Source: a virus
Taxonomy: Duplodnaviria > Heunggongvirae > Uroviricota > Caudoviricetes
DNA: 64,000 nt
IMG/VR virus record: IMGVR_UViG_3300035696_000002
Strand: one strand, 5' to 3'
The notes under the pieces are model-generated. The model searched no databases and was not told where the DNA came from. It saw only the letters and a program-made list of their open reading frames with translations. Each line of letters begins with the position of its first letter. Positions within the stretch are counted from its first letter, which is position 1. This document shows, piece after piece, positions 1 through 64,000 of this stretch. Both the position numbers and the translations under genes were made by a program.

Positions 1-2
1 CG

Positions 3-152
3 CAGTCCCACTCCCTGAGTCAGGTGTCACAAGTCCTCGGACACCGTGACCAGAAGACCAGCCTGATCTACCTCCACGAGGAAGACCGGGGCAAAGGTTT
101 GGCGAACCTGACCGCTGCCTTGAACGCCCTAAGCCCCATCGAAAGTCAATAG
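3..152 (+). CDS. tyrosine recombinase/integrase, C-terminal fragment (5' end lies outside the window)
   Basis: Frame-3 translation QSHSLSQVSQVLGHRDQKTSLIYLHEEDRG...SQ* matches the conserved C-terminal LGH-x6-T-x2-Y-x-H region of tyrosine recombinases that carries the catalytic Tyr; stop at 150-152. Confidence 0.55.
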   Translation, partial: QSHSLSQVSQVLGHRDQKTSLIYLHEEDRGKGLANLTAALNALSPIESQ

Positions 153-411
153 CACGACCGTGCCAGCCCGACCCCCACCTTGGGGCCGGGGCACCTTGGT
201 AACTTGCACGGGGGTACCGTGGCCGGGGGCCGGGGAAAACGATACGAGGCCCACCTTTTGCCACTTTTGACCACACCCCGAGATTTGCCCTCGTTGATAA
301 GCAAGGACTTATGGCCCGGCCCCCGGTGCCAAGGTTCGTATCGCCCTCGTCCGGGAAAGTCCGATCAAAGGGTTACGAAAGTGCTTGCCCTCGGACAAGT
401 TCTTTGTTACC
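153..411. other. GC-rich non-coding region with short GGGGCCGGGG-type direct and inverted repeats downstream of the integrase; candidate attP/regulatory region
   Basis: No ORF with convincing codon bias; repeated ggggccgggg, ggccgggggccgggg and ggcccggcccccgg blocks; attP sites usually sit next to int. Confidence 0.2.
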
Positions 412-879
412 ATGGTCACCATGACATGGTACGAATGGTTGTGGCATCGCTATATGATCGTCGCCCTGCGGGTCTACCTGTGGTGGAATAACGTGTGCCC
501 CGAGCACGGCCCGATGAATCGCTGGGAGTCGCCGGGCGGTGGGGGCTGGACGTGCGGTCAGTGCGACGCTGCTCGTGAGCAAGCCCACGCTGAGCGGGTC
601 ACCCGGTGCATGCAAGGGCTGAAGCGTCGCCGTGCCCTGCTGGGCATCACGGTCGTGCTGCTGTCCTTGGGTCTGCTGTCCTGTGCGTCGAAGTCCCGGC
701 CCCCGCATACACGGTTGGCTGACGAACGGTTTACCATGGAGGTCTACCGGATCGAGAACAGCGGTGGGATCACCCGCCCGGTTGTCTTGACCGATACCGA
801 GACTGGGTGCCAATACCTGTGGCTGGATCGTGGCGTCACCCTGATGCCCAAGACTTGCAACTGGGAGAAGGGTCATTGA
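412..879 (+). CDS. hypothetical Cys-containing protein with a central TM segment
   Basis: Track ORF 385..879, started at the first internal ATG; high GC3; contains CPEHG...CGQC and a hydrophobic ALLGITVVLLSLGLL segment. Confidence 0.5.
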   Translation: MVTMTWYEWLWHRYMIVALRVYLWWNNVCPEHGPMNRWESPGGGGWTCGQCDAAREQAHAERVTRCMQGLKRRRALLGITVVLLSLGLLSCASKSRPPHTRLADERFTMEVYRIENSGGITRPVVLTDTETGCQYLWLDRGVTLMPKTCNWEKGH

Positions 880-983
880 GCCCGTGTGTCATCTGCGGTG
901 AGCCCAGCGTTGGTTGTATCGAGACGGACGGGCAGGTGCGGCACTACTGTGCCAAGCATTACGAGGAGCGGGTCAGTGAGTAG
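876..983 (+). CDS. small Cys-rich protein, possible short member of the ZnF-array family
   Basis: Out-of-track frame reads CVICGEPSVGCIETDGQVRHYCAKHYEERVSE*; GC3 about 72% versus about 57% for the overlapping track frame; TTG start overlaps the upstream stop. Confidence 0.35.
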   Translation: MSPCVICGEPSVGCIETDGQVRHYCAKHYEERVSE

Positions 984-1179
984 TTTGCTGCCGCCCCCGA
1001 AGCATGGCTGCACGGTGGTGATCTGTAAGCCGGACGGCGAGTCGTACTACTGTGCGTTGCCGGGTGTGGACTACTGGGTCGGCCCGACCGGGGTGCATTG
1101 CTGGATGTGTGCCGATCACTGGAATGCGTGGCAGCAAGCGAAGGAATGGCACGAGCGGGCAGCGAGTGATAATCCCTAA
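976..1179 (+). CDS. ZnF-array family paralog
   Basis: C-terminal two-thirds of track ORF 886..1179 from a GTG: CKPDGESYYCALPGVDYWVGPTGVHCWMCADHWNAWQQ fits the C...C-x-P-[GA]-V-D-Y-W...C-A-[DE]-H-W core. Confidence 0.45.
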   Translation: MSSLLPPPKHGCTVVICKPDGESYYCALPGVDYWVGPTGVHCWMCADHWNAWQQAKEWHERAASDNP

Positions 1180-1253
1180 GATTGGGATGGGGAGACGGTA
1201 TTATATGTCGCGAAAGCTTCGCGTAAAAATTAAGATGTCCCCGGCCCGGCCCC

Positions 1254-1430
1254 GTGGCTAGGCAGGAGTGCAGTTGGGGCGGGTCACCACGATCTGAGCC
1301 GAGCGATGCTTGGTGCGGCAAGCCAGCGGTTGATTGGTTGACGATCCGGGGTGAACGTCGCTGGCTGTGTGCGTACCATTACGACAATGCCTTGAAGCGT
1401 TGGCCTCGACTGGAGGGTGAACGTGAGTAG
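1254..1430 (+). CDS. ZnF-array family paralog
   Basis: ORF under 60 aa missing from the track: ...ECSLGGSPRSEPSDAWCGKPAVDWLTIRGERRWLCAYHYDNALKRW...; GTG start; coordinates approximate. Confidence 0.4.
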   Translation: MARQECSWGGSPRSEPSDAWCGKPAVDWLTIRGERRWLCAYHYDNALKRWPRLEGERE

Positions 1431-1568
1431 CGTGAGACCGAAGTTCGAATGCGACCGTGGGCTGGGCGGCGGGCTGGCGGCTGGTCATTGCCGTTGCACC
1501 TGCCTGCACACTGTTCATCCGGTCGCCAACCATTTCCCTAATTGTCCCGAGTACAAGGAGGAGAAGAA

Positions 1569-2036
1569 TTGAGCCGGACGCAGCAACAGACCGCCATGCT
1601 CTGCCAGCTTCTCAGGACGCAGAGCGGACGGGAGAAACTGACCGATGCCCTAGTCGGTTCGCTTGAGCGTCGCAAGACGGTGAACATCAGCGGCGTCGCC
1701 CGCCTGCTGGGTGAGGACGCCGGGGAAGAGTACGCGATCTGGGCCGAGCAGTGTTTGCAGGAGGCTGCCGAGCGGGCTGGTGCTCTGATACTGGACAATG
1801 CCACGAGGATCAGCGGCACTCTGTTTCGCTCCGGGGATGACTGGGCGATGCGGGAGAAGGAAGACGGCGAAGTCTACCTGCTCAGGGAAGGCGATCACCT
1901 GATGGTCTATGACCATGACAACGAGCTTTACTGGCAGGGGACGATTCTCGACAGCAAGCGTGAGAAGCAAGAGGGGATTCTGGCTCCCGGCCTGAGGCAT
2001 GGCTGGCGGGTTGAATTGGCGAGGAAAACGGAATGA
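1569..2036 (+). CDS. hypothetical protein
   Basis: Track ORF 1542..2036; an AAGGAGG Shine-Dalgarno at 1555-1561 sits 7 nt before the in-frame TTG at 1569, the likely start. Confidence 0.55.
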   Translation: MSRTQQQTAMLCQLLRTQSGREKLTDALVGSLERRKTVNISGVARLLGEDAGEEYAIWAEQCLQEAAERAGALILDNATRISGTLFRSGDDWAMREKEDGEVYLLREGDHLMVYDHDNELYWQGTILDSKREKQEGILAPGLRHGWRVELARKTE

Positions 2037-2245
2037 GCGGCTGGGTGAGGGAAGCTGATCGTCAGGCAGAGTTGGCCGACGCCAACTTGGAGAAGCTGGC
2101 GAAAGAGTGGATGGAGAAAGAGCGTTGGCCGGAGTACGGTCATGCCAGCTACGGGTTGAGCACGCAGGTGTCGCCCCGCCAACGGCTGACTCACGGCTTG
2201 CTGGTTGATTTCGTCAAGCACTTGCTGAGGGAGGGGATTCTGTGA
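2033..2245 (+). CDS. hypothetical protein
   Basis: Track ORF; ATGA overlap with the upstream gene. Confidence 0.5.
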   Translation: MSGWVREADRQAELADANLEKLAKEWMEKERWPEYGHASYGLSTQVSPRQRLTHGLLVDFVKHLLREGIL

Positions 2246-2415
2246 AGGCACGCATCAGCTACGACAACGTTCTCACCATTGAGAGTGAGAACGAGTATGA
2301 GTTGGAAGACATCGCCCGGTTGATGAGCGAGGGAGCCAAGCACGGCCTCTTTGTGGTCGGCACGGCGTTGGGTGCCAACAAGATGACCGGACACATCGGA
2401 GTGGACAACGAATGA
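2242..2415 (+). CDS. hypothetical small protein (57 aa)
   Basis: GTG-initiated ORF filling the gap between genes (VKARISYDNVLTIESENEYELEDIARLMSEGAKHGLFVVGTALGANKMTGHIGVDNE*); GTGA/ATGA overlaps on both sides. Confidence 0.4.
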   Translation: MKARISYDNVLTIESENEYELEDIARLMSEGAKHGLFVVGTALGANKMTGHIGVDNE

Positions 2416-2705
2416 ACTGCACAGACCCGAAGTGCTACCTCGCCGGGAACGAGCACGAGCACATCTCAGACAAGCCCGGTCGGCCCCCCAAGCCGCCCAA
2501 GGCCCGGCTAACCCGGCCCGTCATCCAGTCCATCGCCAAGCGTGCCGCCGCGAAGGTCATGAAGTACTGGGTGGATGATTTCATGACGACGCACGGCAGG
2601 ACGGAGTACGAGAGCCGGGAGGACGTGTTGCGGACGGTCGCTTACTCGCTCGATCACTTCGCCGATGATACGAGCATCAAGGGGATTTTGGGGCTGGAGG
2701 ACTGA
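2412..2705 (+). CDS. hypothetical protein
   Basis: Track ORF; coupled to its neighbours. Confidence 0.55.
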   Translation: MNCTDPKCYLAGNEHEHISDKPGRPPKPPKARLTRPVIQSIAKRAAAKVMKYWVDDFMTTHGRTEYESREDVLRTVAYSLDHFADDTSIKGILGLED

Positions 2706-2847
2706 TGACGCCGCTTCTCGGTATTATCATCCTCATTGGGCTTTTGATCGACGCCCTGACGACGCCCGAACCAGACCAACGGGTGCGGCGGCTGCTGATC
2801 GTCGGTGCAATGGGATTGATCGTCCTGATTCTGAGATTGGCACGATG
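2704..2847 (+). CDS. small membrane protein (47 aa, 2 TM)
   Basis: MTPLLGIIILIGLLIDALTTPEPDQRVRRLLIVGAMGLIVLILRLAR*; fills the gap between track ORFs. Confidence 0.4.
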
Positions 2848-2857
2848 AGGTGCGGGC

Positions 2858-3070
2858 ATGAGCGATTGTCAGTTCATTGGTTGCGATAAAGCAGCCTGCT
2901 GGTATCTCACCATGCCGCAGGATGAAGTTGAGATCGAAGACGGAGATGAGCCGAGTCGGTTCTGGCTCTGTACCGAGCATTATGACGCCATGGTTGAGTT
3001 CTACCGGGAAGAGGCGATGGAAGACGAGGACAAGTTCGCTGTTGACATACTGGGAGTTAACGCTCTATGA
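2858..3070 (+). CDS. ZnF-array family paralog
   Basis: CQFIGCDKAACWYLTM...PSRFWLCTEHYDAMVEFY. Confidence 0.6.
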   Translation: MSDCQFIGCDKAACWYLTMPQDEVEIEDGDEPSRFWLCTEHYDAMVEFYREEAMEDEDKFAVDILGVNAL

Positions 3071-3282
3071 TCCCGGCCCCGGTACGCGGTGAATGCAACG
3101 ATCTATGGTTTCTTGACGATGATGAGGGTGAGCCGTTTCCCGCTGGTGTGCGTTGGCTTCGTTGCAGTCTGCCCCCCGAACACGAGGGGTTGCATTGCGG
3201 GGTGATTCCCGGTACTTATGATCCGTGGCATCCCGGCCCATTACGGTGTTGTTGGGGGACAAAAGATGAAGTTGAGGCTTAG
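3067..3282 (+). CDS. hypothetical Cys-rich protein, divergent relative of the ZnF-array family
   Basis: ATGA-coupled ORF; ...GVRWLRCSLPPEHEGLHCG... is a degenerate form of the W-L-C-x-x-E-H core. Confidence 0.4.
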   Translation: MIPAPVRGECNDLWFLDDDEGEPFPAGVRWLRCSLPPEHEGLHCGVIPGTYDPWHPGPLRCCWGTKDEVEA

Positions 3283-3481
3283 CAAGGAAGACGGGCGATT
3301 CATGGTCGATAATCCCAAGGCATGTGGTTCGCCCAGAGTCGGCTTTGGCCGGACGATCAGGGAAGCCATCGGCGACTACTTCCACGGGAATCAGAAAGAA
3401 CTCGGTATCGAATTCGATGTCGATAAGTCGGCATGGCCTGCTGAGTTGCGGCGTCGGCGTTGGGAATTGAGCAAGCGATGA
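3263..3481 (+). CDS. hypothetical protein
   Basis: Internal ATG (MKLRLSKEDGRF...) of track ORF 3218..3481. Confidence 0.45.
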   Translation, partial: KMKLRLSKEDGRFMVDNPKACGSPRVGFGRTIREAIGDYFHGNQKELGIEFDVDKSAWPAELRRRRWELSKR

Positions 3482-3672
3482 GCTTCCCCTGCGACTACTG
3501 CGGCAAGACCGCGACCCACACGATTTGCTCTTCGATCACGATTGATGGTAAGTTGATCGAGGAAATGGTTTATCGTGCGTGCGAGGCCTGCTTTCAGGAG
3601 TGGTGCAAGTCTGCCCGTGACAACCGCCGTTTCGACTCAGCAGCGTGGAAAGAACTGGAGTTGGCACTATGA
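3478..3672 (+). CDS. small Cys-rich (CxxC...CxxC) protein
   Basis: MSFPCDYCGKTATHTICSSITIDGKLIEEMVYRACEACFQEW: two CxxC pairs, zinc-ribbon-like. Confidence 0.55.
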   Translation: MSFPCDYCGKTATHTICSSITIDGKLIEEMVYRACEACFQEWCKSARDNRRFDSAAWKELELAL

Positions 3673-3803
3673 AATCGTCTGTACCTTTGCCCTTGTTGAT
3701 GATCGTGTCGTTCATTGGGGGACTGATCGGGGCCTTCCTTGAGAACTGGCACAGGCTGGGCCTGCACGAAACTCTGCGTCAGCTATCGGGGATTTGGCAG
3801 TGA
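3669..3803 (+). CDS. small membrane protein (44 aa)
   Basis: MKSSVPLPLLMIVSFIGGLIGAFLENWHRL...; ATGA overlap with the upstream stop. Confidence 0.4.
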   Translation: MKSSVPLPLLMIVSFIGGLIGAFLENWHRLGLHETLRQLSGIWQ

Positions 3804-4033
3804 GTGATTTCTTCCCTAATCCGTTCGTGCACACGCTGCACGAGTTGAAGAAGTTCCCCACGGTGCTCAAGGTTTACGACTGTCACGACAGCCGGGATAT
3901 TCCGCCCGGTCACCTTGTGATCTTCGTCGATGGGCCTGAGCTTAATGATTTGATCCTCGATTGGCTGCATGTGGGCACCACCGCAGAGTTTATCAATTGG
4001 TCGTTCAGGCCGGAGGAAGCATGGATTCAATGA
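3800..4033 (+). CDS. hypothetical protein
   Basis: Track ORF 3794..4033, taken from the GTG that forms a GTGA overlap. Confidence 0.5.
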   Translation: MSDFFPNPFVHTLHELKKFPTVLKVYDCHDSRDIPPGHLVIFVDGPELNDLILDWLHVGTTAEFINWSFRPEEAWIQ

Positions 4034-4590
4034 AAGCCCACAACGGCATAAACACCGTGGTTGACATCATCCGCATGAGCAACGACAAGAATGCTGCCCG
4101 GAACAACCTGATGGGGTATTTCGGTGCGGCTGCCCCGGCGATGTCCTTGGTCATCGGTGACGTGACTCAGGCTGAATTCGAATGTGGAATGGCTGGGGTC
4201 AAGAAGATCAGCCTCTACAACAAGACGATGGAAGAGATGGTATACTTCCGCGACGTGATGGAAATGCCCGACCCTGTCGATTACATGGGACACACTGAAG
4301 GCATACCGGATGCCTGCAAGCCACTGATACGGTCGATCTCCGTCAAAGAGCCCCACCACGCCCAGATGATCTACGGCATCCCCGACGCAGGGGAGAACGA
4401 GGGCCGTATTCGCAAGATAGATTGGCACGCCTACAGCAGCGAGGCCGAGGGTTGGGCGATGACAAGATTTGAGCTTTTGTTCGGCCCGGTCGGAAAAGAA
4501 CTCATGGATAAGATCGCTGATGCCGTAATTGACGGTATTGAATACCGTGAGAAGTTCTTTCAGGACTTGGTAGACGCCTACGAAAAATGA
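4030..4590 (+). CDS. hypothetical protein (186 aa)
   Basis: Track ORF 3961..4590, started at the ATG that overlaps the upstream stop (MKAHNGINTVVD...). Confidence 0.6.
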   Translation: MKAHNGINTVVDIIRMSNDKNAARNNLMGYFGAAAPAMSLVIGDVTQAEFECGMAGVKKISLYNKTMEEMVYFRDVMEMPDPVDYMGHTEGIPDACKPLIRSISVKEPHHAQMIYGIPDAGENEGRIRKIDWHAYSSEAEGWAMTRFELLFGPVGKELMDKIADAVIDGIEYREKFFQDLVDAYEK

Positions 4591-4781
4591 GCGAGCGGCA
4601 GACGTGCGAGTTTATTGAGAACAACGCTCTTTGTGGCCAGCCTGCGGTGGACTACATCGACTTGGACTGGGGAACTGGGCAGAAACGCCTCTGGGTTTGT
4701 GCTGAGCACTACGACGTGATCGCACGAGCTTACCAAACGGGGGTCTACAGGAAAGAAGACGGAGTGACGATTCACAAATGA
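4587..4781 (+). CDS. ZnF-array family paralog
   Basis: CEFIENNALCGQPAVDYIDLDWGTGQKRLWVCAEHYDVIARAY. Confidence 0.65.
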   Translation: MSERQTCEFIENNALCGQPAVDYIDLDWGTGQKRLWVCAEHYDVIARAYQTGVYRKEDGVTIHK

Positions 4782-5230
4782 AAAAGTCGAAGAACGCCAT
4801 CATCACCAAAGCATTTCGCATCCGCAATCAGGAAGGCAAGTACGCTACACTCCGTGACGGGCAATACGTCCATTTTGTCAATGGCCGTGGGAAAGTCTGC
4901 ATTGGCGAGGCGGCACTGTTCGACTTCCTGTGCGACGTGGAGCGGTACTGCAAGACCTTCAGTTGGAAAGGCAAGTACAAAGACCTCGTGGTCGAAGAGT
5001 ACGATTTCACCCCGGCAAGTACGAAGAACATCATGATCTGGGACAAGCGGGCTAACGCCTACTTCGACATGGTGGAGGAAGAGCACAAGAAAAAGCAGGC
5101 CCGTGCTGATGCCGCTTTCGAGAAGAAATACGCTGGGGCTCCCGACCCGCCGCCCATGCCGAGCTTGAAGACGATTGAGGAAAAGCTCCGTCGTCCGTTG
5201 AAAATCAGAACTGTGGAGGGTAGTCTATGA
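4778..5230 (+). CDS. hypothetical protein (150 aa)
   Basis: Track ORF; ATGA-coupled. Confidence 0.6.
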   Translation: MKKSKNAIITKAFRIRNQEGKYATLRDGQYVHFVNGRGKVCIGEAALFDFLCDVERYCKTFSWKGKYKDLVVEEYDFTPASTKNIMIWDKRANAYFDMVEEEHKKKQARADAAFEKKYAGAPDPPPMPSLKTIEEKLRRPLKIRTVEGSL

Positions 5231-5538
5231 TCGGCCCAGATAATTGGTGTATGGTTAAATGTGCGACCGAAGGTTGCACATCCCCTGAGTGGTTGATGCA
5301 CTGGCCTTGTGAAGGATCAGAGGAAGAGATTCGCAACGGCAAGCACTACTGCACGCCGTGCCGGGCGAAACAGTGGGAGGCCGAGTGCGAAGCTGACCCA
5401 ATTCGCAATTATCCTGTAAGACAGTATGCCAACGTCGAGATCAGGAAGGGCGACCGCGTCCTCACCAAGTCCGCCATCACGACCGCGATCAAGACCGAGA
5501 TCAAGGACAAGAACAAGTTCAAGGGGAAGAAGCCGTGA
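5227..5538 (+). CDS. Cys-rich protein related to the ZnF-array family, with a C-terminal extension
   Basis: CMVKCATEGCTSPEWLMHWPCEG...GKHYCTPCRAKQWE. Confidence 0.5.
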   Translation: MIGPDNWCMVKCATEGCTSPEWLMHWPCEGSEEEIRNGKHYCTPCRAKQWEAECEADPIRNYPVRQYANVEIRKGDRVLTKSAITTAIKTEIKDKNKFKGKKP

Positions 5539-5786
5539 TGGACAAAGACGGGATTCAGATCGCCATCCTCAACAGGTTGGATGCCATGGAGAGCAGTTGT
5601 AATCAGTGGCATCTCTACCACAACGATGGTGTTCTCCGAGGATTGCTCTGGGCCTTCACGGGCACCGATCCCGGCACCCATCTCTCCGATGACGTGCAGA
5701 ACGTCCTCAATCTGGCTGGCTTTGAAACGAAGCTGAAGAACGACAAGGTACTTTGGCGTCGCGAAGGCGAGGAGTGGAGCGAATGA
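5535..5786 (+). CDS. hypothetical protein
   Basis: Track ORF. Confidence 0.5.
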   Translation: MMDKDGIQIAILNRLDAMESSCNQWHLYHNDGVLRGLLWAFTGTDPGTHLSDDVQNVLNLAGFETKLKNDKVLWRREGEEWSE

Positions 5787-6109
5787 ACGCAAGAGAAGCA
5801 CGGAAGAACTCGAAAGCCTATAGGGACAAACTAATTCGCGACAATGCGGCTTGGCGTAAAAAGTATGATGCAGAACAAGCGAGACTGTTCAAGAAGCGGA
5901 AGGCTGAACGCTGGGACATCGTCATCGCCAAGATCGACAAACAAATCAAAGAACTCTCACTCAAAGGACACCGGGAGTTTGGCCTTGAAGAGATTCTATA
6001 TTTCCCCGGCGACGACAGTATCCTGTTTGAAGCTCTCATGCAGCACTACAAGGAAGAGGGATTCGAAGTCAAGGAATACCAAGGATTCGGCCTAAAGCTC
6101 TCATGGTAA
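5783..6109 (+). CDS. hypothetical Lys/Arg-rich protein
   Basis: Internal ATG of track ORF 5753..6109 that overlaps the upstream stop. Confidence 0.55.
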   Translation: MNAREARKNSKAYRDKLIRDNAAWRKKYDAEQARLFKKRKAERWDIVIAKIDKQIKELSLKGHREFGLEEILYFPGDDSILFEALMQHYKEEGFEVKEYQGFGLKLSW

Positions 6110-6276
6110 GACAGGAATGCCAACATTGGGTGACAGCCGCCCACATTCCCTGCGGGAAGCCTGCCATCGAGTACGACAAAAACCTAAACTGGTGGTTGTG
6201 TGCTGAGCATTGGGATCAGTGGATGAATCAAATCAGGGCACGAGAGTTCGAAGGGTCTGCCATGAGGCTGAAGTGA
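6103..6276 (+). CDS. ZnF-array family paralog (57 aa)
   Basis: Not in the track because it is under 60 aa: MVRQECQHWVTAAHIPCGKPAIEYDKNLNWWLCAEHWDQWMNQIRAREFEGSAMRLK*. Confidence 0.55.
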   Translation: MVRQECQHWVTAAHIPCGKPAIEYDKNLNWWLCAEHWDQWMNQIRAREFEGSAMRLK

Positions 6277-6458
6277 ACTACTGTGTCAGGATTGTTGGGA
6301 AGCAGAAAATCCTCATTCCCTATCTCGTGAATGCTGATGAGGATGAGATGTGCGGCAAGCCCGCCGTGTTCAAGTTCACTGGGGCGATTGTTTCGGAGTT
6401 CTGGCTGTGTGCTGACTGCTACGACGAATGGGTGCGAAATGGGTACGTCCATAGTTGA
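6273..6458 (+). CDS. ZnF-array family paralog
   Basis: GTG at codon 22 of track ORF 6210..6458, forming a GTGA overlap: ...EMCGKPAVFKFTGAIVSEFWLCADCYDEWVRNGY. Confidence 0.55.
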   Translation: MNYCVRIVGKQKILIPYLVNADEDEMCGKPAVFKFTGAIVSEFWLCADCYDEWVRNGYVHS

Positions 6459-6633
6459 GCGTAAGATTTGTGCTTACGAAACGTCCAATGGCGAGTCCTG
6501 CTCGAACTGGGCCGTTGACTACATTGTGATTCGCGGTTGCGGTATCCAGCTTGGGGGCGAACCAGACCCCGGTCACGGCAAAATCTGGCTGTGCCCGATG
6601 CATCTCGACAAGTTCGTGGGGTTCTCCACATGA
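6439..6633 (+). CDS. ZnF-array family paralog
   Basis: Internal ATG of track ORF 6331..6633: MGTSIVERKICAYETSNGESCSNWAVDYIVIRGCG...KIWLCPMHLDKF. Confidence 0.55.
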   Translation: MGTSIVERKICAYETSNGESCSNWAVDYIVIRGCGIQLGGEPDPGHGKIWLCPMHLDKFVGFST

Positions 6634-6842
6634 CGATCTGGCTGGGTGAATTTACAGTTTGCTGCCAAGCGATGGATGACGGGAGTTGCGGTTGGATGCC
6701 TGCGGTTCAAGGACATCCGCCCTGTGGTCAGCCCGGCGTTGAGTGGATGGATGAAGACGGCAAACGATTTTGGCTCTGTGCTGAACACGCCGATGCTTGG
6801 GAGAATGCCCGACGCAATCGGCAGATGGCAGGAATGGAATGA
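6630..6842 (+). CDS. ZnF-array family paralog
   Basis: MTIWLGEFTVCCQAMDDGSCGWMPAVQGHPPCGQPGVEWMDEDGKRFWLCAEHADAWENA; ATGA overlap. Confidence 0.6.
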   Translation: MTIWLGEFTVCCQAMDDGSCGWMPAVQGHPPCGQPGVEWMDEDGKRFWLCAEHADAWENARRNRQMAGME

Positions 6843-7057
6843 CAAAAGAACAGTGTGCAATCGTCCGGGCTCGCTGGCGTGAAGAGGCAATGGTTGAGCG
6901 GGCCAAGATGACAGTTGAGGAAATAGAGGAGAGTTTGGCTGCGTCACGTGAACTGATCGCCAAGCCAAAGTTTCCTGACTGGCTCAAGGCTCCACTGCAA
7001 CGCTTCATCGACGAGATGGCAGGCCGCTTGGAGTTGGAAAAGCTTGCCCGGCTATGA
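6839..7057 (+). CDS. hypothetical protein
   Basis: Internal ATG of track ORF 6797..7057; ATGA overlap. Confidence 0.5.
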   Translation: MTKEQCAIVRARWREEAMVERAKMTVEEIEESLAASRELIAKPKFPDWLKAPLQRFIDEMAGRLELEKLARL

Positions 7058-7257
7058 CACGTCGAAAATGTCAGTTTCGTTGGGAAAAAGACAGTGAGGA
7101 ATTCTGCCCTGAGCCCAGCGTAGACTACATTGAAGATCGTGAGGGCAATCGTCGTTGGCTCTGTGCTCTTCACTATGATGAGCAGATGCGGATGGACAAA
7201 ATGATCGACCAGTTGAAGGAAATCCTCTACTGTGCGATGGAGAAGAAACGGAAGTGA
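7054..7257 (+). CDS. ZnF-array family paralog
   Basis: CQFRWEKDSEEFCPEPSVDYIEDREGNRRWLCALHYDEQ. Confidence 0.65.
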   Translation: MTRRKCQFRWEKDSEEFCPEPSVDYIEDREGNRRWLCALHYDEQMRMDKMIDQLKEILYCAMEKKRK

Positions 7258-7442
7258 GAGAGACGTGTCACGCCAAGGACTGTGAAAACCTTTCGGTCGA
7301 TTACTTGGAGACGCCCGGCCCCGCCTACGCGACTTCCAGTGATCCGAGCACTTGGTATACGAGGATTCCGCTTTGTGCCGAGCACTGGGACGAGTGGCAC
7401 AGGTTAGATTCAGACTTACTGGAGACAAAAAATGGGGATTGA
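7254..7442 (+). CDS. ZnF-array family paralog
   Basis: CHAKDCENLSVDYLETPGP...RIPLCAEHWDEWHRL. Confidence 0.6.
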   Translation: MRETCHAKDCENLSVDYLETPGPAYATSSDPSTWYTRIPLCAEHWDEWHRLDSDLLETKNGD

Positions 7443-7707
7443 TTATCACGCAGTGTGCCGCGAAACGAAAGAGTCCATTCGACTGGGAAGACTTTATGAG
7501 TGGGGCGGCGGAGATCGCCGCGAGTGGCAGGGCGATCCGTTGGAGGTTTTGCAGCAGGTCACTGTGGGCTATGGTTATCTGCTCCGGCTTTTGGATTTCA
7601 TGTATGACCGTCAAGGCAAGCTCATCGAAATCCTCTCCGATGATGCTCTCTTCGATTTGAGGCGGCAACATGGCGACTGGAAAGACCTTGAGGAGGCGGG
7701 AGTCTGA
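7432..7707 (+). CDS. hypothetical protein
   Basis: Track ORF. Confidence 0.5.
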   Translation: MGIDYHAVCRETKESIRLGRLYEWGGGDRREWQGDPLEVLQQVTVGYGYLLRLLDFMYDRQGKLIEILSDDALFDLRRQHGDWKDLEEAGV

Positions 7708-7750
7708 AGACCATGAACCCCCTCTACGGCAGAAGTCTGAAGACCATGAA
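7701..7750 (+). repeat. 17-nt direct repeat agtctgaagaccatgaa, two copies 33 nt apart, each ending in an in-frame ATG of the downstream gene
   Basis: Seen directly in the sequence at 7701-7717 and 7734-7750. Confidence 0.6.
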
Positions 7751-7946
7751 TTACTCCTGCGATTGGGGGCGTAATCCCAACAGGCCGGATGATCCAGTCT
7801 TCTGTCTTAGCCCCGTCTTCGACCTGTATGTCAGCGGCGGTGGAGAGGAGCGTTGGTTCTGTGCTGAGCATTTCGATTACTACATGGAAATACGCAAATG
7901 TGCGGTGATGGCGGGCTTCACTTACAAAGGATCGTATGAGCCATGA
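7713..7946 (+). CDS. ZnF-array family paralog
   Basis: ...CDWGRNPNRPDDPVFCLSPVFDLYVSGGGEERWFCAEHFDYY; two candidate ATG starts (7713, 7746) lie in duplicated contexts. Confidence 0.6.
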   Translation: MNPLYGRSLKTMNYSCDWGRNPNRPDDPVFCLSPVFDLYVSGGGEERWFCAEHFDYYMEIRKCAVMAGFTYKGSYEP

Positions 7947-8161
7947 TTTGTCAGTTCTTGAGGTACAACCCAAAGTTCGCGTGCGATCTCCCCGCTGTAT
8001 ACCAGCTTGAAGTCGAAGACGACGCCTATTGGCTTTGTGCTGAGCATTATGACATGTGGGTTGAGTTGTTGAAACAGCTTAAGATGAAGGGGCAGACGGT
8101 CGAAGAGTACGCGGACGAAGTTTGTAAGGCTCTCGACGACGGGACGCTTGACCAGCTATGA
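7943..8161 (+). CDS. ZnF-array family paralog
   Basis: CQFLRYNPKFACDLPAVYQLEVEDDAYWLCAEHYDMW. Confidence 0.65.
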   Translation: MICQFLRYNPKFACDLPAVYQLEVEDDAYWLCAEHYDMWVELLKQLKMKGQTVEEYADEVCKALDDGTLDQL

Positions 8162-8337
8162 GACGACTGTGTGAAATGGCAGACGGCGGCACCGAGAACT
8201 CCAGTCACCCATGCAATGCTGAAGCTGTTGATTATGTGCAATGCAAGACTGGAAGATTGTGGCTCTGTGCCGAGCACTGGGACTGGTACTGGGGCAAGGT
8301 CAGGCAATGCAGCCCTCCAAAATATGAAAACGTGTGA
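8158..8337 (+). CDS. ZnF-array family paralog (59 aa)
   Basis: Not in the track: MRRLCEMADGGTENSSHPCNAEAVDYVQCKTGRLWLCAEHWDWYWGKV...; ATGA overlap. Confidence 0.55.
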   Translation: MRRLCEMADGGTENSSHPCNAEAVDYVQCKTGRLWLCAEHWDWYWGKVRQCSPPKYENV

Positions 8338-8515
8338 GATTTGCATTGGGCATGAAGGCGGCAGGGATTTGGCGTGTGAGGAGTGCAACTGCCACACATC
8401 GAAGCCGTGCGGTAAGCCAGCTATCGAGTTTGAAGAGGACGACTGGGGCCGCACTTACTACTGTGCTGAGCACTGGGACAAACGTCAGAACGGGACACTG
8501 AGCATTTATGGATGA
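8324..8515 (+). CDS. ZnF-array family paralog
   Basis: Internal ATG of track ORF 8171..8515: MKTCEICIGHEGGRDLACEECNCHTSKPCGKPAIEFEEDDWGRTYYCAEHWDKRQN. Confidence 0.6.
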   Translation: MKTCEICIGHEGGRDLACEECNCHTSKPCGKPAIEFEEDDWGRTYYCAEHWDKRQNGTLSIYG

Positions 8516-8678
8516 GCAACAACGAATCTGCATGATGCGGTTGAACAACACGCCCTGCACGAAACCAGCGGTCGATTGGATTGGCGGCAAACTCGATGGT
8601 GGGGAGTTTGGTGAGTTGTGGTGCTGCCAAGAACACCTCGATTACTGGGACAACTTCGAGGCCAACCACACCCTATGA
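8508..8678 (+). CDS. ZnF-array family paralog (56 aa)
   Basis: Not in the track: MDEQQRICMMRLNNTPCTKPAVDWIGGKLDGGEFGELWCCQEHLDYWDNF. Confidence 0.5.
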   Translation: MDEQQRICMMRLNNTPCTKPAVDWIGGKLDGGEFGELWCCQEHLDYWDNFEANHTL

Positions 8679-8911
8679 GACAGTGCGAATGCGTGACATG
8701 GAAGACTGATGAAGTTGGGCCTGAGCGTGGGCCTTTCTATTGTCATGAGATCGCGACCTGTGTGTTGTGGTTTCGGGACAAGTGGTGCTATTACTGTGCC
8801 ACGCATTATGACCAAATCGTAGCTTGCATCAAACGCCGGGCTGCCGACGATGATCCAAGCAACCCGCGTCGGGCCGGGTCTCAAGAGTTGGTGGAGATCA
8901 ACAATCTGTGA
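8675..8911 (+). CDS. Cys-rich paralog, divergent
   Basis: MRQCECVTWKTDEVGPERGPFYCHEIATCVLWFRDKWCYYCATHYDQIVA. Confidence 0.55.
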   Translation: MRQCECVTWKTDEVGPERGPFYCHEIATCVLWFRDKWCYYCATHYDQIVACIKRRAADDDPSNPRRAGSQELVEINNL

Positions 8912-9120
8912 GTGAACATCGTTGCCAATACGCAGTCGGGGTACGCCCAGACATAAAAGTCACCTACATCGGTCACTTGGCTACGTTCCAAGAGAGCCTT
9001 TGTTGCGGTGCCCCGGCCCATTACTGTGCCGACGAAGAGGACGCATTCGCATCACGTTGGCTCTGTGCAGAGCACTATGATCTCTGGCGTCAGTGGCGAC
9101 TAGAGGAACGTGCTCTATGA
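8908..9120 (+). CDS. ZnF-array family paralog
   Basis: ...LCCGAPAHYCADEEDAFASRWLCAEHYDLWRQW. Confidence 0.6.
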   Translation: MSEHRCQYAVGVRPDIKVTYIGHLATFQESLCCGAPAHYCADEEDAFASRWLCAEHYDLWRQWRLEERAL

Positions 9121-9311
9121 ATGAAATTCCCCGGTGTATGTTCCCCGTCTTCGTTAAAGGGGTGCCGGAAGAACAATTGGAGCAGTGTGGGAAGCCAGCC
9201 GTTGAGTTCAACGAAGACGACGAAGGTAAACGCTGGTATTACTGTGCTGAGCACTGGGATAAACGTGAACGAATTCGTTTCATGTTAAGGCAACGAGGAT
9301 TCCACGTATGA
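9117..9311 (+). CDS. ZnF-array family paralog
   Basis: MNEIPRCMFPVFVKGVPEEQLEQCGKPAVEFNEDDEGKRWYYCAEHWDKRERI. Confidence 0.65.
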   Translation: MNEIPRCMFPVFVKGVPEEQLEQCGKPAVEFNEDDEGKRWYYCAEHWDKRERIRFMLRQRGFHV

Positions 9312-9703
9312 CACTGTTCGAGAAGTTGATTCGCCGCTACATCCCATTCAAGGAGATCGGCTGGGCAGAGATCGGGGAGAAGTTCACCCGTTATCAGTTG
9401 CTCAAAACGCGATGGTTTAACATCTACCTCCATCAGCTTTCCGCCCCGAAGTGGCACCCCCAGTGTCACGATCATCCATGGAGTTTCGTTGCGATCCTGT
9501 TGAAGAGCGGGTATCTGGAAGAATCAGTCCGTGACGCGGGCAACGGTGACTGGTATCACGAAGTCAAGGCCCACAAGCCCGGCTCGATTCTCTATCGTCC
9601 GGCTGAATTTTCACACAACGTCATCACACCGTTTGGTACCTCATGGTCTATAATCTTCACAGGCCCGAAGGTGCGGCAATGGGGGTTTTTAACCTGTGAG
9701 TGA
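9308..9703 (+). CDS. hypothetical protein with a possible His-rich metal-binding motif, weakly cupin-like
   Basis: 131-aa ORF inside the array; WHPQCHDHPWSF...E...HKPGSILYRPAEFSHNV carries an H-x-H...E...H spacing. Confidence 0.5.
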   Translation: MTLFEKLIRRYIPFKEIGWAEIGEKFTRYQLLKTRWFNIYLHQLSAPKWHPQCHDHPWSFVAILLKSGYLEESVRDAGNGDWYHEVKAHKPGSILYRPAEFSHNVITPFGTSWSIIFTGPKVRQWGFLTCE

Positions 9704-9881
9704 ACATCTATGCAGTCTTTCTATCGTAGGGGATGAGTGTAACGAGCCAGCAATTGAATCTGTCGAAGCGTCCAACACGCAGGGAGACACGATTCGTGTG
9801 TGGTTCTGTGCCAAGCACTGGGACATGCGGATACGTGCGGCTAAGGCCGCTGTATTGCGGGCATTTCGAAATGGCGACTAG
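9696..9881 (+). CDS. ZnF-array family paralog
   Basis: CSLSIVGDECNEPAIESVEASNTQGDTIRVWFCAKHWDMRIR. Confidence 0.6.
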   Translation: MSEHLCSLSIVGDECNEPAIESVEASNTQGDTIRVWFCAKHWDMRIRAAKAAVLRAFRNGD

Positions 9882-10119
9882 ACCCCCGTGCGGCTGGTTT
9901 GAGAATGGTGAAGAGTGTGGCAAGCCCAGCATTGACCACATGGGTGACTGGTATCTCTGTGCCGAACATCACGATCAACTTGTTCGCGAGACCATCGCGA
10001 TGGCCGATTCCGACGCATGCTTCGTCTGCAATGGGGCTGGAGAGTTCCGTCCAGTTTACGAAGAAGAGACCTATATTTTCTGTCAGGCATGCGGAGGAAC
10101 GGGGAAGAGGCGAGAATGA
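9871..10119 (+). CDS. ZnF-array family paralog with an extra C-terminal CxxC...CxxC
   Basis: Internal ATG of track ORF 9733..10119: MATRPPCGWFENGEECGKPSIDHMGDWYLCAEHHDQ...CFVCNG...CQACGG. Confidence 0.55.
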   Translation: MATRPPCGWFENGEECGKPSIDHMGDWYLCAEHHDQLVRETIAMADSDACFVCNGAGEFRPVYEEETYIFCQACGGTGKRRE

Positions 10120-10295
10120 TCCATACGTGTGGCCATTACGATAATGGGGACACAGTGTGCGGTCGTCTACCCACGCGAGCCTTGCGAGTTGAGGCGTACC
10201 CCGAGGTGGGGTGGTTTACCATGTGGCTGTGCGATCTTCACTATCACGAGCACGCAAAGACGTGGGAAGAGAACGGTACAAAAGTTGAGTATTAG
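10116..10295 (+). CDS. Cys/His-rich paralog, divergent
   Basis: MIHTCGHYDNGDTVCGRLPTRALRVEAYPEVGWFTMWLCDLHYHEH. Confidence 0.5.
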   Translation: MIHTCGHYDNGDTVCGRLPTRALRVEAYPEVGWFTMWLCDLHYHEHAKTWEENGTKVEY

Positions 10296-10310
10296 GAGTA
10301 CAATAGGGCT

Positions 10311-10523
10311 ATGCCTCCTGCCACAATCATCATCGAAGGAATCACCCGCTGGTGGACACGCCGACGCATGAAACAAGGCGTCAAGAAGCTTGCAAACGTT
10401 TGGGGTTACCTGTATTGGCGAGCATGGAAGGATGAGGCCTTAGGCCTTGAGTCAGACATTTCAGGCCTAGCCCTCGTCACCATGACGCTGAACAATCTGT
10501 ACGAGGATTACAAGCAAGTATGA
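10311..10523 (+). CDS. hypothetical protein
   Basis: Track ORF. Confidence 0.5.
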   Translation: MPPATIIIEGITRWWTRRRMKQGVKKLANVWGYLYWRAWKDEALGLESDISGLALVTMTLNNLYEDYKQV

Positions 10524-10729
10524 GCAGGCCCCAGTGTTGCGTTATGCTGCCGAGCGGCCTTTGCCCGGAGCCCGGCATCGAGTTCGTGGAAGTTCTGTGT
10601 GAATGTGAAGACCCGGAATGCCCCGATAGCGGGCGTGAATGGTACTGTGCCGAACACTGGGATGAGATGCACCACGAGTGTGGGCCAAACTGCGAGTTTT
10701 ACGACGATGGCGATGACGATGCTGCTTAG
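10520..10729 (+). CDS. ZnF-array family paralog
   Basis: CCVMLPSGLCPEPGIEFVEVLCECEDPECPDSGREWYCAEHWDEMHHECG. Confidence 0.65.
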   Translation: MSRPQCCVMLPSGLCPEPGIEFVEVLCECEDPECPDSGREWYCAEHWDEMHHECGPNCEFYDDGDDDAA

Positions 10730-10757
10730 TTGGGTGAAGCTCCCCGTCTATCCTGCC

Positions 10758-11015
10758 ATGACTGCCGCCTTCAGGCCTCTGTGGGAGTACAGCGAGAAAG
10801 ACCTCCGCATCCGCAAGATCGAACTGAATCTGGAGCATTTCATTCGCCACGCTCCAGTGACCGGGATTCCCGGAGTGGTTTCACGGGTGGTTCGATATCA
10901 CAACGGCGATGCTGAGACAGTATGGGTCGTGCCCGGCTATCGGTGCCCGGAATGTCACCGCACGTTTTTTGTGGCTGACTGGCTCGATCTGAAACACGAA
11001 TGTTGCTACGAGTGA
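10758..11015 (+). CDS. hypothetical protein with a C-terminal CPECH zinc-ribbon-like motif
   Basis: Internal ATG of track ORF 10599..11015 (a GTG at 10734 is an alternative start). Confidence 0.45.
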   Translation: MTAAFRPLWEYSEKDLRIRKIELNLEHFIRHAPVTGIPGVVSRVVRYHNGDAETVWVVPGYRCPECHRTFFVADWLDLKHECCYE

Positions 11016-11024
11016 GGTATTAGT

Positions 11025-11327
11025 ATGTGGGCATTACAACTGAATCCGATGACGGCGAACGCCGAGACTGTTGTCCCAATAGTTTGTGCGGAGACACCTG
11101 AGCAGCTTTACGAATTCATGAAAGCTGAGACTGTGGAACCGTATCAAGATGGACGTTGGTACAAGGTGTTCCGCAAGGATGGCCCGCTGGAGTGGATGAA
11201 TGCACCAGTAAATGGGCAGGCATTCGTCGGCATTCCAGCCATTGTCGATTTCGGCAATGAAGAGTGCTGGGTTAACGATGCCCGGATCGCATACCAATCG
11301 TTTGTGTCGAACATGAGGAGAATTTAA
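11025..11327 (+). CDS. hypothetical protein
   Basis: Track ORF; GAGGT Shine-Dalgarno upstream. Confidence 0.55.
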   Translation: MWALQLNPMTANAETVVPIVCAETPEQLYEFMKAETVEPYQDGRWYKVFRKDGPLEWMNAPVNGQAFVGIPAIVDFGNEECWVNDARIAYQSFVSNMRRI

Positions 11328-11764
11328 TGGGAACACGTGCAGATTTTTACATTGGTACAGACGTAAACGCTCAATGGCTGGGCAGCATCGCTTACGACGG
11401 CTACCCTGATGGCAACCCGGCATTGCTTGGCAAAAGCATCAAAACGAAGCGGCAGTTTGTCGCCGCTGTGAAGAAGATATTCAAGGGAGTAGACCATTTC
11501 ACCCTACCTGAGTATGGTTGGCCATGGCCGTGGGAAAACAGCCAGACAACGGACTATGCCTACGCTTGGGACGACAAGAAAAAGAAAGTCATGGTCTCGC
11601 GTTTCGGGCGTCCGTACATCACGTTCCATACGTACCAACGAATGAACGAAGAGAAATCCAATCTCTACTATGAACGGGGACAGACTCAGGTTTTTCCCGA
11701 CATGAAAGCCATTCAGAACGTGGACTATGGCCGTCGTTCGGGCGTCATGGTCATCAGTGCCTAA
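11327..11764 (+). CDS. hypothetical protein
   Basis: Track ORF. Confidence 0.6.
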   Translation: MGTRADFYIGTDVNAQWLGSIAYDGYPDGNPALLGKSIKTKRQFVAAVKKIFKGVDHFTLPEYGWPWPWENSQTTDYAYAWDDKKKKVMVSRFGRPYITFHTYQRMNEEKSNLYYERGQTQVFPDMKAIQNVDYGRRSGVMVISA

Positions 11765-11958
11765 TGCCTCAGTGTGAGTGGTACCCCGATGGGCAAACGC
11801 TGTGTCAGAATGAGGCCACACGCAAGGCATTGATTATTGACACGGGCTGCGATTGTGCTACGTGCTTATCGGAGCCACATACGATCTGGATTTGTGATCG
11901 GTGTGCCGAGCTTGCCCCGGCCCACTGGGAAAAACTTGGAGTAGTCGCGAGGTTCTGA
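11764..11958 (+). CDS. small Cys-rich protein, loosely related to the array family
   Basis: MPQCEWYPDGQTLCQNE...CDCATC...WICDRCAELAPAHWEK. Confidence 0.5.
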   Translation: MPQCEWYPDGQTLCQNEATRKALIIDTGCDCATCLSEPHTIWICDRCAELAPAHWEKLGVVARF

Positions 11959-12281
11959 TGGACTGTCAGATGACCAAAGAAGAAGCGATGAAGTATGTGA
12001 GAGGCTGGGGGCCGGAGAAGCTGGCTGAGAACATTGCCTTTTACAACAATGTCATCGACTATTTGACCCAGAAGCATTACCCGGAACTCCGCAAGCATGG
12101 CTACAGTGCAGCCGGGGTTGGGAACGTTCTCCTGTGGAATCGTGACAACGAATTGAAGCAGGCCAAGGGGCCTGAGCCGGGGCCGGATGAGCCTAAATGG
12201 CTGATTTCGGCAAAAACAGCGTATTGGATATTGGGGATCATCGCCAGTATTGTGGCGATCATCACAGCGGTGAAGCGGTAG
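11958..12281 (+). CDS. hypothetical protein with a C-terminal TM helix
   Basis: Internal ATG of track ORF 11901..12281; ATGA overlap. Confidence 0.55.
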   Translation: MDCQMTKEEAMKYVRGWGPEKLAENIAFYNNVIDYLTQKHYPELRKHGYSAAGVGNVLLWNRDNELKQAKGPEPGPDEPKWLISAKTAYWILGIIASIVAIITAVKR

Positions 12282-12601
12282 TGTACGAGCATAACCCAGT
12301 TTGTTCAGGCAGCCCGAGGTATCCACGCGGGGCACGAGGGCACTGTTGTTGCTGCGGTACAAGCGACTTGTACACCCTACGGAAGTTGATGATTGAGAGG
12401 CATGGGATGGATGCTAAGCGTGTTCTGTTCGTGGCTGAATGCCCGCACTGCCGTGAACGTAAAGAGTACCCGTTCGCTGATGAGGTGCCAAAGGAATCGT
12501 TTTGCCAGACCTGTGAGGTCTGGGTGCCAACGGTGGAGTTGTCTTGGGATGGTGTCGATTTCACGAGCCTCCTCCCACCGGATATGACAGGTAAAAGATG
12601 A
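12281..12601 (+). CDS. hypothetical Cys-rich protein
   Basis: GTG start inside track ORF 12197..12601; CPHC...CQTC. Confidence 0.45.
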   Translation: MYEHNPVCSGSPRYPRGARGHCCCCGTSDLYTLRKLMIERHGMDAKRVLFVAECPHCRERKEYPFADEVPKESFCQTCEVWVPTVELSWDGVDFTSLLPPDMTGKR

Positions 12602-12807
12602 ATGCAAGCCCAGCCGTCAAGCCAATCCTCATAGTGAAGCGAATGCGTCACTGGCTGAGGCTCGCCCAGCAGCCTTTCCTCGACAAGCGATACAAACGGG
12701 CTCAAGTTCTCAAGAACTACCGCTATTTGGTCAAGAAGTACCCCGATATTGCGAAGCAGGCTGGGTTGGATGAAACCACGATTCACCGTGAGGGCTTTTC
12801 TTTTTAG
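12598..12807 (+). CDS. hypothetical basic protein
   Basis: Track ORF. Confidence 0.45.
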   Translation: MNASPAVKPILIVKRMRHWLRLAQQPFLDKRYKRAQVLKNYRYLVKKYPDIAKQAGLDETTIHREGFSF

Positions 12808-12830
12808 CGAGGGTGTGGTAGAGTAGGCCC

Positions 12831-13058
12831 ATGTCAGAACAATCACGCAGACGCCCCAAGTTTCTGTTCGGTGCATTGCTCGCGACCGTCGTGTCGTCAA
12901 TCGTCGCGTTCGGCCCGCCAGCCGCGTTGTTCCATTACCTGAAGCCCGAGACTTTCGGGGAACGGCTGTTCATGCTCCTTCCCGTTGGCTTCTTGTTTCT
13001 GGTCATGCTGGTCGTCTCGTTCTTTCTGTGGGTCGCCATCGCCGCCGCATTCGAGTAA
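12831..13058 (+). CDS. membrane protein (2-3 TM)
   Basis: Track ORF; hydrophobic segments. Confidence 0.5.
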   Translation: MSEQSRRRPKFLFGALLATVVSSIVAFGPPAALFHYLKPETFGERLFMLLPVGFLFLVMLVVSFFLWVAIAAAFE

Positions 13059-13061
13059 ACT

Positions 13062-13436
13062 ATGAACGAAGTCATCAAGAAAGATTTGGGTCACACTCCC
13101 GTCGCCAAGCCACTAACGTATCCAACCTACACAGGTGAGAAGCCGATCATCGTGTGTGCTCTATGCCATCTTTCCCAGACATACTGGGAGTCTTTCAAGG
13201 TGCCGTGCACTGGGCCAAAAGCTGATCGAATTGTCTATGTCCCGCTGCCCGGCGACGAGCCGCGAGTTGGCCACGTCTATCATTGGCTCTTTGCTGATGG
13301 GTCGCTTCGCAAGGCATACTCGAATGTGACTGTTGTCCACCCAGTGGGTAATCTTGTCGCCCTGTACGGCAAGGACATGTTCCCCCTCGGCGTGATCCAT
13401 CTCGACAAGGGCGAACAGGTTATCTTCGCCTATTAA
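13062..13436 (+). CDS. hypothetical protein
   Basis: Track ORF. Confidence 0.55.
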   Translation: MNEVIKKDLGHTPVAKPLTYPTYTGEKPIIVCALCHLSQTYWESFKVPCTGPKADRIVYVPLPGDEPRVGHVYHWLFADGSLRKAYSNVTVVHPVGNLVALYGKDMFPLGVIHLDKGEQVIFAY

Positions 13437-13437
13437 C

Positions 13438-13650
13438 ATGGCTCTCGAAAAAGAACTGGCATTGTACGAGAAAATGTACCCCGTGTGGCTCAATCAGTTT
13501 CACGGGAAGTGGGCATTGATCTGTGGGGAAGAGTATGATACGTGGTGCTGCTACGATGATGCCCTTAAGGTTGGCTACCAGAAGTACGGCCTGACCCCCT
13601 TTCTGGTGAAACAGATCACCGTCAAAATTCCAACTCTAGTCACACTATGA
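13438..13650 (+). CDS. hypothetical protein
   Basis: Track ORF. Confidence 0.5.
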   Translation: MALEKELALYEKMYPVWLNQFHGKWALICGEEYDTWCCYDDALKVGYQKYGLTPFLVKQITVKIPTLVTL

Positions 13651-13874
13651 GCGAAGAACAGTTCTGCATGCGGGTGATCGTCCCGAACCACACCGTCGTC
13701 GAAATTCCCATTGCATCCTTTGCAGTTTCAGATTGCCCCAACCTCCCCGAAGCCGACGCATTGCCTGTTTGCGGAAAGCCTGCACGGTTCAACTTTGAAA
13801 GCATGGGCCGTGTCTGGTGGTTGTGTGCTGAGTGCTACGACATGGCTGTGACTGCGGGAGCACTGGATGAGTGA
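13647..13874 (+). CDS. ZnF-array family paralog
   Basis: ...CPNLPEADALPVCGKPARFNFESMGRVWWLCAECYDMAV. Confidence 0.6.
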   Translation: MSEEQFCMRVIVPNHTVVEIPIASFAVSDCPNLPEADALPVCGKPARFNFESMGRVWWLCAECYDMAVTAGALDE

Positions 13875-14145
13875 GGAAAACCCCGGCTTCGCTTATTACA
13901 GCCGCTACGAGCACTTTGCCGAGTCGGAGGAAGGCTGGAGTCCCCGATCAGCCTACGACTTGATGTGCCCGTTTTGTGGGGCCGAGGAGATCGTCATCCT
14001 TGAGGAATGCGAAGACCTCGATCTTTCCTGTGAGAACGCTTCCTACATGATCGGCGATAAAGTTCAGTGTTGGATTTGTAAACGAGAATTCACTGTCACA
14101 CAGGGGTGCTGGAAATACCGTGAGATTACGTCGTCAACCGAATGA
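13867..14145 (+). CDS. zinc-ribbon protein (CPFCG...CWIC)
   Basis: Track ORF. Confidence 0.5.
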   Translation: MSEENPGFAYYSRYEHFAESEEGWSPRSAYDLMCPFCGAEEIVILEECEDLDLSCENASYMIGDKVQCWICKREFTVTQGCWKYREITSSTE

Positions 14146-14500
14146 CAGTACGTGTGGTCAGGCCTCGGTTGCCATGGTCGCGAATGTTCCTGTCAAGCGA
14201 GCCATTGAAGTGTTCGGCCATGCTCACTGCACCCGGACGCAAGAACTGGTCTGGGCTCTCCGCAAACTGAAAATTCGTTGTGCTTCCCGGCTCGAACGCA
14301 GGAAGAAGGCCGTCTCTCTGCCTGCATTTTGCATTATTAGCCTGAAAGTCAGGAGAGATCACGAGGCGTGGCCGAAGAATAAACGTTGGGGACACTGGGC
14401 CGTACTGTACAAGAACCGCATCTATGACCCGGCGTGGGGCATCGACCCGGCTTGGCCTCCCGGTATCCACATCACCTCGTACCTCAGGATCAAACCCTGA
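14120..14500 (+). CDS. putative papain-like (C39-like) cysteine peptidase
   Basis: N-terminal STCGQASVAMV (Cys nucleophile context), later GHWAVLYKNRIYDP (His/Asp); a Cys...His...Asp order like peptidase C39. Confidence 0.4.
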   Translation: MRLRRQPNDSTCGQASVAMVANVPVKRAIEVFGHAHCTRTQELVWALRKLKIRCASRLERRKKAVSLPAFCIISLKVRRDHEAWPKNKRWGHWAVLYKNRIYDPAWGIDPAWPPGIHITSYLRIKP

Positions 14501-14626
14501 TTTGCGAGTCGTTTGACGAAGTCCAGTAACTATGGTAACATTCTCCGAAGTGGAAGGTATCCACGGATTGTCCGCGTGGTTTGCGGAAATTCAAGTAAGA
14601 CTCCCCGCAATTTTTGGTTGGTGATT

Positions 14627-15232
14627 ATGAATGCTGGTACAGCTTATGCTCGAAAATATCAGAAGAGCAATAACGTAAAGGGCCTCTGCAAGTATTGCCC
14701 TCAGCCTCGCGACGGTGAATGCGTCGGCTGCAAACAAGGTGAGCCACTGAATCTCGTTGTGGAGAACACAAAAGAAAATGTTCTACACACCAGCGGCATA
14801 CCGTGCACCAAGAGCGTGTTCTGCTCTGTGCATCACCAGAAAGAACTGGATCGAGCAGCTTCCCGGCGTCGTGCCGCAGGCGAGCCGAAGCGAATCACGA
14901 AAGAAGAAATCTCCGCTCGTGACACGAAAATTCAGGATTTCTATCTGTCGAACCCCACGCTGACCTACACTGAAGTTGCCGACAAACTCAACATCAACAT
15001 CGCAATCGTCAACAAGGCCCTACAGCGTAGCGGCGTCTCTCACAACGAACTGAAGTACAAGGCCATCCTCGAAGCTCTCATCGCAAACCCCGGCGTCAAC
15101 ACTTATCGCATCAGCCGCATGACTGGGGCTGGCAATGAGAAAGTCCGCCGCGTGGCACGCGAGAACAATATCCCGCTTCCCGTCGATGGCCGCAAGCCAA
15201 CTAGCCCAGTAACTCCTGCACTGGAGAACTAA
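14627..15232 (+). CDS. putative DNA-binding regulator (N-terminal Cys cluster, two HTH-like segments)
   Basis: Internal ATG of track ORF 14513..15232; TYTEVADKLNINIAIVNKALQRSG and NTYRISRMTGAGNEKVRRVAREN look like helix-turn-helix segments. Confidence 0.5.
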   Translation: MNAGTAYARKYQKSNNVKGLCKYCPQPRDGECVGCKQGEPLNLVVENTKENVLHTSGIPCTKSVFCSVHHQKELDRAASRRRAAGEPKRITKEEISARDTKIQDFYLSNPTLTYTEVADKLNINIAIVNKALQRSGVSHNELKYKAILEALIANPGVNTYRISRMTGAGNEKVRRVARENNIPLPVDGRKPTSPVTPALEN

Positions 15233-15337
15233 CGTGACGCTTGAGGACTTGCGTTTCAAGCTGCGTGAGCCAGAAACAATTTTCTGGCTGACCATCGCTG
15301 CTATCGTAGCGTGGGTTCTCTTCGTGGTGACACGGTA

Positions 15338-15472
15338 ATGGAATACTGGACTCCATGCCCACCGCCCGAAGATCGGGAAGCGTGGCGTCAGTGGAATAAA
15401 TGTCAGGCCCTCGCAGCGGTCGTTGTGGTGGTGCTGGCAGTCGTGGTTTATCTCATAGTGAGGTTTTTATGA
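15338..15472 (+). CDS. small membrane protein (44 aa)
   Basis: MEYWTPCPPPEDREAWRQWNKCQALAAVVVVVLAVVVYLIVRFL*; ATGA overlap with the next gene. Confidence 0.35.
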   Translation: MEYWTPCPPPEDREAWRQWNKCQALAAVVVVVLAVVVYLIVRFL

Positions 15473-15960
15473 AAAACGGTTTGGGTACTGGCTTAACGTT
15501 TGAAGAAGTGATGGAGTGCGTCCGTCGCGAAAACGAGTACGCGAAGGGTTGGAATAAAGGCGACCGTAAGGTCTCACGAGTCGAAGGCATCGACGATGGC
15601 GACGTTCACTCCGGCACCACCGGGCCTGTCGGGCAGCCGTTCGGTATTGCCGATTGGCACGACTTTGCCGGGAAGTATTTCGAGGAAATCCCCAAGGCCA
15701 TGGCGAGCTACACGCCGGATGGTGGATCAGTCCGCATTCGCATCATCAAGGTCATCGCACTGCTCGTCCGTTGTCTGATGATTTACGGGCGTCCCTCCGA
15801 TCTGGAGCGGCTGGCTGGTAAGTCTTCGAGCGACTTCCCCATTCTAGCTGGTGGTATCAAAGCGTTCGACGCCTTGAGCAATAACCACGGCTGTCTGGTG
15901 CCGACACCGGAGACCCGCAGCCTCCGTAACGAATCACCATCCTGCGATCCGCTGAAATGA
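15469..15960 (+). CDS. hypothetical protein
   Basis: Internal ATG of track ORF 15400..15960. Confidence 0.55.
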   Translation: MKNGLGTGLTFEEVMECVRRENEYAKGWNKGDRKVSRVEGIDDGDVHSGTTGPVGQPFGIADWHDFAGKYFEEIPKAMASYTPDGGSVRIRIIKVIALLVRCLMIYGRPSDLERLAGKSSSDFPILAGGIKAFDALSNNHGCLVPTPETRSLRNESPSCDPLK

Positions 15961-16277
15961 GCTACAAGAACGGCGACGGCATCTATCGTTTAGGTGGCGA
16001 ATTCCCAGTCAAAGCGTCAGAGTTGAAGGCTGGGGAGAGCATCGTAGTCGTCGCTGGCGGCGGCGAAAGCCATCTTTACACGGTCTATCGCCCGCCCCGT
16101 CGCAGGGATGAAAGCCCGATCCAGTACTATAAACGGACTGGGGGCGTCGTGGATGATCGCTACTATTTCCGCCACAAGGGTCGTTATTACTGCAACCCCG
16201 CCCATTGTCGTCGAACGTGGACGGACAAAAAGAAACGCGACGAACATCTCGACATGGCTTACGCGATATTGGGGTGA
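15957..16277 (+). CDS. hypothetical protein
   Basis: Track ORF. Confidence 0.5.
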   Translation: MSYKNGDGIYRLGGEFPVKASELKAGESIVVVAGGGESHLYTVYRPPRRRDESPIQYYKRTGGVVDDRYYFRHKGRYYCNPAHCRRTWTDKKKRDEHLDMAYAILG

Positions 16278-16279
16278 GG

Positions 16280-16507
16280 ATGAAAAGCACGGCCAAGAAG
16301 GTCGGGATCGGTGCAACACTGATGGCAGCCGGGGCTGGGCTGTACTGGCTGTTCAATCACTGCCATCACACCATCAGTCGTCCATTCACGATCAAGAAGG
16401 CAACGTATGTTGTCTGCCTGAAGTGTGGTGCTGAATTTGATTTCGACTGGGGCACACTGACAGTCGGCAAAAAACGAACCAAGGGGACAAAGAATGTTGT
16501 GGGCTAA
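16280..16507 (+). CDS. membrane-anchored zinc-ribbon protein
   Basis: Internal ATG of track ORF 16205..16507; TM helix plus CLKCG. Confidence 0.5.
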   Translation: MKSTAKKVGIGATLMAAGAGLYWLFNHCHHTISRPFTIKKATYVVCLKCGAEFDFDWGTLTVGKKRTKGTKNVVG

Positions 16508-16787
16508 GGCACTACTGATTCTTCTCGATGTGCTGATCTGGGGTTCGGTTGCTTTCTTTGCCGTGTACTCGTTTTACGTCACCTATCGGGGATGGAAACG
16601 CACACGTCGTAAGTCTGTGTTGTCGGCCAATCTCGCGATCACCAGCCTGTTCTTCGCCACGCTCACGGGGTTACGCCACTGGGTGCCTATGACGTTCACC
16701 ATTGGAATGCAAGCAGTGATCCTGCTAATGGGTATTTATTTCATCCGCAAATACAAGCGGCTGGAACAGGTCAAAAATAAAGTTTGA
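16494..16787 (+). CDS. membrane protein (3 TM)
   Basis: Track ORF. Confidence 0.5.
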   Translation: MLWAKALLILLDVLIWGSVAFFAVYSFYVTYRGWKRTRRKSVLSANLAITSLFFATLTGLRHWVPMTFTIGMQAVILLMGIYFIRKYKRLEQVKNKV

Positions 16788-16803
16788 TTTTCTGTTAAGA
16801 TTT

Positions 16804-16824
16804 CGCCCTTCGGGCGGTTATATA
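16804..16824 (+). terminator. hairpin cgccc-ttc-gggcg followed by GTTATATA; candidate intrinsic terminator
   Basis: Seen in the 63-nt intergenic gap, just ahead of an AGGAGG Shine-Dalgarno for the next gene. Confidence 0.4.
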
Positions 16825-16850
16825 GGTAGAGGCTAGGAGGCCTCGATTTC

Positions 16851-17540
16851 ATGGGTACTTTACTTGCATTGTTCGCGGCGGGCACGATTGGCTTCTACGT
16901 ACTGCTCGTCCTCGTCGGAATTCTAATCACTACGCTGGTGGAAAAAGAAGAGGGCTTCTGGGCAACTGTGACCCTCATCGGAACCATCGTCACCCTCAAC
17001 TGGGCCTACAAGCTACCTATCTGGAAAACCATCCAACTGCATCCGTTCTGGACATCAGCGTGGGTTCTCGGCTATCTAGTCGCTGGGGCCGTCTGGTCTC
17101 TTATCAAGTGGACAGTCTCCGTCAAGAAGCAGGACATGAAGTACAAAAACTTCAAGGCCGACTTCCTGCGTGAAGAGAAGGCGACCGAACTCACCCCGGC
17201 TCTGGCTGCCAAGCTGGCAGACAAGCTGGACGGACGGTACGGCAAAGACATTACCGCTGAACCGCCCGTGGCTCGCGATCATCGCAGCAGCCTGATTCGT
17301 TGGGCGACCTACTGGCCATTCAGCATGATCGGTACGGCCCTCAATGATTTCGTCCGCAAGATTTTCAACTACATCTACGAAATGTTGCAGACGACCTATC
17401 AGCGAATCTCCGATCATCTGTTCCGCGAGGCGACAGCCGATATGGAACTTGCTCGCCAATTCAAGGAAGACCAGAAAAAACAGAACAAGGCAGTCGAGGC
17501 TGATCTGGCTGACGAACACGGCTATCGTCGGAATAGATAA
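16851..17540 (+). CDS. membrane protein with a C-terminal coiled coil
   Basis: Track ORF; 3-4 N-terminal TM helices. Confidence 0.6.
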   Translation: MGTLLALFAAGTIGFYVLLVLVGILITTLVEKEEGFWATVTLIGTIVTLNWAYKLPIWKTIQLHPFWTSAWVLGYLVAGAVWSLIKWTVSVKKQDMKYKNFKADFLREEKATELTPALAAKLADKLDGRYGKDITAEPPVARDHRSSLIRWATYWPFSMIGTALNDFVRKIFNYIYEMLQTTYQRISDHLFREATADMELARQFKEDQKKQNKAVEADLADEHGYRRNR

Positions 17541-17677
17541 TGGGCAAGCTGGACAAATTCGAGAAAGGGGTCATCATCTTCCTGATGGCCCTTTTGTTTC
17601 TTACGATCTTCAAGGGTTGCGAAGTGAAGGTCAATATCGACTCCAAACCCTCACCCGCAGTGAAAAGCCAGTATTAA
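17540..17677 (+). CDS. small membrane protein (45 aa)
   Basis: MGKLDKFEKGVIIFLMALLFLTIFKGCEV...; TAATG overlap. Confidence 0.35.
   Translation: MGKLDKFEKGVIIFLMALLFLTIFKGCEVKVNIDSKPSPAVKSQY
17662..17676 (+). promoter_or_regulatory. conserved motif GAAAAGCCAGTATTA (core CCAGTATTA), 5 nt before ATG 17681
   Basis: A 15/15 identity with site 23584-23598; the motif overlaps the 3' ends of unrelated upstream genes, so the match is not protein homology. Confidence 0.45.
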
Positions 17678-17680
17678 ACA

Positions 17681-17782
17681 ATGACTGAACTGAACAAAGT
17701 GCCGGGGACGTGCCCATGGAAGCGAAATGGGTATCCCTGTCCTTACGAAAAGAATGGGTACCCGTGTCCGTATGAACGATGA
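17681..17782 (+). CDS. possible 33-aa Cys/Pro repeat peptide (MTELNKVPGTCPWKR-NGYPCPYEK-NGYPCPYER)
   Basis: Short ORF encoded across a 2x27-nt tandem DNA repeat, directly after the conserved motif; coding status is uncertain. Confidence 0.25.
   Translation: MTELNKVPGTCPWKRNGYPCPYEKNGYPCPYER
17726..17779 (+). repeat. tandem direct repeat, 2 x 27 nt (aatgggtatccctgtccttacgaaaag / aatgggtacccgtgtccgtatgaacga)
   Basis: Seen directly; about 21 of 27 positions are identical. Confidence 0.6.
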
Positions 17783-18341
17783 AGACATCAAGTATCGCAA
17801 GTGCCAAGTGTCCGGTTGCGACTATCGGGAACTGCGTGGCACCCGCATGGGCGACTTCATTGAGGGCGAGTTCGTCTGCCCGGCTCACGCCTTGGCATAC
17901 GTGCTGGAGCATCCAACAGGTTTAGACGCAGGATTTAGACAGGGAGGAAGTATGAAGTTGTTTACGCTGAAAGGCAAGAACAAAACCAAGGCTCAGGTGG
18001 TGAGCAAGACGCCAGAGAAGACCACAGCGGATACGTATGAAGGCAAGACGATCACGATCACTGTCATCGGAAACAAGTCCTACGGTATCTCAGTAGACGG
18101 GCAGGAGGCGGGTTACGCGGTCGGCGATCTGGTCGTCAATGTCAATGGGCCTGTGGACACTGTCGAAACCCTCAGTGGGAACGTCAACGTAGCGGGTGAT
18201 GTCAAGAATATCGAGACCACAAGCGGCAGCGTCGAGTGCGATGATGTCAGCGGTGACATTCAGACGGTGAGCGGCAGTGTAGCATGTGCCAAGGTTAGCG
18301 GCGACATCGACACTGTGTCCGGCAGCGTCATAGTGCGGTGA
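17772..18341 (+). CDS. beta-helical repeat protein (bactofilin/adhesin-like SG-D/N-V...TVSGSV repeats)
   Basis: Track ORF 17727..18341 (start at 17727 or 17772); C-terminal VSGDIQTVSGSV-type repeats. Confidence 0.55.
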   Translation: MNDEDIKYRKCQVSGCDYRELRGTRMGDFIEGEFVCPAHALAYVLEHPTGLDAGFRQGGSMKLFTLKGKNKTKAQVVSKTPEKTTADTYEGKTITITVIGNKSYGISVDGQEAGYAVGDLVVNVNGPVDTVETLSGNVNVAGDVKNIETTSGSVECDDVSGDIQTVSGSVACAKVSGDIDTVSGSVIVR

Positions 18342-18392
18342 GCAGCAAAGCAGAGCGGAAGATGGTCGAAATGATCGCCCGCAAGAGGAAGC

Positions 18393-19094
18393 ATGGAAGC
18401 ACAACTGACAACCCGGCTCGCGGCATTTCACAAAGCGGTCGCAGCAACGCAGCAACGCTACGAGTACGAACAGACACAGATCGAAAGGCTCAAAGCAAAG
18501 ATCACCCAACTTGAGGCTGAGAAGACCCAGCTTGTTAAAGCAGTGGCGTTGATTGACCGTGGCATACAGACCATTTCTGCCAACGGTATCGGGCTAATTG
18601 AGTCTGTCGTCACCAAAGGACTTCGAATCGTCTTCGGTGATGACCAGATCGGCCTCGTGATTGAAAAGAAAGAGGGAGCCCGTGGCAGCAGCTATCGTAT
18701 CCTCGTAAAAGACGACGAGAACGTTGGCGACCCCATGAAGTCGAACGGCGGCGGTGTGCAGAACACCGTGGCCTTTTTGCTCCGACTCATTCTTGCCAAG
18801 CGGTTCAAACTTGCAAAGTTGTTGGTGCTCGACGAGCAGTTCAATGGCGTCTCGCCTGATCGTCAGCCATACGTCTCCGAATTACTCCACCAGTTGACCC
18901 ATCAGTTCGGGTATACTATCCTATGCGTCACGCACCAGCCGATTTTGGCCCGGCAGGCTGACGCTGTCTACAGACTTGTGGCCAAGACGAAGCCCCCGGC
19001 ACTTTGTAAGCTGGAGGGTGCTGAACTGGCAGAGTTCAAGAAGGGGCTTGATGGAACCGCTACAGAAGATAGTCAAGCTGAAGTCGCTCAGTGA
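18393..19094 (+). CDS. ABC/SMC-type ATPase C-terminal half (SbcC/Rad50/RecN-like), with no Walker A
   Basis: N-terminal coiled coil; signature-like SNGGGVQ, Walker B LLVLDEQ, D-loop SPD, H-loop CVTHQP; no P-loop anywhere in the ORF. Confidence 0.55.
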   Translation: MEAQLTTRLAAFHKAVAATQQRYEYEQTQIERLKAKITQLEAEKTQLVKAVALIDRGIQTISANGIGLIESVVTKGLRIVFGDDQIGLVIEKKEGARGSSYRILVKDDENVGDPMKSNGGGVQNTVAFLLRLILAKRFKLAKLLVLDEQFNGVSPDRQPYVSELLHQLTHQFGYTILCVTHQPILARQADAVYRLVAKTKPPALCKLEGAELAEFKKGLDGTATEDSQAEVAQ

Positions 19095-19626
19095 GATCAT
19101 TGAGCGGGCTCGCGATCTCATCCGCCGCCATCGTCGTCGCTTCCTAAAGCGTAATCTGCGGCCCTGTCCTTACAACTGCAAACTGGCTGATATGATGGGA
19201 CACAAGGTTATTGGTTGCTCCACGTGTGGGAGCACCGACCCCGATCAGTGTAAGCAGGCAAACAAATTCGTTCCGATGTTCACGAAGGAAGAACTGGCAA
19301 AGCAGTTCGCCGACTCCCTCCGCGATCCTCAAGTGCTTCTGCGAGACTATCGGGACTTGACCGTGTTTCTGTGGATACTGGGCGGGTTCGACCAACAGGT
19401 AGACGAGCATATTGTCTCGGGAATGGAGAGTAATGACACTGGAAAACGCAACGAAGGTGCTGAAGTTCTACAAGATAATTCTGGGAATAGGGCTGCTGGC
19501 GTTCGTGATGTGGGTGAACATGACGCAGGCCCGGACAATCGAGCAACAACGCACGGAGCTTCGATCCCAATTACAGACGACAACCGAGGCAACGTTAAAA
19601 CTCGGGGCGTGTCAGGCAAAGCTTAA
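19051..19626 (+). CDS. hypothetical Cys-rich protein; the 3' third is probably not coding in this frame
   Basis: ATG inside track ORF 18976..19626; GC3 is high up to about 19430 and then collapses where the ORF overlaps the membrane-protein gene below. Confidence 0.3.
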   Translation: MEPLQKIVKLKSLSEIIERARDLIRRHRRRFLKRNLRPCPYNCKLADMMGHKVIGCSTCGSTDPDQCKQANKFVPMFTKEELAKQFADSLRDPQVLLRDYRDLTVFLWILGGFDQQVDEHIVSGMESNDTGKRNEGAEVLQDNSGNRAAGVRDVGEHDAGPDNRATTHGASIPITDDNRGNVKTRGVSGKA

Positions 19627-19639
19627 CGAAAAGAAATGA
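19433..19639 (+). CDS. small membrane protein with a coiled-coil tail (holin/spanin-like topology)
   Basis: ATG inside track ORF 19412..19639; high GC3 in this frame; TM helix ILGIGLLAFVMWV. Confidence 0.5.
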   Translation: MTLENATKVLKFYKIILGIGLLAFVMWVNMTQARTIEQQRTELRSQLQTTTEATLKLGACQAKLNEKK

Positions 19640-19908
19640 ACCTTCATGAGTGCATACCGCCATCCCTGTGCTGGGGTATAGAGGCTGTTGAAGCCCACAC
19701 TACAGCCCCAGTTTACTGTCCGTATGATGGGCTCAGGATGACGGAGAAGTTTCGTGACGCCCGCAGTGACGAAGGACTGCAAGTACGTTTACTGATTTGT
19801 CCCCAGTGTGGCCACGAAATATTTCAAATGTATACGGATGAAGAGTTTGCTGATCCCAAGGATAACGCGAATTGTAGGTGTAAGGGATGTCGAAATCTTC
19901 AGAGATAA
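19636..19908 (+). CDS. zinc-ribbon protein
   Basis: CPYDG...CPQCGHE...CRCKGC. Confidence 0.5.
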   Translation: MNLHECIPPSLCWGIEAVEAHTTAPVYCPYDGLRMTEKFRDARSDEGLQVRLLICPQCGHEIFQMYTDEEFADPKDNANCRCKGCRNLQR

Positions 19909-20726
19909 GCGTTGCCAATCTCATCAAGGATGTTGATACTTGGTACGCCAATCTCCCCATCACCGATCCACAGATTGTTGAAAAGGCAAACGTGGCGGGT
20001 AGGGCGTGGGACAAGATTGGCGTCACCCGAGATCGCATCATTGCTGTGCGGGGCTGGAAGCCAGCACTGCCTTTGATTGAGAAAAATTTTGATTCGCTTC
20101 TCCGCGAGTTGGGTATTTTCTATTGCCCCAAGAAAGTCAGGGAAGTCGGCCCGGCATTCGTATTCCCTTTGCGGGATTACAAAGGGACGATCAACTACGC
20201 CCAGACAAAGCCACTTGAGGGAAGCCCGCTGTCTGGGGACGGCAAATTCAAGTATCACTACATTGGCGAGGAGCCGAAAGGGCCGCGTTGGTTCGGTAAT
20301 ACACCGGAGATGTTGCAGAAAGTGGTCAATTCCAGCCTGTTGATCGTGGTGGAAGGCCCTTTCGATTTGCTTGCAGCCCGGCTTGTTGCTCCTATAGCCC
20401 CCATCATGTCCCCGCTCACCAAGACTTTGGGCAAGGAGCATATTGCTTTTATCCGCATGCTGGGTATTAAGAAGCTGATCCTGCTCTACGACAACGAGAA
20501 GCCGGATTTGGCCAAGGGCAAGAAGCTGGGGGCGGGCAATGCGGCTGCCAAGATTCAGGTCAAAGAAGTGCAGGAGGCCTGTGAGGGCCGGGTTTCAGTG
20601 GAATCCATGACATGCCCGGCAAGTGACCCCAGCAAGGCGTTGGAGAACTTTGAGGACGCAGAGCAACTGAAGCTTCTCTTGAGAAAGTTCAACGTAGTTC
20701 CTACGACGGTGGATGACGATGAGTGA
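19887..20726 (+). CDS. Toprim-domain protein (DnaG-primase-like catalytic core)
   Basis: LLIVVEGPFDLLAARL (conserved Glu) and KLILLYDNEKPD acidic motif, in Toprim order. Confidence 0.55.
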   Translation: MSKSSEISVANLIKDVDTWYANLPITDPQIVEKANVAGRAWDKIGVTRDRIIAVRGWKPALPLIEKNFDSLLRELGIFYCPKKVREVGPAFVFPLRDYKGTINYAQTKPLEGSPLSGDGKFKYHYIGEEPKGPRWFGNTPEMLQKVVNSSLLIVVEGPFDLLAARLVAPIAPIMSPLTKTLGKEHIAFIRMLGIKKLILLYDNEKPDLAKGKKLGAGNAAAKIQVKEVQEACEGRVSVESMTCPASDPSKALENFEDAEQLKLLLRKFNVVPTTVDDDE

Positions 20727-21057
20727 TTTCGATCTGATATTGGCGATCAACACGGAGATCAAGAACGACCCCAAGTCCCCCGTTTTCGATCAAAAATTCG
20801 ATCCGCTTGACGAGATCGCCGTGGAAATTGTACTATTAGAAGCCGACCATCTGGTCGATAGCTACATGGAGCAGTACCGCATCAGGTATCGTGACAAGTT
20901 CACTGACCCTGCCAAGTACGACGCCCTCGAAGAAGAATATCGACTGAAGCTGCGATCAGGTATTAGGGAGTCCGTCGCGTTCGCACGCGAGGCTATTAAG
21001 GACTACTACGTACCAGACCCGAGTGAAGACGAGCCGGATGACGACGGAGGGGTATGA
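20713..21057 (+). CDS. hypothetical acidic protein
   Basis: Track ORF. Confidence 0.55.
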   Translation: MTMSDFDLILAINTEIKNDPKSPVFDQKFDPLDEIAVEIVLLEADHLVDSYMEQYRIRYRDKFTDPAKYDALEEEYRLKLRSGIRESVAFAREAIKDYYVPDPSEDEPDDDGGV

Positions 21058-21242
21058 AAGTTCCGAAGAAAGCAAAGCCAACACAACGTGAGAATTTCAC
21101 CGATCATGATGCACGACTGCTCGATGAGATTCGCAGGGAATTGGATAAGCTCGTTGATGGACTTATCAGTGTTGGGCCGGGCGGGATTAAACTCCTGTTC
21201 GAGCAAGCTGTATCGACTGTGGTTCTCAGGAGAACGAAATGA
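21054..21242 (+). CDS. hypothetical protein
   Basis: Track ORF. Confidence 0.45.
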   Translation: MKVPKKAKPTQRENFTDHDARLLDEIRRELDKLVDGLISVGPGGIKLLFEQAVSTVVLRRTK

Positions 21243-21583
21243 AGGCAGCAGTGCGGCGGGTTAAGACCCGCACCAAAGAACGTCCGAATGCTAAGCTCCG
21301 CAAGGCCGGGGCTGTACAGTTCAGGGAACTTGAGAAAGACCTCGTAGAGGGCAAGACGAACGTCGTTGTCCTCGATTTAACCGGGCATCCGAAGCCCGTC
21401 ACGGCCCACATCATTGCGGGCACCGTCGATGAGCGAGCCATGGCCCGCCGTGAACGTCTGAGCAAGCTGGAGAAAGCGATCAGGAAGGTTGTCGAGGAGT
21501 ACGACATCGAAGGCGAGATTACCAAGGTCGCATTCATCCTCGGCGAAGAAGACGAGACTGCTCCTTTCGAGGTCAAGGTATAG
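21239..21583 (+). CDS. hypothetical protein
   Basis: Track ORF. Confidence 0.55.
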   Translation: MKAAVRRVKTRTKERPNAKLRKAGAVQFRELEKDLVEGKTNVVVLDLTGHPKPVTAHIIAGTVDERAMARRERLSKLEKAIRKVVEEYDIEGEITKVAFILGEEDETAPFEVKV

Positions 21584-21585
21584 CT

Positions 21586-21756
21586 ATGAACTGGGGTTCA
21601 AACTACGGAACGTGCAAACTGTGCAAATGCGGCGAACGAATGAAACAGCATGCTATGCTTTCGGGGATCGGCACCGCTCCACTTAATCGGCAAAGCTGTG
21701 AACGTCGCCGCTGGTGGAATTTCTGGAAACACGATCCAGACTGCCGTATTAGCTGA
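21586..21756 (+). CDS. small Cys-rich protein (56 aa)
   Basis: MNWGSNYGTCKLCKCGERMKQHAMLSGIGTAPLNRQSCERRRWW...; fills the gap; TGATG overlap. Confidence 0.35.
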   Translation: MNWGSNYGTCKLCKCGERMKQHAMLSGIGTAPLNRQSCERRRWWNFWKHDPDCRIS

Positions 21757-21995
21757 TGGCACGACCAGTCTGCCAAGCCGCACTCCTCGGCGGAGAACAG
21801 CCGATGGTTTCGTATGCCCCACCCTTGCAACCGTTGTTCAAGTGGAAAGAGTACTGTGGGCGTCCTGCGGTGGATTATCAGTTGATGGATGGCATCAAGT
21901 ACTGGCTGTGTGCCGAACATTGGGACATGGCGAATGAGGATCGAGAACACACCTGTATCAACGGGTACGGTGTAGTGAGCGATCTAGTGAGGTGA
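21756..21995 (+). CDS. ZnF-array family paralog (dispersed copy)
   Basis: ...EYCGRPAVDYQLMDGIKYWLCAEHWDMANED. Confidence 0.6.
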   Translation: MARPVCQAALLGGEQPMVSYAPPLQPLFKWKEYCGRPAVDYQLMDGIKYWLCAEHWDMANEDREHTCINGYGVVSDLVR

Positions 21996-21998
21996 AAT

Positions 21999-23267
21999 AT
22001 GGGCGTTGATACACACAAGGTTGAAGTAGTACCAATCAAGCTGGAGCCACATCCCGACCCGGAGACTACCTCCCTGTCGATTGTGAAGGTCTACAACTTT
22101 CAGGTCGTAGTCCGCACAGCGGATTGGCTTGGGGTGGAGAAGGCAGCGTATGTCCAGCCGGACAGCGTCATGCCTGACACGCCGGAGTATCGCTGGCTGA
22201 AGGATACGGGCACGACCCGCACGATGCGGAAGACCCTCGAAGAACAGAAGGCCGCAGGCACGATCACGCCTGAGGAGTATGAGCAGCAGTCTGCCCTCAT
22301 TGAGGAGCGTATCGACAAGAACACGAAGCGTCTTCGCGTAACGGTGATGAAGCTCCGTGGTGTGCTCTCCATGGGCATGTTGCTCCCGGCCCCGGAAGGT
22401 GCTGAGATCGGCGATGATGTTGCCGAGCGTCTGGGCATCACTCACTACGAGCCGCCAATCGAGGAATATCTTGAGCCCGGCAAGAAGCCGAAGCATCAGG
22501 GCGAGGACGTTGCTCCGCCGCCCTCGATGATCTATGCCCCGGAGTACGACGTGGAATCTGTCTACAAGTATGCTTCCGCGTTCGAGGCTGGTGAAATGGT
22601 CGTTGTGACCGAAAAGATCGACGGTCAGAACGCCCGCTTTGTGGCGATGCCGCGTCAGCCCAAGACTTTCATCGTTGCACCGGACACTATCCCGGTGGAC
22701 GAGGTCATGCAGCTTCGTGCTCACATCGACGAGTGCGGGCCATGCGGGGAAGGTGCTGCTCCGGCCATCGACTACGAGAGTCCAGTGTTCAAGTACGAGA
22801 TTCACGCTGGCTCCCGCAAGGAATGGAAGATGGAACTGGGCGGCTCCAACTGGTGGAGGGTTCAGAAGCAGGTTCCATGGATCGTGGAGTGGCTGTACGC
22901 CAACCCGGAGAAGGTTCTCTACGGGGAGACCTACGGCTGGGTTGCACCTTTGCGTTACGGTGCGACTGTGCCCGGCACCCTGTACTTCCGTGCGTTCGAC
23001 ATCCTCGAAGGCATGGAATGGATGGATGCCGAGAAGTTCATCACGGTCTTGCCTGAGACCCAGCGTGTCCCGCTCCTCGGCGTCATGCCGTTTGATTTCG
23101 AGAAGCTTCAGAAGCTCGCTGAAGGGCCGTCCCTTGTGCCGGGTGCCAAGCACATGCGGGAAGGCATCGTCATCAAGCCTGTGAAGGAACGCAAGCACTA
23201 CCGTCTGGGCCGCGTCATGGTCAAGATGGTCAGTAACAAGTACCTCGAAGAGCAGGGAAAGCGATAA
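21999..23267 (+). CDS. ATP-dependent RNA/DNA ligase-like nucleotidyltransferase
   Basis: Motif I KIDGQN (lysine nucleotidyltransferase KxDG), later EGIVIKP (motif IV/V-like). Confidence 0.55.
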   Translation: MGVDTHKVEVVPIKLEPHPDPETTSLSIVKVYNFQVVVRTADWLGVEKAAYVQPDSVMPDTPEYRWLKDTGTTRTMRKTLEEQKAAGTITPEEYEQQSALIEERIDKNTKRLRVTVMKLRGVLSMGMLLPAPEGAEIGDDVAERLGITHYEPPIEEYLEPGKKPKHQGEDVAPPPSMIYAPEYDVESVYKYASAFEAGEMVVVTEKIDGQNARFVAMPRQPKTFIVAPDTIPVDEVMQLRAHIDECGPCGEGAAPAIDYESPVFKYEIHAGSRKEWKMELGGSNWWRVQKQVPWIVEWLYANPEKVLYGETYGWVAPLRYGATVPGTLYFRAFDILEGMEWMDAEKFITVLPETQRVPLLGVMPFDFEKLQKLAEGPSLVPGAKHMREGIVIKPVKERKHYRLGRVMVKMVSNKYLEEQGKR

Positions 23268-23268
23268 C

Positions 23269-23604
23269 ATGCTCGATCAACCACCCGGCTGGGTAATGGT
23301 GCTCATCTTCTTTTTGATGGTGGGCACCGGAGCCGCCGTTGTTGCAATGGCGGTGACCTTCCTCGTCTTCTTGGTGCAAGGCATCAAGAACTCAGGGAAA
23401 TCGGATGAGGATGACTCTGGCGGCGGCTGGGGCGGCAGTGGTGGTTGGACGAATGAGCCAATCGGGCCTCCTCCGGGCGGCGGTGGTGGAGGCGGACTCG
23501 ACCCCGACATGGTTGAGTTTCATACTGAGTTAGACTTGATCGGGAAGACGATTCATATTCCTGTGGAGTCTCACGAGGAGCACGAAAAGCCAGTATTACA
23601 GTAA
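23269..23604 (+). CDS. membrane protein with a Gly-rich low-complexity segment
   Basis: Track ORF; N-terminal TM helix; GGGWGGSGGW...GGGGGGG. Confidence 0.5.
   Translation: MLDQPPGWVMVLIFFLMVGTGAAVVAMAVTFLVFLVQGIKNSGKSDEDDSGGGWGGSGGWTNEPIGPPPGGGGGGGLDPDMVEFHTELDLIGKTIHIPVESHEEHEKPVLQ
23584..23598 (+). promoter_or_regulatory. conserved motif GAAAAGCCAGTATTA, 21 nt before ATG 23619
   Basis: Identical 15-mer to 17662-17676. Confidence 0.45.
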
Positions 23605-23618
23605 GAGGATCAAGAATT

Positions 23619-23903
23619 ATGGGCGGTAAATTACGCAGCACCGAGATTACGCTGTTGGGCAGTGGCCCATTCGATGAACCAGAGCGGGAACAGGAAGTCG
23701 AGGGCAACAAGTTTCAAGGGGTTCAGTTCCAACTAACTCTCGACATGCTTCGGCGTCTTGGGGCAGAGATCATCAAAGGCGAATTCACAACTGAGCAGGC
23801 AAAGGCTTTCGTCCTGCTCCATGGCCAAGAATTTCAGGCCAAGCTGAACTCACAAGCAAAGCTTTTCATTCGAGAGAAGCTGGGTAAGTTGGGGTCACTC
23901 TAA
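23619..23903 (+). CDS. hypothetical protein
   Basis: Track ORF. Confidence 0.5.
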   Translation: MGGKLRSTEITLLGSGPFDEPEREQEVEGNKFQGVQFQLTLDMLRRLGAEIIKGEFTTEQAKAFVLLHGQEFQAKLNSQAKLFIREKLGKLGSL

Positions 23904-24229
23904 TGCCAAGAGAAATCGGTACCCGCATTGGAGCCGTCTCGCATTCTGACAAAGATACCATTTACATCTTTGGCTTTGGCACCTACGCTGGGGATGAAGT
24001 TCCAGAAACCGCAGGCGGCTGGATGGCGGAAGGGTTGCGTGAATACAACATCCCGAATCCCAAATTGGTTCTCGACAGCGGCAAGGTAGTCTGGGGCTGC
24101 GAGTGTTGGTGGGGCTCAGAGGAACGGGTGCGTAAGGAACTCGAAGGCCGCACGGTAGTTGAAATTGATATCGACGAAGCACGGAGGGCTGCCAGTGAGG
24201 GACAGGAACAAACACAAACTGACAATTGA
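23903..24229 (+). CDS. hypothetical protein
   Basis: Track ORF. Confidence 0.5.
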   Translation: MPREIGTRIGAVSHSDKDTIYIFGFGTYAGDEVPETAGGWMAEGLREYNIPNPKLVLDSGKVVWGCECWWGSEERVRKELEGRTVVEIDIDEARRAASEGQEQTQTDN

Positions 24230-24833
24230 GATCGACAACCTGACGGAAGCTCAGGTCATTGCCCTCAACGATTTACTTGCTACGTGGGTGCAGCTTGGGA
24301 GTTGGGGCTCCTCGCGTGACACCACTTTCTTTGCTGACGGCGACGGCGATTTCCAGCCCAAAATTCTAGTGAACGGGGAAAAGCCTAAGCTCACGAATCT
24401 ACTCCCCCGCGACCAATTTTGGAAGAGCGGACACCATGGCGATTACCGCATTGACTACGACTGGATCGGATGGAAACTGGCGGCAATCGAGGAGGCTGAG
24501 AACTCCTGTACAAAGGCTCAGCCCGACCGCACCAAGAAGTACCACGACTTCCCCCGCAACAGGGATGCTGAGACTCCGTGTGACAACGGTTGTGGGTTGC
24601 TTTGGAAAGAGACCCCATACTACTCTGCCCCGGTGGACTGGACAATCACACCCCACATGCCCGCGTGTGCAGAAGGCGGCACGAGTTGCACATATTGCGG
24701 CAAGGCCTATAATGACACAATCCATGTCAGCGGCCCCCTTGAGAAAGCAGAGTCCGCCCAACTCTCCCAAGCGTCTGACAAAGAGTATCCGTCACGACTG
24801 ATGCCCGGCCAGTTTCCAGACGGAACTTATTGA
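24159..24833 (+). CDS. hypothetical Cys-rich protein (224 aa)
   Basis: Track ORF; start uncertain (a GTG near 24195 is an alternative). Confidence 0.5.
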   Translation: MKLISTKHGGLPVRDRNKHKLTIEIDNLTEAQVIALNDLLATWVQLGSWGSSRDTTFFADGDGDFQPKILVNGEKPKLTNLLPRDQFWKSGHHGDYRIDYDWIGWKLAAIEEAENSCTKAQPDRTKKYHDFPRNRDAETPCDNGCGLLWKETPYYSAPVDWTITPHMPACAEGGTSCTYCGKAYNDTIHVSGPLEKAESAQLSQASDKEYPSRLMPGQFPDGTY

Positions 24834-24840
24834 GCACAGC

Positions 24841-25002
24841 ATGAAAAAGTTTGGTACAATCGAAGAGTACGAGGCTTACTACTTCCCCAAGGATGTAGCC
24901 GCCCGGCGTGACCGCCGCCTTCGTGAAGAAGACCCAGAAGAGTGGCAGCGTCAGCAACGGGAGAAGGCCATCAACGACCTTATGAAGAAGGTGTTCGGAT
25001 GA
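24841..25002 (+). CDS. hypothetical small protein (53 aa)
   Basis: Fills the gap; ATGA overlap with the next gene. Confidence 0.35.
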   Translation: MKKFGTIEEYEAYYFPKDVAARRDRRLREEDPEEWQRQQREKAINDLMKKVFG

Positions 25003-25385
25003 GATACAGACCAGTTGAAACCCACCAGATTATCGCCGTGCAGTACAAGAAGGCCAAGGCAGGCACCGAGGCTGTTCAACGAAACGACGGCATTCCCTCC
25101 AGTTATCGCCGTGGCGGCGAACTGTTCGCCCACACTGGCGTGGAGCAACGCTATTTCCAAGTCCGCAGCAAGCTGCTAGGTGACTGCGGGCACAAACACA
25201 AGACCGAACAAGCCGCTGATCCCTGCCTTCGTCGGATGAAGGCTGAGTGGTCTGCCCTTCGCTCTAAACAATCCAAGCGTAACTGGAAAGCTCGTCGGGC
25301 GGCTGGCGTCGCAGTCACCGAACGTCGCAAAGCCCCGCAACAGCCGTATCTGTCCGGCGTTCTTGGGCTGGGGGCAGAACTCTAA
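24999..25385 (+). CDS. hypothetical basic protein
   Basis: Internal ATG of track ORF 24942..25385. Confidence 0.5.
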   Translation: MRYRPVETHQIIAVQYKKAKAGTEAVQRNDGIPSSYRRGGELFAHTGVEQRYFQVRSKLLGDCGHKHKTEQAADPCLRRMKAEWSALRSKQSKRNWKARRAAGVAVTERRKAPQQPYLSGVLGLGAEL

Positions 25386-25681
25386 TGCCCAGCTTACTCA
25401 CAGTCGCCGCCGAATACGACAAGCACGCCAATCGTCTCGTCAATGCTGATTGGACAAAAGGCAAAGATGGCAAGCTGAAACCCACATATCAGCACGCCGT
25501 TGAGTATTATAGAGAGATGGGTGACAAGGTTCGTGCCTTGATTCGTCCTGAGGATACGGAAGAGACCGAGACCCAGTGGCAGCTTGAAGCTGTCCGCACG
25601 GCCCCGGTAGAGGCACCTAAGGTGTCGGCGAAGGATAAAGTCGCCAACCCGAAGGAACTCATAGAGAAAGTGAACGCATGA
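25385..25681 (+). CDS. hypothetical protein
   Basis: Track ORF. Confidence 0.5.
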   Translation: MPSLLTVAAEYDKHANRLVNADWTKGKDGKLKPTYQHAVEYYREMGDKVRALIRPEDTEETETQWQLEAVRTAPVEAPKVSAKDKVANPKELIEKVNA

Positions 25682-25974
25682 TTGATGACTCGCTTGAGTT
25701 GAAGATGAAGGCAGTAGCGGACACGGCAACGCCGATAGTTCAATCCCTGCTCCAACCGCTCATTGGGCAAAAAATCACCGATGGGCTGTTCGCATCAGCA
25801 ACTCAAACGATCACATCGAAGCTGGCTGCCGCTGGCCTTGAAGTTGTCAATAGTGCGTTCGAGCCGATGCCAAACTGCACGGACGTGCTTTTCCGCATTG
25901 ATCTCCGCCTCCCGTCGAACAAATCACTTCCCATTGTGAGCATGACATTTTGGGTTCGTTCTGAGGTACGCTAA
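25678..25974 (+). CDS. hypothetical protein
   Basis: Track ORF. Confidence 0.5.
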   Translation: MIDDSLELKMKAVADTATPIVQSLLQPLIGQKITDGLFASATQTITSKLAAAGLEVVNSAFEPMPNCTDVLFRIDLRLPSNKSLPIVSMTFWVRSEVR

Positions 25975-27233
25975 TGTTTGGACGTGGTAACTGGGCAGTA
26001 TTCGGCGTGACGCCTGAGTCCGTCAAGAACTTCCGCAAGGCCCTCGATGGTATCGGGGACGAAACTGAGACTGACATTCTTCAGGCCCTCGCTCTTCAGA
26101 AAACCAAGAAAGAATCTGTGCCCACGCAGGGCATCAACCCATTTGAGCATCCACGGCTGGATGAGCCCAATGATGGCATCGACCATCCACTCACGTCAGT
26201 GGACTTCGCCCTCGACCGAAACTATCAGACTGGTGACGGCAGCCCTAAGCCAGCCCCCACGCAGTTCGGCATGTGGGTCGTGTTCAACGACTACGAAGAC
26301 GTGACCGACCCGGCGTCCAAGAAGGAAGCCATTGCCTACAAGACGGCTGGCAGGCCCTTCAAGTTCCTGAACAAGGATGAGAAACAGCAGGTTGAATCCG
26401 CTGTGAAGGCCGGGGCCGTTGTCTCGCGTAAACAGGTTCCTGTGCTCATAGACTTCCCCGATGGTCGAGCTTACGCTGCGACCACCAACAAGGACGAGAT
26501 TTTGGCAATCCAAGACGTGCTTGACACACTTGGGGCCGATTGTTTTGCTCTGGCGTGGCAGTTCGGCAGCTTCGATTGGCCGAGCAAGTTCCTGAGCCAC
26601 ATCGCGGAAAACACAAAGTTCTCCGAGGAAATGCGTGAGCGAGCAGAGGAGCTTGCCAAGTCCAAAGACGGCGAAGTGCCAAAGTTGAACGACAAGGTTA
26701 TGGAGTCGATTGTCTCTACGTTCTTTGCCCTTGCTCCGCTGGATACTGGGCTCTGGGGCGGGTTGACTTCCCCCACACGTATTCGCATCTTCGACATGGA
26801 GCCAATTGGTGTATCACAGCCCAGTGCTGCATTCATTCTGCTCGACGAAAAGGATTTGAATTCTTCGGTCGCGGCTGCCTCGGTGATCTTCCAGAACATC
26901 GACAGCAGGATAAACAAAAAGACTGACGAAGAAGTGCAGGTACGCATCAACGTGTTGGCCATGGATGTCAACGACAACCTGAACAACCTTGACGCCGGGG
27001 CCGGACTCTTGAAGGGGTTTGATCTGCCCCAGTTCAAGAAAGAGATCAAGACCGCCGTTAAGGCCGGAACAGTGACCATTGCCGACTATTGGCGGATGTG
27101 GCTCGTTGCTATGCGTGAAGGCGTCTATACCTTCACGGACAACGTTGCTGAAACTTTACAGCTTGATATCAAAAAAGTCGGGCTCCGGGTTTTTGGTGAG
27201 AAGGAAGCCAAGACGGAAAAGGCCACAGTATGA
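25974..27233 (+). CDS. hypothetical protein (419 aa)
   Basis: Track ORF; uniform high GC3. Confidence 0.65.
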   Translation: MFGRGNWAVFGVTPESVKNFRKALDGIGDETETDILQALALQKTKKESVPTQGINPFEHPRLDEPNDGIDHPLTSVDFALDRNYQTGDGSPKPAPTQFGMWVVFNDYEDVTDPASKKEAIAYKTAGRPFKFLNKDEKQQVESAVKAGAVVSRKQVPVLIDFPDGRAYAATTNKDEILAIQDVLDTLGADCFALAWQFGSFDWPSKFLSHIAENTKFSEEMRERAEELAKSKDGEVPKLNDKVMESIVSTFFALAPLDTGLWGGLTSPTRIRIFDMEPIGVSQPSAAFILLDEKDLNSSVAAASVIFQNIDSRINKKTDEEVQVRINVLAMDVNDNLNNLDAGAGLLKGFDLPQFKKEIKTAVKAGTVTIADYWRMWLVAMREGVYTFTDNVAETLQLDIKKVGLRVFGEKEAKTEKATV

Positions 27234-27499
27234 AGTTTGAAGAGGTAACACCAGACAAGCTCCTGAATTTTCTGAAGGCCCACGCTGAGAACCTGTTGAA
27301 GGAACTCGATGGCGTGCGTGACAGATTTTACAACTCAGTCGAAAACGGTAACACCATTGCGGCGGCTGATGATTTCAAGATCATGGTGCAACTGCAACGA
27401 GAACTGGTTGCTGCGGTGACCGAGTACTCAGCGGGCCGCGAATACGTCGCACAGCAAGAGGCATTGGCTGAGGCGATCAAGGATTTGCCCAAGAACTAA
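27230..27499 (+). CDS. hypothetical protein
   Basis: Track ORF. Confidence 0.5.
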   Translation: MKFEEVTPDKLLNFLKAHAENLLKELDGVRDRFYNSVENGNTIAAADDFKIMVQLQRELVAAVTEYSAGREYVAQQEALAEAIKDLPKN

Positions 27500-27795
27500 T
27501 GTTTGGCTGGCTCAAAGACGAATGGTGTTTCTTTTTTCACAGCCGGATTCCGGTTGTGCAGCGGGCTGAGTTTGATGGCAACGGCGGCTTCAGCAGCTAC
27601 ACTAAGTACGTTTGCCCGATATGTGAGCCCGAAGAGTTGCGAGGGGCCTGCTTCACGATGACAGAAGGCGGAGTTTACACCACCCGAGGCAAGATCGACC
27701 CCGGTGGGTTGGAGTACATGCAAAAGATCGAGAAGGAGTACAAAGACGCGGTGCATCGAGATCACGTCAAGCGAGGCATTGTATCTGACGAATAG
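27499..27795 (+). CDS. hypothetical Cys-containing protein
   Basis: Track ORF; CPICEPEELRGAC. Confidence 0.5.
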   Translation: MFGWLKDEWCFFFHSRIPVVQRAEFDGNGGFSSYTKYVCPICEPEELRGACFTMTEGGVYTTRGKIDPGGLEYMQKIEKEYKDAVHRDHVKRGIVSDE

Positions 27796-27797
27796 TA

Positions 27798-28163
27798 GTG
27801 TGGCCTTTCAAGCCTTTCAAACCGCATCCGAATCTCAGGAGTGAGATCAACAATGCGATTATGGAGAGCGAGCTTGCTGGCGGGGCGTACCTCAGCAGGC
27901 TGGCGGTGGGCAGAAAACTGCTCGTACAAACACGCAATACCCTGTACAGTATCGAACGCCGGGCGGACGGCCTGTACATCTCAGGAAACGCCAAATTCTG
28001 CCCAAAACCAGTGAAGTGCAAAATTCCCGGTTCCAACTTCGGAGGTAGCATGCTGAAGATGGACTTTGTGGGTCGTGGCCTGTACATGGAATTCACCACG
28101 GAAGACCACCCCACGGTTATCTGCACATCGCAAATTCAAGAAATCACAGAGGTTAACTTATGA
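27798..28163 (+). CDS. hypothetical protein
   Basis: Track ORF. Confidence 0.5.
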   Translation: MWPFKPFKPHPNLRSEINNAIMESELAGGAYLSRLAVGRKLLVQTRNTLYSIERRADGLYISGNAKFCPKPVKCKIPGSNFGGSMLKMDFVGRGLYMEFTTEDHPTVICTSQIQEITEVNL

Positions 28164-28936
28164 AGAAGGGTTTTACACGAATCAGAGTATTGGTGGATCG
28201 TTCGGGCTCCATGAAGAGGATCGCAGCGGCCACTGTTTCAGGCATCAATGAATTCATCACGGCACAGAAGGCTCAGCCGGGTGACGCTGAATTGGACGTA
28301 ATCCAGTTCGACGAAGACGGAGGAAAGCTGACCTACGAAACGATTCTCAAGGGCAACCTGAAGAGCATCGCGACGATCACAGACGAACAGTTCGACCCAC
28401 GCGGTATGACGCCGCTGCACGACGCCATGGGCCGCACGATCAACGAACTTGGAGCCGAGCTTGCCGCTCTGCCTGAGTCCGAACGCCCGGAGAAGGTCAT
28501 TGTGACCTTCGTTACGGACGGTCTTGAGAACGCCAGCAAGGAATTCAAGGCTGACCAGATCAAGGCAATGGTTGAGCACCAGACAAGCAAGTACAACTGG
28601 AGCTTTTCCTACGTCGGGGCCAATCAGGATGCTGTCCTCGTCGGCCAAGAACTGGGCTTCTCTCCGCTGCGTTGCATGTCGTTCACATCCGACTCAGTGC
28701 ACACGAAGAGTGCTTTCTCCGCCGTTGCGGCCTATGCCAGCAGCGTGCGTAGTGCAGACCTCCACGATGTGCAGAAGATGGGCTACACCGATGCAGATCG
28801 TGCGTCCAGCTTGGACGAAAACGATCCGGTCGCACAGGGCGTGAGCAGCAATAACGCAACCAAAATCCCGTTCGTGCCTAAGAGTCGCGGGCCGATCAAG
28901 ACGGGCATTCCATTCGTTCCAAAGGACAACCAATAA
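28160..28936 (+). CDS. von Willebrand factor A (vWA) domain protein
   Basis: MIDAS-like DRSGSM near the N-terminus; a later TFVTDGLEN segment follows in the usual vWA order. Confidence 0.6.
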   Translation: MKKGFTRIRVLVDRSGSMKRIAAATVSGINEFITAQKAQPGDAELDVIQFDEDGGKLTYETILKGNLKSIATITDEQFDPRGMTPLHDAMGRTINELGAELAALPESERPEKVIVTFVTDGLENASKEFKADQIKAMVEHQTSKYNWSFSYVGANQDAVLVGQELGFSPLRCMSFTSDSVHTKSAFSAVAAYASSVRSADLHDVQKMGYTDADRASSLDENDPVAQGVSSNNATKIPFVPKSRGPIKTGIPFVPKDNQ

Positions 28937-28937
28937 C

Positions 28938-29387
28938 ATGTTCCCGCTTCTCGACGTTGACACCATCGTTATGAAAGACACAGCGACCGTTCTGTTGGGT
29001 CGTTCAAACCGAGGAATCACTGCCGGGAAGTGGGTCATTCCGGGCGGGCAGATCGGCGGCTTCGAGTCCATCAAGGACGCCTCTGCCCGTACCATTTTGC
29101 AGAAGACGGGCGTGGTCATCAAAGAGCAACGTCTGCTCTTCGTTTCAGAAACAGTCAACAAGGAAGGCAACGATCACCGTGTCATCCTGTACTGCCTCGG
29201 CAACTATTCAGGCGGTATGCTCACAGCAGGTGAAGGCCTCTCCGAAGTCCGATGGGTTGACGTGCGTGACCTCGGCAATTATCAAGATGAAGGCATGGGC
29301 GAGATGTCGGTCAGTGCTTTCGCCAAGTTCGCGGAGTGGGTTCGTGCAATGGCTCCTTCCATGGCACGCTCTGGTACGATCAACTAA
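28938..29387 (+). CDS. NUDIX-family hydrolase (divergent Nudix box)
   Basis: GKWVIPGGQIGGFESIKDASARTILQKTG resembles GX5EX7REUXEEXGU with substitutions. Confidence 0.5.
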   Translation: MFPLLDVDTIVMKDTATVLLGRSNRGITAGKWVIPGGQIGGFESIKDASARTILQKTGVVIKEQRLLFVSETVNKEGNDHRVILYCLGNYSGGMLTAGEGLSEVRWVDVRDLGNYQDEGMGEMSVSAFAKFAEWVRAMAPSMARSGTIN

Positions 29388-29404
29388 TCACACGGAGAAA
29401 TAGT

Positions 29405-29878
29405 ATGAGTCGTGAAGTTCGCAGGGTTCCCCCTAACTGGGAACACCCGAAAGAGGAGAAGTACGATTTCTTTCGGCGGACAACTGAGGAACGATATAAG
29501 CCACTGCATGACGGCTACAAAAGGGCTCTGGCTGATTTTGCCGAAAAGATTAAGACTGACGGCCTTGAAGAAGCGATTGACTGGTACGGCGGCGGGCCGA
29601 AAAAGGAAGACTACATGCCGGACTGGCCAGCCGGGGAGCGTACCCATTACCAGATGTATGAGACATGCTCCGAGGGAACACCGATCAGCCCAGTATTCGC
29701 GACCCCCGAAGCGTTAGCCCACTGGCTGGCTGATACTGGGGCCTCATCCTTTGCCGATAGAACGGCGACGTATGAGCAATGGCTTCGCGTGTGCAAGGGC
29801 GGCTGGGCCGTTTCCGCAGTTATGGTGCCCGGCAAAGGAATCGTCTCTGGCGTCGAAGGTCTCTCAGATACCGAATAA
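29405..29878 (+). CDS. hypothetical protein
   Basis: Internal ATG of track ORF 29336..29878. Confidence 0.55.
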   Translation: MSREVRRVPPNWEHPKEEKYDFFRRTTEERYKPLHDGYKRALADFAEKIKTDGLEEAIDWYGGGPKKEDYMPDWPAGERTHYQMYETCSEGTPISPVFATPEALAHWLADTGASSFADRTATYEQWLRVCKGGWAVSAVMVPGKGIVSGVEGLSDTE

Positions 29879-29879
29879 T

Positions 29880-29888
29880 CCAGTATTA
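29880..29888 (+). promoter_or_regulatory. conserved motif CCAGTATTA, 8 nt before ATG 29896
   Basis: taaTCCAGTATTAAcc, immediately after the upstream stop. Confidence 0.4.
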
Positions 29889-29895
29889 ACCTTGC

Positions 29896-30180
29896 ATGAA
29901 GGTACCCAAGAACCCCTACGCCCGGTTTGCGTTCTTCTACGCATCTGAGCTATTCTCGTTTTTCTTCATCGCCTCAAACTTCCGTGCACTGGCGAAGGGC
30001 CTGTACTTTTGGACAGCCGTCACGGACATGACCTTGGTATTCCAAGGCATGCTCATCACGAAGCTCATGATCGAAGACGAGAAGTCACGGGACTGGGTTT
30101 CTATCATTGCCTTCACTGTCGGCGGGGCCTGCGGGTCTCTGTTATCAATCTGGGTGACAAAGCACCTGTTCGGGAGTTAA
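29896..30180 (+). CDS. membrane protein (3 TM)
   Basis: Track ORF. Confidence 0.5.
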   Translation: MKVPKNPYARFAFFYASELFSFFFIASNFRALAKGLYFWTAVTDMTLVFQGMLITKLMIEDEKSRDWVSIIAFTVGGACGSLLSIWVTKHLFGS

Positions 30181-30190
30181 GATAGGTCTA

Positions 30191-31255
30191 ATGAGTCTTG
30201 TTTCCCAACGTCCGTGTAACTGGTCTGAGATCGTCGGTCAGAACCGAGCCATCGAGATCATCAAGGCAGCCATCTCCCACCCCGAATTTCTCAATCGTGG
30301 ATTCATTCTCAAAGGCCCCACAGGCGTGGGCAAGACCATCACCGCAATCGTCATGGCCCGTGCCCTGATGTGCACCGGAGGCGATCCGTTGGGTTGCGGC
30401 ACATGCGACTCCTGTAATCTCCGAACCCACAACTTGCTTGAAGTGGATGGTGCTCAGTATGGCGGGCACAGCCGGGTAAAGGAACTGATCGACTTCGCTG
30501 CGGTTGCCCCAATAGACAGTAAGCGGCGTGTGGTGATTGTGAATGCCGCACACCTACTCACGAAGGATGCTTGGTCAGTCTTTCAGCGGCCTCTTGAAGC
30601 ACCAGCCAACGCTTCTGTATTCATCTTCGTTTCAAGTCAGGGGGATGAGATCGAGCACTCGATTCGTTCCCGCTGTTGCGTTGTCGAATTCCATCCGGTA
30701 GCCGCTGACAAGATGCTGGGTACCCTGTCAAATCTGGCATCGAACAACAACATCACGTACAAGCTGGAAGCCTTACAGTACATCGCCCACGCAGCGAAGG
30801 GGATTGTTCGTGACGCTGTCCAATGGCTCGATACAGCCGCCACGCTGGGGGAAGTGACAGTTGAGAACGTTCGAGGTGTGGTGGACAATTCACTGGAAGA
30901 TTTGTGCAAAAAATTTCTACTGTCCGTTGCGTCCCGCGATATGACTCTGTCTGTAAAATTAGCAGATGAAATTGGAATCAAGACCACGCCGGGGAAGGCC
31001 ATCGAAATGATGCTCTCGGTTTATGGTAGGTCGGTGTTTGGTGGGGAAGAACTGCGAAACATTTACCTCGGCCTGCCCGCCGTTGGGGACGTGACCAACA
31101 TCCTCATCAAGTGGAGCCACGCACCACACGGATTGCCTTCGGATGCTCTTCCGCTGCTCGCATTCGAGCTTTTGACCACCAAGAAGGGTGCGATCCCCAA
31201 GCCAGCCCCGGCCCCTGTTCCTGAGGCCAAAGCAGCCTCCGTACTGGACGACTAA
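30191..31255 (+). CDS. DnaX-like (DNA pol III tau/gamma-like) AAA+ clamp-loader subunit with a zinc module
   Basis: Walker A GPTGVGKT, then CTGGDPLGCGTCDSC (zinc module as in DnaX); the Walker B position reads VVIVNAAHLL, not hhhDEXH. Confidence 0.6.
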   Translation: MSLVSQRPCNWSEIVGQNRAIEIIKAAISHPEFLNRGFILKGPTGVGKTITAIVMARALMCTGGDPLGCGTCDSCNLRTHNLLEVDGAQYGGHSRVKELIDFAAVAPIDSKRRVVIVNAAHLLTKDAWSVFQRPLEAPANASVFIFVSSQGDEIEHSIRSRCCVVEFHPVAADKMLGTLSNLASNNNITYKLEALQYIAHAAKGIVRDAVQWLDTAATLGEVTVENVRGVVDNSLEDLCKKFLLSVASRDMTLSVKLADEIGIKTTPGKAIEMMLSVYGRSVFGGEELRNIYLGLPAVGDVTNILIKWSHAPHGLPSDALPLLAFELLTTKKGAIPKPAPAPVPEAKAASVLDD

Positions 31256-32155
31256 ATGGATTTGATTGTCGAGACAGATATCGGGCGAGACCCGGACGAT
31301 TTCTTTGCCATCTGCTACCTCGTAGCTGCTGGCATCAACATTCGAGCCATCACCATTTCACCGGGCGATCAGGATCAGGTTGCTGTCGCCAAGTTTCTCT
31401 GCACTCAGTTGGGCCTGAACATCCCAGTGGGCGTGGCCGATGTCAACCGTCAGAAATCGAGTGTAGGTGGAATGCACACCGCCATGCTCAAAAAATACGG
31501 CTTCACCTTACGGCATCCATCAGATGGGCAGGGCTGGGCAGTTATCCGGGATACGATGGAGAGCTACCCGGATAGCGAATTGTTCATCATCGGGCCTCCG
31601 CAGAGTGTTGGTGCATATCTGGAAGGGCCGTGGGTAGTGCACCGTCCGTTCTACCAGATTTGGATGCAAGGTGGTTTCGTGGGCTATGATGTCCATCAAC
31701 ACCCAGTGAAAGTCAGGCTGCCCAAGTTCGAAGGCAAACGCAGTGTAGGCACGTTCAACATGAACGGTGATGTAGTCGGCACGCAGCGTATTCTTGCTTT
31801 GCCCGGCGTTGCCCGCCACTTCATTGGGAAGAATGTGTGCCACACGATTGAGTATGACCGAGCCCGGCACGCCAAGGTGACAGCAGTGCCGCCGCAAAAT
31901 CGGGCCATGGAACTTCTGCACGAAGGCATGACGATGTATTTGGCGAAGCATGACAAGAAATTGTTCCACGATCCCGCAGCCGCCGTCTGTATGCTGCACC
32001 CGGAGATCGGGACGTGGATCAATGGAACACTGTTTCGTGAGGGCTCCGGCTGGGGTACCGAATACGTTCCGCCACGGACGCCGGGGAAGACCGACCAAAT
32101 GCTCGTGGACATCGACTATGATAGACTATGGCAGCATGTAACTGAGGGATCATGA
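31256..32155 (+). CDS. inosine-uridine-preferring nucleoside hydrolase (IU-NH) family protein
   Basis: N-terminal ETDIGRDPDD matches the IU-NH DxDxxxDD motif. Confidence 0.6.
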   Translation: MDLIVETDIGRDPDDFFAICYLVAAGINIRAITISPGDQDQVAVAKFLCTQLGLNIPVGVADVNRQKSSVGGMHTAMLKKYGFTLRHPSDGQGWAVIRDTMESYPDSELFIIGPPQSVGAYLEGPWVVHRPFYQIWMQGGFVGYDVHQHPVKVRLPKFEGKRSVGTFNMNGDVVGTQRILALPGVARHFIGKNVCHTIEYDRARHAKVTAVPPQNRAMELLHEGMTMYLAKHDKKLFHDPAAAVCMLHPEIGTWINGTLFREGSGWGTEYVPPRTPGKTDQMLVDIDYDRLWQHVTEGS

Positions 32156-32985
32156 GACACAGCGACCTGTTCGATTTCATCAAAGAACGTCATGCGATCT
32201 ATACCCGGCGTCAGCAGGGCATCAAGAAGCCATGGACGTATGACCACATCCTTCAGAATTACCGTTTCTGCAACGTGTATCGCGAACTCGATACTGTGAC
32301 GCAGTGGATCGCTAAGAACTGGCGTGATCCGAACACCAACGATAACAACGTGTGGTTCGCCATGGCAGTCGCCCGTCTCGTCAATTGGCCGGACACCATG
32401 GAAGCTCTTGGCTATCCCGTGCCGTGGAATCCGAAACATTTCATAACAACATTGGCAGGCTTGAAGATGGCAGGAGCAAAAGTCTTCACGGGGGCCTACA
32501 TGATTCCTGCCGATGCAAGATACACATCAAAGGCGGAGTCCATCGCTACCGCAGTGCTCACCCCGATGTGGGAGAAACGGAATTACATCTACGAGGCGAC
32601 TGACTGTCTCGCCCACTTCCATCACCGCTTGATGAAGTTCAACGGTATGGGCAGTTTCCTTGCCGGGCAGGTCGTATGCGATGCCAAGTACACGACGCTG
32701 CTTAGAGACGCCTCGGACTGGGAGACGTGGGCGTGTTCCGGCCCCGGCAGCCGTCGCGGACTCAATCGAGTCGCGGGTCGCCCGGTCAACGCACCATGGA
32801 AAGAGAGTGACTGGTTTAAGACCCTGACGGAACTCAAGCAGGTCATCGACATTCTGGTTGTGGACGCAAACATGCCAGCCATTCATGCACAGGATTTGCA
32901 GAACTGCCTGTGTGAATTCGACAAGTACGAACGAGTCAGATTAGGAGAAGGGAAGCCTCGCAGCAGGTACCCCGGAAAGCCATGA
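32152..32985 (+). CDS. hypothetical enzyme-like protein (277 aa), ATGA-coupled to the nucleoside hydrolase
   Basis: Track ORF; conserved-looking YRFCNVYRELD and W/H/D-rich segments; family not recognised. Confidence 0.55.
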   Translation: MRHSDLFDFIKERHAIYTRRQQGIKKPWTYDHILQNYRFCNVYRELDTVTQWIAKNWRDPNTNDNNVWFAMAVARLVNWPDTMEALGYPVPWNPKHFITTLAGLKMAGAKVFTGAYMIPADARYTSKAESIATAVLTPMWEKRNYIYEATDCLAHFHHRLMKFNGMGSFLAGQVVCDAKYTTLLRDASDWETWACSGPGSRRGLNRVAGRPVNAPWKESDWFKTLTELKQVIDILVVDANMPAIHAQDLQNCLCEFDKYERVRLGEGKPRSRYPGKP

Positions 32986-33218
32986 TGAAGGCCACAGACC
33001 GCAAAATTTCGCAGCTACGCCTTGTGATGATTTACCTTGCACAGGAGGGCATCAAAGAGTTCCCGGAAGATGTACGAGTCCTCGCCGATGCCAAATCGCT
33101 GGACGATTTGACTGAACAAGAGGCGGAGACGATCATTCAATCGTGCTACCGCAAGCTACGGCAGCATCTTGGCCTACCCGAGCCGCCCCCTGATCCCCAG
33201 CTTCCGCTTGCAGTTTAA
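32982..33218 (+). CDS. hypothetical protein
   Basis: Track ORF. Confidence 0.5.
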   Translation: MMKATDRKISQLRLVMIYLAQEGIKEFPEDVRVLADAKSLDDLTEQEAETIIQSCYRKLRQHLGLPEPPPDPQLPLAV

Positions 33219-33344
33219 GTACTCCTGCACGTAGCCCTTGTAGTGCACCAGCGACCGAGCGGTGCCCCACTTCCGCTTGCAGCCGAGGATGTATCGGCGA
33301 TAGCACACCATCACGTGTCTCGCTTGTTCTAGCGGGTCTCTCAT
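33174..33344 (-). CDS. small basic protein (56 aa), divergently transcribed; candidate regulator
   Basis: Internal ATG (MRDPLEQARHVMVCYRRYILGCKRKWG...) of track ORF 33174..33455 (-); GC3 is high only downstream of this ATG. Confidence 0.4.
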   Translation of the reverse strand: MRDPLEQARHVMVCYRRYILGCKRKWGTARSLVHYKGYVQEYLNCKRKLGIRGRLG

Positions 33345-33509
33345 TTCTTCCCCTTGTTCCAGTATGGAGTTTTGCATCCGGCACAACGGACGGGGGTGAG
33401 TGTTTGCCAAACCCCGTCCACGAGGTTCAAGTCGGGGCACCATGTGTGCCCGCACCGATCACAGGTGCATTCCTTGGCCTCGACGGCTATGGTTCTGATC
33501 GCCATTTTG

Positions 33510-33531
33510 AACTTAAGTGTACACTCAAGTT
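33510..33531. promoter_or_regulatory. imperfect 22-bp palindrome aacttaagtGTACACtcaagtt (operator-like) in the divergent intergenic region
   Basis: Seen directly; ACTTAAGT and GTGTACAC are each perfect palindromes; the region is AT-enriched. Confidence 0.45.
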
Positions 33532-33548
33532 ACAGTTTTGTCAAAATC

Positions 33549-33557
33549 CCAGTATTA
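33549..33557 (+). promoter_or_regulatory. conserved motif CCAGTATTA, 7 nt before ATG 33564
   Basis: aaaatcCCAGTATTAcat; a possible -35 element (ttacag) lies 17 nt upstream of TATTAC. Confidence 0.4.
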
Positions 33558-33563
33558 CATAGC

Positions 33564-34916
33564 ATGATTCTGGAATACGGCCCGATTGAGAAACTTCAAG
33601 GCCTCCCATGGTACATGGTTGAGGTTCGATCCGAAAAGACTATTGAATCCACGATGCGTCGCGTTGGGAACGCCCTCCACGGTATCTTTCGGGACGAACC
33701 CATCGAGATATTCATCCCGGTTGTGCGTCGCGATTTGGACGTTTTTGAGTTGTCCACACAAGTGTACTGCTTTGTTCGCGGCACCAGCACTGGCTTCCCG
33801 GCTCTGTTGCGGCTTAAGAGCGTGACTGGAATCGTGGGCCTAGTCACCGAAGGCGACACCAACAGGCCCTCCAAGGCTCTTCAATGGCCCGACGCGGACG
33901 TTCAGAAACTCATCTCTGACGCCGAGGAGGAGCATCGTAAGCGTGCCATGGGCATTGAGGTTGGCAGCTTCGTTCGCATCTTGAATGGCGAGACCCGAGA
34001 CTACTGTGGCGTCGTGGAGATCATCGGCGACGGCAAGGCTGTCGTAAGAATCACCCTCCGCACCAAGTCGATTCTGCTTGAGACCCCGATTCGCAACTTG
34101 CTAAACCTTGGTGAAGTCGCCCCAGAGCGGCGAGTCTATTACTACGGCCCACTCGTAGACCAGCTAATCAAAGACAACCCTGAAGACGGCCCCAAGCTGA
34201 TTGAGGAAGACCTCCACCTCGACGAACCCACACCTCAGATCGAGGTGCTGGATGAGCCGCTGCCGGAGCATGAGCCCAAGAAGCATTCCCGCCAGCGTAC
34301 TGTCACGGCCCTTGTGAAGAAGCTCGTCATGCTGGAGAACAAGACCAACCCCATGGAAATCGCCAAGGTGGTTGTCGAGTCTTTGAAGAGAGGCGACATC
34401 AAGGCACCAAAGAACCTCTTTATCGTCTACTGCATCATCAAGGATCATCTCATGCGAGAGCACTTCCGCAAGCTCGATCCGACGATTAAGAACTACCGTG
34501 AAGTGATCCACAAGTACGGCAAGGAGTTCAAGTTCTCGGCCCAACAGATCGCAGCCCTTGATCCGGCCCTCGGCATCCCTGTGCAGTCTGCGGATTCTGA
34601 GGAGGATGAGCCGATAGTCGAAGAGCCGACTATAGAAATCCCTATTGAACAGCCGAAAAAGTCACGCAAGAAGAAGGCTGAGGCTGCCGCTGCTGAGGTC
34701 AAAAAGATAGAGAAGCCCGGCAAGAAGATTCACAAAAAGCAGCGGAAAGCAAGTACTGACACGTGCGGCGAATGCTATCACCCACGCAGCGAACACAACA
34801 AAACTGCGAAGGGCAACTGGGCTCGCTGCAAGGGTAAGACAAATCCCAAGCTGCACCCGTGGATCGAAGGCGTAAAGCCGTGCTGGTGCAAGCGGTTCAA
34901 AGAGAAGGCGAAATAG
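33564..34916 (+). CDS. NusG-like transcription factor paralog (NGN-like region plus KOW), with a long Lys/Cys-rich C-terminal extension
   Basis: KOW motif GSFVRILNGETRDYCGVVEIIGDGKAVVRITL; start taken at the ATG after the non-coding leader of track ORF 33354..34916. Confidence 0.55.
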   Translation: MILEYGPIEKLQGLPWYMVEVRSEKTIESTMRRVGNALHGIFRDEPIEIFIPVVRRDLDVFELSTQVYCFVRGTSTGFPALLRLKSVTGIVGLVTEGDTNRPSKALQWPDADVQKLISDAEEEHRKRAMGIEVGSFVRILNGETRDYCGVVEIIGDGKAVVRITLRTKSILLETPIRNLLNLGEVAPERRVYYYGPLVDQLIKDNPEDGPKLIEEDLHLDEPTPQIEVLDEPLPEHEPKKHSRQRTVTALVKKLVMLENKTNPMEIAKVVVESLKRGDIKAPKNLFIVYCIIKDHLMREHFRKLDPTIKNYREVIHKYGKEFKFSAQQIAALDPALGIPVQSADSEEDEPIVEEPTIEIPIEQPKKSRKKKAEAAAAEVKKIEKPGKKIHKKQRKASTDTCGECYHPRSEHNKTAKGNWARCKGKTNPKLHPWIEGVKPCWCKRFKEKAK

Positions 34917-34917
34917 T

Positions 34918-35664
34918 ATGGCAACAGCACCCGTCACAGGTTCAACTCCCGGACTTATCCGCACATGGCTGCTCGACCATGAACGGATCGTTATCATCCT
35001 CATCCTTGCTGGCGTGTTCTGGTGGGGCTATGGCAAGTACGCCGACATCCGGCTTCAGCATGACAACGCGGCCCTCGCACAACAGAAGCTCATTACTGAC
35101 GCACAGGTGAAGGCAAACCAACAGTTGGCCCAACAGGTCGCCGATGACGCGGCTCAGATGAAGGCCTTGTCCGATAAGGTTGAAGCCCAGAATCAACAGT
35201 TGGCGAACGCTAACATTGCATTGGCGACGGCTTTGTCAAAGCAGCAGAAAACTGACGCCAGCTTGCCGCCGACCGATTTGGCCCTACGCTGGGATCAGCT
35301 TGTACCGTCCATGCCCGCAGGTGGGGTCACGGTTGCCCAGAATGGCACCATGACAGTCACGCAGGCCGGGGCCGTTGGTACAGTTCAGCAGCTTGAGAAA
35401 GTTCCTGTATTGACTACTGAGTTGGCCAACGAAACAACAGAGAAGCAGAACGACGATCAGCTTCTCGTTTCCGCGAACAAGAGTATCTTCGACCTCAACA
35501 ACCAAGTCGCCGGAGCCACGAAACTCGATGCAGACCATCAACAACAGTGCACCGAGCAGATCAAAGTTGTAAAGGACGAAGCCCGCAAATCCAAGCGTCG
35601 CTGGTTCATCATCGGCTACGTTGCTGGATTCTTGTCCCGTCAATTTATTGGAAAGGGCCTGTAA
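34918..35664 (+). CDS. membrane protein with a long periplasmic coiled coil
   Basis: N-terminal TM, Q/A-rich heptads, C-terminal hydrophobic segment. Confidence 0.55.
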   Translation: MATAPVTGSTPGLIRTWLLDHERIVIILILAGVFWWGYGKYADIRLQHDNAALAQQKLITDAQVKANQQLAQQVADDAAQMKALSDKVEAQNQQLANANIALATALSKQQKTDASLPPTDLALRWDQLVPSMPAGGVTVAQNGTMTVTQAGAVGTVQQLEKVPVLTTELANETTEKQNDDQLLVSANKSIFDLNNQVAGATKLDADHQQQCTEQIKVVKDEARKSKRRWFIIGYVAGFLSRQFIGKGL

Positions 35665-35678
35665 TTTTTCAGGCAAAT

Positions 35679-35687
35679 GCAGTATTA
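35679..35687 (+). promoter_or_regulatory. variant motif GCAGTATTA, 18 nt before ATG 35705
   Basis: atGCAGTATTActtagcaggagatcaccATG. Confidence 0.35.
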
Positions 35688-35704
35688 CTTAGCAGGAGAT
35701 CACC

Positions 35705-36106
35705 ATGACTGTTCTGTTTCTACTCGATAACCGCGAATGGGTAGCTGTTGCCCCTGAGGCACTTCAGCTTCGCCAGATTTCACAGCCCACCGATGACAAG
35801 CCCGAAGCCCCCTATACTGTCGGCCTCGGAATTGAAGTCACCGTTCCCGTCAACAAGGAAGATGGCACGCCCGACACAAACGAGGACGGCACGCCGAAAA
35901 CCCAGCAGGCTTTCCGCCCGCTCATCAACTACGGTGCTTTGCTGACCAAGATTCCGGCTCCCGCTGCACAGCCCATTCAGGCTGTAGCTGTGCCCGCTCC
36001 TGCGGCTCCGGCTGCAACTCCGGCCCCGGCCCCTGCCACGGCTGAAGCAGAGCCGACCAAGGCCAACGGCTTGGCGACGAAGAAGGCCAAGAAAAGCGGC
36101 AAGTAA
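35705..36106 (+). CDS. hypothetical protein with an Ala/Pro-rich C-terminus
   Basis: Track ORF. Confidence 0.55.
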   Translation: MTVLFLLDNREWVAVAPEALQLRQISQPTDDKPEAPYTVGLGIEVTVPVNKEDGTPDTNEDGTPKTQQAFRPLINYGALLTKIPAPAAQPIQAVAVPAPAAPAATPAPAPATAEAEPTKANGLATKKAKKSGK

Positions 36107-36328
36107 ATGGACGGCTACATCCGAACTATCCCGCTGGAGTTTTGCCCCACAATTGGCGGGGCACTGTTTTACCTCGGAGATTCTTCGGACGATTTTGACC
36201 CCATGTTACAGCTTCGTTTTTGCAATGAATTCAGGCAAAAACTCACCTTCGAACAGAAGGAACGGATTGCCCGAAAGTTGCTTTTGCTCGCTGTAGACCT
36301 CATCAATGAGGAAGGTGGACTGCAATGA
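36107..36328 (+). CDS. hypothetical protein
   Basis: Track ORF. Confidence 0.5.
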   Translation: MDGYIRTIPLEFCPTIGGALFYLGDSSDDFDPMLQLRFCNEFRQKLTFEQKERIARKLLLLAVDLINEEGGLQ

Positions 36329-36939
36329 AAGTAACCAAAACATCAATTCATCGGCTCACGATTGAGAAAGACTGCGGCTGCAAGGCAACACGCGAGTACG
36401 AAGACCAGCTTTACAAGAAACCTATCGCGGATGCCAAGTTCTCCGGCTGCGAAAAACACAGCCGTGGTGCTGTCGCCGAGTTCGCCGGAGAGATGCTGAT
36501 CGAGGCTCTGCACAAGGAAGCCGAGCAAGCGAAGCTCACTTACGCCCCAATGCGTCAGGTGGAAGAGGGTGATAGTGGCGGCGTCACAGCTTCGGGCGAG
36601 AGCGTCCAAGCTTTGGGCGTTGTCGGCCTACCGAAGCGAGACACCAACAAGCCCCGGCGTGATCCCATGGCCATCACCAAGGTCTCCGTGGATCGGCCCA
36701 CACCCAAGACTGCGGCTGCGTTCGCTGCGGCTGGAGTTCCGGGTGAACCACTGCCCCCGACCGAAGTTATCAAGACCCAAGACGGTATCGAAGTTAGTAC
36801 CGAGATCGGCGTCGAAGCACCGGAAGACCCACGTTTGTCCGGCCTCGTCGAAGACACTCTGGGCGGACTGGACTTCTTGGATCAGGACGATGCCAAAGGT
36901 CAGGGCGTCGCACAACGCTTCTTGGATCAGGCGGAGTAA
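36325..36939 (+). CDS. hypothetical protein (204 aa)
   Basis: Track ORF. Confidence 0.55.
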   Translation: MKVTKTSIHRLTIEKDCGCKATREYEDQLYKKPIADAKFSGCEKHSRGAVAEFAGEMLIEALHKEAEQAKLTYAPMRQVEEGDSGGVTASGESVQALGVVGLPKRDTNKPRRDPMAITKVSVDRPTPKTAAAFAAAGVPGEPLPPTEVIKTQDGIEVSTEIGVEAPEDPRLSGLVEDTLGGLDFLDQDDAKGQGVAQRFLDQAE

Positions 36940-36941
36940 TC

Positions 36942-37121
36942 ATGAAAGACGGCACAGTCATCAACGGCTATCACTACCAGCACGACGAGATCGTTGGACG
37001 AGTGTGCCGCCCAGTTCACTACTCCAACGCACAGGACGGCCCGCGTCCGTACATTCAATGCGATAAGGATTGCGAATACTGTGAACAAGAACGACTCGCT
37101 GAAACCCCACGACGGTTTTGA
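36942..37121 (+). CDS. small Cys-rich protein (59 aa)
   Basis: MKDGTVINGYHYQHDEIVGRVCRPVHYSNAQDGPRPYIQCDKDCEYCEQ...; high GC3; not in the track. Confidence 0.4.
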   Translation: MKDGTVINGYHYQHDEIVGRVCRPVHYSNAQDGPRPYIQCDKDCEYCEQERLAETPRRF

Positions 37122-37380
37122 AGGTGGTCGCCAGCCCGGCCAATGTGAGTTTGGTAAGTACTGCTGCGGCGGCACCTGCCGTCGCTACTGCCACAGACCC
37201 GCCACTAAGTACCTCGACTTTAATCGACCAGAAGAGGAAGTAAAGAACGGTCGCCTCGGGGGAATCCATCTCTGCACCAAGCACTACGCCGAGGAGCGGG
37301 GACACTTCGATTATCGCCGTGAAGAATTCCTGTCCGCTCTGGTACAATATGGGGTAAGGCGGGAGCAAACCAATGTTTGA
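37081..37380 (+). CDS. Cys-rich protein, distant relative of the array family (CxxxxC...HLCTKHY)
   Basis: GTG inside track ORF 36994..37380; high GC3. Confidence 0.45.
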   Translation: MNKNDSLKPHDGFEGGRQPGQCEFGKYCCGGTCRRYCHRPATKYLDFNRPEEEVKNGRLGGIHLCTKHYAEERGHFDYRREEFLSALVQYGVRREQTNV

Positions 37381-37867
37381 ACGATTCACGGAACCAGCAC
37401 GTCGAGCAATATTCTTTGCCCGGTACGAAGCCTCACAGTACGGCTCACCCTACATTGAACCGGGACATCTGCTACTCGGTTTGCTTCGCGAAGACAACAA
37501 ATTCTTCAAGGCTCGTGGGCTAACTCGTCAGCAAATCGAGAAGACACAGGCCCTCAACAAATTCCCCGGTGAACGCATTCGCACGAGTGTTGATCTACCT
37601 ATGGCAAATACAACCAAAGAAGCCTTGAGTGTGGGCGTGCAGGTAGCGGATACGCTTGGCTCACAGCGTGTGAGCATCGAACATCTTTACGCCGGGGTGT
37701 TGAAGGCGGAAAAGGAAGAAATCGCCTACACAACTTTCATAAAGGAACTCGAAGCGGCGTCCAACCCTGTGGTGAAGATGGCCGCAAAGAAGTCCTCACT
37801 TCAACTGACGGCTGCCGAAGAACAATTGATCTTGGCTTTGCGATCCCTTCGTAAGGAAGCACAATGA
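37373..37867 (+). CDS. Clp N-terminal (Clp_N) double-repeat domain protein with no AAA+ module
   Basis: MFERFTEPARRAIFFARYEA...EPGHLLLGLLRE is typical of the ClpA/B/C N-domain; only 164 aa. Confidence 0.6.
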   Translation: MFERFTEPARRAIFFARYEASQYGSPYIEPGHLLLGLLREDNKFFKARGLTRQQIEKTQALNKFPGERIRTSVDLPMANTTKEALSVGVQVADTLGSQRVSIEHLYAGVLKAEKEEIAYTTFIKELEAASNPVVKMAAKKSSLQLTAAEEQLILALRSLRKEAQ

Positions 37868-38163
37868 GCATCATACCGGGCATCTATGCCATCGACAACG
37901 GGTGTGATAGGTGTGACCGCCCCTCTGGGGTGCCACACAGACCTACTTGTTCTGCTGCCGACAACAAGCCTCCGAAGAGTGCCGATGAATGGCTGGAGGC
38001 CGAACTATATGGGCCGGATGGCTACACCGAACATTTGCGTTGGGTCGCCCGACGTTATGCTACAATGCTGCTACGGGAGCGGAGCCGTGGGAAAAAAGAC
38101 ACCAGCAAAGTTAAACGCTCACACAAAAAAGCGGGCCGAGCAGCGGTACGGTCTAACGCTTAA
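37864..38163 (+). CDS. hypothetical Cys-containing basic protein
   Basis: Track ORF; overlaps an alternative-frame ORF; GC3 is mixed. Confidence 0.4.
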   Translation: MSIIPGIYAIDNGCDRCDRPSGVPHRPTCSAADNKPPKSADEWLEAELYGPDGYTEHLRWVARRYATMLLRERSRGKKDTSKVKRSHKKAGRAAVRSNA

Positions 38164-38449
38164 CAAAGACGACCGCCGCGAAATCATCCAGAAAATCCAG
38201 ACCAATCAGGCTCAGTACGTGGGCCGATCCTCGCTTACTCGCTCCCTGTGGCAGGTTGAGCACGAGGGGCAGACGATGAACGTTGTCTACGATAAGCCCC
38301 GGCATACCCTGTGCACCGCCCTACCGACCGACGCCCACGAGTTTCAGAAGTCCGCCATGGTTCAACCCGAGGAACCCAAGCAGGCATCGTCAATACGATC
38401 TCAGATCACGGAAGAATTGACGCGGCTGTGGTGCGACGAAGAAAAATAA
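37886..38449 (+). CDS. hypothetical protein; the true start is probably internal (about 38070-38280)
   Basis: Track ORF; GC3 is convincing only in the 3' half. Confidence 0.4.
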   Translation: MPSTTGVIGVTAPLGCHTDLLVLLPTTSLRRVPMNGWRPNYMGRMATPNICVGSPDVMLQCCYGSGAVGKKTPAKLNAHTKKRAEQRYGLTLNKDDRREIIQKIQTNQAQYVGRSSLTRSLWQVEHEGQTMNVVYDKPRHTLCTALPTDAHEFQKSAMVQPEEPKQASSIRSQITEELTRLWCDEEK

Positions 38450-38451
38450 AA

Positions 38452-38471
38452 GGGCGAGCCGAAGCCCGCCC
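38452..38471. terminator. bidirectional hairpin GGGCGAGC-CGAA-GCCCGCCC between convergent genes; a T-run follows it on the minus strand
   Basis: Seen directly; the minus-strand reading gives hairpin plus TTTTATTTTT downstream of the OMP gene. Confidence 0.55.
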
Positions 38472-38490
38472 TGAGTGAACCCCATCGCCA

Positions 38491-39288
38491 TTAAAACTTG
38501 TACTGCACCAGAAAGTCCGCCGTCCCCATCACATGACGGCTGTGATCCTGTGCGTAGAAGTCCGGTGGATTGCACAGCGGATATTCTGACGCCGGGGTGC
38601 CGCATGGCTCTGTGATGGTTGTGTGGAACTCGTAGATGCCATACACGAACCGGGCACTCCAGTGCTTTGAGTATTCCGGCGAAGGCATGAAGATCGTGAT
38701 CTCAGGCCCCTGCACGCCGTTGCCGCAGCCCTGACAAACGAAGCCGGGGCTGGTTGGGGTTGCCGGGTAGGAGACTGACTCGTGCTGCGGGGGCAGGAGG
38801 TAGAGCACCTGTGCACGCATGTTGAAGTCGCCGTTCGAGAAGTGATGGAACCAATCCTTGCCGCCGCCAAACTGGTAGCGAATGTCGCCCTGTTTGACCG
38901 CTTGGAAGAAGTTCGTGCCCTTGGTGTAGTTGCTGGTGATTAACTCATTCCACCGCATGCCGCCGCCGAAGTACCAGTTGCCCTGCTTGTAGCCGCAGAA
39001 CCCGGCAACGTAGTCGTCATGGCCCTTGATGTTGTTCTCGGTACCATCGTTGGTCTTTTTACCGTTGTCGATGGCGACGTAGGTATCGCACACCGCGTGC
39101 TTCCCGTTCAAGTAGAGACCACCCTGCCCACGGACTGCAACGGCCCCGTAGCCGTTCGGCATCAGTGAAAGCCCACCAGCGACGTAAGGATGGGGGATGT
39201 AGGACTCGTAGGTTTTGGGTTGAGTGGACTGAGCGACCATGGAGAGGCAGCACAGGCACATCAGCAACAGAATCGTGGTGGTTCTCAT
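38491..39288 (-). CDS. secreted outer-membrane beta-barrel protein (signal peptide, C-terminal ...YKF)
   Basis: Signal MRTTTILLLMCLCCLSMVAQS; alternating aromatic/Gly-rich beta-strand pattern; terminal Phe typical of OMPs. Confidence 0.55.
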   Translation of the reverse strand: MRTTTILLLMCLCCLSMVAQSTQPKTYESYIPHPYVAGGLSLMPNGYGAVAVRGQGGLYLNGKHAVCDTYVAIDNGKKTNDGTENNIKGHDDYVAGFCGYKQGNWYFGGGMRWNELITSNYTKGTNFFQAVKQGDIRYQFGGGKDWFHHFSNGDFNMRAQVLYLLPPQHESVSYPATPTSPGFVCQGCGNGVQGPEITIFMPSPEYSKHWSARFVYGIYEFHTTITEPCGTPASEYPLCNPPDFYAQDHSRHVMGTADFLVQYKF

Positions 39289-39372
39289 AGGTGTTTCCCT
39301 CGGTTCGGACGTATTAAAACGATCTTGGCCTACACTAGCACTTACCGTACCATCCTGTCAAGCAATATCAGC

Positions 39373-39547
39373 CGTGCCACTTCACTCCGCCGAAATGCAC
39401 GATTGTCAACGCAAGGCTCAACCAAATGATTCCACAGAACGCGGCGGCTCCGGCCAGTCCGTCGTTGCGACCGAACAACCAGATAATCAGGGCGAACAGG
39501 AAGCCGATAACGCCCAAGGCAACGCAGATGGCCGCGAGGATGCTCAT
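39373..39547 (-). CDS. small membrane protein (58 aa, 2 TM)
   Basis: MSILAAICVALGVIGFLFALIIWLFGRNDGLAGAAAFCGIIWLSLALTIVHFGG...; stop/start overlap with the upstream gene. Confidence 0.4.
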
Positions 39548-39789
39548 AGCAGCCCGGCGTTGCGGAACGCCTGAATCTGTCCGGCCTTACGTTGCTGGTC
39601 AAGATAATAGAGGATCGCGGGAATGCCGTACACGTAGAACACCACGATGTTGGCAACCGCTACCAGCCCGAGGAACCAGATGGATTGAGTGAACGCGAGG
39701 AGGAGCGGGAGCCCAAACCATGCGGCGACCGCTACCCCGAGAATCTTTGCGGCCTTAACGGCCAAGGACATCTTGTTAGTTTTCGTCAA
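39544..39789 (-). CDS. membrane protein (81 aa, 2 TM)
   Basis: Track ORF. Confidence 0.5.
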   Translation of the reverse strand: MTKTNKMSLAVKAAKILGVAVAAWFGLPLLLAFTQSIWFLGLVAVANIVVFYVYGIPAILYYLDQQRKAGQIQAFRNAGLL

Positions 39790-40123
39790 TTGGGCCTCCC
39801 AAAACTCGATTCACAATCCGCTTGCTGGCGTACACGCGGAATTTCGGATCGACAATGATCTCCCCGGTGCTGCCGTAGCACAGGACGTAGGTGCGGGAAC
39901 TGTGGATGTAGTCCATCCCGGCGTCGATGGTGATCCACGGATCAAGACCGCAATCACCATGGGCATCATCCGTGAGGTAGATGTACAGCGTTTCGTCTAC
40001 AAGGTTCTCGAACGCCCATTCGGCGGTTACCGCTTGGCGACCGCACTGGTCGGCGGCATAAGCCCCCGGATCGTCGCTGGCGTCCACGTAGGTGTGTTTG
40101 ATGACTCCGTCTAGCTTAGCCAT
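39776..40123 (-). CDS. hypothetical protein
   Basis: Track ORF. Confidence 0.5.
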   Translation of the reverse strand: MAKLDGVIKHTYVDASDDPGAYAADQCGRQAVTAEWAFENLVDETLYIYLTDDAHGDCGLDPWITIDAGMDYIHSSRTYVLCYGSTGEIIVDPKFRVYASKRIVNRVLGGPIDEN

Positions 40124-40469
40124 TGCTCACTTCCAATTCTTCGCCAATGCCGAGGTTGATGTTCTGCGGCATCTGGAACATGGGATTGTCCAAGCCGTAG
40201 ACACCGATGATGATGGCGATAGCGAACGCCCGGTCGGTGATGGGAAGGCCCTTTGCGATGCTGCCTGACATGGTACCCGAGGCCTTCGTGTAAGTCAGTT
40301 TCTCTTCGGCCATGCGGCACAGGTCAACGATGTCCATGTTCGCGTAACGCGGCAGGGACAACAGGACAGGGATGATTTCGGCCTTGACCTTCAACGGCTG
40401 ATCCGTTTCGGACACGGCACTCGCCCATCCGTAGAACTTGCTGTCACGTGCGTGTTGAGTACCCGACAT
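40116..40469 (-). CDS. hypothetical protein
   Basis: Track ORF. Confidence 0.5.
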   Translation of the reverse strand: MSGTQHARDSKFYGWASAVSETDQPLKVKAEIIPVLLSLPRYANMDIVDLCRMAEEKLTYTKASGTMSGSIAKGLPITDRAFAIAIIIGVYGLDNPMFQMPQNINLGIGEELEVSNG

Positions 40470-40918
40470 TATTGACCCCCAATCTTGCTGCCGATTTGAC
40501 TGAATACGTTGCCAGCCTGAGAACCGATCAGGTGAATGGTGCCGATAGCGATGACGAGGATGACCGCCAGCATGACGGCATACTCAGCAACGTCCTGCCC
40601 ACGTTCATCACGCCACGCGGCGACAGCCTGTTCACGGGTGAATCCGAACTTCTTCATCAACTTCCCAACCGCGAAGGCCGCGAACTTGGGGTAACGAATC
40701 GTGGCGATGAACTTGCGGATGGCTGCCTTGGTCGGCGGCTTCACTTTCTTGGGGAAGTCGGACGGATGGTAGCCATGGGTGCCATCAACCTGTACGTGCG
40801 TGCCGCCGACGCAGCCAAGCCACGCGATGGGGTCGGCCTTGGTCGCACGGCGAAGTACGCCGATGCGTCCACCGCACTTAGGGCATTCCCGATCTCGAAG
40901 GTTGAGTCGCTTTGCCAT
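40469..40918 (-). CDS. zinc-ribbon domain fused to a C-terminal Flp/Tad-type pilin module
   Basis: N-terminal CPKCGG...C; C-terminal RDERG-QDVAEYAVMLAVILVIAIGTIHLIGSQAGNVFSQIGSKIGGQ matches the Flp prepilin G/XXXXEY site plus the hydrophobic core and a short polar tail. Confidence 0.55.
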   Translation of the reverse strand: MAKRLNLRDRECPKCGGRIGVLRRATKADPIAWLGCVGGTHVQVDGTHGYHPSDFPKKVKPPTKAAIRKFIATIRYPKFAAFAVGKLMKKFGFTREQAVAAWRDERGQDVAEYAVMLAVILVIAIGTIHLIGSQAGNVFSQIGSKIGGQ

Positions 40919-40920
40919 AC

Positions 40921-41094
40921 CTATTTCGTCTCCTGTGTATGTCGCTCGTTACGGTACCGGGCGACGAGAATCCACGCTTCTCCGGCTTTCAGATTGAACT
41001 TCATTTGCATGCGTCCAACCATTGCCTCCGGCTTGAGGTTCGGTTGGGCGGTACGCCACATGTCCAGTGCGTCACGATGTTGCTGTGTTAGCAT
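40921..41094 (-). CDS. hypothetical small basic protein
   Basis: Internal ATG of track ORF 40921..41202 (-). Confidence 0.4.
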   Translation of the reverse strand: MLTQQHRDALDMWRTAQPNLKPEAMVGRMQMKFNLKAGEAWILVARYRNERHTQETK

Positions 41095-41399
41095 GCCCAC
41101 TCCGTTGCGTCCGGGATGGTGTCGCTGTTGTCGGCTTCCGCCCGGAACCGCTCGATATGTTTTTCGCAGAAGGCGTTCAACTCCTCCAGCGAACCAAACC
41201 ACGGCGTCAGCGTGCAGCGGTAGAGCCCGGCTTCCGGCTCCGCTTCCGCTCCGATGGCGAGAACGGCCTTCACGCGGGTCTCGTCCTCAGCATCGGACAG
41301 GGCCTCGATGTCTTGGAGGATGTACAGGTCGAACAGGCTGCACACTTCCTCGACAAAAGGTACGTCCGCGAGTTTGCCGTTCGTGTAGTCGTGACGCAT
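41088..41399 (-). CDS. hypothetical acidic protein
   Basis: Track ORF. Confidence 0.5.
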   Translation of the reverse strand: MRHDYTNGKLADVPFVEEVCSLFDLYILQDIEALSDAEDETRVKAVLAIGAEAEPEAGLYRCTLTPWFGSLEELNAFCEKHIERFRAEADNSDTIPDATEWAC

Positions 41400-41755
41400 T
41401 ACTTCTTTCCTTTCTTGCTGCCGAACAACTCCGCCATACCCTTCATGTATCTCACTTCCTTGCGGATATCAGTCGCCGTCAGGCGGTTGGCATACTGAAA
41501 GTGCCAGCGGTCATGCACGGCAAGGTGAATGAGTTGGACAGGCTTCAACGAGAACACGACGTACTGAGCGTACCCGTCGCCCACCGGGAACCGCACGATC
41601 TCGCCAGCCAGTTCGCTGGAGCCATTGTCTTTGGCATACTTCACAACGTCGGCGATATGCTTCTGCGTCGCCTTCTCGTATGCCTCGAAGTCGAACGGAT
41701 GGGTGATCTCTGGAGCCGCACCCACTTCTTTCGGAGCCGAGTAAATCTTTGCCAT
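41399..41755 (-). CDS. hypothetical protein
   Basis: Internal ATG (MAKIYSAPKE...) of track ORF 41399..41806 (-). Confidence 0.5.
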   Translation of the reverse strand: MAKIYSAPKEVGAAPEITHPFDFEAYEKATQKHIADVVKYAKDNGSSELAGEIVRFPVGDGYAQYVVFSLKPVQLIHLAVHDRWHFQYANRLTATDIRKEVRYMKGMAELFGSKKGKK

Positions 41756-42582
41756 TACCGCACCCCCTGAGCCGCCTTTTCCAACTGGCGGCGGAATTTG
41801 TTCCAAGCCACTTTCGCGGCCTGTTCTTCGTCCAGCATCCCATCCTGATAGTAATCGTCTTTGTGGTTCAGCTTGTATTCCTCGACCAGAACTTTGACAG
41901 CGGCATCGTCGATGATGACGGCCACGGGCTGAGCCGGGGCGTACAGGGCGGCAGCCGCCTCACGTCCGTTGATCCGGTCACGCACGGCACTCAGGGATTC
42001 CCCCTTGCCGACGAACTTGCCATCCTGAAACACGGTCTCCAAGTGCGAAGTGTCCGGGGCAACAGTGTGGCTCACCTTGTAGGAATCGGTTTTGCGAATC
42101 GGGTCGATACCCGGCAGCGTGGCGGCGAACCCGGCGTTGACCAAGTGAATGCACTCGGGGCCGAAGCCAGCTTCGATTGATTCGGGCACGGTCAGCGGAC
42201 GAGCACAACGACCGCAGCGGCCCTCGTGGTATACTTCGAAAATGCCGAGGCTGCCACGCTTGAACGACTCGAAAGCCGCGATGAAGTCCACAACTGACGG
42301 AGCAGACTTTCCGGCACGGGCCTTCTGTCCGCCCCAAATGAAGCCCTCTTTCTTGATGAAGCCGATGTAAGCGTAGTCGCGGGTGTTGTCGGGGCCGTTC
42401 AGGAGAGCGACGAAATGGCACGAGGGGTCATTCGGATTGCGTTTTGTTGCTTCGGTGACCTTATACGTGTGACGTTCACCAGACTCCGTGTTGCGGAGGG
42501 TGAAGATCGCGTTGCCAGCGAGGATGAACTTCAAAGTGTTGACGGCTTCTTTGAGTTGCCCGGTCTGGACTGTGTCGCTCAT
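41755..42582 (-). CDS. hypothetical protein with a CxxC...GPxC zinc-finger-like motif
   Basis: Track ORF; GRCGRCARPLTVPESIEAGFGPEC. Confidence 0.55.
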   Translation of the reverse strand: MSDTVQTGQLKEAVNTLKFILAGNAIFTLRNTESGERHTYKVTEATKRNPNDPSCHFVALLNGPDNTRDYAYIGFIKKEGFIWGGQKARAGKSAPSVVDFIAAFESFKRGSLGIFEVYHEGRCGRCARPLTVPESIEAGFGPECIHLVNAGFAATLPGIDPIRKTDSYKVSHTVAPDTSHLETVFQDGKFVGKGESLSAVRDRINGREAAAALYAPAQPVAVIIDDAAVKVLVEEYKLNHKDDYYQDGMLDEEQAAKVAWNKFRRQLEKAAQGVR

Positions 42583-42649
42583 GCCTATAGTATACTGGTT
42601 CCGGGGATGTTTTGTCCAGTAGGTAACCTGTAGTCAGGAAAGGACTTAC

Positions 42650-42835
42650 ATGGGGTTTTTGATTCGAATGATCGTCTTTCTGCTGTGGAGCGGCATGGCC
42701 TGCCTGATGATCGGCCTGCTGACCAGCCCACAATTTGCTGTCGCAGTTTTTCTCCTATTCGCAGTATTCACTAGAAATACTGTCATCCATGGTGGTATAG
42801 TGGAAGACAGGGACAAGGAAGACAGGGAGGACTGA
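42650..42835 (+). CDS. small membrane protein (2 TM), holin-like position
   Basis: Track ORF; sits directly upstream of the endolysin. Confidence 0.45.
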   Translation: MGFLIRMIVFLLWSGMACLMIGLLTSPQFAVAVFLLFAVFTRNTVIHGGIVEDRDKEDRED

Positions 42836-42836
42836 A

Positions 42837-43055
42837 TTGTTCAAAATCGAAATCGGTAAGCTCAAGTACACCTACCTCGTCGGAGCCCACACCGTGGGCA
42901 TCATCCCTCCAAGCCGACACAAGCACATCGCCACAATTCAAGAAGTTCGCGGGGATCGCAAAAATCCCCACACCGGAGTCAACAACGGCAGTTGTGATTC
43001 CATACTGTTGCCGGAAGAAATCGCAGCGTATATACTTAAGCTGAGACTCAAATAG
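42837..43055 (+). CDS. hypothetical protein
   Basis: Track ORF. Confidence 0.45.
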   Translation: MFKIEIGKLKYTYLVGAHTVGIIPPSRHKHIATIQEVRGDRKNPHTGVNNGSCDSILLPEEIAAYILKLRLK

Positions 43056-43056
43056 T

Positions 43057-43857
43057 ATGGCTCAACTCGATCCAGAACGTGAGGCGGATAGGGCTGCCGG
43101 GAAGGCGGCACTCATTCTGCTATTCGTTTTCATCCTGCTGTTCATCCTTCTGTTCGGGATTGTGCCAGCCGCCCACGGGGTATCCCTCGTGCCCGGCCAA
43201 CCCGCCAAGAAGCACCACCGCCAAAAGAAGCAGAAGCAGCCCTCGTGGTTTGACTACCGGGTTTTCATTCCATCGCACGAAAACCTGCTGGCTCAGAATG
43301 CCGCCATCGACGAGATGGGACTGCCTCGCATCCGGGATGACCAGTCGTTGAAGTCGTTGGAAGCGGAAGCTGCCCTTGTGCCGATCACGGACAACGAATA
43401 TGTCAGAGTGAGCCCGAAGCTTGAGACTAAGCGACGCTACTGTCGCCCATGGGTTGACGCCTTCCTCCAAGAGTTGGGGCGGGACTACTACACCAAGTTC
43501 GGAGAACCCATTCAAGTCAACTCCGCCGTCCGTACAGTCAAGACACAAAGCTGGCTGCTGCGTTGGAACCACAACGCGGCCCCGGCCCATGGAGAGACCG
43601 CATCGGCCCACCTTGCGGGTGTCGCTGTAGACCTGCAACGCAGGGGATTGACCCGAGAAGAAATCCGTTTCATTCAAAAAGAACTCCTGACCTTCGCGAA
43701 GATCAACATGGTGATCGTTGAAGAGGAGTTGAAGCAGCCATGTTTCCATGTCGTAGTCACAGAGGATTATCCTGTGCCGCCGAAGATAAATGTGGTAATC
43801 TCAGAGGAAGAACAACGGAAGGTGCTCAATGGAATCCTTAACGATCCAACAAAGTGA
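43057..43857 (+). CDS. peptidase M15 (VanY/L-Ala-D-Glu peptidase-like) endolysin with an N-terminal signal-anchor
   Basis: SAHLAGVAVDL matches the M15 SxHxxGxAxD zinc motif; N-terminal TM ALILLFVFILLFILLFGIV. Confidence 0.55.
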   Translation: MAQLDPEREADRAAGKAALILLFVFILLFILLFGIVPAAHGVSLVPGQPAKKHHRQKKQKQPSWFDYRVFIPSHENLLAQNAAIDEMGLPRIRDDQSLKSLEAEAALVPITDNEYVRVSPKLETKRRYCRPWVDAFLQELGRDYYTKFGEPIQVNSAVRTVKTQSWLLRWNHNAAPAHGETASAHLAGVAVDLQRRGLTREEIRFIQKELLTFAKINMVIVEEELKQPCFHVVVTEDYPVPPKINVVISEEEQRKVLNGILNDPTK

Positions 43858-44308
43858 CGCGGAGAAAAACCTCTGGAGTGGGGAACAGATTCAGGCCATG
43901 CTGGATACCGAAATCCAGTACAAGGATTGGCGGTTCGTTGTCAGCCAACGCGATGTCCAGACGGGCGGGATATGGGACATCGACCTCCGGCTCCGTGCTG
44001 AGTGGATCGGTGCCGATGCTGAGACCGGGAAGCCGGAAAAGCAGCAATCACGCTGGTGGCCATTGTCCAAGCACATGGTCAAGACAGAAATAATCCAGAC
44101 CGCTTTCCTGTGCGTCCTCAAGGCCGAGGAGCACGAAATCCGCGAGACTTTCAAGTATTTCATCCGGGAATCCCATGACGGCAGCGGTCGTTGGGCAGCC
44201 CCATTCAACTCCCACATTCACATTGACGCTTTAGCACGAGCATCGCACGACGTGGATGTCCGGCAGGACACCCGCCCCGAGGCCCCGAAGAACCAGCGGA
44301 GGGAGTAG
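43829..44308 (+). CDS. hypothetical protein
   Basis: Track ORF; start may be the internal ATG at 43898. Confidence 0.5.
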   Translation: MESLTIQQSDAEKNLWSGEQIQAMLDTEIQYKDWRFVVSQRDVQTGGIWDIDLRLRAEWIGADAETGKPEKQQSRWWPLSKHMVKTEIIQTAFLCVLKAEEHEIRETFKYFIRESHDGSGRWAAPFNSHIHIDALARASHDVDVRQDTRPEAPKNQRRE

Positions 44309-44508
44309 TGGTAGAACACCACCACGAGCGGTGTCACAACTGTGGTCAGCCCTTCGACCATGAGCTACTGGACTTCCTGTCCTGCGAACTCAACGAGTGC
44401 TACCGCTGTACCATGATCGACGAGAAAGATGCTTACCGCCGTCTCAGGGAACTCCGGCAGCGGGGGCAGATCGACGCCATACCGATGGCGACAACCACGA
44501 TCCAATGA
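44308..44508 (+). CDS. small zinc-ribbon protein
   Basis: CHNCGQP...CYRC. Confidence 0.45.
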   Translation: MVEHHHERCHNCGQPFDHELLDFLSCELNECYRCTMIDEKDAYRRLRELRQRGQIDAIPMATTTIQ

Positions 44509-45152
44509 CCAGACAAGCCAAGATTGCAGTCGTCACCGTTGTGGTGCTGTCGGTAGCCCTCGGTATCGGGCTCTACCTCTTCATCCGGCATCGGCAGGCC
44601 GTTCTCAAAACGAGAACAACTGTCCCCGTTTTGAGTACAGTCGTACCCAATTTGGGGTCAGGTGTCGGCCCCGGCCCCGGCAAGTACTGGCACCATGACG
44701 GCGTGCTCTTGCCCAACCCCCAACTGACGCCGGGCGAAGTCCGCACCACAGACAAGGCCGTGATCTGTGGGGAGAGTGCTCAGGACTTCCGGGATACTTC
44801 AGAGAAGTTGAAACGTCAAGTCTATGACGAGTACGACACGGCCCCGCATCAGGGAACCTGTGCGGATACCACACGCATGACCAAGGGCAGCAAGAAACAC
44901 CCACCCCACCAAGTCACTGAGGCCTGCGAGGTTGACCACGTTATCTCCCTTGAGTTGGGCGGTGCCGATACGGAAGCCAACCTGTTCCCTCAGCCCTACA
45001 ACCCCGGTGTGCCCGGTGCCCACTCCAAGGATCAGGTGGAGAACTGGCTGCACAGGCAAGTTTGTGACGGCTCGATTTCCGTGGAAGATGCTCAGAAAGC
45101 GATTGCAAAAGATTGGTATCAGGTGTATCTTGATAATCATCTAGGACGGTAA
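44505..45152 (+). CDS. membrane-anchored protein with an HNH-like (His-Me finger) nuclease motif
   Basis: Internal ATG of track ORF 44397..45152; N-terminal TM; EVDHVISLELGGADTEANLFPQ resembles the HNH D-H...GG...N core. Confidence 0.4.
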   Translation: MTRQAKIAVVTVVVLSVALGIGLYLFIRHRQAVLKTRTTVPVLSTVVPNLGSGVGPGPGKYWHHDGVLLPNPQLTPGEVRTTDKAVICGESAQDFRDTSEKLKRQVYDEYDTAPHQGTCADTTRMTKGSKKHPPHQVTEACEVDHVISLELGGADTEANLFPQPYNPGVPGAHSKDQVENWLHRQVCDGSISVEDAQKAIAKDWYQVYLDNHLGR

Positions 45153-45155
45153 CCC

Positions 45156-45536
45156 ATGGACTTCAATAAACGCGGCGTTTCGGTTTCGGTGGACTTACTC
45201 ACCCTGTCGATTATTGCTCTGCTCGTTGCAGGTCTCGGCCTCGGCTACTTGAACTACTCCGCCACGCGGGCTGCCGCTCTCCGACCAATCATCAATGTCG
45301 AGCCGTGCAAGGTCGCGAACCCGTCAGTGAACGTAGAGAACAACCTGCCACGGCCTCGGGTCATCATCAAAGTCATTCAGGCCCCGGCCCCGGCTGCTCC
45401 GGCACCAACCAACGAGAATCAGGCCCTCCCCTCCCCTTCTGAGTACCGAACGGAAGTCACGGTGATTGGGCATCGCATACCCGATTCGTTGAACCACCCC
45501 ATTCCGCGTGAACAGGCTCAGGTGGTTTTGCCGTGA
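45156..45536 (+). CDS. membrane-anchored Pro/Ala-rich protein
   Basis: Track ORF. Confidence 0.5.
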   Translation: MDFNKRGVSVSVDLLTLSIIALLVAGLGLGYLNYSATRAAALRPIINVEPCKVANPSVNVENNLPRPRVIIKVIQAPAPAAPAPTNENQALPSPSEYRTEVTVIGHRIPDSLNHPIPREQAQVVLP

Positions 45537-45718
45537 AATACAAGATCACAGTTGAAGTCACAGAACTCGATGAGCACGGCAACCCCAATCAAGGTGAGCA
45601 GTATTGGGCGTTGAAAAAAGTAGGCACGCTGGCGGAGATCGCCCCGGCCATGAAAGAGATCGGTGACCAAATTGAAAAGACGTTTACCAACCCAATCCCA
45701 ACCCCAATCGCAAATTGA
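45533..45718 (+). CDS. hypothetical protein
   Basis: Track ORF. Confidence 0.45.
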
Positions 45719-45728
45719 AAGGCCACGT

Positions 45729-46322
45729 ATGTCCCTAGTTCCTATTGTCATTGAGAAGTCCGGTTACAACGAGCGTGCTTACGACATCTACTCACGCCTG
45801 TTGAAAGACAACATCATCTTCATCGGCGAACCGATTGACGATCTCGTTGCGAACAGCGTCATCGCCCAGATGCTCTTCCTCGCCCAAGAAGACGACGAGA
45901 AGGAAATCGAAATCTACATCAACTCACCGGGCGGGTCTGTCACAGCCGGGCTGGCAATTTACGACACCATGCAGTACGTGAAGAACGACATCGTCACGGT
46001 CTGCGTCGGTCAAGCTGCATCCATGGCAGCCATCCTGCTGGCGGCTGGCACCAAGGGCAAACGTTTCACCCTGCCCAATGCCCGAATCATTATCCACCAG
46101 CCCTCGGTCTGCCACATTGGCGGACAGGCTACGGATGTCGAAATCGCCTCGCGGGAACTGCTGCGTATGCGTGAGAAAAGCATCAAGATTCTCGCCAAGC
46201 ACACGACCACCAAGGCCGACCAAATCAAGCTGGACATCGAACGGGACTTCATCATGGAGCCGGATCATGCCAAGGAATACGGCATCATCGACGGGATCGT
46301 GGAGAAAAAGCGGAGATCGTAA
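45729..46322 (+). CDS. clpP: ATP-dependent Clp protease proteolytic subunit
   Basis: Catalytic-triad contexts GQAASMAA (Ser), IIIHQP (His) and DIERDFIM (Asp); typical ClpP length and order. Confidence 0.8.
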
Positions 46323-46612
46323 TGGGTAGGCGGATAATCGACGACCATTTGGCGAAGCTGGAAGTGGAGTTCTTCAACAACGTTGAACTCCACGAAGGCT
46401 GCTACCACGGCTACATCGGCACGGATGCAAAACGTCCGTTTGGCAATCAAGATGTCGAGGACGACATCCTCGAAATTATTGGGGCGACGATGGAAGGCGA
46501 CGATGGCGACGGGCCTTGCTGGAGCAGCAAGCAACGGAAATACGCCATGGAGCTATTCACTGCTTTGCCCGATCATCTGCGGAACAAGTATGGAAGCCGG
46601 GCACGAGAGTAG
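46322..46612 (+). CDS. hypothetical protein
   Basis: Track ORF. Confidence 0.5.
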   Translation: MGRRIIDDHLAKLEVEFFNNVELHEGCYHGYIGTDAKRPFGNQDVEDDILEIIGATMEGDDGDGPCWSSKQRKYAMELFTALPDHLRNKYGSRARE

Positions 46613-46641
46613 TTGACAGGTAACCACTCCAGTGTTACTAT
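46613..46641 (+). promoter_or_regulatory. sigma70-like promoter: TTGACA, 17 nt spacer, TACTAT; the -10 is embedded in the inverted repeat ccagtg...cactgg, then a GGAGGAAGG Shine-Dalgarno
   Basis: Seen directly in the 54-nt intergenic region upstream of the SPFH gene. Confidence 0.5.
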
Positions 46642-46665
46642 AGTCACTGGAGGAAGGTTACTTCT

Positions 46666-47571
46666 ATGGGAATCGTTTTCTTTCTGATGTTTATCGCCCT
46701 GCTAGGCGTGGGCGTGTTCCGCTCTCTCGGTATCACCAAGGACTCTCGCACGGATGATATCTCTCTGCATTTCTCGGCCCTAAAGGGCGTTCCGTTCTAC
46801 ATTGCCTCTGTTCTTGTCTTTACCCTCTGGCTTTCGTTCACCACGGTTGACACAGGCTATCGCGGCGTCGTGCTGCGGTTCGGTGCCACGACCGGGCGAA
46901 CGCTCGATCCGGGGCCGCACTTCATTCTCCCGGTCGCTGAGTCTGTGGCACGGGTCAACGTTCAAACCCAGATCGTGAAACCAGACGAGATGGCAGCGTC
47001 GCATGACCTTCAGATCGTGCACACGCAGGTCACCCTCGCCTACTATCAAGACCCGGCCTACGCTGGATATGTCTACTCACAGCTTAGCGACGATGCTGCA
47101 ACCCGTATCATCAGCCCGGCCATCCTCGAAGCCATCAAGGCAGTCACCGCCAAGTACGACGCTGAGCAGCTTGTTGCAAAGCGTGCCGAAGTGCGTGATG
47201 GCATCGAAGACTTCGTGAAGCAACGCCTGACGCCTCACCACATTTTCGTGGACTCGGTGAGCATCACGGACTTCAACTTCTCCGATGACTACAACAAGGC
47301 CATCGAAGCGAAGGTGACCGCTCAGCAGAACGCCCTCAAGGCCCAGAACGATCTGACCCGTATCAAGATCGAAGCTGACCAGAAGGTCGCGGCTGCCGAG
47401 GGTGAAGCGAAGGCTCTGGCGTCCCAGAAGCAACAGATCACGCCGGAACTGCTCCAGCTTCGTACCATCGAAATGCTGAACAACAAGTGGGATGGACATC
47501 TGCCGGAGAACTACTACGGCGGCACCGCTCCTCTTCCCATGATGGATGTGCTCAAGAACCACAAGCAGTAG
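46666..47571 (+). CDS. SPFH/band-7 (prohibitin/HflKC-like) membrane protein
   Basis: N-terminal TM, then GYRGVVLRFGATTGRTLDPGPHFILP and a long coiled-coil tail typical of band-7 proteins. Confidence 0.65.
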   Translation: MGIVFFLMFIALLGVGVFRSLGITKDSRTDDISLHFSALKGVPFYIASVLVFTLWLSFTTVDTGYRGVVLRFGATTGRTLDPGPHFILPVAESVARVNVQTQIVKPDEMAASHDLQIVHTQVTLAYYQDPAYAGYVYSQLSDDAATRIISPAILEAIKAVTAKYDAEQLVAKRAEVRDGIEDFVKQRLTPHHIFVDSVSITDFNFSDDYNKAIEAKVTAQQNALKAQNDLTRIKIEADQKVAAAEGEAKALASQKQQITPELLQLRTIEMLNNKWDGHLPENYYGGTAPLPMMDVLKNHKQ

Positions 47572-47573
47572 TC

Positions 47574-47804
47574 ATGGAAAACACCTACACGGATGCGAGT
47601 GGCAAAAAGTACCACGCCACTCGCGTCATTCACCCTCAGCCGCTTCCGCCCGATGTTTACATTGTCGGGGCTGACTGTTATATCGGCTGGATATGCGTCT
47701 GCCGTACCTGTCAAGACGGCGTGCGGGCGACCTACAAAACCGGGCAGACCAATTATGTGGACTACCTGCCATGGGGCAATGGGATAGAAAAGCTGGAAGC
47801 ATGA
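47574..47804 (+). CDS. hypothetical Cys-containing protein
   Basis: Internal ATG of track ORF 47487..47804. Confidence 0.5.
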   Translation: MENTYTDASGKKYHATRVIHPQPLPPDVYIVGADCYIGWICVCRTCQDGVRATYKTGQTNYVDYLPWGNGIEKLEA

Positions 47805-48223
47805 GTCGATTCCACGTAGTTGACGATCATTGCAGCATCGCCGGGGGCGAAGACTATGGTGCCTTCGACACTCGCGAGCAGGCAGAAGCGGCGATTTCAG
47901 AAAAACGTAATACAGGAATCAAAGGTGGATGCCGTTGTTGTCGTGGCTGGATGATCCAGACCTGTGAAGACCGGATTCGAGTCCACCTTGGTTGGACAGA
48001 ACGTCAAGAAGCCCGGTTTACTCAATTCAAAGAGAACCCAAATGCACCGCTGACGTATGCGGACTTGATGCATTATGGCCCTCAAGACGGGGTCGAGCGA
48101 GAACTCACAGCCGAGGAACTGGCATCCCACAAATGTCACGATTACGATCCCGTTTCGTTCATGGAACGGTTACACGCGGCTCGTGATAGAATGTGGAAGA
48201 AAGAATCTAAGAAGGAGGATTAG
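47801..48223 (+). CDS. hypothetical protein
   Basis: Internal ATG of track ORF 47693..48223; ATGA overlap. Confidence 0.5.
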   Translation: MSRFHVVDDHCSIAGGEDYGAFDTREQAEAAISEKRNTGIKGGCRCCRGWMIQTCEDRIRVHLGWTERQEARFTQFKENPNAPLTYADLMHYGPQDGVERELTAEELASHKCHDYDPVSFMERLHAARDRMWKKESKKED

Positions 48224-48226
48224 ACT

Positions 48227-48418
48227 ATGACAGTGATGACGATCTGCGGAGCAGTACACGAGGCATCTGGAAGTGTCTGCACCCGCGAAGAGAACCACAC
48301 AGCCGACTCTGATCCCCGAGTGCAGCAGCATCTTGCCAGCAACGGGGTGAAGTGGCCAACGTTGCATGAGCTTGACCCGCACGAAGGCTACAACGACGCA
48401 GTACTCCACCGCATGTAA
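48227..48418 (+). CDS. hypothetical protein
   Basis: Track ORF. Confidence 0.4.
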   Translation: MTVMTICGAVHEASGSVCTREENHTADSDPRVQQHLASNGVKWPTLHELDPHEGYNDAVLHRM

Positions 48419-48462
48419 GCTTCCCGGACTACCCGCCCCATATATGAGGGGCGGGAGAACGG

Positions 48463-48687
48463 ATGGCAATCCGCATAATCCACCAGATCAACTCCGAATG
48501 CGACATCTTTGTCGAACGCAAAGGTCGCGACCACGTAATCGTCCGCATTACAGAAAGAAACTCAGAACTACCTGATCCTACAGACTTTGAAATTGAAGGG
48601 CACCCAAAACACATCAGCGAAGCCCTCGCTACCATCGCCGGAGTCCTCGTCCAGATCGAAGAACTCATCCAAAAGGAACCGTCGTAG
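48463..48687 (+). CDS. hypothetical protein
   Basis: Track ORF. Confidence 0.45.
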   Translation: MAIRIIHQINSECDIFVERKGRDHVIVRITERNSELPDPTDFEIEGHPKHISEALATIAGVLVQIEELIQKEPS

Positions 48688-48691
48688 ACGC

Positions 48692-48961
48692 ATGGGCAAG
48701 AAGTTAGGGGTATTTCGCTGCTTTTACTGTGACCGACAACTCAGTCGGCAAAAGAAAACCCGTGACCACATGACTCCCAAGAGCCGCAACGGCAGCAGTG
48801 CACCACGCAACATCGTGGATGCATGCAGGCCGTGCAATAATTTGAAGGGATGTTTGACGCTGGATGAATTCCGTATGGTGATCGCGTACCGCATGGGAAT
48901 CGCACACAAGCCGGAGTTCAAATTTCCCGGCGAACTGCGACGCGAACACGCCGGAGCTTAG
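48692..48961 (+). CDS. HNH endonuclease
   Basis: CFYCDRQL...TRDHMTPKSRNGSSAPRNIVDACRPCNNLKG is a classic HNH (CxxC...DH...N...CxxCN). Confidence 0.7.
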   Translation: MGKKLGVFRCFYCDRQLSRQKKTRDHMTPKSRNGSSAPRNIVDACRPCNNLKGCLTLDEFRMVIAYRMGIAHKPEFKFPGELRREHAGA

Positions 48962-50142
48962 TACTCGTATCCAGTCAGCGTCAGGTTGATGACGTTTGTC
49001 GTCGCTTGATCCAAGTGGCTCAGGCCGATACTCACCGTACCATTACCTGCGATTTCCAAACCATCCGGGATGTCCATGCTCATCTGTCCACCAACGCCTG
49101 TTGTTGCCGAAATGCCGAAGACTTCTGGGCATTGAACGAGGACGGGGCTAGTCGCGATTGTAGCTCCCGCTGTATTGGAACGCAGAGTGACACGGGAGAA
49201 CGGCACAGCAGCCGCACCTGCACGAACGCTTACGGAAATGTTTTGAATGCGGAGGGTCTTGCCTGACGTGATCGTGTAGCTGGTTACACCTGTTGTCACC
49301 GTCCCACCCTTGTTCTGTGACAAAGAGAATATTGTTTCAGATGTGACACCCGCTACCGCTGTTGCGGAAAGTGTGACGGCGGTACGGCCTGCGTCCTTGA
49401 GTTCCTGTACAGAGAAGCCCGTAGAGCCCTGTGTGCCTTTTGTGAGGGTGGTGCCGACGACTGTGGCATTTAGCAGGGCCGCATTGCTCTGCCCAACTGT
49501 CGGGACAGGTTCAAGGCTAACCTGAGAGCTTTGAATGATGAAGGTGACAGTGCCACTCCCTGTAATCGGGGTCGTCAAATTCACACGAAGATAGGCAAAG
49601 CCCGCTGTGTCAAATTCGAACGAAGAAGTGCCGAGAGTGGAGTTCCACGAAGTTACGGCATTATACGCACTCGCCTGTGCTCCCTGAATCGGCAACCAGT
49701 TAGCCCCGTCTTGAGAGACCTGAAAGGCGATGACGCCTGCCGAAACAGTTCCCGAAACGACGAAGCCGACTTGCACGTTGTTCTGCCCGTTGAGTGGCAG
49801 AGTCCACGTGGTGTTCGTCGCAGTCGCGGAAGTCCATGCTTGTGTAGTGCCAGAAAGTGTGCCTGAGTTATAGGCCAACAAAATCGTCGCGGTTCCTTCC
49901 CCTGTCCAAGGGCCTGAAAATGTTAGGACAATGTTTCCGAATCCGTCGAGCGTGGGAACGTATGTGGGCAAGTATCCGTCCGGGTTGATTGCCGTGGCGG
50001 ATGTTGGGAGTGTGCCTGAGTTGACAACTACGGCAGCTTGCGGGGCAAACGCGAACAACTGGTTGAATGAGTAGGTGAAGACAGTGGAAGAACCATCTCC
50101 GACAAGAGTGAGTGCCACTGCAACTGTTTGCTGAATTGCCAT
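48958..50142 (-). CDS. fibre-like structural protein paralog (394 aa), probable tail fibre/receptor-binding protein
   Basis: Shares the N-terminus MAIQQTVAVALTLVGDGSSTVFTY and the C-terminus ...NLTLTGYEY with the 971-aa gene; T/S/G/A/N-rich; carries a repeated beta-domain. Confidence 0.6.
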   Translation of the reverse strand: MAIQQTVAVALTLVGDGSSTVFTYSFNQLFAFAPQAAVVVNSGTLPTSATAINPDGYLPTYVPTLDGFGNIVLTFSGPWTGEGTATILLAYNSGTLSGTTQAWTSATATNTTWTLPLNGQNNVQVGFVVSGTVSAGVIAFQVSQDGANWLPIQGAQASAYNAVTSWNSTLGTSSFEFDTAGFAYLRVNLTTPITGSGTVTFIIQSSQVSLEPVPTVGQSNAALLNATVVGTTLTKGTQGSTGFSVQELKDAGRTAVTLSATAVAGVTSETIFSLSQNKGGTVTTGVTSYTITSGKTLRIQNISVSVRAGAAAVPFSRVTLRSNTAGATIATSPVLVQCPEVFGISATTGVGGQMSMDIPDGLEIAGNGTVSIGLSHLDQATTNVINLTLTGYEY

Positions 50143-50178
50143 TTTGGATTGTCCCCTTTGATTAGGGGAGCGAAAGTT

Positions 50179-53100
50179 TTATTCTTCCGTCCACTCAATC
50201 CAAACATCGCCAATGGGCGTCGTACCCACAGCACTGACGCAGATACCGATAAAGTCGGACGTGCCGCGTAAGACCAAGGTCTGATCGTTATTGATCCCAA
50301 AGTTCCACTCGATGAGGGGGATGTCTACGCTGACTGCTGCGGTCACGATTTCATAACGTTCAGTTGCGAGCACGTATACGTTCGTTGCGGTGGTGATAGC
50401 CGATGTGGTTGCGAACACAGTTGCAGTGTTGGCTGCATTGTTGGTATCCAACTTGCCAACTGTGACGCCGCCCGTACCCGCACCGCCGCCTGAAATCGCC
50501 GAGAAGCGGCGAAGGATAACGTCGCATGCAGTGCCAGTTCCCGCCGATGCGGAGAAGCGGATTTTTGTGATACGGACGGTCTTGGTGCTGCTCCCCGTGA
50601 CATAAATGGTGGGTATCGTAGATGATCCGAGCAGCGTGTAAGCCACAATGCCCGCACGATAGGTCTGCTTGCGGCCTTCTTGGTTGATGTAATGGCTACC
50701 CGTAGTATCAACCTGCTGGGCAACCTGCTGCCCCGTGGTGAGGGTGGGGGCGGTGGAATTGTAAGTCCCCATCGGGGAGTTCACTGAAGCAGCGTTAACA
50801 GTCGCCCAGTACGGCGTGACTGAACCACCAGCCGTGGTGGTGCTGACTTGCAGACGCAGCCCTGTGTAACCGTACAAAATGATTTTGAACGCACGGTTGG
50901 TTGACGCAACTAGCGTGTAGGGTAATGTAATCGGCAGCAAGCTCGTTGGGTCAATTACGCAGCTTGCGGGAATCGTAGCCCAGTTGATGCCGTCAGCCGT
51001 AACTTGGAATGTGATCGCACCAGCCGAGATACCTGAACCTTGGTCGAGTTGCACCATGTACGCTTGCGGCTGCACGCCGGAGCCGGGGGAGTCAATAGTC
51101 TGGAACGTGCCGGAGGTTGTACCCGCAGCCCATGTGGTACCAGTTGTGAAGTTCTGCCAAGGCTCAGTGAAGACCGGGGCAATGACTTCAACGGATGCAG
51201 GGTTGACAGTCGAGCGTACAAGCACTGTGCCTGTGCCCGACGTAAACGTGGTGCAACGAACACGGAAGTGGGTGAAGCCAGCCGCGATTGTGCTACCTTC
51301 AAAGTTCGTGTTCGGTGAAGCCGCACCTGTAAATGTCGATGCTTCAGAGGACGTACCCGTAAGGTGAATATACTGAGCTTGCCAAGTCGTACCGCCGTCC
51401 GTGGATGCTTCCGTGACAACCGTTCCAACGAGGGTTCCTGACATCTGGACACGCAACGAGGACGCTCCGACAACCGGGAACACAGCAGCGGAGTTTGCAG
51501 TTGGAGTCCCTGAAACTGCGTTCTGACCGTTTGCCCACGTGACAGACGTGGAGGCCGCGTCAGCAGCGGTGATGTTGATGGCGTTCGATGTGTTGTCGGT
51601 GTAGACGCTCTCAGTAGTACCGAACGAACCACCACCCATAACCATCGTGATGTTCGTGGCATTGGTGGTGTTTAGAACTTCAGCTTGGTAGTTCCAGTTG
51701 GTCGCGTAAGTCCATGGCGTCGTGCCTTGGTTCGGCACAACGATGGTGTGCATCACAACCCAGTTGCCATCGGGGCTAAACACTTCAAGAACAATTGATG
51801 CCGCACCCAACCAGCCGCCACGCAGACGGTACAGGTTTAGGTTCGTTAGGGTCAGGGCTGTTGGAGTGCCGCCCTGAGTGAATTTCGAACCAGATGACCC
51901 CGTGCACTGATCGCCACTGAAGCTCGCACGAGCAACGGATGGGGCGGAGTTGGCCGAGAAGCTGCCCTGTCCCGTTCCAGCCTTGAAATAAGAGATACCG
52001 AATGTCGTACCTTCAAAACCAACGCATACGCCGTTCGTTGGCGTGTTTACTGCACCTGTAAGAGCACCGATACGCTGATGGGATGCTGCCACACCCGTAG
52101 TGAATGCCGCCGTGAAATAGAAATACCACTCGTGCGACACACGGTAGTTCATTCCATACGTGGATTGCAGGTTGGCACTGGTGCTCGCTGCCGCAGTCGT
52201 TGCAAGGGTGACCGAGCCATTGCTGTAGGTTGCAGTGCCCGTCGTACCTGTCAACTGGGTTAAAGCAGTGTTCTGTCCTTCGGAGAAGTCCTGTTGCCAT
52301 TGCGAGTTGCGGATGCAGTGGATGATGTCACCGAAAGAATCCAATGAACCATTCTCAGCGATCTTCAGGTTGCCGAGAATGTCCATCTGCAACTGTGCGG
52401 GCATACCCTGCGAATATGTAGTGGAGGCGTTGTCCTGCTGTACGGCAGCGGCGACAACCAGTGGCTCACCGATGTAATCATCGTCAATCTGGACACGGTC
52501 TGTGTCGATGAAGTAGGTGTAGTCAACCAATAAACTCGTGGAGCTAACGGGGGCAGTGCCGCCGTTTAATGTGTAGTAAACCACCTGCATCGCATTGTAT
52601 GGGCCGGGGATGTGCAGGGTATTCGTGGCAACGACAACACCGTCAATCAGCAGCGTAGCTTGGTTCGCCGAGAGACTGATTGAATACGTGTGGTATGTGC
52701 CCGAGTTGGTGCCGAGCGGGTATGTAAATGCTGTGGTCTGCGTATCTGTCGCAGCCGAGGACGACTGAGTGATGAAGTTGCCCGTTGTGTTGGTCGTACC
52801 TGACAGCGAAACGACAGCAGTGTAGTTCGGCGTGCTGCTCAGGGTATCTTGGAAACCGAAGACCACGGTCTCGTTTGCGATACGCTGAGAGACTTCAACA
52901 TAGGTCTGAAGCAAAAGCGGCAAGTAATCAGCCTGTGCACCGATGATGCCTGTGAACGCCGAGGCCGTAGTGCCTGAGGCAATTGTCAGGACAGAACTTG
53001 CGACGGCGAACGAACCACCGGAACCTGTTAAAGTACGCCAGTTCGTTACCTGACCCGCAGCGGTGGTCGCGGTACCCGGATAGTTGGATACGAGTTGCCC

Positions 53101-55191
53101 CTCGGATGTGTTGACGATGTAGTTGAGTTGCGTCCAGTCGGTTTCTGGATCGGACGAAATCTTGATATACTGACCGATCTTGATCGCCGTGCCGTTGCCA
53201 TTACCGAACTCTGGCGAGGCGGACGTGACAAGAGCAGAGCTTGCCGTAGTGGTGATGTTGGCCCCGATGGTTGTGTTCAGCGATGTACCTGAGAAGTCAT
53301 CGCGGAAAGAACCTTCGTCCGTAAACACCGCACTACGTGTGATGGAGTTGCCGACAGCGTCGATAGCTTCACTGGATGAAAGCGTGGTGCCATAGTTACC
53401 GGGGTCAGGCACAAAACCAGACGTAATCAGAGCATTGTTGTCAACCTGTAATTGTCCCGTCGTGTTCAAGCTCAGCGGATTTAACGTAGCGTTGCTGTAG
53501 GCTGCTTGTGCTGAGGTTGTCCAGCCGCCCGCCATCGAAACCAGCGGCGGCTCGCTCGCGGTACCGATCAAACCACTGGTAAGGGTGGAAGGGTCGCCGA
53601 TCTCGTTTGCACGTAGTGTGCAGGTTGCGGTGCCCGACGTGAAGGCCGACACGCGGACGCGATAGTTGGATGCACCCGCCACACCGATAATACTCTTTGA
53701 GGTTGCGGTGTTGGATGAACTGAAAACAATAGTTTGCTGGATGACGTTGGTCGTCGGGTCGTTGAAGTAGGTGCCGACCCATGTCGTACCGCCGTCCAAA
53801 GAGCATTCAGCAATGATGGTGCCGATAAGAGTTCCAGCCGCCAAGAACATGCCGACGTGGGTGTAACCAAAAGCGTTAATCGTTGCAGCGGCGTTCAGGG
53901 CGTTCAGGGTACCCGGTGTACCAACCAAGTCTGCAAGGGCACCAGAGGAGAACGAACCTGTGACTTTCAGGTTTCCGTTAAGGTCAGTTTGGAGGGCGGT
54001 GAGATCACCAGAAGTGATTGTCGGGGCCGCAGAGTTGTACACACCGCCGACCTGAATTACGTTTGCAGGTGCGGTTGTGTTCTGGGCCGCATCTACGATG
54101 CCGCCAGCATTGCCAACGATGCGAGTTGTCCACGTCCCGGACTGTTGAGCAACCACACTTAAGCTGGCGTTGGTAATGAACGCCTCAGGGGGTGCAATAT
54201 AGCTCGTCGATGACTGAACGGTGACGTTGCCCGTGCCAGTGATGGCAGCCGTTAAACGGAGCCGCAGGTAGGGGTAGCTGCGGACATCGAATGTTAGAGC
54301 GAACGGAGTTGCCAGACCGTTGAGGCCGAAACTGGAAAGGTTTGTCTGTCCCCCGTTTTCCAGCCCGCTGATCGAGAACCAGTTGGTGCCGTCCAAGCTG
54401 GCATCGAATACCACAGTACCGCCTGTCAGCGAGCCGCTAGGAACAAACGTAGTTGTTACGGAACCCAGAATCGTGTTCGTAATAATATTCTGCGTAGCAC
54501 CGTTGGTACCGTTCGTCGAGTTCCAAACGATGACGGAGGTGTTTGTGCCTCCCGGCATGTTCGTGACAGAAGCGTTGACGCCGAACACGTTCCCGGTCGG
54601 AGCCGTACCGTAGGCTGTGACGGTTCCAGTGAGGGCCGTGCCGTTGAACGAAGTAATGTCTGTCTGAGCCGCATAGACCGTCCCGGTCGGGTTGACACCT
54701 GTACGGCCTCGGAGAGTACCACCGATGTTGACACCCTGATAGTCTGCCGAAGCTGGGACAGCCGACCCTGTTGCCGAAGCCGCTGCGTTGCCGCTGGAGC
54801 CGCCCGTGATGTTGACATTCAGTGATGAGCCCGTAGCAGTGAGAGCAGTTCCAGTCGCGTAAAGGTTGGTGGGCGGAACTGGTGTAGCGGAAGAGGACGT
54901 TACCGCCCCCGAGGTAAAGAGCAAATCGACTTCGAACGTGTACTGCACGTTGTTCGTCGGTGCAGCCGTGAACGTGATAGTGATGTTCCCGTTTGCGTCT
55001 ACTACTGCACTGGTGATCGCAATCGGAGGATTTGGGACTAGAACAGCAGACGGAACAGTGCCGTTGGCGACGGGCGGGTTAGAGCCGCCGACGCCGTTCT
55101 GATAGAGGTTCTGTGCCGGGAAGACGAAAGTCGTTGAGCTTCCATCTCCCAGCAGTGTGATCTCAATTGGAACTAACTGCCGTATTGCCAT
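50179..55191 (-). CDS. giant fibre-like structural protein (1670 aa)
   Basis: Uninterrupted 5 kb ORF; the paralogous N-terminus MAIRQLVPIEITLLGDGSSTTFVF; highly T/S/G/A/N/V-rich; several copies of the ...DG-x-NW...ITGTGxVTV domain. Confidence 0.65.
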   Translation of the reverse strand: MAIRQLVPIEITLLGDGSSTTFVFPAQNLYQNGVGGSNPPVANGTVPSAVLVPNPPIAITSAVVDANGNITITFTAAPTNNVQYTFEVDLLFTSGAVTSSSATPVPPTNLYATGTALTATGSSLNVNITGGSSGNAAASATGSAVPASADYQGVNIGGTLRGRTGVNPTGTVYAAQTDITSFNGTALTGTVTAYGTAPTGNVFGVNASVTNMPGGTNTSVIVWNSTNGTNGATQNIITNTILGSVTTTFVPSGSLTGGTVVFDASLDGTNWFSISGLENGGQTNLSSFGLNGLATPFALTFDVRSYPYLRLRLTAAITGTGNVTVQSSTSYIAPPEAFITNASLSVVAQQSGTWTTRIVGNAGGIVDAAQNTTAPANVIQVGGVYNSAAPTITSGDLTALQTDLNGNLKVTGSFSSGALADLVGTPGTLNALNAAATINAFGYTHVGMFLAAGTLIGTIIAECSLDGGTTWVGTYFNDPTTNVIQQTIVFSSSNTATSKSIIGVAGASNYRVRVSAFTSGTATCTLRANEIGDPSTLTSGLIGTASEPPLVSMAGGWTTSAQAAYSNATLNPLSLNTTGQLQVDNNALITSGFVPDPGNYGTTLSSSEAIDAVGNSITRSAVFTDEGSFRDDFSGTSLNTTIGANITTTASSALVTSASPEFGNGNGTAIKIGQYIKISSDPETDWTQLNYIVNTSEGQLVSNYPGTATTAAGQVTNWRTLTGSGGSFAVASSVLTIASGTTASAFTGIIGAQADYLPLLLQTYVEVSQRIANETVVFGFQDTLSSTPNYTAVVSLSGTTNTTGNFITQSSSAATDTQTTAFTYPLGTNSGTYHTYSISLSANQATLLIDGVVVATNTLHIPGPYNAMQVVYYTLNGGTAPVSSTSLLVDYTYFIDTDRVQIDDDYIGEPLVVAAAVQQDNASTTYSQGMPAQLQMDILGNLKIAENGSLDSFGDIIHCIRNSQWQQDFSEGQNTALTQLTGTTGTATYSNGSVTLATTAAASTSANLQSTYGMNYRVSHEWYFYFTAAFTTGVAASHQRIGALTGAVNTPTNGVCVGFEGTTFGISYFKAGTGQGSFSANSAPSVARASFSGDQCTGSSGSKFTQGGTPTALTLTNLNLYRLRGGWLGAASIVLEVFSPDGNWVVMHTIVVPNQGTTPWTYATNWNYQAEVLNTTNATNITMVMGGGSFGTTESVYTDNTSNAINITAADAASTSVTWANGQNAVSGTPTANSAAVFPVVGASSLRVQMSGTLVGTVVTEASTDGGTTWQAQYIHLTGTSSEASTFTGAASPNTNFEGSTIAAGFTHFRVRCTTFTSGTGTVLVRSTVNPASVEVIAPVFTEPWQNFTTGTTWAAGTTSGTFQTIDSPGSGVQPQAYMVQLDQGSGISAGAITFQVTADGINWATIPASCVIDPTSLLPITLPYTLVASTNRAFKIILYGYTGLRLQVSTTTAGGSVTPYWATVNAASVNSPMGTYNSTAPTLTTGQQVAQQVDTTGSHYINQEGRKQTYRAGIVAYTLLGSSTIPTIYVTGSSTKTVRITKIRFSASAGTGTACDVILRRFSAISGGGAGTGGVTVGKLDTNNAANTATVFATTSAITTATNVYVLATERYEIVTAAVSVDIPLIEWNFGINNDQTLVLRGTSDFIGICVSAVGTTPIGDVWIEWTEE

Positions 55192-55220
55192 GAATCATCC
55201 TTCAATCAGGAATCTGTAGT

Positions 55221-58136
55221 TTAGTATTCGTAACCAATCAGCGTGATCGTGACCGCACCGTTGGTGGTACCGCTCACCATGCTGATGCCAACCTGCTGAC
55301 CGCCTGCGATTTCCATGCCGTCAGGGATACTCTGTTCCGCGTAACCTGCGTTGTTGGTTGAACCGCTGCTGGAGACCAGCAACCCGGCGACAACCTGAGA
55401 TGACGTGGTAACAGTCGTACCTGAACGAACACGAACCTTGACGTACTGAACGGTGGAGTTCGTTTCCTGAACTGAAGCGTACAATCCCTGCAAGCGAAGC
55501 GTCTTACCCGTGGTGACGGTGTAAGTTGTCGCCGCAGCCTGACCCGTGCCGCCCTTGTTGACTGCGATGCTGATGAGGGCTTCTGCCGTGATCGAGGTGA
55601 TTGCGTCAGTGAACCATACCAAGTAGGTACGGCCAGTGTCCTTACCTTCACGAACTGTGAGAGGCCCGGTTGCCGTTGCTTGTGCCGCGTAGCCAACCGT
55701 GACCGTACCCGTACCAGTGATAGCCGGGGACAGACGCACACGGAAGTATTGCCAACCGCTGATGTTGAACGCGAAGCTGATGTACGTCGAAGGCTGGAAC
55801 GCATAGGACGAAACCGCAGAGCCGCCTGCCGGGTTGACGCCGGAGATGAGCACCCAGTTCGAGTTGTCGTTCGAGACTTCGAAGTTGATTGCACCGCCCG
55901 TAAGTGTGGTGGTCTGGTTGAGCGTGACAACCACGGTGTCGTAAGCGAACGTTCCGTTGACCAAGACGACAGCGGTGTTGTTCGTCGTCGCCGAAGTCCA
56001 CGATGCCGCTGCCGTGTTGCTCGTACCTGCCTGACCGACCGCGATAGGCGTGTTCGGGGAGATGCTGACAACCAAGGCTTGGTCAGCAGCGACCGCAGCC
56101 GTGGAAGCGGCCTTGACAGCCGCCGTGTTGCCGCCCTGAACGATGGACGAGAGCAAGCCGTTGCTGGCAGTCATCGCTGCACCGTTTGCAGACGCGATGT
56201 CCGTCAGGATCAAGCCGTGGCTGTCCAACTGGAGGGCAGAGTTCTGACCCGCCGTCAAGGCAGAGGTCGTACCTGTGGCGTTGTTGAACGTGCCGCCGAC
56301 CGAGATGTTGTTTGCGGGGGCCGTAGCAGCCTGTGCCGCATCAAGCGTGACGGCAGTTGCACCCGAGATGGCGACCTTCGCCACACCGTTTGCACCAGTG
56401 ACAACGGCGTTACCGTTGATCTGGGTGAGGTTCTGTGACCATGGAGCACCACCTTGGTTGGCGGTGACAGTGCCGCTCACCGTGACCGTGTTGGTCACGA
56501 ATGAGTTGACGCCCATGACCTCGGTTCCGGTCGGAGCCGTACCGTAGGCGGAAACCGCAGCCGTGATGGCAGTGGTACCGTCAGTGATACGCATGAAGAT
56601 CGGGTTAGCCGTGGTGTTGGCTGCTGCCGTTGCCGAGATCGGCACCGGGTTCGTGGCGGAAACAGCATTGTTGCCAACGAACAATTCGGCATTCGTGCCG
56701 AGAACCTTACCCGTGGCTGCCGTTCCCCACGTGGTGATGGCGTTTGCCGTGAGAACGTTGGTGCCATCCGAGAGGTTGGTGAACAGCGGGTTGGTGCCGC
56801 TGAGTGTCGCACCGTTAACCTGTGCAACGTTGACAGCGAAGTTGCCCGTGCCTGCGTTCGCCGTTACAGTACCAGTTACGGTGACTGTGTTGGTGACGAA
56901 AGCGTTGACTGCACCGACGTTGCCTGCTGGGGCTGTGCCGTAAGCTGTAGCTGCGGTAACCGCTGTGCCGCCCCACTGCGAGATGTTGACAGAGGATGCA
57001 GAAGCAGAAGGTGTGATGATTGCGTAAGGCAGAACCGACCAGTTCGGTGTGACTGTACCTGTGCCCGTAATGGCGGTACTCAGGTTCAAACGAACGGCTT
57101 GGAAGCCCTGCATCTGAATCAAGAATGCTGCGTTCGTGCTGGTGACGAACGTGTACGGGTTCGTCAACTGAGCGAAGGTCTGCGGGTTGAGAAGCTGGGC
57201 GACTGGGATGCTTACCCAGTTCGAGCCGTCATAGGTTCCTTGGAACGTGACCTGACCACCAGTAAAGGTGCCGGATGATTGGTCAAGCTGAACGACGATG
57301 GCCGGGGCACCCAACGGTGCACCGATTGTGGCTGTGCCAGTCGGGTACTGGAATGTGCCGCCAGTGGTGCCAGAGTTCCACGTCGAGCCTGCCTTGGCTT
57401 GAACGCCGGGGAACGAAAGCTGGTTGCCAGATTGATCGGCCTGCAACGACATCGTCTGCCCGTTGGTCGGGGCGGGCTGTGTCGTGTTGTACTGCTGAAG
57501 GACGCCTACACCATTCGTTGGTGCGGTGCCTGCGGCAAGCGTGGCATCAAGAGTTGCACCAGTGTTGCCGACCATGCGGGTCGTCCACGTGCCGCTCTGG
57601 GTTGCTGCGACTGTACCGCTGACTGTGACGGTGTTCGTCACGAATGCGTTGACGCCGATTACGCTGACTGCACCCGGCGAAGTTCCATAGTTCGAAGGTG
57701 AGCCGAGAGCCACGCTGTTCCATTGGGTGATGTTGTCAACCCATGGTGATGTGCTCTGCGTGACTGCGACCGTACCGCTGACGGTCACGGTGCTGGTGCC
57801 GACGAGTGTGACGTTCTGCGTCTGTGTCGGAGAGGAAGACGTTGCACCACCGGAAGTGAAGTACAGGTCAACTTCCAGTGTGTATTGCACACCGTTTGAT
57901 GGGGCCGATGTGAAGGTGATCGTGATGTTGCCATTTGCATCAACCGTCGAAGATGTGATTGGGACTGGCGGGTTGTTGACGACAACCGAACCCGGTGGAA
58001 CAGCAATGCCGGAGCCGTAGGGGATGGAGCCGCCCACGCCGCCCTGATACATATTCTGAAGGGCGTATGTGAATGTGGTAGAGGAGCCATCACCAACCAG
58101 CGTGATGAGAATCGGTACTATCTGTTTAATGGCCAT
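55221..58136 (-). CDS. large fibre-like structural protein (971 aa)
   Basis: N-terminus MAIKQIVPILITLVGDGSSTTFTY, C-terminus ...VTITLIGYEY; internal near-duplicate VTVSGTVAxxQ segments. Confidence 0.65.
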   Translation of the reverse strand: MAIKQIVPILITLVGDGSSTTFTYALQNMYQGGVGGSIPYGSGIAVPPGSVVVNNPPVPITSSTVDANGNITITFTSAPSNGVQYTLEVDLYFTSGGATSSSPTQTQNVTLVGTSTVTVSGTVAVTQSTSPWVDNITQWNSVALGSPSNYGTSPGAVSVIGVNAFVTNTVTVSGTVAATQSGTWTTRMVGNTGATLDATLAAGTAPTNGVGVLQQYNTTQPAPTNGQTMSLQADQSGNQLSFPGVQAKAGSTWNSGTTGGTFQYPTGTATIGAPLGAPAIVVQLDQSSGTFTGGQVTFQGTYDGSNWVSIPVAQLLNPQTFAQLTNPYTFVTSTNAAFLIQMQGFQAVRLNLSTAITGTGTVTPNWSVLPYAIITPSASASSVNISQWGGTAVTAATAYGTAPAGNVGAVNAFVTNTVTVTGTVTANAGTGNFAVNVAQVNGATLSGTNPLFTNLSDGTNVLTANAITTWGTAATGKVLGTNAELFVGNNAVSATNPVPISATAAANTTANPIFMRITDGTTAITAAVSAYGTAPTGTEVMGVNSFVTNTVTVSGTVTANQGGAPWSQNLTQINGNAVVTGANGVAKVAISGATAVTLDAAQAATAPANNISVGGTFNNATGTTSALTAGQNSALQLDSHGLILTDIASANGAAMTASNGLLSSIVQGGNTAAVKAASTAAVAADQALVVSISPNTPIAVGQAGTSNTAAASWTSATTNNTAVVLVNGTFAYDTVVVTLNQTTTLTGGAINFEVSNDNSNWVLISGVNPAGGSAVSSYAFQPSTYISFAFNISGWQYFRVRLSPAITGTGTVTVGYAAQATATGPLTVREGKDTGRTYLVWFTDAITSITAEALISIAVNKGGTGQAAATTYTVTTGKTLRLQGLYASVQETNSTVQYVKVRVRSGTTVTTSSQVVAGLLVSSSGSTNNAGYAEQSIPDGMEIAGGQQVGISMVSGTTNGAVTITLIGYEY

Positions 58137-58146
58137 TGTCTATTCC

Positions 58147-59007
58147 TTATTGTTCGATTCCGCACGCGATTACACGCACGTTGCCAGCATTCAAACTAGA
58201 ACTCAAATTCACGTTGAGAACATTGTTGGGAGCCAAACTCAAATACCCGTTTGACCCTAAGTCAATCCAACCCGGACTCACAGGCTGGAATACCCTCAGT
58301 CCGGTAGAGGGAACGTAAACGTCATGAGCAAAGGGCATCGGTGTCACTCCATCTTGGAAGGAGACCGTAAGCACCCCCTGCAACAACTGCGAGGCATTCT
58401 GCGTAACCTCTACTAAATAACGCTGTAGTCTGAAACTCTTCCCGCTTGCCGGAGTCCAAATCACTGCATTCCCAGCACTTGTGAACTGTCCTGTATAGAA
58501 CACATTAGGCTGGGCCGGGAAGTTGGTGACCGTCACGATGCCGTCAGCATTCTCAGGGTTTTTTGACAGTAGTGTTGAGTAAATCGTGGCTGATCCGGTG
58601 CCGCTGATGGTGACCGAAAGCCGGACACGAGTCTGCTGGAAGCTGCCCGTAACGACTAGGAAGACTGCATCGGTGTTCGCCTGAAGTGTGTACGTACTGG
58701 GCAGCATTGTGAACGTAGCCGGATCAAGGATGAAGCCGGGAGGCATTGCCTGCCAGTTGATGCCGTCATAAGTGCCTTCAAAGACCACGGCCCCACCAGT
58801 GATGGTGGAGGTTTGATTGATCGCAACTGTAGTCGCCTCGAATCCGCCAGTTGTCACGAGACCAACAATGGTGTTGATGAGAGTCGCACTCGTCCATGGA
58901 GCGGCAACGCTGGGGATCGCAGCCGGAGACGCGACAACGTACAGATTGCCGAGTATGTCTACGTTTGCTAGATTTCCGCTACTGCCGCTTTTGATGATGA
59001 TCGACAT
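58147..59007 (-). CDS. structural protein (286 aa) carrying one copy of the shared beta-domain
   Basis: VVFEGTYDGINWQAMPPGF...RVRLSVTISGTGSATI. Confidence 0.55.
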   Translation of the reverse strand: MSIIIKSGSSGNLANVDILGNLYVVASPAAIPSVAAPWTSATLINTIVGLVTTGGFEATTVAINQTSTITGGAVVFEGTYDGINWQAMPPGFILDPATFTMLPSTYTLQANTDAVFLVVTGSFQQTRVRLSVTISGTGSATIYSTLLSKNPENADGIVTVTNFPAQPNVFYTGQFTSAGNAVIWTPASGKSFRLQRYLVEVTQNASQLLQGVLTVSFQDGVTPMPFAHDVYVPSTGLRVFQPVSPGWIDLGSNGYLSLAPNNVLNVNLSSSLNAGNVRVIACGIEQ

Positions 59008-59009
59008 AA

Positions 59010-59810
59010 TTATTGTCCTGTGACGTTAATGAGGTACCTGCCCCACGAATTTTGCGGTGCATAGCTCACCACGTCGAACCCAACACCCGGCACGATATTC
59101 TCTGCATACGCTACGAGGCCTTCAACAATCGTGTCGTCCGGGCTGTGATCTGGCGTCATGCCAGCAAAGGGGTTGCAAAGGATGATGCTGCCAGCGGTCA
59201 CCCACGTCTGCCCGGTGACTGTAGTCCGTGCAATATCGCCCTCATTTCCTGCTGAAAAGCCGAAATCCACTTCCACCTGTAAGAAATTTCCGGTGCCGGA
59301 TGGGGCAGGCTGCCATTGAGCGGTCGTTGAACTTGTGGAGACCAGCGTCTCGTTGGCCCCTGTCGGAGTATTCGTGATGGATACGCCGACCAACTGGTTT
59401 GCATTGACGACGCCTGTGCCAGTAAAGGTGAGCATGGCACCCGAGCCCACGATCATGTCCGCTGTCGTGTTCGTGCCGCTCGTGATGTTGCTGAATGCGG
59501 TCGAGACTGTCCCGGAGCCGCTGATCGTGATACCACCAAAGGCATCGGCGGTGATCGTGATGTTCGGCCCGGCGATGAAGTTGGCGATGTTCTGTACCGG
59601 GGTCGGAGTCCCGTTTACCTCGATCAGGAGACCTGAAGGAATCGGCGGCAGGAGGGAGGGGTCGATTTTCCCATCCGGCCCGAGCAACACGATGTCGCCT
59701 GCCTGAGCCGGGGTTCCACCGACAGAGACCGCAGCCAGCAGCCATTCAGTCCAGAACCGTTGGCCGGGCTTATCTTTTCGATTGACGACAACTGACCAGA
59801 TCGTTTTCAT
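59010..59810 (-). CDS. structural protein (266 aa), beta-rich
   Basis: Track ORF in the same operon; T/S/G/N-rich. Confidence 0.55.
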   Translation of the reverse strand: MKTIWSVVVNRKDKPGQRFWTEWLLAAVSVGGTPAQAGDIVLLGPDGKIDPSLLPPIPSGLLIEVNGTPTPVQNIANFIAGPNITITADAFGGITISGSGTVSTAFSNITSGTNTTADMIVGSGAMLTFTGTGVVNANQLVGVSITNTPTGANETLVSTSSTTAQWQPAPSGTGNFLQVEVDFGFSAGNEGDIARTTVTGQTWVTAGSIILCNPFAGMTPDHSPDDTIVEGLVAYAENIVPGVGFDVVSYAPQNSWGRYLINVTGQ

Positions 59811-60571
59811 TACTGGAACAATGCCTCCATGTCATAGATGAACTTGGAGCCGACAATCCCAGTGAGTTGCCGTGGGGCCTGCGAAGGAGAGACGTTGCTT
59901 TCTGCATAGAACAGCCAGACTGTGCGGGTGTTGGGATCAATGACTTGTGCCCCGCCCGGCTCCGCTGTTGGGCCGTAGGTTGTCAGCGTCACTGTGCCTG
60001 TATCGCTGAGGTTGCTGTAGTCGGCGTGGGTGAACGCGGCGGTGAACGCAGCTTGACCGTAGCTTTCCAGCAACGTGGTGCTCAAGACCGTGACCGTCTG
60101 CCCGTTGAGGAAGGCCTCTGCCGTCCCATTCAGGGTCACCGTTTCCCCTACGCTGAACAGATTAGTAAGGGGAGTGTGCGGGCTGGTGCATGTCACCGTC
60201 AGCACATTGGAAGAAATGGAAGTGGAGACGATATTTGCAACTTGAGTGTAGTTCGCGGTGAACTGAGAACTGGTCGCCGAGGCAACGGTGAGCAAGACCG
60301 TGTTGAGGAAGAACGCATTCGTGAATCCGACCAGCAAAACAACCGAGCCGGGCTTCAGGTTGTTCGGTGTGGTGACGGTCAGCACGCCCCCGGCGTAGGT
60401 AACGCTGGCGACGTTAGGACTGAGGATAATCGGCTGAGTGGCTTCAAGATACTGGAAGGGGAGAGCGACGATGGTCTCACGTCCGGTCGGGTCTAACGTC
60501 GGGTCTGGTTTGTAAATCCAGTAGGCCGCGTGGATAATAGTGTTCGTCTGAAACCCGTACAGGTTCGCCAT
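59810..60571 (-). CDS. structural protein (253 aa), first gene of the minus-strand operon
   Basis: Track ORF; T/S/V-rich. Confidence 0.55.
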   Translation of the reverse strand: MANLYGFQTNTIIHAAYWIYKPDPTLDPTGRETIVALPFQYLEATQPIILSPNVASVTYAGGVLTVTTPNNLKPGSVVLLVGFTNAFFLNTVLLTVASATSSQFTANYTQVANIVSTSISSNVLTVTCTSPHTPLTNLFSVGETVTLNGTAEAFLNGQTVTVLSTTLLESYGQAAFTAAFTHADYSNLSDTGTVTLTTYGPTAEPGGAQVIDPNTRTVWLFYAESNVSPSQAPRQLTGIVGSKFIYDMEALFQ

Positions 60572-60739
60572 GGTGCTCCCAAGTTAAGCCGGGCACACGT
60601 CACCCGTGCGTCCGTGCTGAGCCTGACTTGTGGTTGGGCCGGGCTCTACTTAGGGAGCGAAAAACTGCATTTTCAGCAGCTTGCGATGCCCTTTTGGCAC
60701 TAGCCAAAATGCCCCGAGAACCCGTATACTGTAGATATC

Positions 60740-61027
60740 ATGTACCCTACCAAACAGCCGACCGAAGCCGAACAGAAAGTTGCTGATGCGATAATGCAGC
60801 ATGTCAACGGTCATGGTTTGCACCCCGAGGGTGTGGTCTCTGCCATGGCACGCGATCACCGAACCCTCCAGCAGCACATGACTCGCCTCGCGGTCGAATG
60901 GTTCGAGTACCTTGCCGCTCTGGAGCCGGGCCAATACGATCTCCGCAACGAAGCCAGCGTCCAGTTGGCGAAGGCGATAGTCGCGTCGCCTGAGTGGGAG
61001 GAGCGGAAACGCTTGCCCTATGTCTAA
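60740..61027 (+). CDS. hypothetical protein
   Basis: Track ORF downstream of a TATACT -10-like element. Confidence 0.5.
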   Translation: MYPTKQPTEAEQKVADAIMQHVNGHGLHPEGVVSAMARDHRTLQQHMTRLAVEWFEYLAALEPGQYDLRNEASVQLAKAIVASPEWEERKRLPYV

Positions 61028-61217
61028 ACTCACCTTCACGCAAGGCCGCAGGGATATCGTGGTGTCGCTCGACGACAAAGTCGTGGGCTTCATCAAGCGT
61101 GTGCCATGGGCACCTGAGGGCGGCATCGGCTACCAGTATTTCCCTAAAGATCAAAAGACGGGCGGGGAAAAGTTTCCGACTCTGCGGGAGTGCAAGAAAT
61201 CTCTGGAGGCTCAGTGA
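61020..61217 (+). CDS. hypothetical protein
   Basis: Track ORF. Confidence 0.45.
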   Translation: MSKLTFTQGRRDIVVSLDDKVVGFIKRVPWAPEGGIGYQYFPKDQKTGGEKFPTLRECKKSLEAQ

Positions 61218-61582
61218 AGCTGACGAAGGCACAGAGGGCGGTTCTCCAGCGAATGGCTGACGGACAGTTCGGTACCGAACTCCGCACGCCGGACGCCGTC
61301 ATGTGGGGATGGAACCGCGACGACTCTCCGATCAATTCCACGGTCGTGAGAAACTTGCTCCGCGTCGGCTACCTGTTCATCGACCGCACCAAGGGACTTT
61401 TGTTTGCCACGGGCCGAGGCCGCGACGCTTTGAAGATGGACACCCCGGAACTCAACCGTAGTTCGGCACAGCGAGTGCGTCGTGCGTTCGAGCGGGATGC
61501 AAAACGTCAAGCCAGCTTGAAGGAAGTGCGACAGTACGCACCCGGCTACATGGAAGCCGAGAAGGGGTTACGCAAATGGTAA
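61214..61582 (+). CDS. hypothetical basic protein, possibly DNA-binding
   Basis: GTG forming a GTGA overlap inside track ORF 61190..61582. Confidence 0.45.
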   Translation: MKLTKAQRAVLQRMADGQFGTELRTPDAVMWGWNRDDSPINSTVVRNLLRVGYLFIDRTKGLLFATGRGRDALKMDTPELNRSSAQRVRRAFERDAKRQASLKEVRQYAPGYMEAEKGLRKW

Positions 61583-61794
61583 GGTTCATCGGTGGTTTTC
61601 TTTTCACACTCGGAATCTATCTGATCGCTGTTGGCTTCCTGCTCTTCGTCGGATGGGTGGTGTCTCGGGGCCGAATGCCACGCGACATCAAGAACCACAC
61701 GATCAGCATCCGCCTGTTCTTCCTGAGCCTGACCGCAGAATTTTGTGCGGCCCTCAGCATTTTCTTCGGTCATGTTTTCATGGGGGTGCGATAA
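61576..61794 (+). CDS. membrane protein (2 TM)
   Basis: Track ORF. Confidence 0.45.
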   Translation: MVRFIGGFLFTLGIYLIAVGFLLFVGWVVSRGRMPRDIKNHTISIRLFFLSLTAEFCAALSIFFGHVFMGVR

Positions 61795-62360
61795 TGTACC
61801 GTTACAATCCAGTTCAACATCCGGTCAACCAGTTCACGTGGAACCACGACGGCGACAATTTTTACGGCCATGCTGAAACCAAGGCATCCCTCCAGACCAT
61901 TAAGGTTGGCGACAAGGTGTGGGTCGGCGATTCACAGTTCCCGTGCAAGGATGGCATCAAGACCGTCAGCCGCCTGACTGACACGCTCATCATCGTGGAC
62001 AAGGGCAGCGAGTACGAACGGTTTGACCGCCTCAAGTACGGCTACCAGAAACGCGGCGGCATGTTCAAGTCCAGCATCACTGGCATCGCTACACCTGCCG
62101 AAGTCACGGCCTACGAAAAGGAACAGGCCCGGAAGAAGGCCGAGCAGGACGAACGCGACCGCAAGCGTGCGGCACGCGAAGCCAAGCAGAAAGAACTCAA
62201 TGCCCTGTTCGAGGGCCGGAAGCTTTACGTTGTACCAGACCACGACGACGATGGGAAGCCTCAGACGTGGACGGTGCATGTCCACAACCTGACCGAGTCA
62301 GAAGTGCGAGGCATGGCCTCACTCGTCGCGGCTGCATCCCTCTTCAAGGAAGGAAAATAA
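61794..62360 (+). CDS. hypothetical protein with a charged coiled-coil middle
   Basis: Internal ATG of track ORF 61653..62360. Confidence 0.55.
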   Translation: MYRYNPVQHPVNQFTWNHDGDNFYGHAETKASLQTIKVGDKVWVGDSQFPCKDGIKTVSRLTDTLIIVDKGSEYERFDRLKYGYQKRGGMFKSSITGIATPAEVTAYEKEQARKKAEQDERDRKRAAREAKQKELNALFEGRKLYVVPDHDDDGKPQTWTVHVHNLTESEVRGMASLVAAASLFKEGK

Positions 62361-62587
62361 TGCCACGCATCTACAACTCAGCGAGTGATCCCATCGACTT
62401 CTGCAAGCGATGCTTTCCGAAGTCGGAAGCCAATGCCGAGAAGCAGTACGGCGACGTGGCCAAGACTGGCGAGGGGCCGGACGGTCGCGGCAACTGTTAT
62501 GGCTACAACGAAGAGCATCCGCCGTATGAGGAGTGTGACTACAACTGCGAGAAGTGTGGCAAACTCCTGACGGAGAATGACAACTAA
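62360..62587 (+). CDS. small Cys-rich protein (CxxC...CxxC)
   Basis: Internal ATG of track ORF 62267..62587. Confidence 0.5.
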   Translation: MPRIYNSASDPIDFCKRCFPKSEANAEKQYGDVAKTGEGPDGRGNCYGYNEEHPPYEECDYNCEKCGKLLTENDN

Positions 62588-62854
62588 GTGAACGCACATC
62601 AATTCATTTTCGGCGACCGCTTCGAAGAGTGTGTCGTTTACATCATCAACGAGGCGTGCAAGAAGAACACTCGTGAGGCTTTCAAAGAGGCCAAGACGAG
62701 GATCGACGGTATCCGGCTCCTGTTGCACTGGATGTCCGGCTCCGGGGGCGTGCCGATGCCCACAGCGTTCCTGTTACTGCGAAACGAGATGAACAACTTG
62801 GATCGCATCATAGAATCACCTGACGGCTGTTTGCCGAAGAAAGGAAGCCAATGA
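62588..62854 (+). CDS. hypothetical protein
   Basis: Track ORF (GTG start). Confidence 0.45.
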   Translation: MNAHQFIFGDRFEECVVYIINEACKKNTREAFKEAKTRIDGIRLLLHWMSGSGGVPMPTAFLLLRNEMNNLDRIIESPDGCLPKKGSQ

Positions 62855-63396
62855 GACCCGGACTGGCACTGGAACAAGAACTGCGGCGGATGACCATGGG
62901 AATGACCATGGGCAGCACGAAGTTCTTCCTGCCCACTCAACTGTTCTACAAGTGGATGAAGAAGAACTACGGCAGCCGCCGTGTCTACAGCGTGGGTGCC
63001 GGGGCCGGGCATGGCGTGAAGGGCCTGAACATGGCCGGGGTTGAGACCATCGGCCTCGATATCTTCCAGCACTCCAAGCAGGAATACCCGGTGCTGATCG
63101 CGGACGGCACGGCCTACGGCTACGACGAAGGATCAGTGGTATACGTCGCCCGGCCCTGCCACGGCAACTTTTTCACGGATGTAGTCGAGCGTGCTCTGGA
63201 ATGCAAAGTCCATGCTATACTGTACGTAGGCTTGGAACGAAACATTGAAGAGGACTTCGGCGATTACTACGACCAGTTCAAAAAAGAAACGGTGGGTGTC
63301 GGCGAAGATGGAGAAGGAATATGGCGACTAATCCCCTCGATCTCATCGACCCGAAAAGCTTCTCGGAACCGCTCTGCCAAAAGATTCAGGAGCTAA
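62851..63396 (+). CDS. class I SAM-dependent methyltransferase-like protein
   Basis: VYSVGAGAGHGVKGLNMAGVETIGLDI matches Rossmann motif I (xVGxGxG) plus the acidic motif II. Confidence 0.45.
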   Translation: MRPGLALEQELRRMTMGMTMGSTKFFLPTQLFYKWMKKNYGSRRVYSVGAGAGHGVKGLNMAGVETIGLDIFQHSKQEYPVLIADGTAYGYDEGSVVYVARPCHGNFFTDVVERALECKVHAILYVGLERNIEEDFGDYYDQFKKETVGVGEDGEGIWRLIPSISSTRKASRNRSAKRFRS

Positions 63397-63551
63397 ACCT
63401 GTATCTGCTGTTGCGGAACGATGCGGGTGGAATTCTGTTGATGAACGACGTGGTGACGGAGTTGGTAACTCTCTTAACGGGGTTGAATCATGGGCGAAGG
63501 ATGGAAGAGGGCGGTCAAGGCAGCGAAGGCTTCACGCAAGCCAAAGGCTAA
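63321..63551 (+). CDS. hypothetical protein; overlaps both neighbours
   Basis: Track ORF with reasonable GC3 that overlaps the methyltransferase 3' end by 75 nt. Confidence 0.3.
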   Translation: MATNPLDLIDPKSFSEPLCQKIQELNLYLLLRNDAGGILLMNDVVTELVTLLTGLNHGRRMEEGGQGSEGFTQAKG

Positions 63552-64000
63552 GAAGCCAGCGGCCCATACGATTCTCACTGCTATCGTGGTCGATTTCATG
63601 GGCCATGGGTTCGGCGAAGTGACCCGTGAGGACGAGATCGAAGAGCACAAGGAACGTTTCAGCGAGTTCGTGACACCCGCGAAGCTGAAACCCTACACCC
63701 CGATGTCCACCTATCCCGGCGAACTCAAGCCGGGTACCGATCTGGTGATCTACGACTTCGGCGGGTTGATGCCCGGCTCCGAGTCCCTGATGACCAACAA
63801 CGCCCGGCACCTGTTGCAGTGGGCTGCCGACAACCCGAATTCGCTGGTGGTGATCGTCTCCACATTCAGCTACGAGAACTGTGTGAAGTACGAGGCCGAG
63901 GAGTTGGGCCTGACCGATCTGCACAACATCGTCGCTGACTCGTCCATGGGCGGGTTCGATCTCGCTGACCCGGACAAGCAGAATCCGTGGTACAAAGGCA
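63489..64000 (+). CDS. hypothetical protein (3' end lies outside the window)
   Basis: ORF open to the window end: MGEGWKRAVKAAKASRKPKAKKPAAHTILTAIVVDFMGHGFGEVTREDEIEEHKERF...; the track's minus-strand ORF 63532..63924 is its antisense shadow. Confidence 0.5.

Follow-up and report, generated by a model that had tools for sequence, protein, structure and literature searches.

The sequence word CCAGTATTA (core GTATTA) is very probably the "-10" element of a phage-specific promoter that is common to related giant Acidobacteriota phages. We put at roughly 0.75 the probability that the motif forms the -10-like core of a -35-independent promoter class in this megaphage and in related Acidobacteriota jumbo and mega phages. 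The element adds a further consensus to those of phage promoters; it is a signal of a familiar type and not a new kind of element.

Copies of the motif and their surroundings

The source is an uncultivated 463-kb soil phage, from which a stretch of 64,000 nucleotides, hereafter the window, was analysed. Together with 10 kb on each side, the sequence covered amounts to 84 kb of 463 kb. The motif, for which the consensus is written (C/G)RGTATTA, is present in seven copies, all located on the coding strand upstream of genes (Table 1). The identical 15-mers, core matches and variant listed in a preliminary description were all confirmed on the plus strand. A related word, CCAGTGTTA, reported inside a sigma70-like -10, was also found, at 46629 within a near-consensus TTGACA-17-TACTAT promoter.

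Table 1. Copies of the motif and two genes discussed in the text (window positions unless marked L027)
Feature	Position	Strand	Description
Copy 1, GAAAAGCCAGTATTA	17662..17676	+	Exact 15-mer; overlaps the stop of a 45-aa ORF, 17540-17677
Copy 2, GAAAAGCCAGTATTA	23584..23598	+	Exact 15-mer; within the last codons of 23269-23604
Copy 3, AATAATCCAGTATTA	29874..29888	+	CCAGTATTA at 29880-29888
Copy 4, AAAATCCCAGTATTA	33543..33557	+	CCAGTATTA at 33549-33557
Copy 5, GCAAATGCAGTATTA	35673..35687	+	GCAGTATTA at 35679-35687
Copy 6, AAAAGTTGAGTATTA	10280..10294	+	Variant, including GAGTATTA at 10287; missed in the preliminary description
Copy 7, CCAGTATTA	about 770 nt left of the window (L027 8843)	-	Missed in the preliminary description
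NusG-like gene	33564..34916	+	450 aa; N-terminal region with NGN domain and KOW domain; served by copy 4
5-hmdU DNA kinase gene	32152-32985

The sites had been placed 5-21 nt before an ATG. This holds for sites 2-5, where the motif ends 20, 7, 6 and 17 nt before the start codon, respectively, but not for site 1, where the called gene (17727-18341) begins 50 nt past the motif and a nearer ATG, at 17681 and 4 nt downstream, opens merely a 33-codon ORF. A terminator-like hairpin lies at 17564-17595, just upstream of copy 1. Copy 2 is followed by cagtaaGAGGAtcaagaattATG (gene 23619-23903), and a start about 7 nt downstream of it would coincide with the Shine-Dalgarno sequence; copy 5 is followed by cttagcAGGAGatcaccATG (gene 35705-36106). 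Copies 3 and 4 precede the ATGs of 29896-30180, in a leaderless arrangement, and of the NusG-like gene, in a divergent intergenic region of 58 nt, both without a Shine-Dalgarno sequence. Clamp-loader, nucleoside hydrolase and 5-hmdU kinase genes lie downstream of copy 3. The sixth copy is located 16 nt upstream of the start at 10311 of a 70-aa gene (10311-10523; L027 19927-20139), and the seventh heads a leftward array of about 33 small genes. As described earlier, three 15-nt spans overlap or abut the ends of upstream ORFs (17540-17677, 23269-23604 and 29405-29878), the reading frame relative to the motif being different in each of the three.

Chance is excluded by the shuffles of the 15-mer and the Markov expectation for the 9-mer. 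With up to three mismatches, the 15-mer has 5 matches against 0.59 expected, a number reached in 0 of 100 shuffles. For the exact 9-mer, an order-3 Markov model predicts 0.11 occurrences; 4 were observed, and 0 on the opposite strand. An unbiased k-mer test of the 50 nt upstream of the 105 called window genes returned GTATTA, AGTATTA and CAGTATTA as the top words for k = 6, 7 and 8, and of the 8 AGTATTA copies on either strand, 6 are found no more than 60 nt upstream of a start on their own strand. Scanning IMG/VR for the exact 15-mer turned up scattered single chance matches and no contig with a second copy, and megablast of 20 kb against INPHARED gave no match. The two identical 15-mers, 5.9 kb apart, were also considered as direct repeats flanking a mobile segment, which was rejected, the enclosed genes being syntenic in relatives. 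A structured RNA was likewise rejected, with no stable or shared fold around the window sites and no Rfam match.

The motif departs from ordinary sigma-70 promoters in several respects. Across 34 aligned sites there is no conserved -35 and no information content from -45 to -17, in agreement with the claim that most sites lack a good -35; site 4 alone departs from it, with a weak 4/6 match (TTACAG at 17 nt). The T(-7) of the TAnnnT hexamer, normally needed for -10 recognition by the sigma-70 family, is missing from TATTAN and is not conserved across the 34 sites. The conserved word is G-TATTA-N, and the base at the T(-7) position varies, being A or C in the window and G in Tunturiibacter phage Tunturi_5. 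An extended -10, as suggested earlier, does not fit, TG being absent at -15/-14: CCAG, GCAG or TGGG precedes TATTA, with G abutting T.

Conservation in relatives and in phage Tunturi_5

About 20 relatives, fetched by protein similarity and not by the motif, are syntenic and share roughly 35-70% amino-acid identity across the compared genes. RGTATTW is kept in them at three orthologous positions and the flanks diverge. It stands either exactly 6 nt before ATG without a Shine-Dalgarno sequence, or 0-10 nt before a Shine-Dalgarno sequence. The former spacing is found at site 4 in 13 of 18 distinct upstream sequences of relatives. Counterparts of site 2 are TAGTATTAggagacaggATG (L002), GCAGTATTActggagagaATG (L004) and CCCAGTATTAcagtagagagga (L147), and those of site 5 are GCAGTATTW, TAGTATTT or CCGGTATTA in six relatives, with a gap of 0-10 nt to the Shine-Dalgarno sequence. 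No SNPs are present in the near-identical contigs L005 and L006. When site-4 orthologs are left out, a start codon comes after 19 of 75 RGTATTW copies in the relatives, either leaderless or with a Shine-Dalgarno sequence, compared with 34 of 930 for composition-matched control words; the relatives' counts overstate the number of observations, because orthologous copies are not independent events.

The genome-wide census of the motif was made in the complete genome of Tunturi_5, the only cultured relative, and not in the source phage. Of 64 GTATTA copies, 55 lie outside the called genes, which make up 85% of that genome. GTATTA is also its top upstream 6-mer, 36 of the 64 copies being no more than 60 nt from called starts (p = 6e-40), and at least 15 deposited CDS starts are located exactly 6-7 nt downstream of a copy. 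Enrichment upstream of gene starts is common to the window k-mers and to this relative. A bipartite consensus, ATAWTC-21nt-TGGGTATTAG, is common to 56 Tunturi_5 copies. Two copies precede tRNA-Arg and tRNA-Thr genes, at distances of 15 and 18 nt, an arrangement that speaks for transcription and not translation. About 10 of the 56 copies fall within long inverted repeats, in some cases with a T-run after them, and are outside what a simple promoter model explains. The paper describing Tunturi_5 mentions no promoters, sigma factors or motifs.

Lineages differ in the upstream half of the motif, with a proximal A-tract and CCAG here and a distal ATAWTC box and TGG in Tunturi_5; the two classes are treated as one on the strength of the GTATTA that they share and of intermediate relatives. 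A search of the window for a shared -35 or a Tunturi-type ATAWTC box at 21 nt gave a single regex match. CAATATC or CATATTC is present 32 nt upstream of sites 1 and 2.

The window genes served are small unknown genes, a block of clamp-loader and nucleotide-metabolism genes, and the NusG-like factor; those in Tunturi_5 are replication, nucleotide-metabolism and tRNA genes, not structural blocks. On the best reading, the promoter class serves small and nucleotide-/DNA-metabolism genes and not late ones, contrary to the late promoter proposed previously.

Promoter model and alternative readings

In the model, an A-tract at about -6/-5 from the core would be followed by (C/G)(C/N)R-GTATTA. The DNA would be opened by RNA polymerase at GTATTA, with transcription beginning about 6-8 nt further downstream. 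Where ATG follows the motif by 6-7 nt (sites 3 and 4), the product would be a leaderless mRNA. At sites 2 and 5 the transcript would start at or just before the Shine-Dalgarno sequence, and at site 1 and the seventh copy it would carry a longer leader. The promoter reading already put forward is well supported by the position and strand of the motif, its orthologous conservation, the fixed 6-7 nt spacing to ATG without a Shine-Dalgarno sequence, the variable spacing where such a sequence follows, and the tRNA genes of Tunturi_5; a transcription start at the motif is predicted from the sequence.

An RNA-level motif, either a processing site or a site bound, just ahead of start codons, by a translational regulator or by a factor that recruits ribosomes, is very unlikely. 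Targets of T4 RegB or RegA offer a comparison. The motif is indeed strand-specific, lies 6-20 nt before start codons and occupies the Shine-Dalgarno place at sites 3 and 4, and copies 1-3, in or next to co-oriented upstream ORFs, would be transcribed by read-through. However, the same element precedes tRNA genes in Tunturi_5, its distance to the Shine-Dalgarno sequence varies from 0 to 10 nt, canonical TATACT -10 hexamers of these genomes have the same 6-nt spacing to ATG, and no RNA structure is shared. Slightly less probable still is an ops-like site for loading or pausing, located on the non-template strand and read in elongation by the phage NusG-like factor. The presence of that factor, with copy 4 at the start of its own gene, accords with such a site, as does the invariable location of the motif on the non-template strand; RfaH-dependent operons, moreover, often lack Shine-Dalgarno sequences. 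The seventh copy, which precedes a long gene array, is itself preceded by two sigma-70-like matches and could therefore lie in a transcribed leader. Yet the motif has no similarity to ops, and an elongation signal needs no exact 6 nt before many unrelated ATGs (at least 15 in Tunturi_5). The fixed 21-nt spacer of the bipartite Tunturi_5 element is as in promoters, and the 58-nt region at site 4 holds no other promoter candidate except hexamers including the motif.

An ordinary host-type -10 variant, used by the host primary sigma alone and conserved as strong promoters of the T4-early kind are, is unlikely, though less so than the two preceding readings. Both annotated sigma genes of Tunturi_5 lie downstream of GTATTA copies, at 3048 and 153223, so the motif would be recognised before those sigmas are made, and it heads arrays of small, early-looking genes. 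In canonical window sites, too, the hexamer is directly preceded by CCAG or CCCG (CCAGTATACT at 42598, CCCGTATACT at 60721). The missing T(-7) and -35 weigh against this reading, as does the coexistence of canonical TTGACA/TAnnnT promoters as a distinct class in the same window. One of these, at 42618(-), reads TGGACA-18-TATACT-6nt-ATG, with TATACT-6nt-GGAGG in its orthologs, and the motif-to-start spacing matches that of such canonical promoters in these genomes. Across about 1 Mb of chromosomal loci from Acidobacteriota, the presumed host phylum, TAnnnT peaks 6-9 nt before ATG, but GTATTn occurs 0 times at offsets 4-11 before 996 inferred ATG starts, taken as the first start of long ORFs. 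Acidobacteriota are a dominant soil phylum. The label phage-specific is supported in a limited sense: GTATTn is absent from the host-phylum -10 position, and the motif lacks the sigma-70 -35 and T(-7).

For the preferred promoter class, use of the host core polymerase appears probable, given that the annotation of the complete Tunturi_5 genome (350 CDS) includes no RNA polymerase gene. Specificity would come not from the ordinary -35/-10 mode of the host primary sigma, but from a phage sigma or a phage-modified holoenzyme. No sigma factor or RNA polymerase was found among the 105 window ORFs by Pfam, by PHROGs and NCBIfam (best 25 listed families) or by the DxDGD motif, and no gene for a sigma factor or activator in the 84 kb covered. 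The 1670-aa and 971-aa window proteins had no PDB match. Tunturi_5 has two annotated sigma factors. A search for homologues of its sigma gp211 and of gp3 gave none on the contigs holding the window's close relatives; among the clade contigs searched, only L147 carries a gp3-like ORF. In a 431-kb relative, this shorter gp3 homologue follows the NusG-like gene at a distance of about 5 kb, and the predicted fold of a gp3-family homologue gave weak matches, almost all to sigma factors. As a tentative and rather doubtful proposal, a divergent phage sigma on the host core polymerase, with the Pfam-less gp3 family as candidate, may read the GTATTA class, a -10 without T(-7), and drive a largely leaderless phage transcriptome in Acidobacteriota. 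The template might be hypermodified-thymidine DNA, a possibility raised by the encoded 5-hmdU DNA kinase.

We know of nothing on transcription signals in Acidobacteriota phages or in the 300-460 kb relatives of this phage. The motif yields a predicted promoter map, in which leaderless mRNAs would be widespread, and it corrects the annotation of at least one start. These predictions are testable in a cultivable phage-host pair, since Tunturi_5 uses this core about 56 times.

Comparison with known promoter systems

The RfaH ops element, GGCGGTAGCGTG, is a short non-template-strand word upstream of operons. The motif is similar in this respect, and the genome encodes a specialised NusG paralogue. 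However, the motif does not resemble GGCGGTAGCGTG, and its fixed ATG spacing and bipartite Tunturi_5 form point to initiation. As to an ops-type leader, sigma-70-like matches lie upstream of the seventh copy, and site 4 has none except hexamers that include the motif.

T4 late promoters carry TATAAATA, which gp55 recognises together with gp33 and the sliding clamp. They share with the motif a short, phage-specific, -10-only element without a -35, but the sequence differs from TATAAATA and neither late nor structural genes are served here. The PHROG matches listed for the window (best 25 of 34 families) included no homologue of gp55 or gp33. In the leaderless-mRNA promoters of Actinobacteria and Deinococcus, TANNNT lies 6-7 nt upstream of ATG. 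Sites 3 and 4 show the same layout without a Shine-Dalgarno sequence, although the hexamer is GTATTA/TATTAN in place of TANNNT. Acidobacteriota loci show the TAnnnT leaderless layout itself, as does the window at 42618(-).

Thermus phage P23-45 uses -35-less, extended -10 promoters for its middle and late genes after gp39 displaces sigma region 4 (PMC3950348). There too, a -35-less phage class coexists with -35/-10 promoters, and the switch is made by a modified host holoenzyme (PMC3950348). Unlike the TG and normal -10 of P23-45, the motif has CCAG or TGG upstream, G at -13 and a hexamer without T(-7), and no gp39-like factor was identified here.

The early promoters of phiKZ and AR9 are read by a virion RNA polymerase; the AR9 consensus is AAATATATATTAT-(6N)-G(+1) (PMC7598289, PMC5312081). 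The readers of these promoters are phage multisubunit polymerases, unlike anything detectable in the 105 window proteins: for split beta/beta' polymerases, the window gave no RNA polymerase match to Pfam, PHROG or NCBIfam among the matches listed, and no DxDGD motif. Such jumbo-phage promoters, found by over-representation upstream of operons, have a conserved A/T-rich word of about 10-13 nt near -10, no -35, and 6 nt to the start point (PMC7598289, PMC5312081). The motif is likewise A/T-rich, near -10, without a -35 and over-represented upstream of genes, and the TATTA-N6 layout of the jumbo-phage early promoters resembles CCAGTATTA-N6-A here.

Motif copies in the window

The motif, with its core GTATTA, is a real, conserved signal that very probably acts in transcription. 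The preliminary description reported five copies, and all five are confirmed on the plus strand. The window holds 5 matches to the 15-mer with at most three mismatches against 0.59 expected, a number attained by none of 100 shuffles. The exact 9-mer CCAGTATTA has 4 copies where 0.11 are expected, and the opposite strand has none. The reported overlap with unrelated upstream genes is also borne out, as three of the 15-nt spans overlap the end of an ORF, these ORFs being unrelated and each in a different frame. The placement close before an ATG stands except for a detail of copy 1, where the ATG 4 nt downstream belongs to an ORF of 33 codons, the called gene beginning at 17727. Two additional copies were found, one in the window and one in a divergent region to its left, where it heads about 33 small leftward genes.

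Genes were called with our own heuristic, which was compared with the collection's calls over 16-33 kb. When the 50 nt upstream of the 105 called genes are compared with the whole window, GTATTA, AGTATTA and CAGTATTA rank first at k = 6, 7, and 8, and Shine-Dalgarno-like words rank lower. Counting both strands, six of the window's eight AGTATTA copies have a same-strand start no more than 60 nt downstream, far above chance, since only about 5% of strand-positions qualify.

The window contains other recurrent patterns. Its near-consensus sigma-70-type promoters are intergenic and are a class distinct from the motif. A third promoter-like pattern, found in six copies across the lineage, has an ATG or Shine-Dalgarno 6-9 nt after it. 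The word AAATAGTATG occurs three times against 0.03 expected and in every case forms the spacer and start codon behind a Shine-Dalgarno-like stretch.

Coordinates of the motif copies and other features. Positions are in the window unless a record is named; L-numbers denote contigs or records (L027, coordinates including the flank left of the window; L147, the 431-kb relative; L149-L155, Tunturi_5).
Feature	Position	Strand	Detail
Motif copies 1-5	17662-17676, 23584-23598, 29874-29888, 33543-33557, 35673-35687	+	core GTATTA
Additional copy	10280-10294	+	AAAAGTTGAGTATTA; precedes gene at 10311
Additional copy	~770 nt left of window	-	CCAGTATTA; within 490-nt divergent region
Copy-2 gene	23619-23903
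Copy-4 gene	33564-34916	+	NusG-like protein
Copy-5 gene	35705-36106
Divergent control region	33506-33563
Zinc-ribbon ORF	33341-33505	-	54 aa
Near-palindrome	33510-33531		AACTTAAGTGTACACTCAAGTT, 22 nt
Nucleoside hydrolase-like and kinase genes	31256-32985	+
ClpP gene	45663-46322	+
Block with two large proteins	48958-60571	-	1670 aa, 971 aa
Phage_integrase-domain gene	L027 9214-9768		184 aa; about 400-950 nt left of window
Words among very small ORFs	4698-9830	+	TGTGCTGAGCA x6, AGCACTGGGA x5, TGGCTCTGTG x5
AAATAGTATG	29398, 34911, 43050	+
Sigma-70-type promoters	3042(+), 46613(+), 42618(-), 39361(-), 33544(-)		TTGACA or TGGACA, 17-18 nt, TAnnnT
Third promoter-like pattern	60701-60730 (+); L001 about 17740; L002 16467(-); L014 18166(-); L017 15478; L147 20449		TAGCCA-18 nt-(G)TATACT
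Inverted-repeat GTATTA copies, examples	Tunturi_5 45409, 46446, 218497
Upstream gp303 start	Tunturi_5 248827-248875		GTATTA-6 nt-ATG at 248839; annotated start 248875
Second Tunturi_5 consensus, examples	L149-L155 18187, 53579, 54777, 66723, 168724, 169046, 170113		aaaGTCATCTTTgg-N13-tt(T/C)GTAGGTTGAg

Conservation in relatives and in Tunturi_5

Relatives were retrieved through similarity to the copy-4 protein, without use of the motif, and comprise 3 viral contigs, 20 metagenome contigs, and one 431-kb contig. Gene order is conserved, and amino-acid identity over the compared genes is roughly 35-70%. Upstream of the copy-4 ortholog, RGTATTW lies exactly 6 nt before the ATG, without a Shine-Dalgarno, in 13 of 18 distinct relatives' sequences; 2 others carry a copy about 40 nt upstream. 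Six relatives retain GCAGTATTW, TAGTATTT or CCGGTATTA upstream of the copy-5 ortholog, with a Shine-Dalgarno 0-10 nt after the motif. In addition, TAGTATTA or GCAGTATTA is found in relatives behind the RNA ligase gene and ahead of the copy-2 ortholog, and new motif examples appear at non-orthologous positions. With copy-4 orthologs excluded, RGTATTW in the relatives leads to a start codon, in leaderless or Shine-Dalgarno arrangement, in 19 of 75 cases compared with 34 of 930 for composition-matched control words, a comparison that overstates the number of events, orthologous copies being non-independent. Across 34 aligned sites, information is confined to two A's (-6 and -5 from the core), a C, a purine, and GTATT(A). 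The base following TATTA varies, and the -35 position carries no information.

The motif was tested genome-wide in Tunturi_5, a cultured Tunturiibacter phage with a complete genome. Its form of the motif is equated with that of the window on the basis of the shared core and intermediate relatives. The proposed upstream enrichment holds there, as GTATTA is the top 6-mer before starts (36 of 64 copies, p = 6e-40). Called genes make up 85% of the genome, yet 55 of the 64 copies lie outside them. A bipartite consensus, ATAWTC-21 nt-TGGGTATTAG, is common to 56 copies, and the copies share the orientation of their gene blocks. A GTATTA copy stands exactly 6-7 nt ahead of at least 15 deposited CDS starts, among them those of gp4, gp47, gp48, gp72, gp94, gp97, gp145, gp170, gp186, gp192, gp207, gp210, gp212, and gp313.

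In about 10 of the 56 copies, the loop of a long inverted repeat with stems of 8-14 bp contains GTATTA, at times with a T-run after it; such copies look as if a terminator were fused with a promoter. One copy precedes an ATG in frame with gp303, whose true start may lie 12 codons before the one deposited. A second bipartite promoter-like consensus, built on aaaGTCATCTTTgg and unrelated to GTATTA, occurs in about 20-30 copies upstream of Tunturi_5 genes, sometimes in tandem with GTATTA; it was not found in the window.

Gene content and probable host

The window belongs to a 463-kb metagenome contig (k141_2995943 of ENA ERZ27256877; 463,051 bp) and has no close match among deposited phages. Its recognisable genes encode an RNA ligase, a DnaX-like clamp loader, a nucleoside hydrolase, a 5-hmdU DNA kinase, a NUDIX protein, and ClpP. 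The window further codes for a protein with a Clp_N domain. The host is probably an acidobacterium, because the best matches of ClpP are Acidobacteriota proteins (Ca. Sulfotelmatobacter, Acidobacteriaceae; 64-68% identity) and the only homologue of the copy-4 gene among deposited phages is in Tunturi_5, a 309-kb myovirus infecting an acidobacterium (PMC11924767). The nucleoside hydrolase-like gene followed by the 5-hmdU DNA kinase gene (PF18723, E = 9e-49) suggests that the phage hypermodifies thymidine in its own DNA, which could affect recognition of a T-rich promoter word.

The copy-4 protein (450 aa) has a NusG-like N-terminal region (NGN and KOW) followed by a helical central section and a tail rich in lysine and in Cys/His. 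Its best Foldseek matches are all NusG or RfaH. The family contains more than 230 proteins on phage contigs of up to 463 kb; many are labelled NusG by JGI, and its Tunturi_5 member gp25 carries the annotation transcription antiterminator. A divergent control region separates the gene from a zinc-ribbon ORF. The near-palindrome in it lies just upstream of motif copy 4 and overlaps the minus-strand promoter of that ORF (TTGACA-17-TACACT). Relatives carry different palindromes at the equivalent spot (repeats of CCCnnnnnnGGG, or two copies of CTGAAnTCAG), suggesting that these are operators specific to a lineage.

The two large proteins of the minus-strand block have no Pfam, PHROG or PDB sequence match. 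The Phage_integrase-domain gene is located where leftward and rightward small-gene arrays diverge. Three strand-specific words recur among very small ORFs, where they may indicate that small genes are paralogous or that a regulatory unit is repeated.

Promoter reading, recognition and known systems

Transcription would start shortly downstream of the motif. GTATTA takes the hexamer place in leaderless and Shine-Dalgarno-led arrangements alike, and its reading as a -10-like promoter element is based on canonical promoters of the same geometry in the same genomes. The promoter at 42618(-) reads TGGACA-18-TATACT-6 nt-ATG and is leaderless, and its orthologs read TATACT-6 nt-GGAGG and are Shine-Dalgarno-led. 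In Tunturi_5, tRNA-Arg and tRNA-Thr have GTATTA copies 15 and 18 nt ahead of them, a placement hard to reconcile with a translational signal. No RNA fold around the window copies is stable or shared between them, and they match no Rfam family.

Whether the motif is phage-specific was examined in about 1 Mb of Acidobacteriota chromosomal loci, in which the first start of each long ORF was taken as its gene start, giving 996 ATG starts. TAnnnT is most frequent at 6-9 nt ahead of the ATG (19, 12, 17, and 13, where the background is about 6), so these loci do contain leaderless genes with an ordinary -10. GTATTn is absent at offsets 4-11 before the 996 starts. This absence, together with the missing -35 and the missing T(-7), speaks against recognition by the primary sigma of the host alone. 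Tunturi_5 has two annotated sigma factors, gp211 (Sigma70_r2 and r4_2) and gp3, and no annotated RNA polymerase gene. No Pfam match was found for gp3; the Foldseek matches of a modelled homologue are weak (best E = 0.06) and almost all sigma factors. Both sigma genes sit downstream of GTATTA copies, which favours recognition by machinery present before those sigmas are made. The 431-kb relative has a gp3-like ORF (E = 1e-11 against the family profile). None was found in the 84 kb read of the window phage, nor were genes like gp211 or gp3 found on contigs of its close relatives.

The suggested late class is unsupported, and an early or middle class is more likely, judging from the genes served and the few copies within the large structural blocks of Tunturi_5. 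In the window, the motif serves small unknown genes, the clamp loader, nucleoside hydrolase and 5-hmdU kinase block, and the NusG-like factor, and no copy lies in the right-hand 28 kb. In Tunturi_5, it serves mainly replication, recombination, and nucleotide-metabolism genes, and tRNAs.

Promoters, sigma factors and motifs go unmentioned in the Tunturi_5 paper (PMC11924767). On the defining tests, the motif falls outside the sigma-70 -35/-10, TG-extended -10, T4 late, and virion-RNAP classes; for the last, no RNA polymerase was found among the 105 window proteins or is annotated in Tunturi_5. It is very probably another phage-specific promoter consensus, a known kind of signal. In layout, a -10-centred consensus without a -35, it is like jumbo-phage early promoters, of which that of AR9 reads AAATATATATTAT-N6-G (PMC5312081, PMC7598289), and it also resembles the P23-45 promoters that lack a -35 (PMC3950348).

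Follow-up and report, generated by a model that had tools for sequence, protein, structure and literature searches.

The window analysed here is a 64-kb stretch of DNA that forms part of a ~463-kb huge phage, whose host is likely a member of the Terriglobia (Acidobacteriota). Among the relatives of this phage, only the jumbo phage Tunturi_5 (a Tunturiibacter phage) has been isolated. Within the window, ten tightly packed minus-strand open reading frames occupy positions 38491-42582, and gene calls made independently on metagenome contigs of identical sequence returned the same ten genes (275, 118, 103, 57, 149, 117, 115, 81, 59, and 265 aa, from g10 to g1). The first-pass annotation had described ten reverse genes in an otherwise plus-strand genome; the number was confirmed, whereas the plus-strand surroundings hold locally only, as a larger minus-strand block lies at 48958-61126. 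The 67-nt gap next to the block (42583-42649) and the contents listed earlier were likewise recovered, namely the signal-peptide barrel g1, the 2-TM peptides g2 and g3, the Flp fusion g6, and the DUF6011 finger of g10. The block comprises the following features:

42589-42618, minus strand: sigma70-like promoter (TGGACA, 18 nt, TATACT; 10 of 12 consensus positions)
41755-42582, minus strand: g10, 275 aa, anchor gene at the head of the cassette
41399-41755, minus strand: g9, 118 aa, soluble, lineage-specific insert
41088-41399, minus strand: g8, 103 aa, core cassette gene, strongly acidic (D/E 23 versus K/R 8)
40921-41094, minus strand: g7, 57 aa, basic, lineage-specific, called as a gene on metagenome contigs
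40616-40918, minus strand: N-terminal part of g6 (residues 1-101), Zn-ribbon (CPKCGG...) domain
40469-40615, minus strand: C-terminal part of g6 (residues 102-149), Flp-like prepilin core
40116-40469, minus strand: g5, 117 aa, core gene, start/stop overlap with Flp (TAATG)
39776-40123, minus strand: g4, 115 aa, acidic, lineage-specific
39544-39789, minus strand: g3, 81 aa, 2-TM peptide
39368-39547, minus strand: g2, 59 aa, 2-TM peptide, lineage-specific
38491-39288, minus strand: g1, 265 aa, last cassette gene, signal peptide and predicted ~10-strand beta-barrel
38441-38472, minus strand: intrinsic terminator (9-bp GC-rich stem, UUCG loop, UUUUAUUUUU tail)

The codon usage of all ten genes is phage-typical, with a mean log synonymous probability of -1.01 for the island compared to -1.31 for a competing 440-aa plus-strand reading frame. 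The codon usage of the latter is unlike that of the phage. Stops and starts within the block overlap, SD-like sites are present, and the ten genes are translationally coupled.

The -10 element of the promoter ends 6 nt before the ATG of g10, and the resulting mRNA is predicted to be leaderless or nearly so. Only two sites of this kind were found in the whole window, the cassette's own included. Upstream of the g10 homologues in related phage contigs, the element recurs as TGGACA-18-TATACT (L006), TGGACG-18-TATATT (L015), and TATACT (L102), and L007 and L008 retain the -10 element only (TATAAT, 6 nt, ATG). No plus-strand sigma70 match was found in the 67-nt gap, so that of the divergent promoter proposed earlier, the minus-directed half stands. 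At the other end, the terminator starts 18 nt past the g1 stop codon. Its hairpin (38451-38472) lies in a 57-nt stretch folding at -22.5 kcal/mol (z = -3.6), which none of 200 shuffles equalled, and the minus-strand UUUUAUUUUU that follows bears out the strong hairpin with a T-run reported at 38452-38471. By sequence, the terminator is not bidirectional as had been suggested, since the hairpin is followed on the plus strand by GAGTGAACC. A strong equivalent terminator is located 3' of the g1 homologue in L102. Read from the sequence, these elements support the view that the block is transcribed autonomously, from a promoter of its own to a terminator of its own. A near-consensus sigma70-type promoter, of which the window holds few, suggests that unmodified host RNA polymerase transcribes the block; judged by promoter type alone, this probably happens early in infection.

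Five other contigs, from related huge phages of soil bacteria (L006, L007, L008, L015, and L102), have a reverse block at this position with an unchanged orientation; g10 is its first gene, g8 and g5 lie within it, and it is flanked by clamp-loader/u_475/u_248 replication-side genes on one side and by d_72/DUF5715 on the other. Four of the five related cassettes carry Flp, and with the present phage included, five of six phages have it between the same neighbours. The L008 cassette lacks the pilin, which is thus not essential to the core. All six phages share only g10, g8, and g5. The relatives lack g9, g7, g4, g2, and the Zn-ribbon half of g6, which are inserts particular to the present lineage. 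As far as gene order tells, the old core of the operon is g10 (DUF6011), g8, the Flp-like pilin, and g5.

The block had initially been read as a recently acquired moron or lysogenic-conversion island, expressed from the prophage and providing superinfection immunity or a fitness benefit to the host. Parts of this reading stand, i.e., the autonomous unit with a promoter and terminator of its own, the relation of the Flp pilin and the outer-membrane barrel to host genes (chromosomes of the presumed host phylum carry relatives of both), and the variable content, with the above inserts missing in relatives and g1 located elsewhere in two further relatives, L009 and L104. Furthermore, a Flp pilin is a reported prophage cargo in S. 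meliloti (PMC12429752). However, the core is syntenic in five relatives, which largely contradicts a recent acquisition, and neither GC content nor codon usage marks the block as foreign, its codons being phage-typical or slightly better than average. In the annotated parts of the window of this huge phage, neither an integrase nor a repressor was noticed, and large phages of Caulobacter, Rhizobium, and Agrobacterium commonly carry members of the g10 N-domain family. With regard to these data, we consider a moron island quite improbable.

In the leading gene product g10, an H/CxxC...GPxC zinc-finger-like DUF6011 motif (49.5 bits at a cut-off of 26.6) lies in the N-domain (residues 1-155), which a disordered linker joins to a helical domain at the C-terminus. 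The g10 family has more than 1185 members across phage groups without Flp. Homologues of g8 were found in all five related contigs, each within the cassette, and those of g5 align over their full length in the same five; g5 always follows Flp where Flp is present. Neither g8 (searched against PDB, Pfam, and PHROG) nor g5 (PDB and family databases) returned a match. Among the lineage-specific genes, g9 is absent from related cassettes and has homologues with 41-44% identity in unrelated viral contigs carrying no other cassette gene. No g7 homologue was found across the fetched loci and no g4 relative in the fetched loci and viral contigs; the best family match of g4, DUF2761, is sub-threshold (18 bits at a cut-off of 25).

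As six of the ten products are soluble, including the core proteins g10, g8, and g5, the main job of the operon may be cytoplasmic. It could accordingly be a general early host-takeover operon in which g10 (a Zn-finger protein, possibly binding nucleic acids), g8, and g5 matter, with Flp and g1-g3 carried along as passengers that have no joint function. These three soluble proteins are the sole ones common to all six phages including the Flp-less L008, g10 leads the operon and has its large family in phages without Flp, and the distal gene content is fluid. Nevertheless, we regard this explanation as possible but doubtful, because Flp was retained between the same neighbours in most of the phages with a mature part ~80% identical to host Flp, membrane proteins recur in each cassette version, and an outer-membrane barrel closes the cassette in two lineages.

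The recurring membrane proteins comprise a 2-TM protein upstream of Flp, proteins of 206 and 239 aa, and a 49-aa TM peptide in L008. The 206- and 239-aa proteins correspond in their N-terminal parts to the g3 peptide, which is 38% identical to the start of the 206-aa reading frame of L006. A ...FR(N/A/S)AGLL motif is common to g3 and its relatives, and the reading frame continues beyond it in L006 and L102. The g1 protein ends in ...YKF, [YW][RK]F being invariant at the C-terminal end, and its AF2 model is a beta-barrel (pLDDT 84.6, pTM 0.77) for which Foldseek returned Pla/OmpT and OpcA barrels (TM 0.41-0.50). No Pfam family was matched, and the g1 family is small: 1.84 billion proteins contained only 242 cluster representatives of it. 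A homologue with 62% identity closes the L102 cassette, and homologues outside the cassette position include, besides L009 and L104, one on a bacterial chromosome (L012). According to the model, g1 is a secreted outer-membrane barrel of a small uncharacterised family. Four of the ten products (g1, g2, g3, and the Flp part of g6) are thus membrane- or envelope-targeted and the other six soluble, so the earlier notion of an envelope-acting cassette holds in part. The island proteins gave no match above noise to the PADLOC defence models. The cassette could reasonably act on the envelope or on superinfection.

In other phages, the Zn-ribbon domain of g6 exists as a free-standing ~105-aa protein, and 25 such homologues (102-117 aa, 62-82% identity, ending in ...FTREQAVAAWKARV at the stop) are located in unrelated small-gene clusters. 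The Flp part begins with RDERG/QDVAEY (the slash marks the predicted cleavage site), continues with a hydrophobic helix of 19 residues (TM helix, residues 114-132), and ends with NVFSQIGSKIGGQ. Its homologues carry the JGI name 'Flp pilus assembly pilin Flp', and it is ~80% identical to the chromosomal Flp of Terriglobia MAGs (up to 80% over 45 aa), the closest cellular Flp sequences all being from Acidobacteriota/Terriglobia. The Terriglobia chromosomal gene encodes a canonical 55-aa prepilin (MKNLLSLLWRDERG/QDVAEY), and conservation with it covers the exposed C-terminal part as well as the TM helix. Judged by this similarity, the pilin part of g6 is captured from the host. Instead of tad genes, an EPS cluster and a two-component system adjoin the examined Terriglobia flp genes, and the role of the host protein as a Tad pilin is therefore presumed. 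The g6 fusion sequence is identical on eight contigs (ENA, JGI, and Logan), and relatives show another kind of fusion, in which a different protein (2-TM/acidic/CGDxxCxxC) precedes Flp; at least 17 proteins are of this type, some of them on 119-465-kb contigs.

Instead of a pilus subunit, the Flp-like segment might be a cleavable class III signal or a membrane anchor that tethers or releases the N-terminal domain, or a decoy that jams the prepilin peptidase. The two independent N-terminal fusions create 'leaders' of ~100-135 residues, while prepilin leaders normally have 6-26 aa (PMC4471445), and neither a prepilin peptidase nor pilus assembly genes were found in the window. Pfam Flp_Fap scores also remain below the cut-off of 32.2 bits (24.3 for the L007 copy and 21.4 for the chromosomal copy, with no hit for the g6 copy of the window). 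However, L007 and L006 carry standalone Flp-like genes of 52-54 aa with ordinary short leaders, and the alternative start M88 of g6, which has an SD-like GGGAAG, could yield an ordinary 62-aa prepilin. The conserved exposed C-terminal part suggests selection for fit in the host filament, and overall we find a signal, anchor, or decoy unlikely.

Our preferred interpretation, to which we would give about an even chance, is a conserved early operon that is transcribed by the host RNA polymerase and remodels the envelope, possibly including the Tad pilus. The near-consensus promoter would drive all ten genes up to the intrinsic terminator, small genes having presumably been gained and lost around the old core. 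The Flp-like pilin, the two 2-TM peptides, and the outer-membrane barrel would be delivered to the envelope. Since the pilin appears host-captured and its mature part still closely resembles host Flp, it is probably inserted into the inner membrane, cut after G107 by the host prepilin peptidase, and fed into, or made to block, the host Tad-type pilus machinery. That host machinery can assemble virus-borne pilins is known from the archaeal virus SNJ2 (PMC12426801). Together with the new outer-membrane protein, the pilin may alter the infected cell's surface and, for instance, keep further phages from adsorbing. As the prepilin leader would be removed at the cytoplasmic side, a fusion to the upstream gene would be harmless, which would explain why fusions of the pilin with two different upstream proteins occur among these phages.

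Several known systems resemble parts of the cassette. The early gene clusters of large lytic T4-type phages are transcribed from host sigma70 promoters and share with it many small, packed, and fast-evolving genes, a strong host-type promoter, and gain and loss between relatives; the present cassette is unusually rich in envelope proteins and host-derived genes, and its early timing is deduced from promoter type. Classical morons of temperate phages encode envelope proteins as well (lambda lom and bor, the Lc porin of phage PA-2), and they share a phage-borne outer-membrane beta-barrel, an own promoter and terminator, and a location beside unrelated modules. In contrast, the present unit has ten genes, is syntenic across relatives without a compositional shift, and belongs to a huge phage without a sign of lysogeny, and the g1 sequence matched neither the Lom/Ail nor the porin families. 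Bacterial Flp/Tad prepilins (Flp1 of Aggregatibacter, PilA of Caulobacter; PMC4471445) have the same G/xxxxEY motif, hydrophobic helix of ~20 residues, and very short mature protein, but g6 has a leader of 107 residues with a folded Zn-ribbon (usually 6-26), a sub-threshold Pfam score, and no linked tad genes. The phiLM21-like prophages of S. meliloti (COG3847; PMC12429752) also hold a Flp-type pilin gene within a phage genome; this alphaproteobacterial prophage cargo is an annotation-table entry only, with no fusion described and no DUF6011/g8/g5 operon. Finally, PilA1 and PilA2 of SNJ2 (PMC12426801) are host-captured pilins that, as here, come without an assembly ATPase, platform, or peptidase and must therefore use host machinery, and such pilin genes are likewise widespread in a group of related viruses. 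While SNJ2 is a small temperate archaeal pleolipovirus whose pilins were shown to assemble, the present case is a huge tailed bacteriophage, and its putative pilin is of the 42-residue Flp type, placed in a promoter-to-terminator operon and fused to a ~100-aa N-terminal domain.

The ORF listing of the window gives ten minus-strand open reading frames in succession between 38491 and 42582, and independent gene calls on identical metagenome contigs returned a matching set of proteins (275, 118, 103, 57, 149, 117, 115, 81, 59, and 265 aa). The ten reverse genes proposed in the first-pass annotation are thus real; they are named here from g10, the promoter-proximal gene, down to g1. Neighboring genes mostly overlap or abut, and SD-like sites are found at most starts. 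A 440-aa antisense ORF on the plus strand (40448-41770) was rejected as a gene, its codon score being -1.31. The mean log synonymous probability of the cassette was -1.01 compared with -1.11 ± 0.07 for 24 reference genes, and its genes have a GC content of 0.54-0.61 compared with 0.51-0.59 for the reference. The composition therefore fits the rest of the window, and the foreign signature in base composition or codon usage that would mark a moron is absent. The surrounding genome, described earlier as plus-stranded, is so locally, but a larger minus-strand block lies at 48958-61126. Three proteins of 394, 1670, and 971 aa from this strand (48958-58136), all without Pfam or PHROG matches, share roughly 100 N-terminal residues with a 249-aa protein from the related phage locus L015, and two of the three also share its C-terminal segment. 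They may be tail-fibre-like paralogues with exchanged middles.

The cassette is equipped with its own transcription signals, a feature that it does have in common with morons. At its end, a hairpin with a 9-bp stem and a UUCG loop (38451-38472) lies in a 57-nt stretch with a folding energy of -22.5 kcal/mol (z = -3.6). The strong hairpin of the supposed bidirectional terminator is consequently confirmed, but UUUUAUUUUU follows it on the minus strand only, so that by sequence the terminator works one way. Similarly, of the divergent promoter region postulated for the other end, the 67-nt gap (42583-42649) contains a minus-strand sigma70-like promoter, TGGACA-18-TATACT, matching at 10 of 12 positions, while no plus-strand sigma70-like match was found in this gap. 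Upstream of g10, a further conserved motif, TTGAAAAC...TAATATAG, was considered as the divergent promoter and rejected because it is the coding start of the homologue of d_61, an opposite-strand gene (...LLVFN...). The minus-strand promoter is kept upstream of the g10 homologues in the related phage loci, as TGGACA-18-TATACT in L006 and TGGACG-18-TATATT in L015, with a -10 element of TATACT in L102 and of TATAAT in L007 and L008. The distance from the end of the -10 element to the ATG of g10 is 6 nt in the window (42582-42594), L007, and L008, which predicts a leaderless mRNA; L006, L015, and L102 instead have a leader of 17-18 nt with a GGAGGG SD sequence. A strict scan for such sigma70-like promoters found only two in 64 kb. 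The other one, TTGACA-18-TATGAT, lies on the plus strand at 3042-3071. Within the cassette, the gap between g2 and g1 holds a perfect TTGACA (39356-39361, minus strand) with a weak -10 element, TAGTGT, 68 nt upstream of g1, and this may be an internal promoter for g1. Judging from these elements, the host sigma70 RNA polymerase would read the cassette directly, most likely early.

Whether the cassette is an accessory island was addressed by synteny across six phage lineages, with the related loci fetched through the neighboring DUF5715 protein, g1, g6, and their homologues. A reverse block headed by the DUF6011 gene (g10) occupies the equivalent site in L006 (a 332-kb contig), L007, L008, and L102. 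On one side, it is bordered in all four by homologues of the replication-side genes of 520, 248, 133, and 204 aa and a 187-aa gene, and on the other by homologues of the flanking gene d_72 and of the DUF5715 gene. In L015 (a 458-kb contig), a DUF6011-headed reverse block is likewise situated between opposite-strand genes, with a clamp loader a few kb away. Locus L004 was discarded as a syntenic relative, as it has only the N-domain of g10 in common and no synteny. The gene orders are as follows.

Gene order of the cassette in the window and in five related phage loci
Window: g10-g9-g8-g7-(Zn+Flp)-g5-g4-g3-g2-g1
L015: g10-g8-(2TM+Flp)-g5-60-58
L102: g10-g8-(2TM+Flp)-g5-239aa-g1-terminator
L006: g10-g8-2TM-Flp-g5-...-206aa
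L007: g10-Flp-g5-...-g8
L008: g10-g5-49aa-g8

Genes g10, g8, and g5 are found in all five related loci, and the Flp gene in all except L008, while among the compared cassettes g9, g7, g4, g2, and the Zn-ribbon are peculiar to the phage of the window; g9 and the Zn-ribbon also occur as lone genes on unrelated phage contigs. An alternative that we consider rather unlikely is that the cassette serves host takeover, with the envelope genes as passengers. Absence from relatives whose flanks are then adjacent, as expected of a moron, does not apply to the cassette as a whole, but only to the single genes g9, g7, g4, g2, and the Zn-ribbon. Conserved placement beside the replication module, which would speak against a moron, was thus largely found for the whole cassette, but not for several of its single genes. 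Given the equivalent site in five relatives and the phage-typical composition, the proposed moron-type accessory island is only partly supported. A true moron or lysogenic-conversion island, for which the self-contained promoter and terminator and the variable single genes could be cited, is very unlikely; no evidence of lysogeny was found. The cassette is an autonomous operon with a conserved position, a phage-typical composition, a stable core, and a fluid periphery, and it is very probably a conserved operon rather than a recent island. Whichever functional reading holds, the label of a recent moron island should not be propagated.

Of the cassette products, the pilin fusion g6 was characterized most closely. 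Its homologues fall into two classes according to the region matched: residues 1 to approximately 101 match 25 standalone Zn-ribbon proteins of about 105 aa ending in ...FTREQAVAAWKARV and a stop, and residues 102-149 match proteins named Flp pilin by JGI. At the junction, AAW/RDERG/QDVAEY, the end of the Zn-ribbon protein is joined to the end of an Flp leader, which reads ...LLWRDERG/QDVAEY in the host chromosomal gene. The fusion is identical on eight contigs from three different sources and is therefore no assembly error; with both halves also existing as separate genes, the fusion reported earlier is borne out. A Zn-ribbon gene as the usual flp neighbor was rejected, since the standalone homologues stand in other contexts. 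In at least 17 relatives, a second type of fusion joins the pilin to another protein, marked by a pair of TM helices, an acidic region, and a CGDxxCxxC motif; in L006, this protein is a separate 131-aa ORF. The Zn-ribbon and 2-TM fusions are thus two independent events.

The segment is identified as a pilin by its motif and architecture and by its resemblance to Terriglobia proteins that are themselves unstudied. The processing motif G/xxxxEY is present as RDERG107/QDVAEY and is invariant in an alignment of phage and Terriglobia sequences, and it is followed directly, as in Flp/Fap pilins (type IVb/Tad pilins with a class III signal peptide), by a hydrophobic stretch (residues 114-132, hydropathy peak 2.58) in a mature part of 42 residues. 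The Pfam family Flp_Fap (PF04964, gathering threshold 32.2 bits) gave no hit for the g6 segment (Flp1_like, 13 bits), but the L007 copy (24.3 bits) and a chromosomal Terriglobia Flp (21.4 bits) also remain below this threshold, as does the whole Terriglobia Flp clade. [quoted passage not shown] In a prepilin of some 45-90 aa, such a short, hydrophilic leader is the rule, whereas g6 has 149 aa with a 107-residue, Zn-ribbon-containing leader, and the fusion "leaders" in general span about 100-135 residues. Because the leader is cut off on the cytoplasmic side, domain fusions to the pilin should be harmless and yield two products. If translation began at M88 (in-frame ATG 40655-40657, preceded by an SD-like GGGAAG), the product would be a prepilin of 62 aa with a conventional 20-aa leader, and g6 may thus make both the fusion protein and a plain pilin. 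The pilins of L006 and L007 are standalone proteins of 52-54 aa with their own SD and short leaders. No linkage to tad/cpa or prepilin peptidase genes was detected, and none of the ORFs in the 64-kb window, which covers part of a genome of about 463 kb, has at least four TM helices, so that no prepilin peptidase is encoded there. On Terriglobia chromosomes (L065, 5296-17007; L013), the 55-aa flp directly follows a HisKA_3 kinase/LuxR-type response regulator pair and is followed by an EPS cluster (UDP-glucose dehydrogenase, Wzy_C, GNVR kinase), and no tad genes were found beside either copy. A use of the Flp helix solely as a cleavable anchor or a decoy for the peptidase is judged to be quite unlikely.

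The final gene, g1, encodes an outer-membrane barrel as first described: its hydrophobic N-terminus is a signal peptide ending in ...MVAQS, 23 of 25 aligned sequences terminate in the aromatic beta-signal [YW][RK]F-COOH, and the AF2 model is a barrel of approximately ten strands (pLDDT 84.6). In the PDB, the model comes closest to Pla/OmpT and OpcA, both barrels of 10 strands (TM 0.41-0.50). Neither Lom/Ail nor any other named OMP family was matched in Pfam, NCBIfam, or PHROGs, although one distant family member has a sub-threshold match to OMP_b-brl (19.9 vs. 28.7 bits). The family is small, with 242 representatives among 1.84 billion proteins in a profile search, and is unnamed in Pfam. Contigs with close members (49-89% identity) are phage-like, and the one context examined for a more distant member (36% identity) was a 533-kb bacterial contig. 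In L102, a 62% identical copy is likewise the final gene ahead of a strong terminator, and in the loci L009 and L104 the homologue is located elsewhere. Pattern searches for g1 and for g4 in viral contigs returned no match.

With regards to the remaining products, the CxxC...GPxC finger of the 275-aa protein g10 proved to be DUF6011 (49.5 bits, gathering threshold 26.6), with its CxxC...GxGPxC motif in place; in a 50-sequence alignment, H119, C126, G141, P142, and C144 do not vary, and C123 hardly does. The predicted structure has a well-predicted N-domain and C-terminal helices, and no fold match was obtained. DUF6011 and phrog_20259, both in g10, were the only hits when all ten proteins were searched against Pfam, PHROGs, NCBIfam, and PADLOC, leaving g4, g5, g7, g8, and g9 without family matches; DUF2761 for g4, ChaB for g10, and ArAE_1 for g3 were sub-threshold noise. 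No PADLOC defence or exclusion model was matched (g10 reached a noise-level E = 0.024), and PDB sequence searches for g10, g9, g8, g5, and g4 found nothing. Protein g8 is highly acidic, and g2 and g3 are 2-TM peptides. The latter (39544-39789) matches only the N-terminal part of bigger membrane proteins in L006 and L102. It ends in ...NAGLL and a stop, where the homologues of 206 aa (L006, 6630-7250) and 239 aa (L102, 6953-7672) run on into a signal-peptide-like segment and a larger domain. Protein g3, and perhaps g2 as well, resembles what is left of a larger membrane protein.

A protein identical to g10 was found on a contig of 463,087 bp, and g6 on eight contigs of which four have 0.2-1 Mb; the carrier is therefore a huge phage. 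Its cassette flanks encode a clamp loader, an RNA ligase, IU_nuc_hydro, HMUDK_hel, Clp_N, ClpP, and SPFH proteins, and a DUF5715/M15-like peptidase, four of which form a proteostasis and envelope neighborhood around the cassette:

37373-37867: Clp_N-domain protein
43057-43857: DUF5715/M15-like peptidase with an N-terminal TM helix
45663-46322: full ClpP protease
46666-47571: SPFH/Band-7 protein

At 30191-32985, the clamp loader is followed by the IU_nuc_hydro-family protein and then by a protein with a 5-hydroxymethyl-dU kinase helical domain (HMUDK_hel), an arrangement suggestive of thymidine hypermodification in the phage DNA. The RNA ligase ORF (21984-23270, plus strand, 422 aa) has a nearly full-length antisense ORF of 428 aa opposite, probably a compositional artefact. 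The sole isolated relative is Tunturiibacter phage Tunturi_5, with 47.7% identity to the 520-aa ORF beside the clamp loader (33354-34916). This ORF has no Pfam or PHROG match, and its homologue, Tunturi_5 gp25, is annotated as a transcription antiterminator. Tunturi_5 has a genome of 308.7 kb and infects an Acidobacteriota strain (PMC11924767). It is a distant relative that lacks the cassette and g10, and its flanking genes also differ; neither megablast of 36-45 kb nor tblastn of g6 found a match in isolated phages. Among cellular sequences, those nearest to the pilin segment all come from Acidobacteriota/Terriglobia MAGs, with identities of up to 80% over 45 aa. Because of these relatives and the host of Tunturi_5, the host is most likely a member of the Terriglobia.

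The cassette encodes four envelope-directed products and carries a host-like pilin. In our working model, the host RNA polymerase would transcribe it early, g6 would insert in the inner membrane, and a host peptidase would cleave it after G107. The phage pilin would then enter, or interfere with, a Tad-type pilus and, along with g1 and the small TM proteins, alter the cell surface, e.g., by blocking the adsorption of further phages. We regard this overall reading, a conserved early operon that remodels the envelope and possibly the Tad pilus, as evenly poised, while a specific role in the pilus or in exclusion is tentative. Whole domains have repeatedly been placed ahead of the Flp core taken from the host, namely the Zn-ribbon in the window and the 2-TM/acidic/CxxC protein in relatives. 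A speculative extension, in which we have little confidence, is that the class III (prepilin) signal is a module for protein processing in huge Terriglobia phages, where the host peptidase matures a polyprotein at the membrane or is jammed by an uncleavable decoy. The Tad-type pilus of the host would thereby be shut down or rebuilt, in a novel, phage-driven form of surface takeover or superinfection exclusion.

Acidobacteriota are a dominant soil phylum, and the dealings of their phages with their hosts are almost uncharted; the importance of virus-borne pilins was demonstrated only recently, in one archaeal virus. Our cassette is a concrete conserved case: in a single operon with a host-type promoter, it unites a host-like Flp, small membrane peptides, and an outer-membrane barrel, and it belongs to a huge-phage clade in which prepilin leaders the size of a domain are tolerated. 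Should the pilin be processed and put to use, this would show lytic-type huge phages rewiring a Tad-like pilus and provide a natural test of the maximum prepilin leader length; otherwise, the cassette is an unremarkable early operon whose cargo changes fast. Among the nearest precedents are morons for envelope proteins, lambda lom being one example, and the clusters of early genes in large lytic phages. The archaeal virus SNJ2 has host-derived pilins that are assembled by host machinery (PMC12426801), and S. meliloti prophages have an Flp pilin in their listed cargo (PMC12429752). Beyond these two studies, PMC4471445, and PMC11924767, literature searches found nothing further on phage-encoded Flp, DUF6011, or Acidobacteriota jumbo phages. 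Compared with all four precedents, the carriers here are huge Acidobacteriota phages, the pilin has a fixed operon context with DUF6011, g8, and g5, and whole domains are recurrently fused to the prepilin leader.
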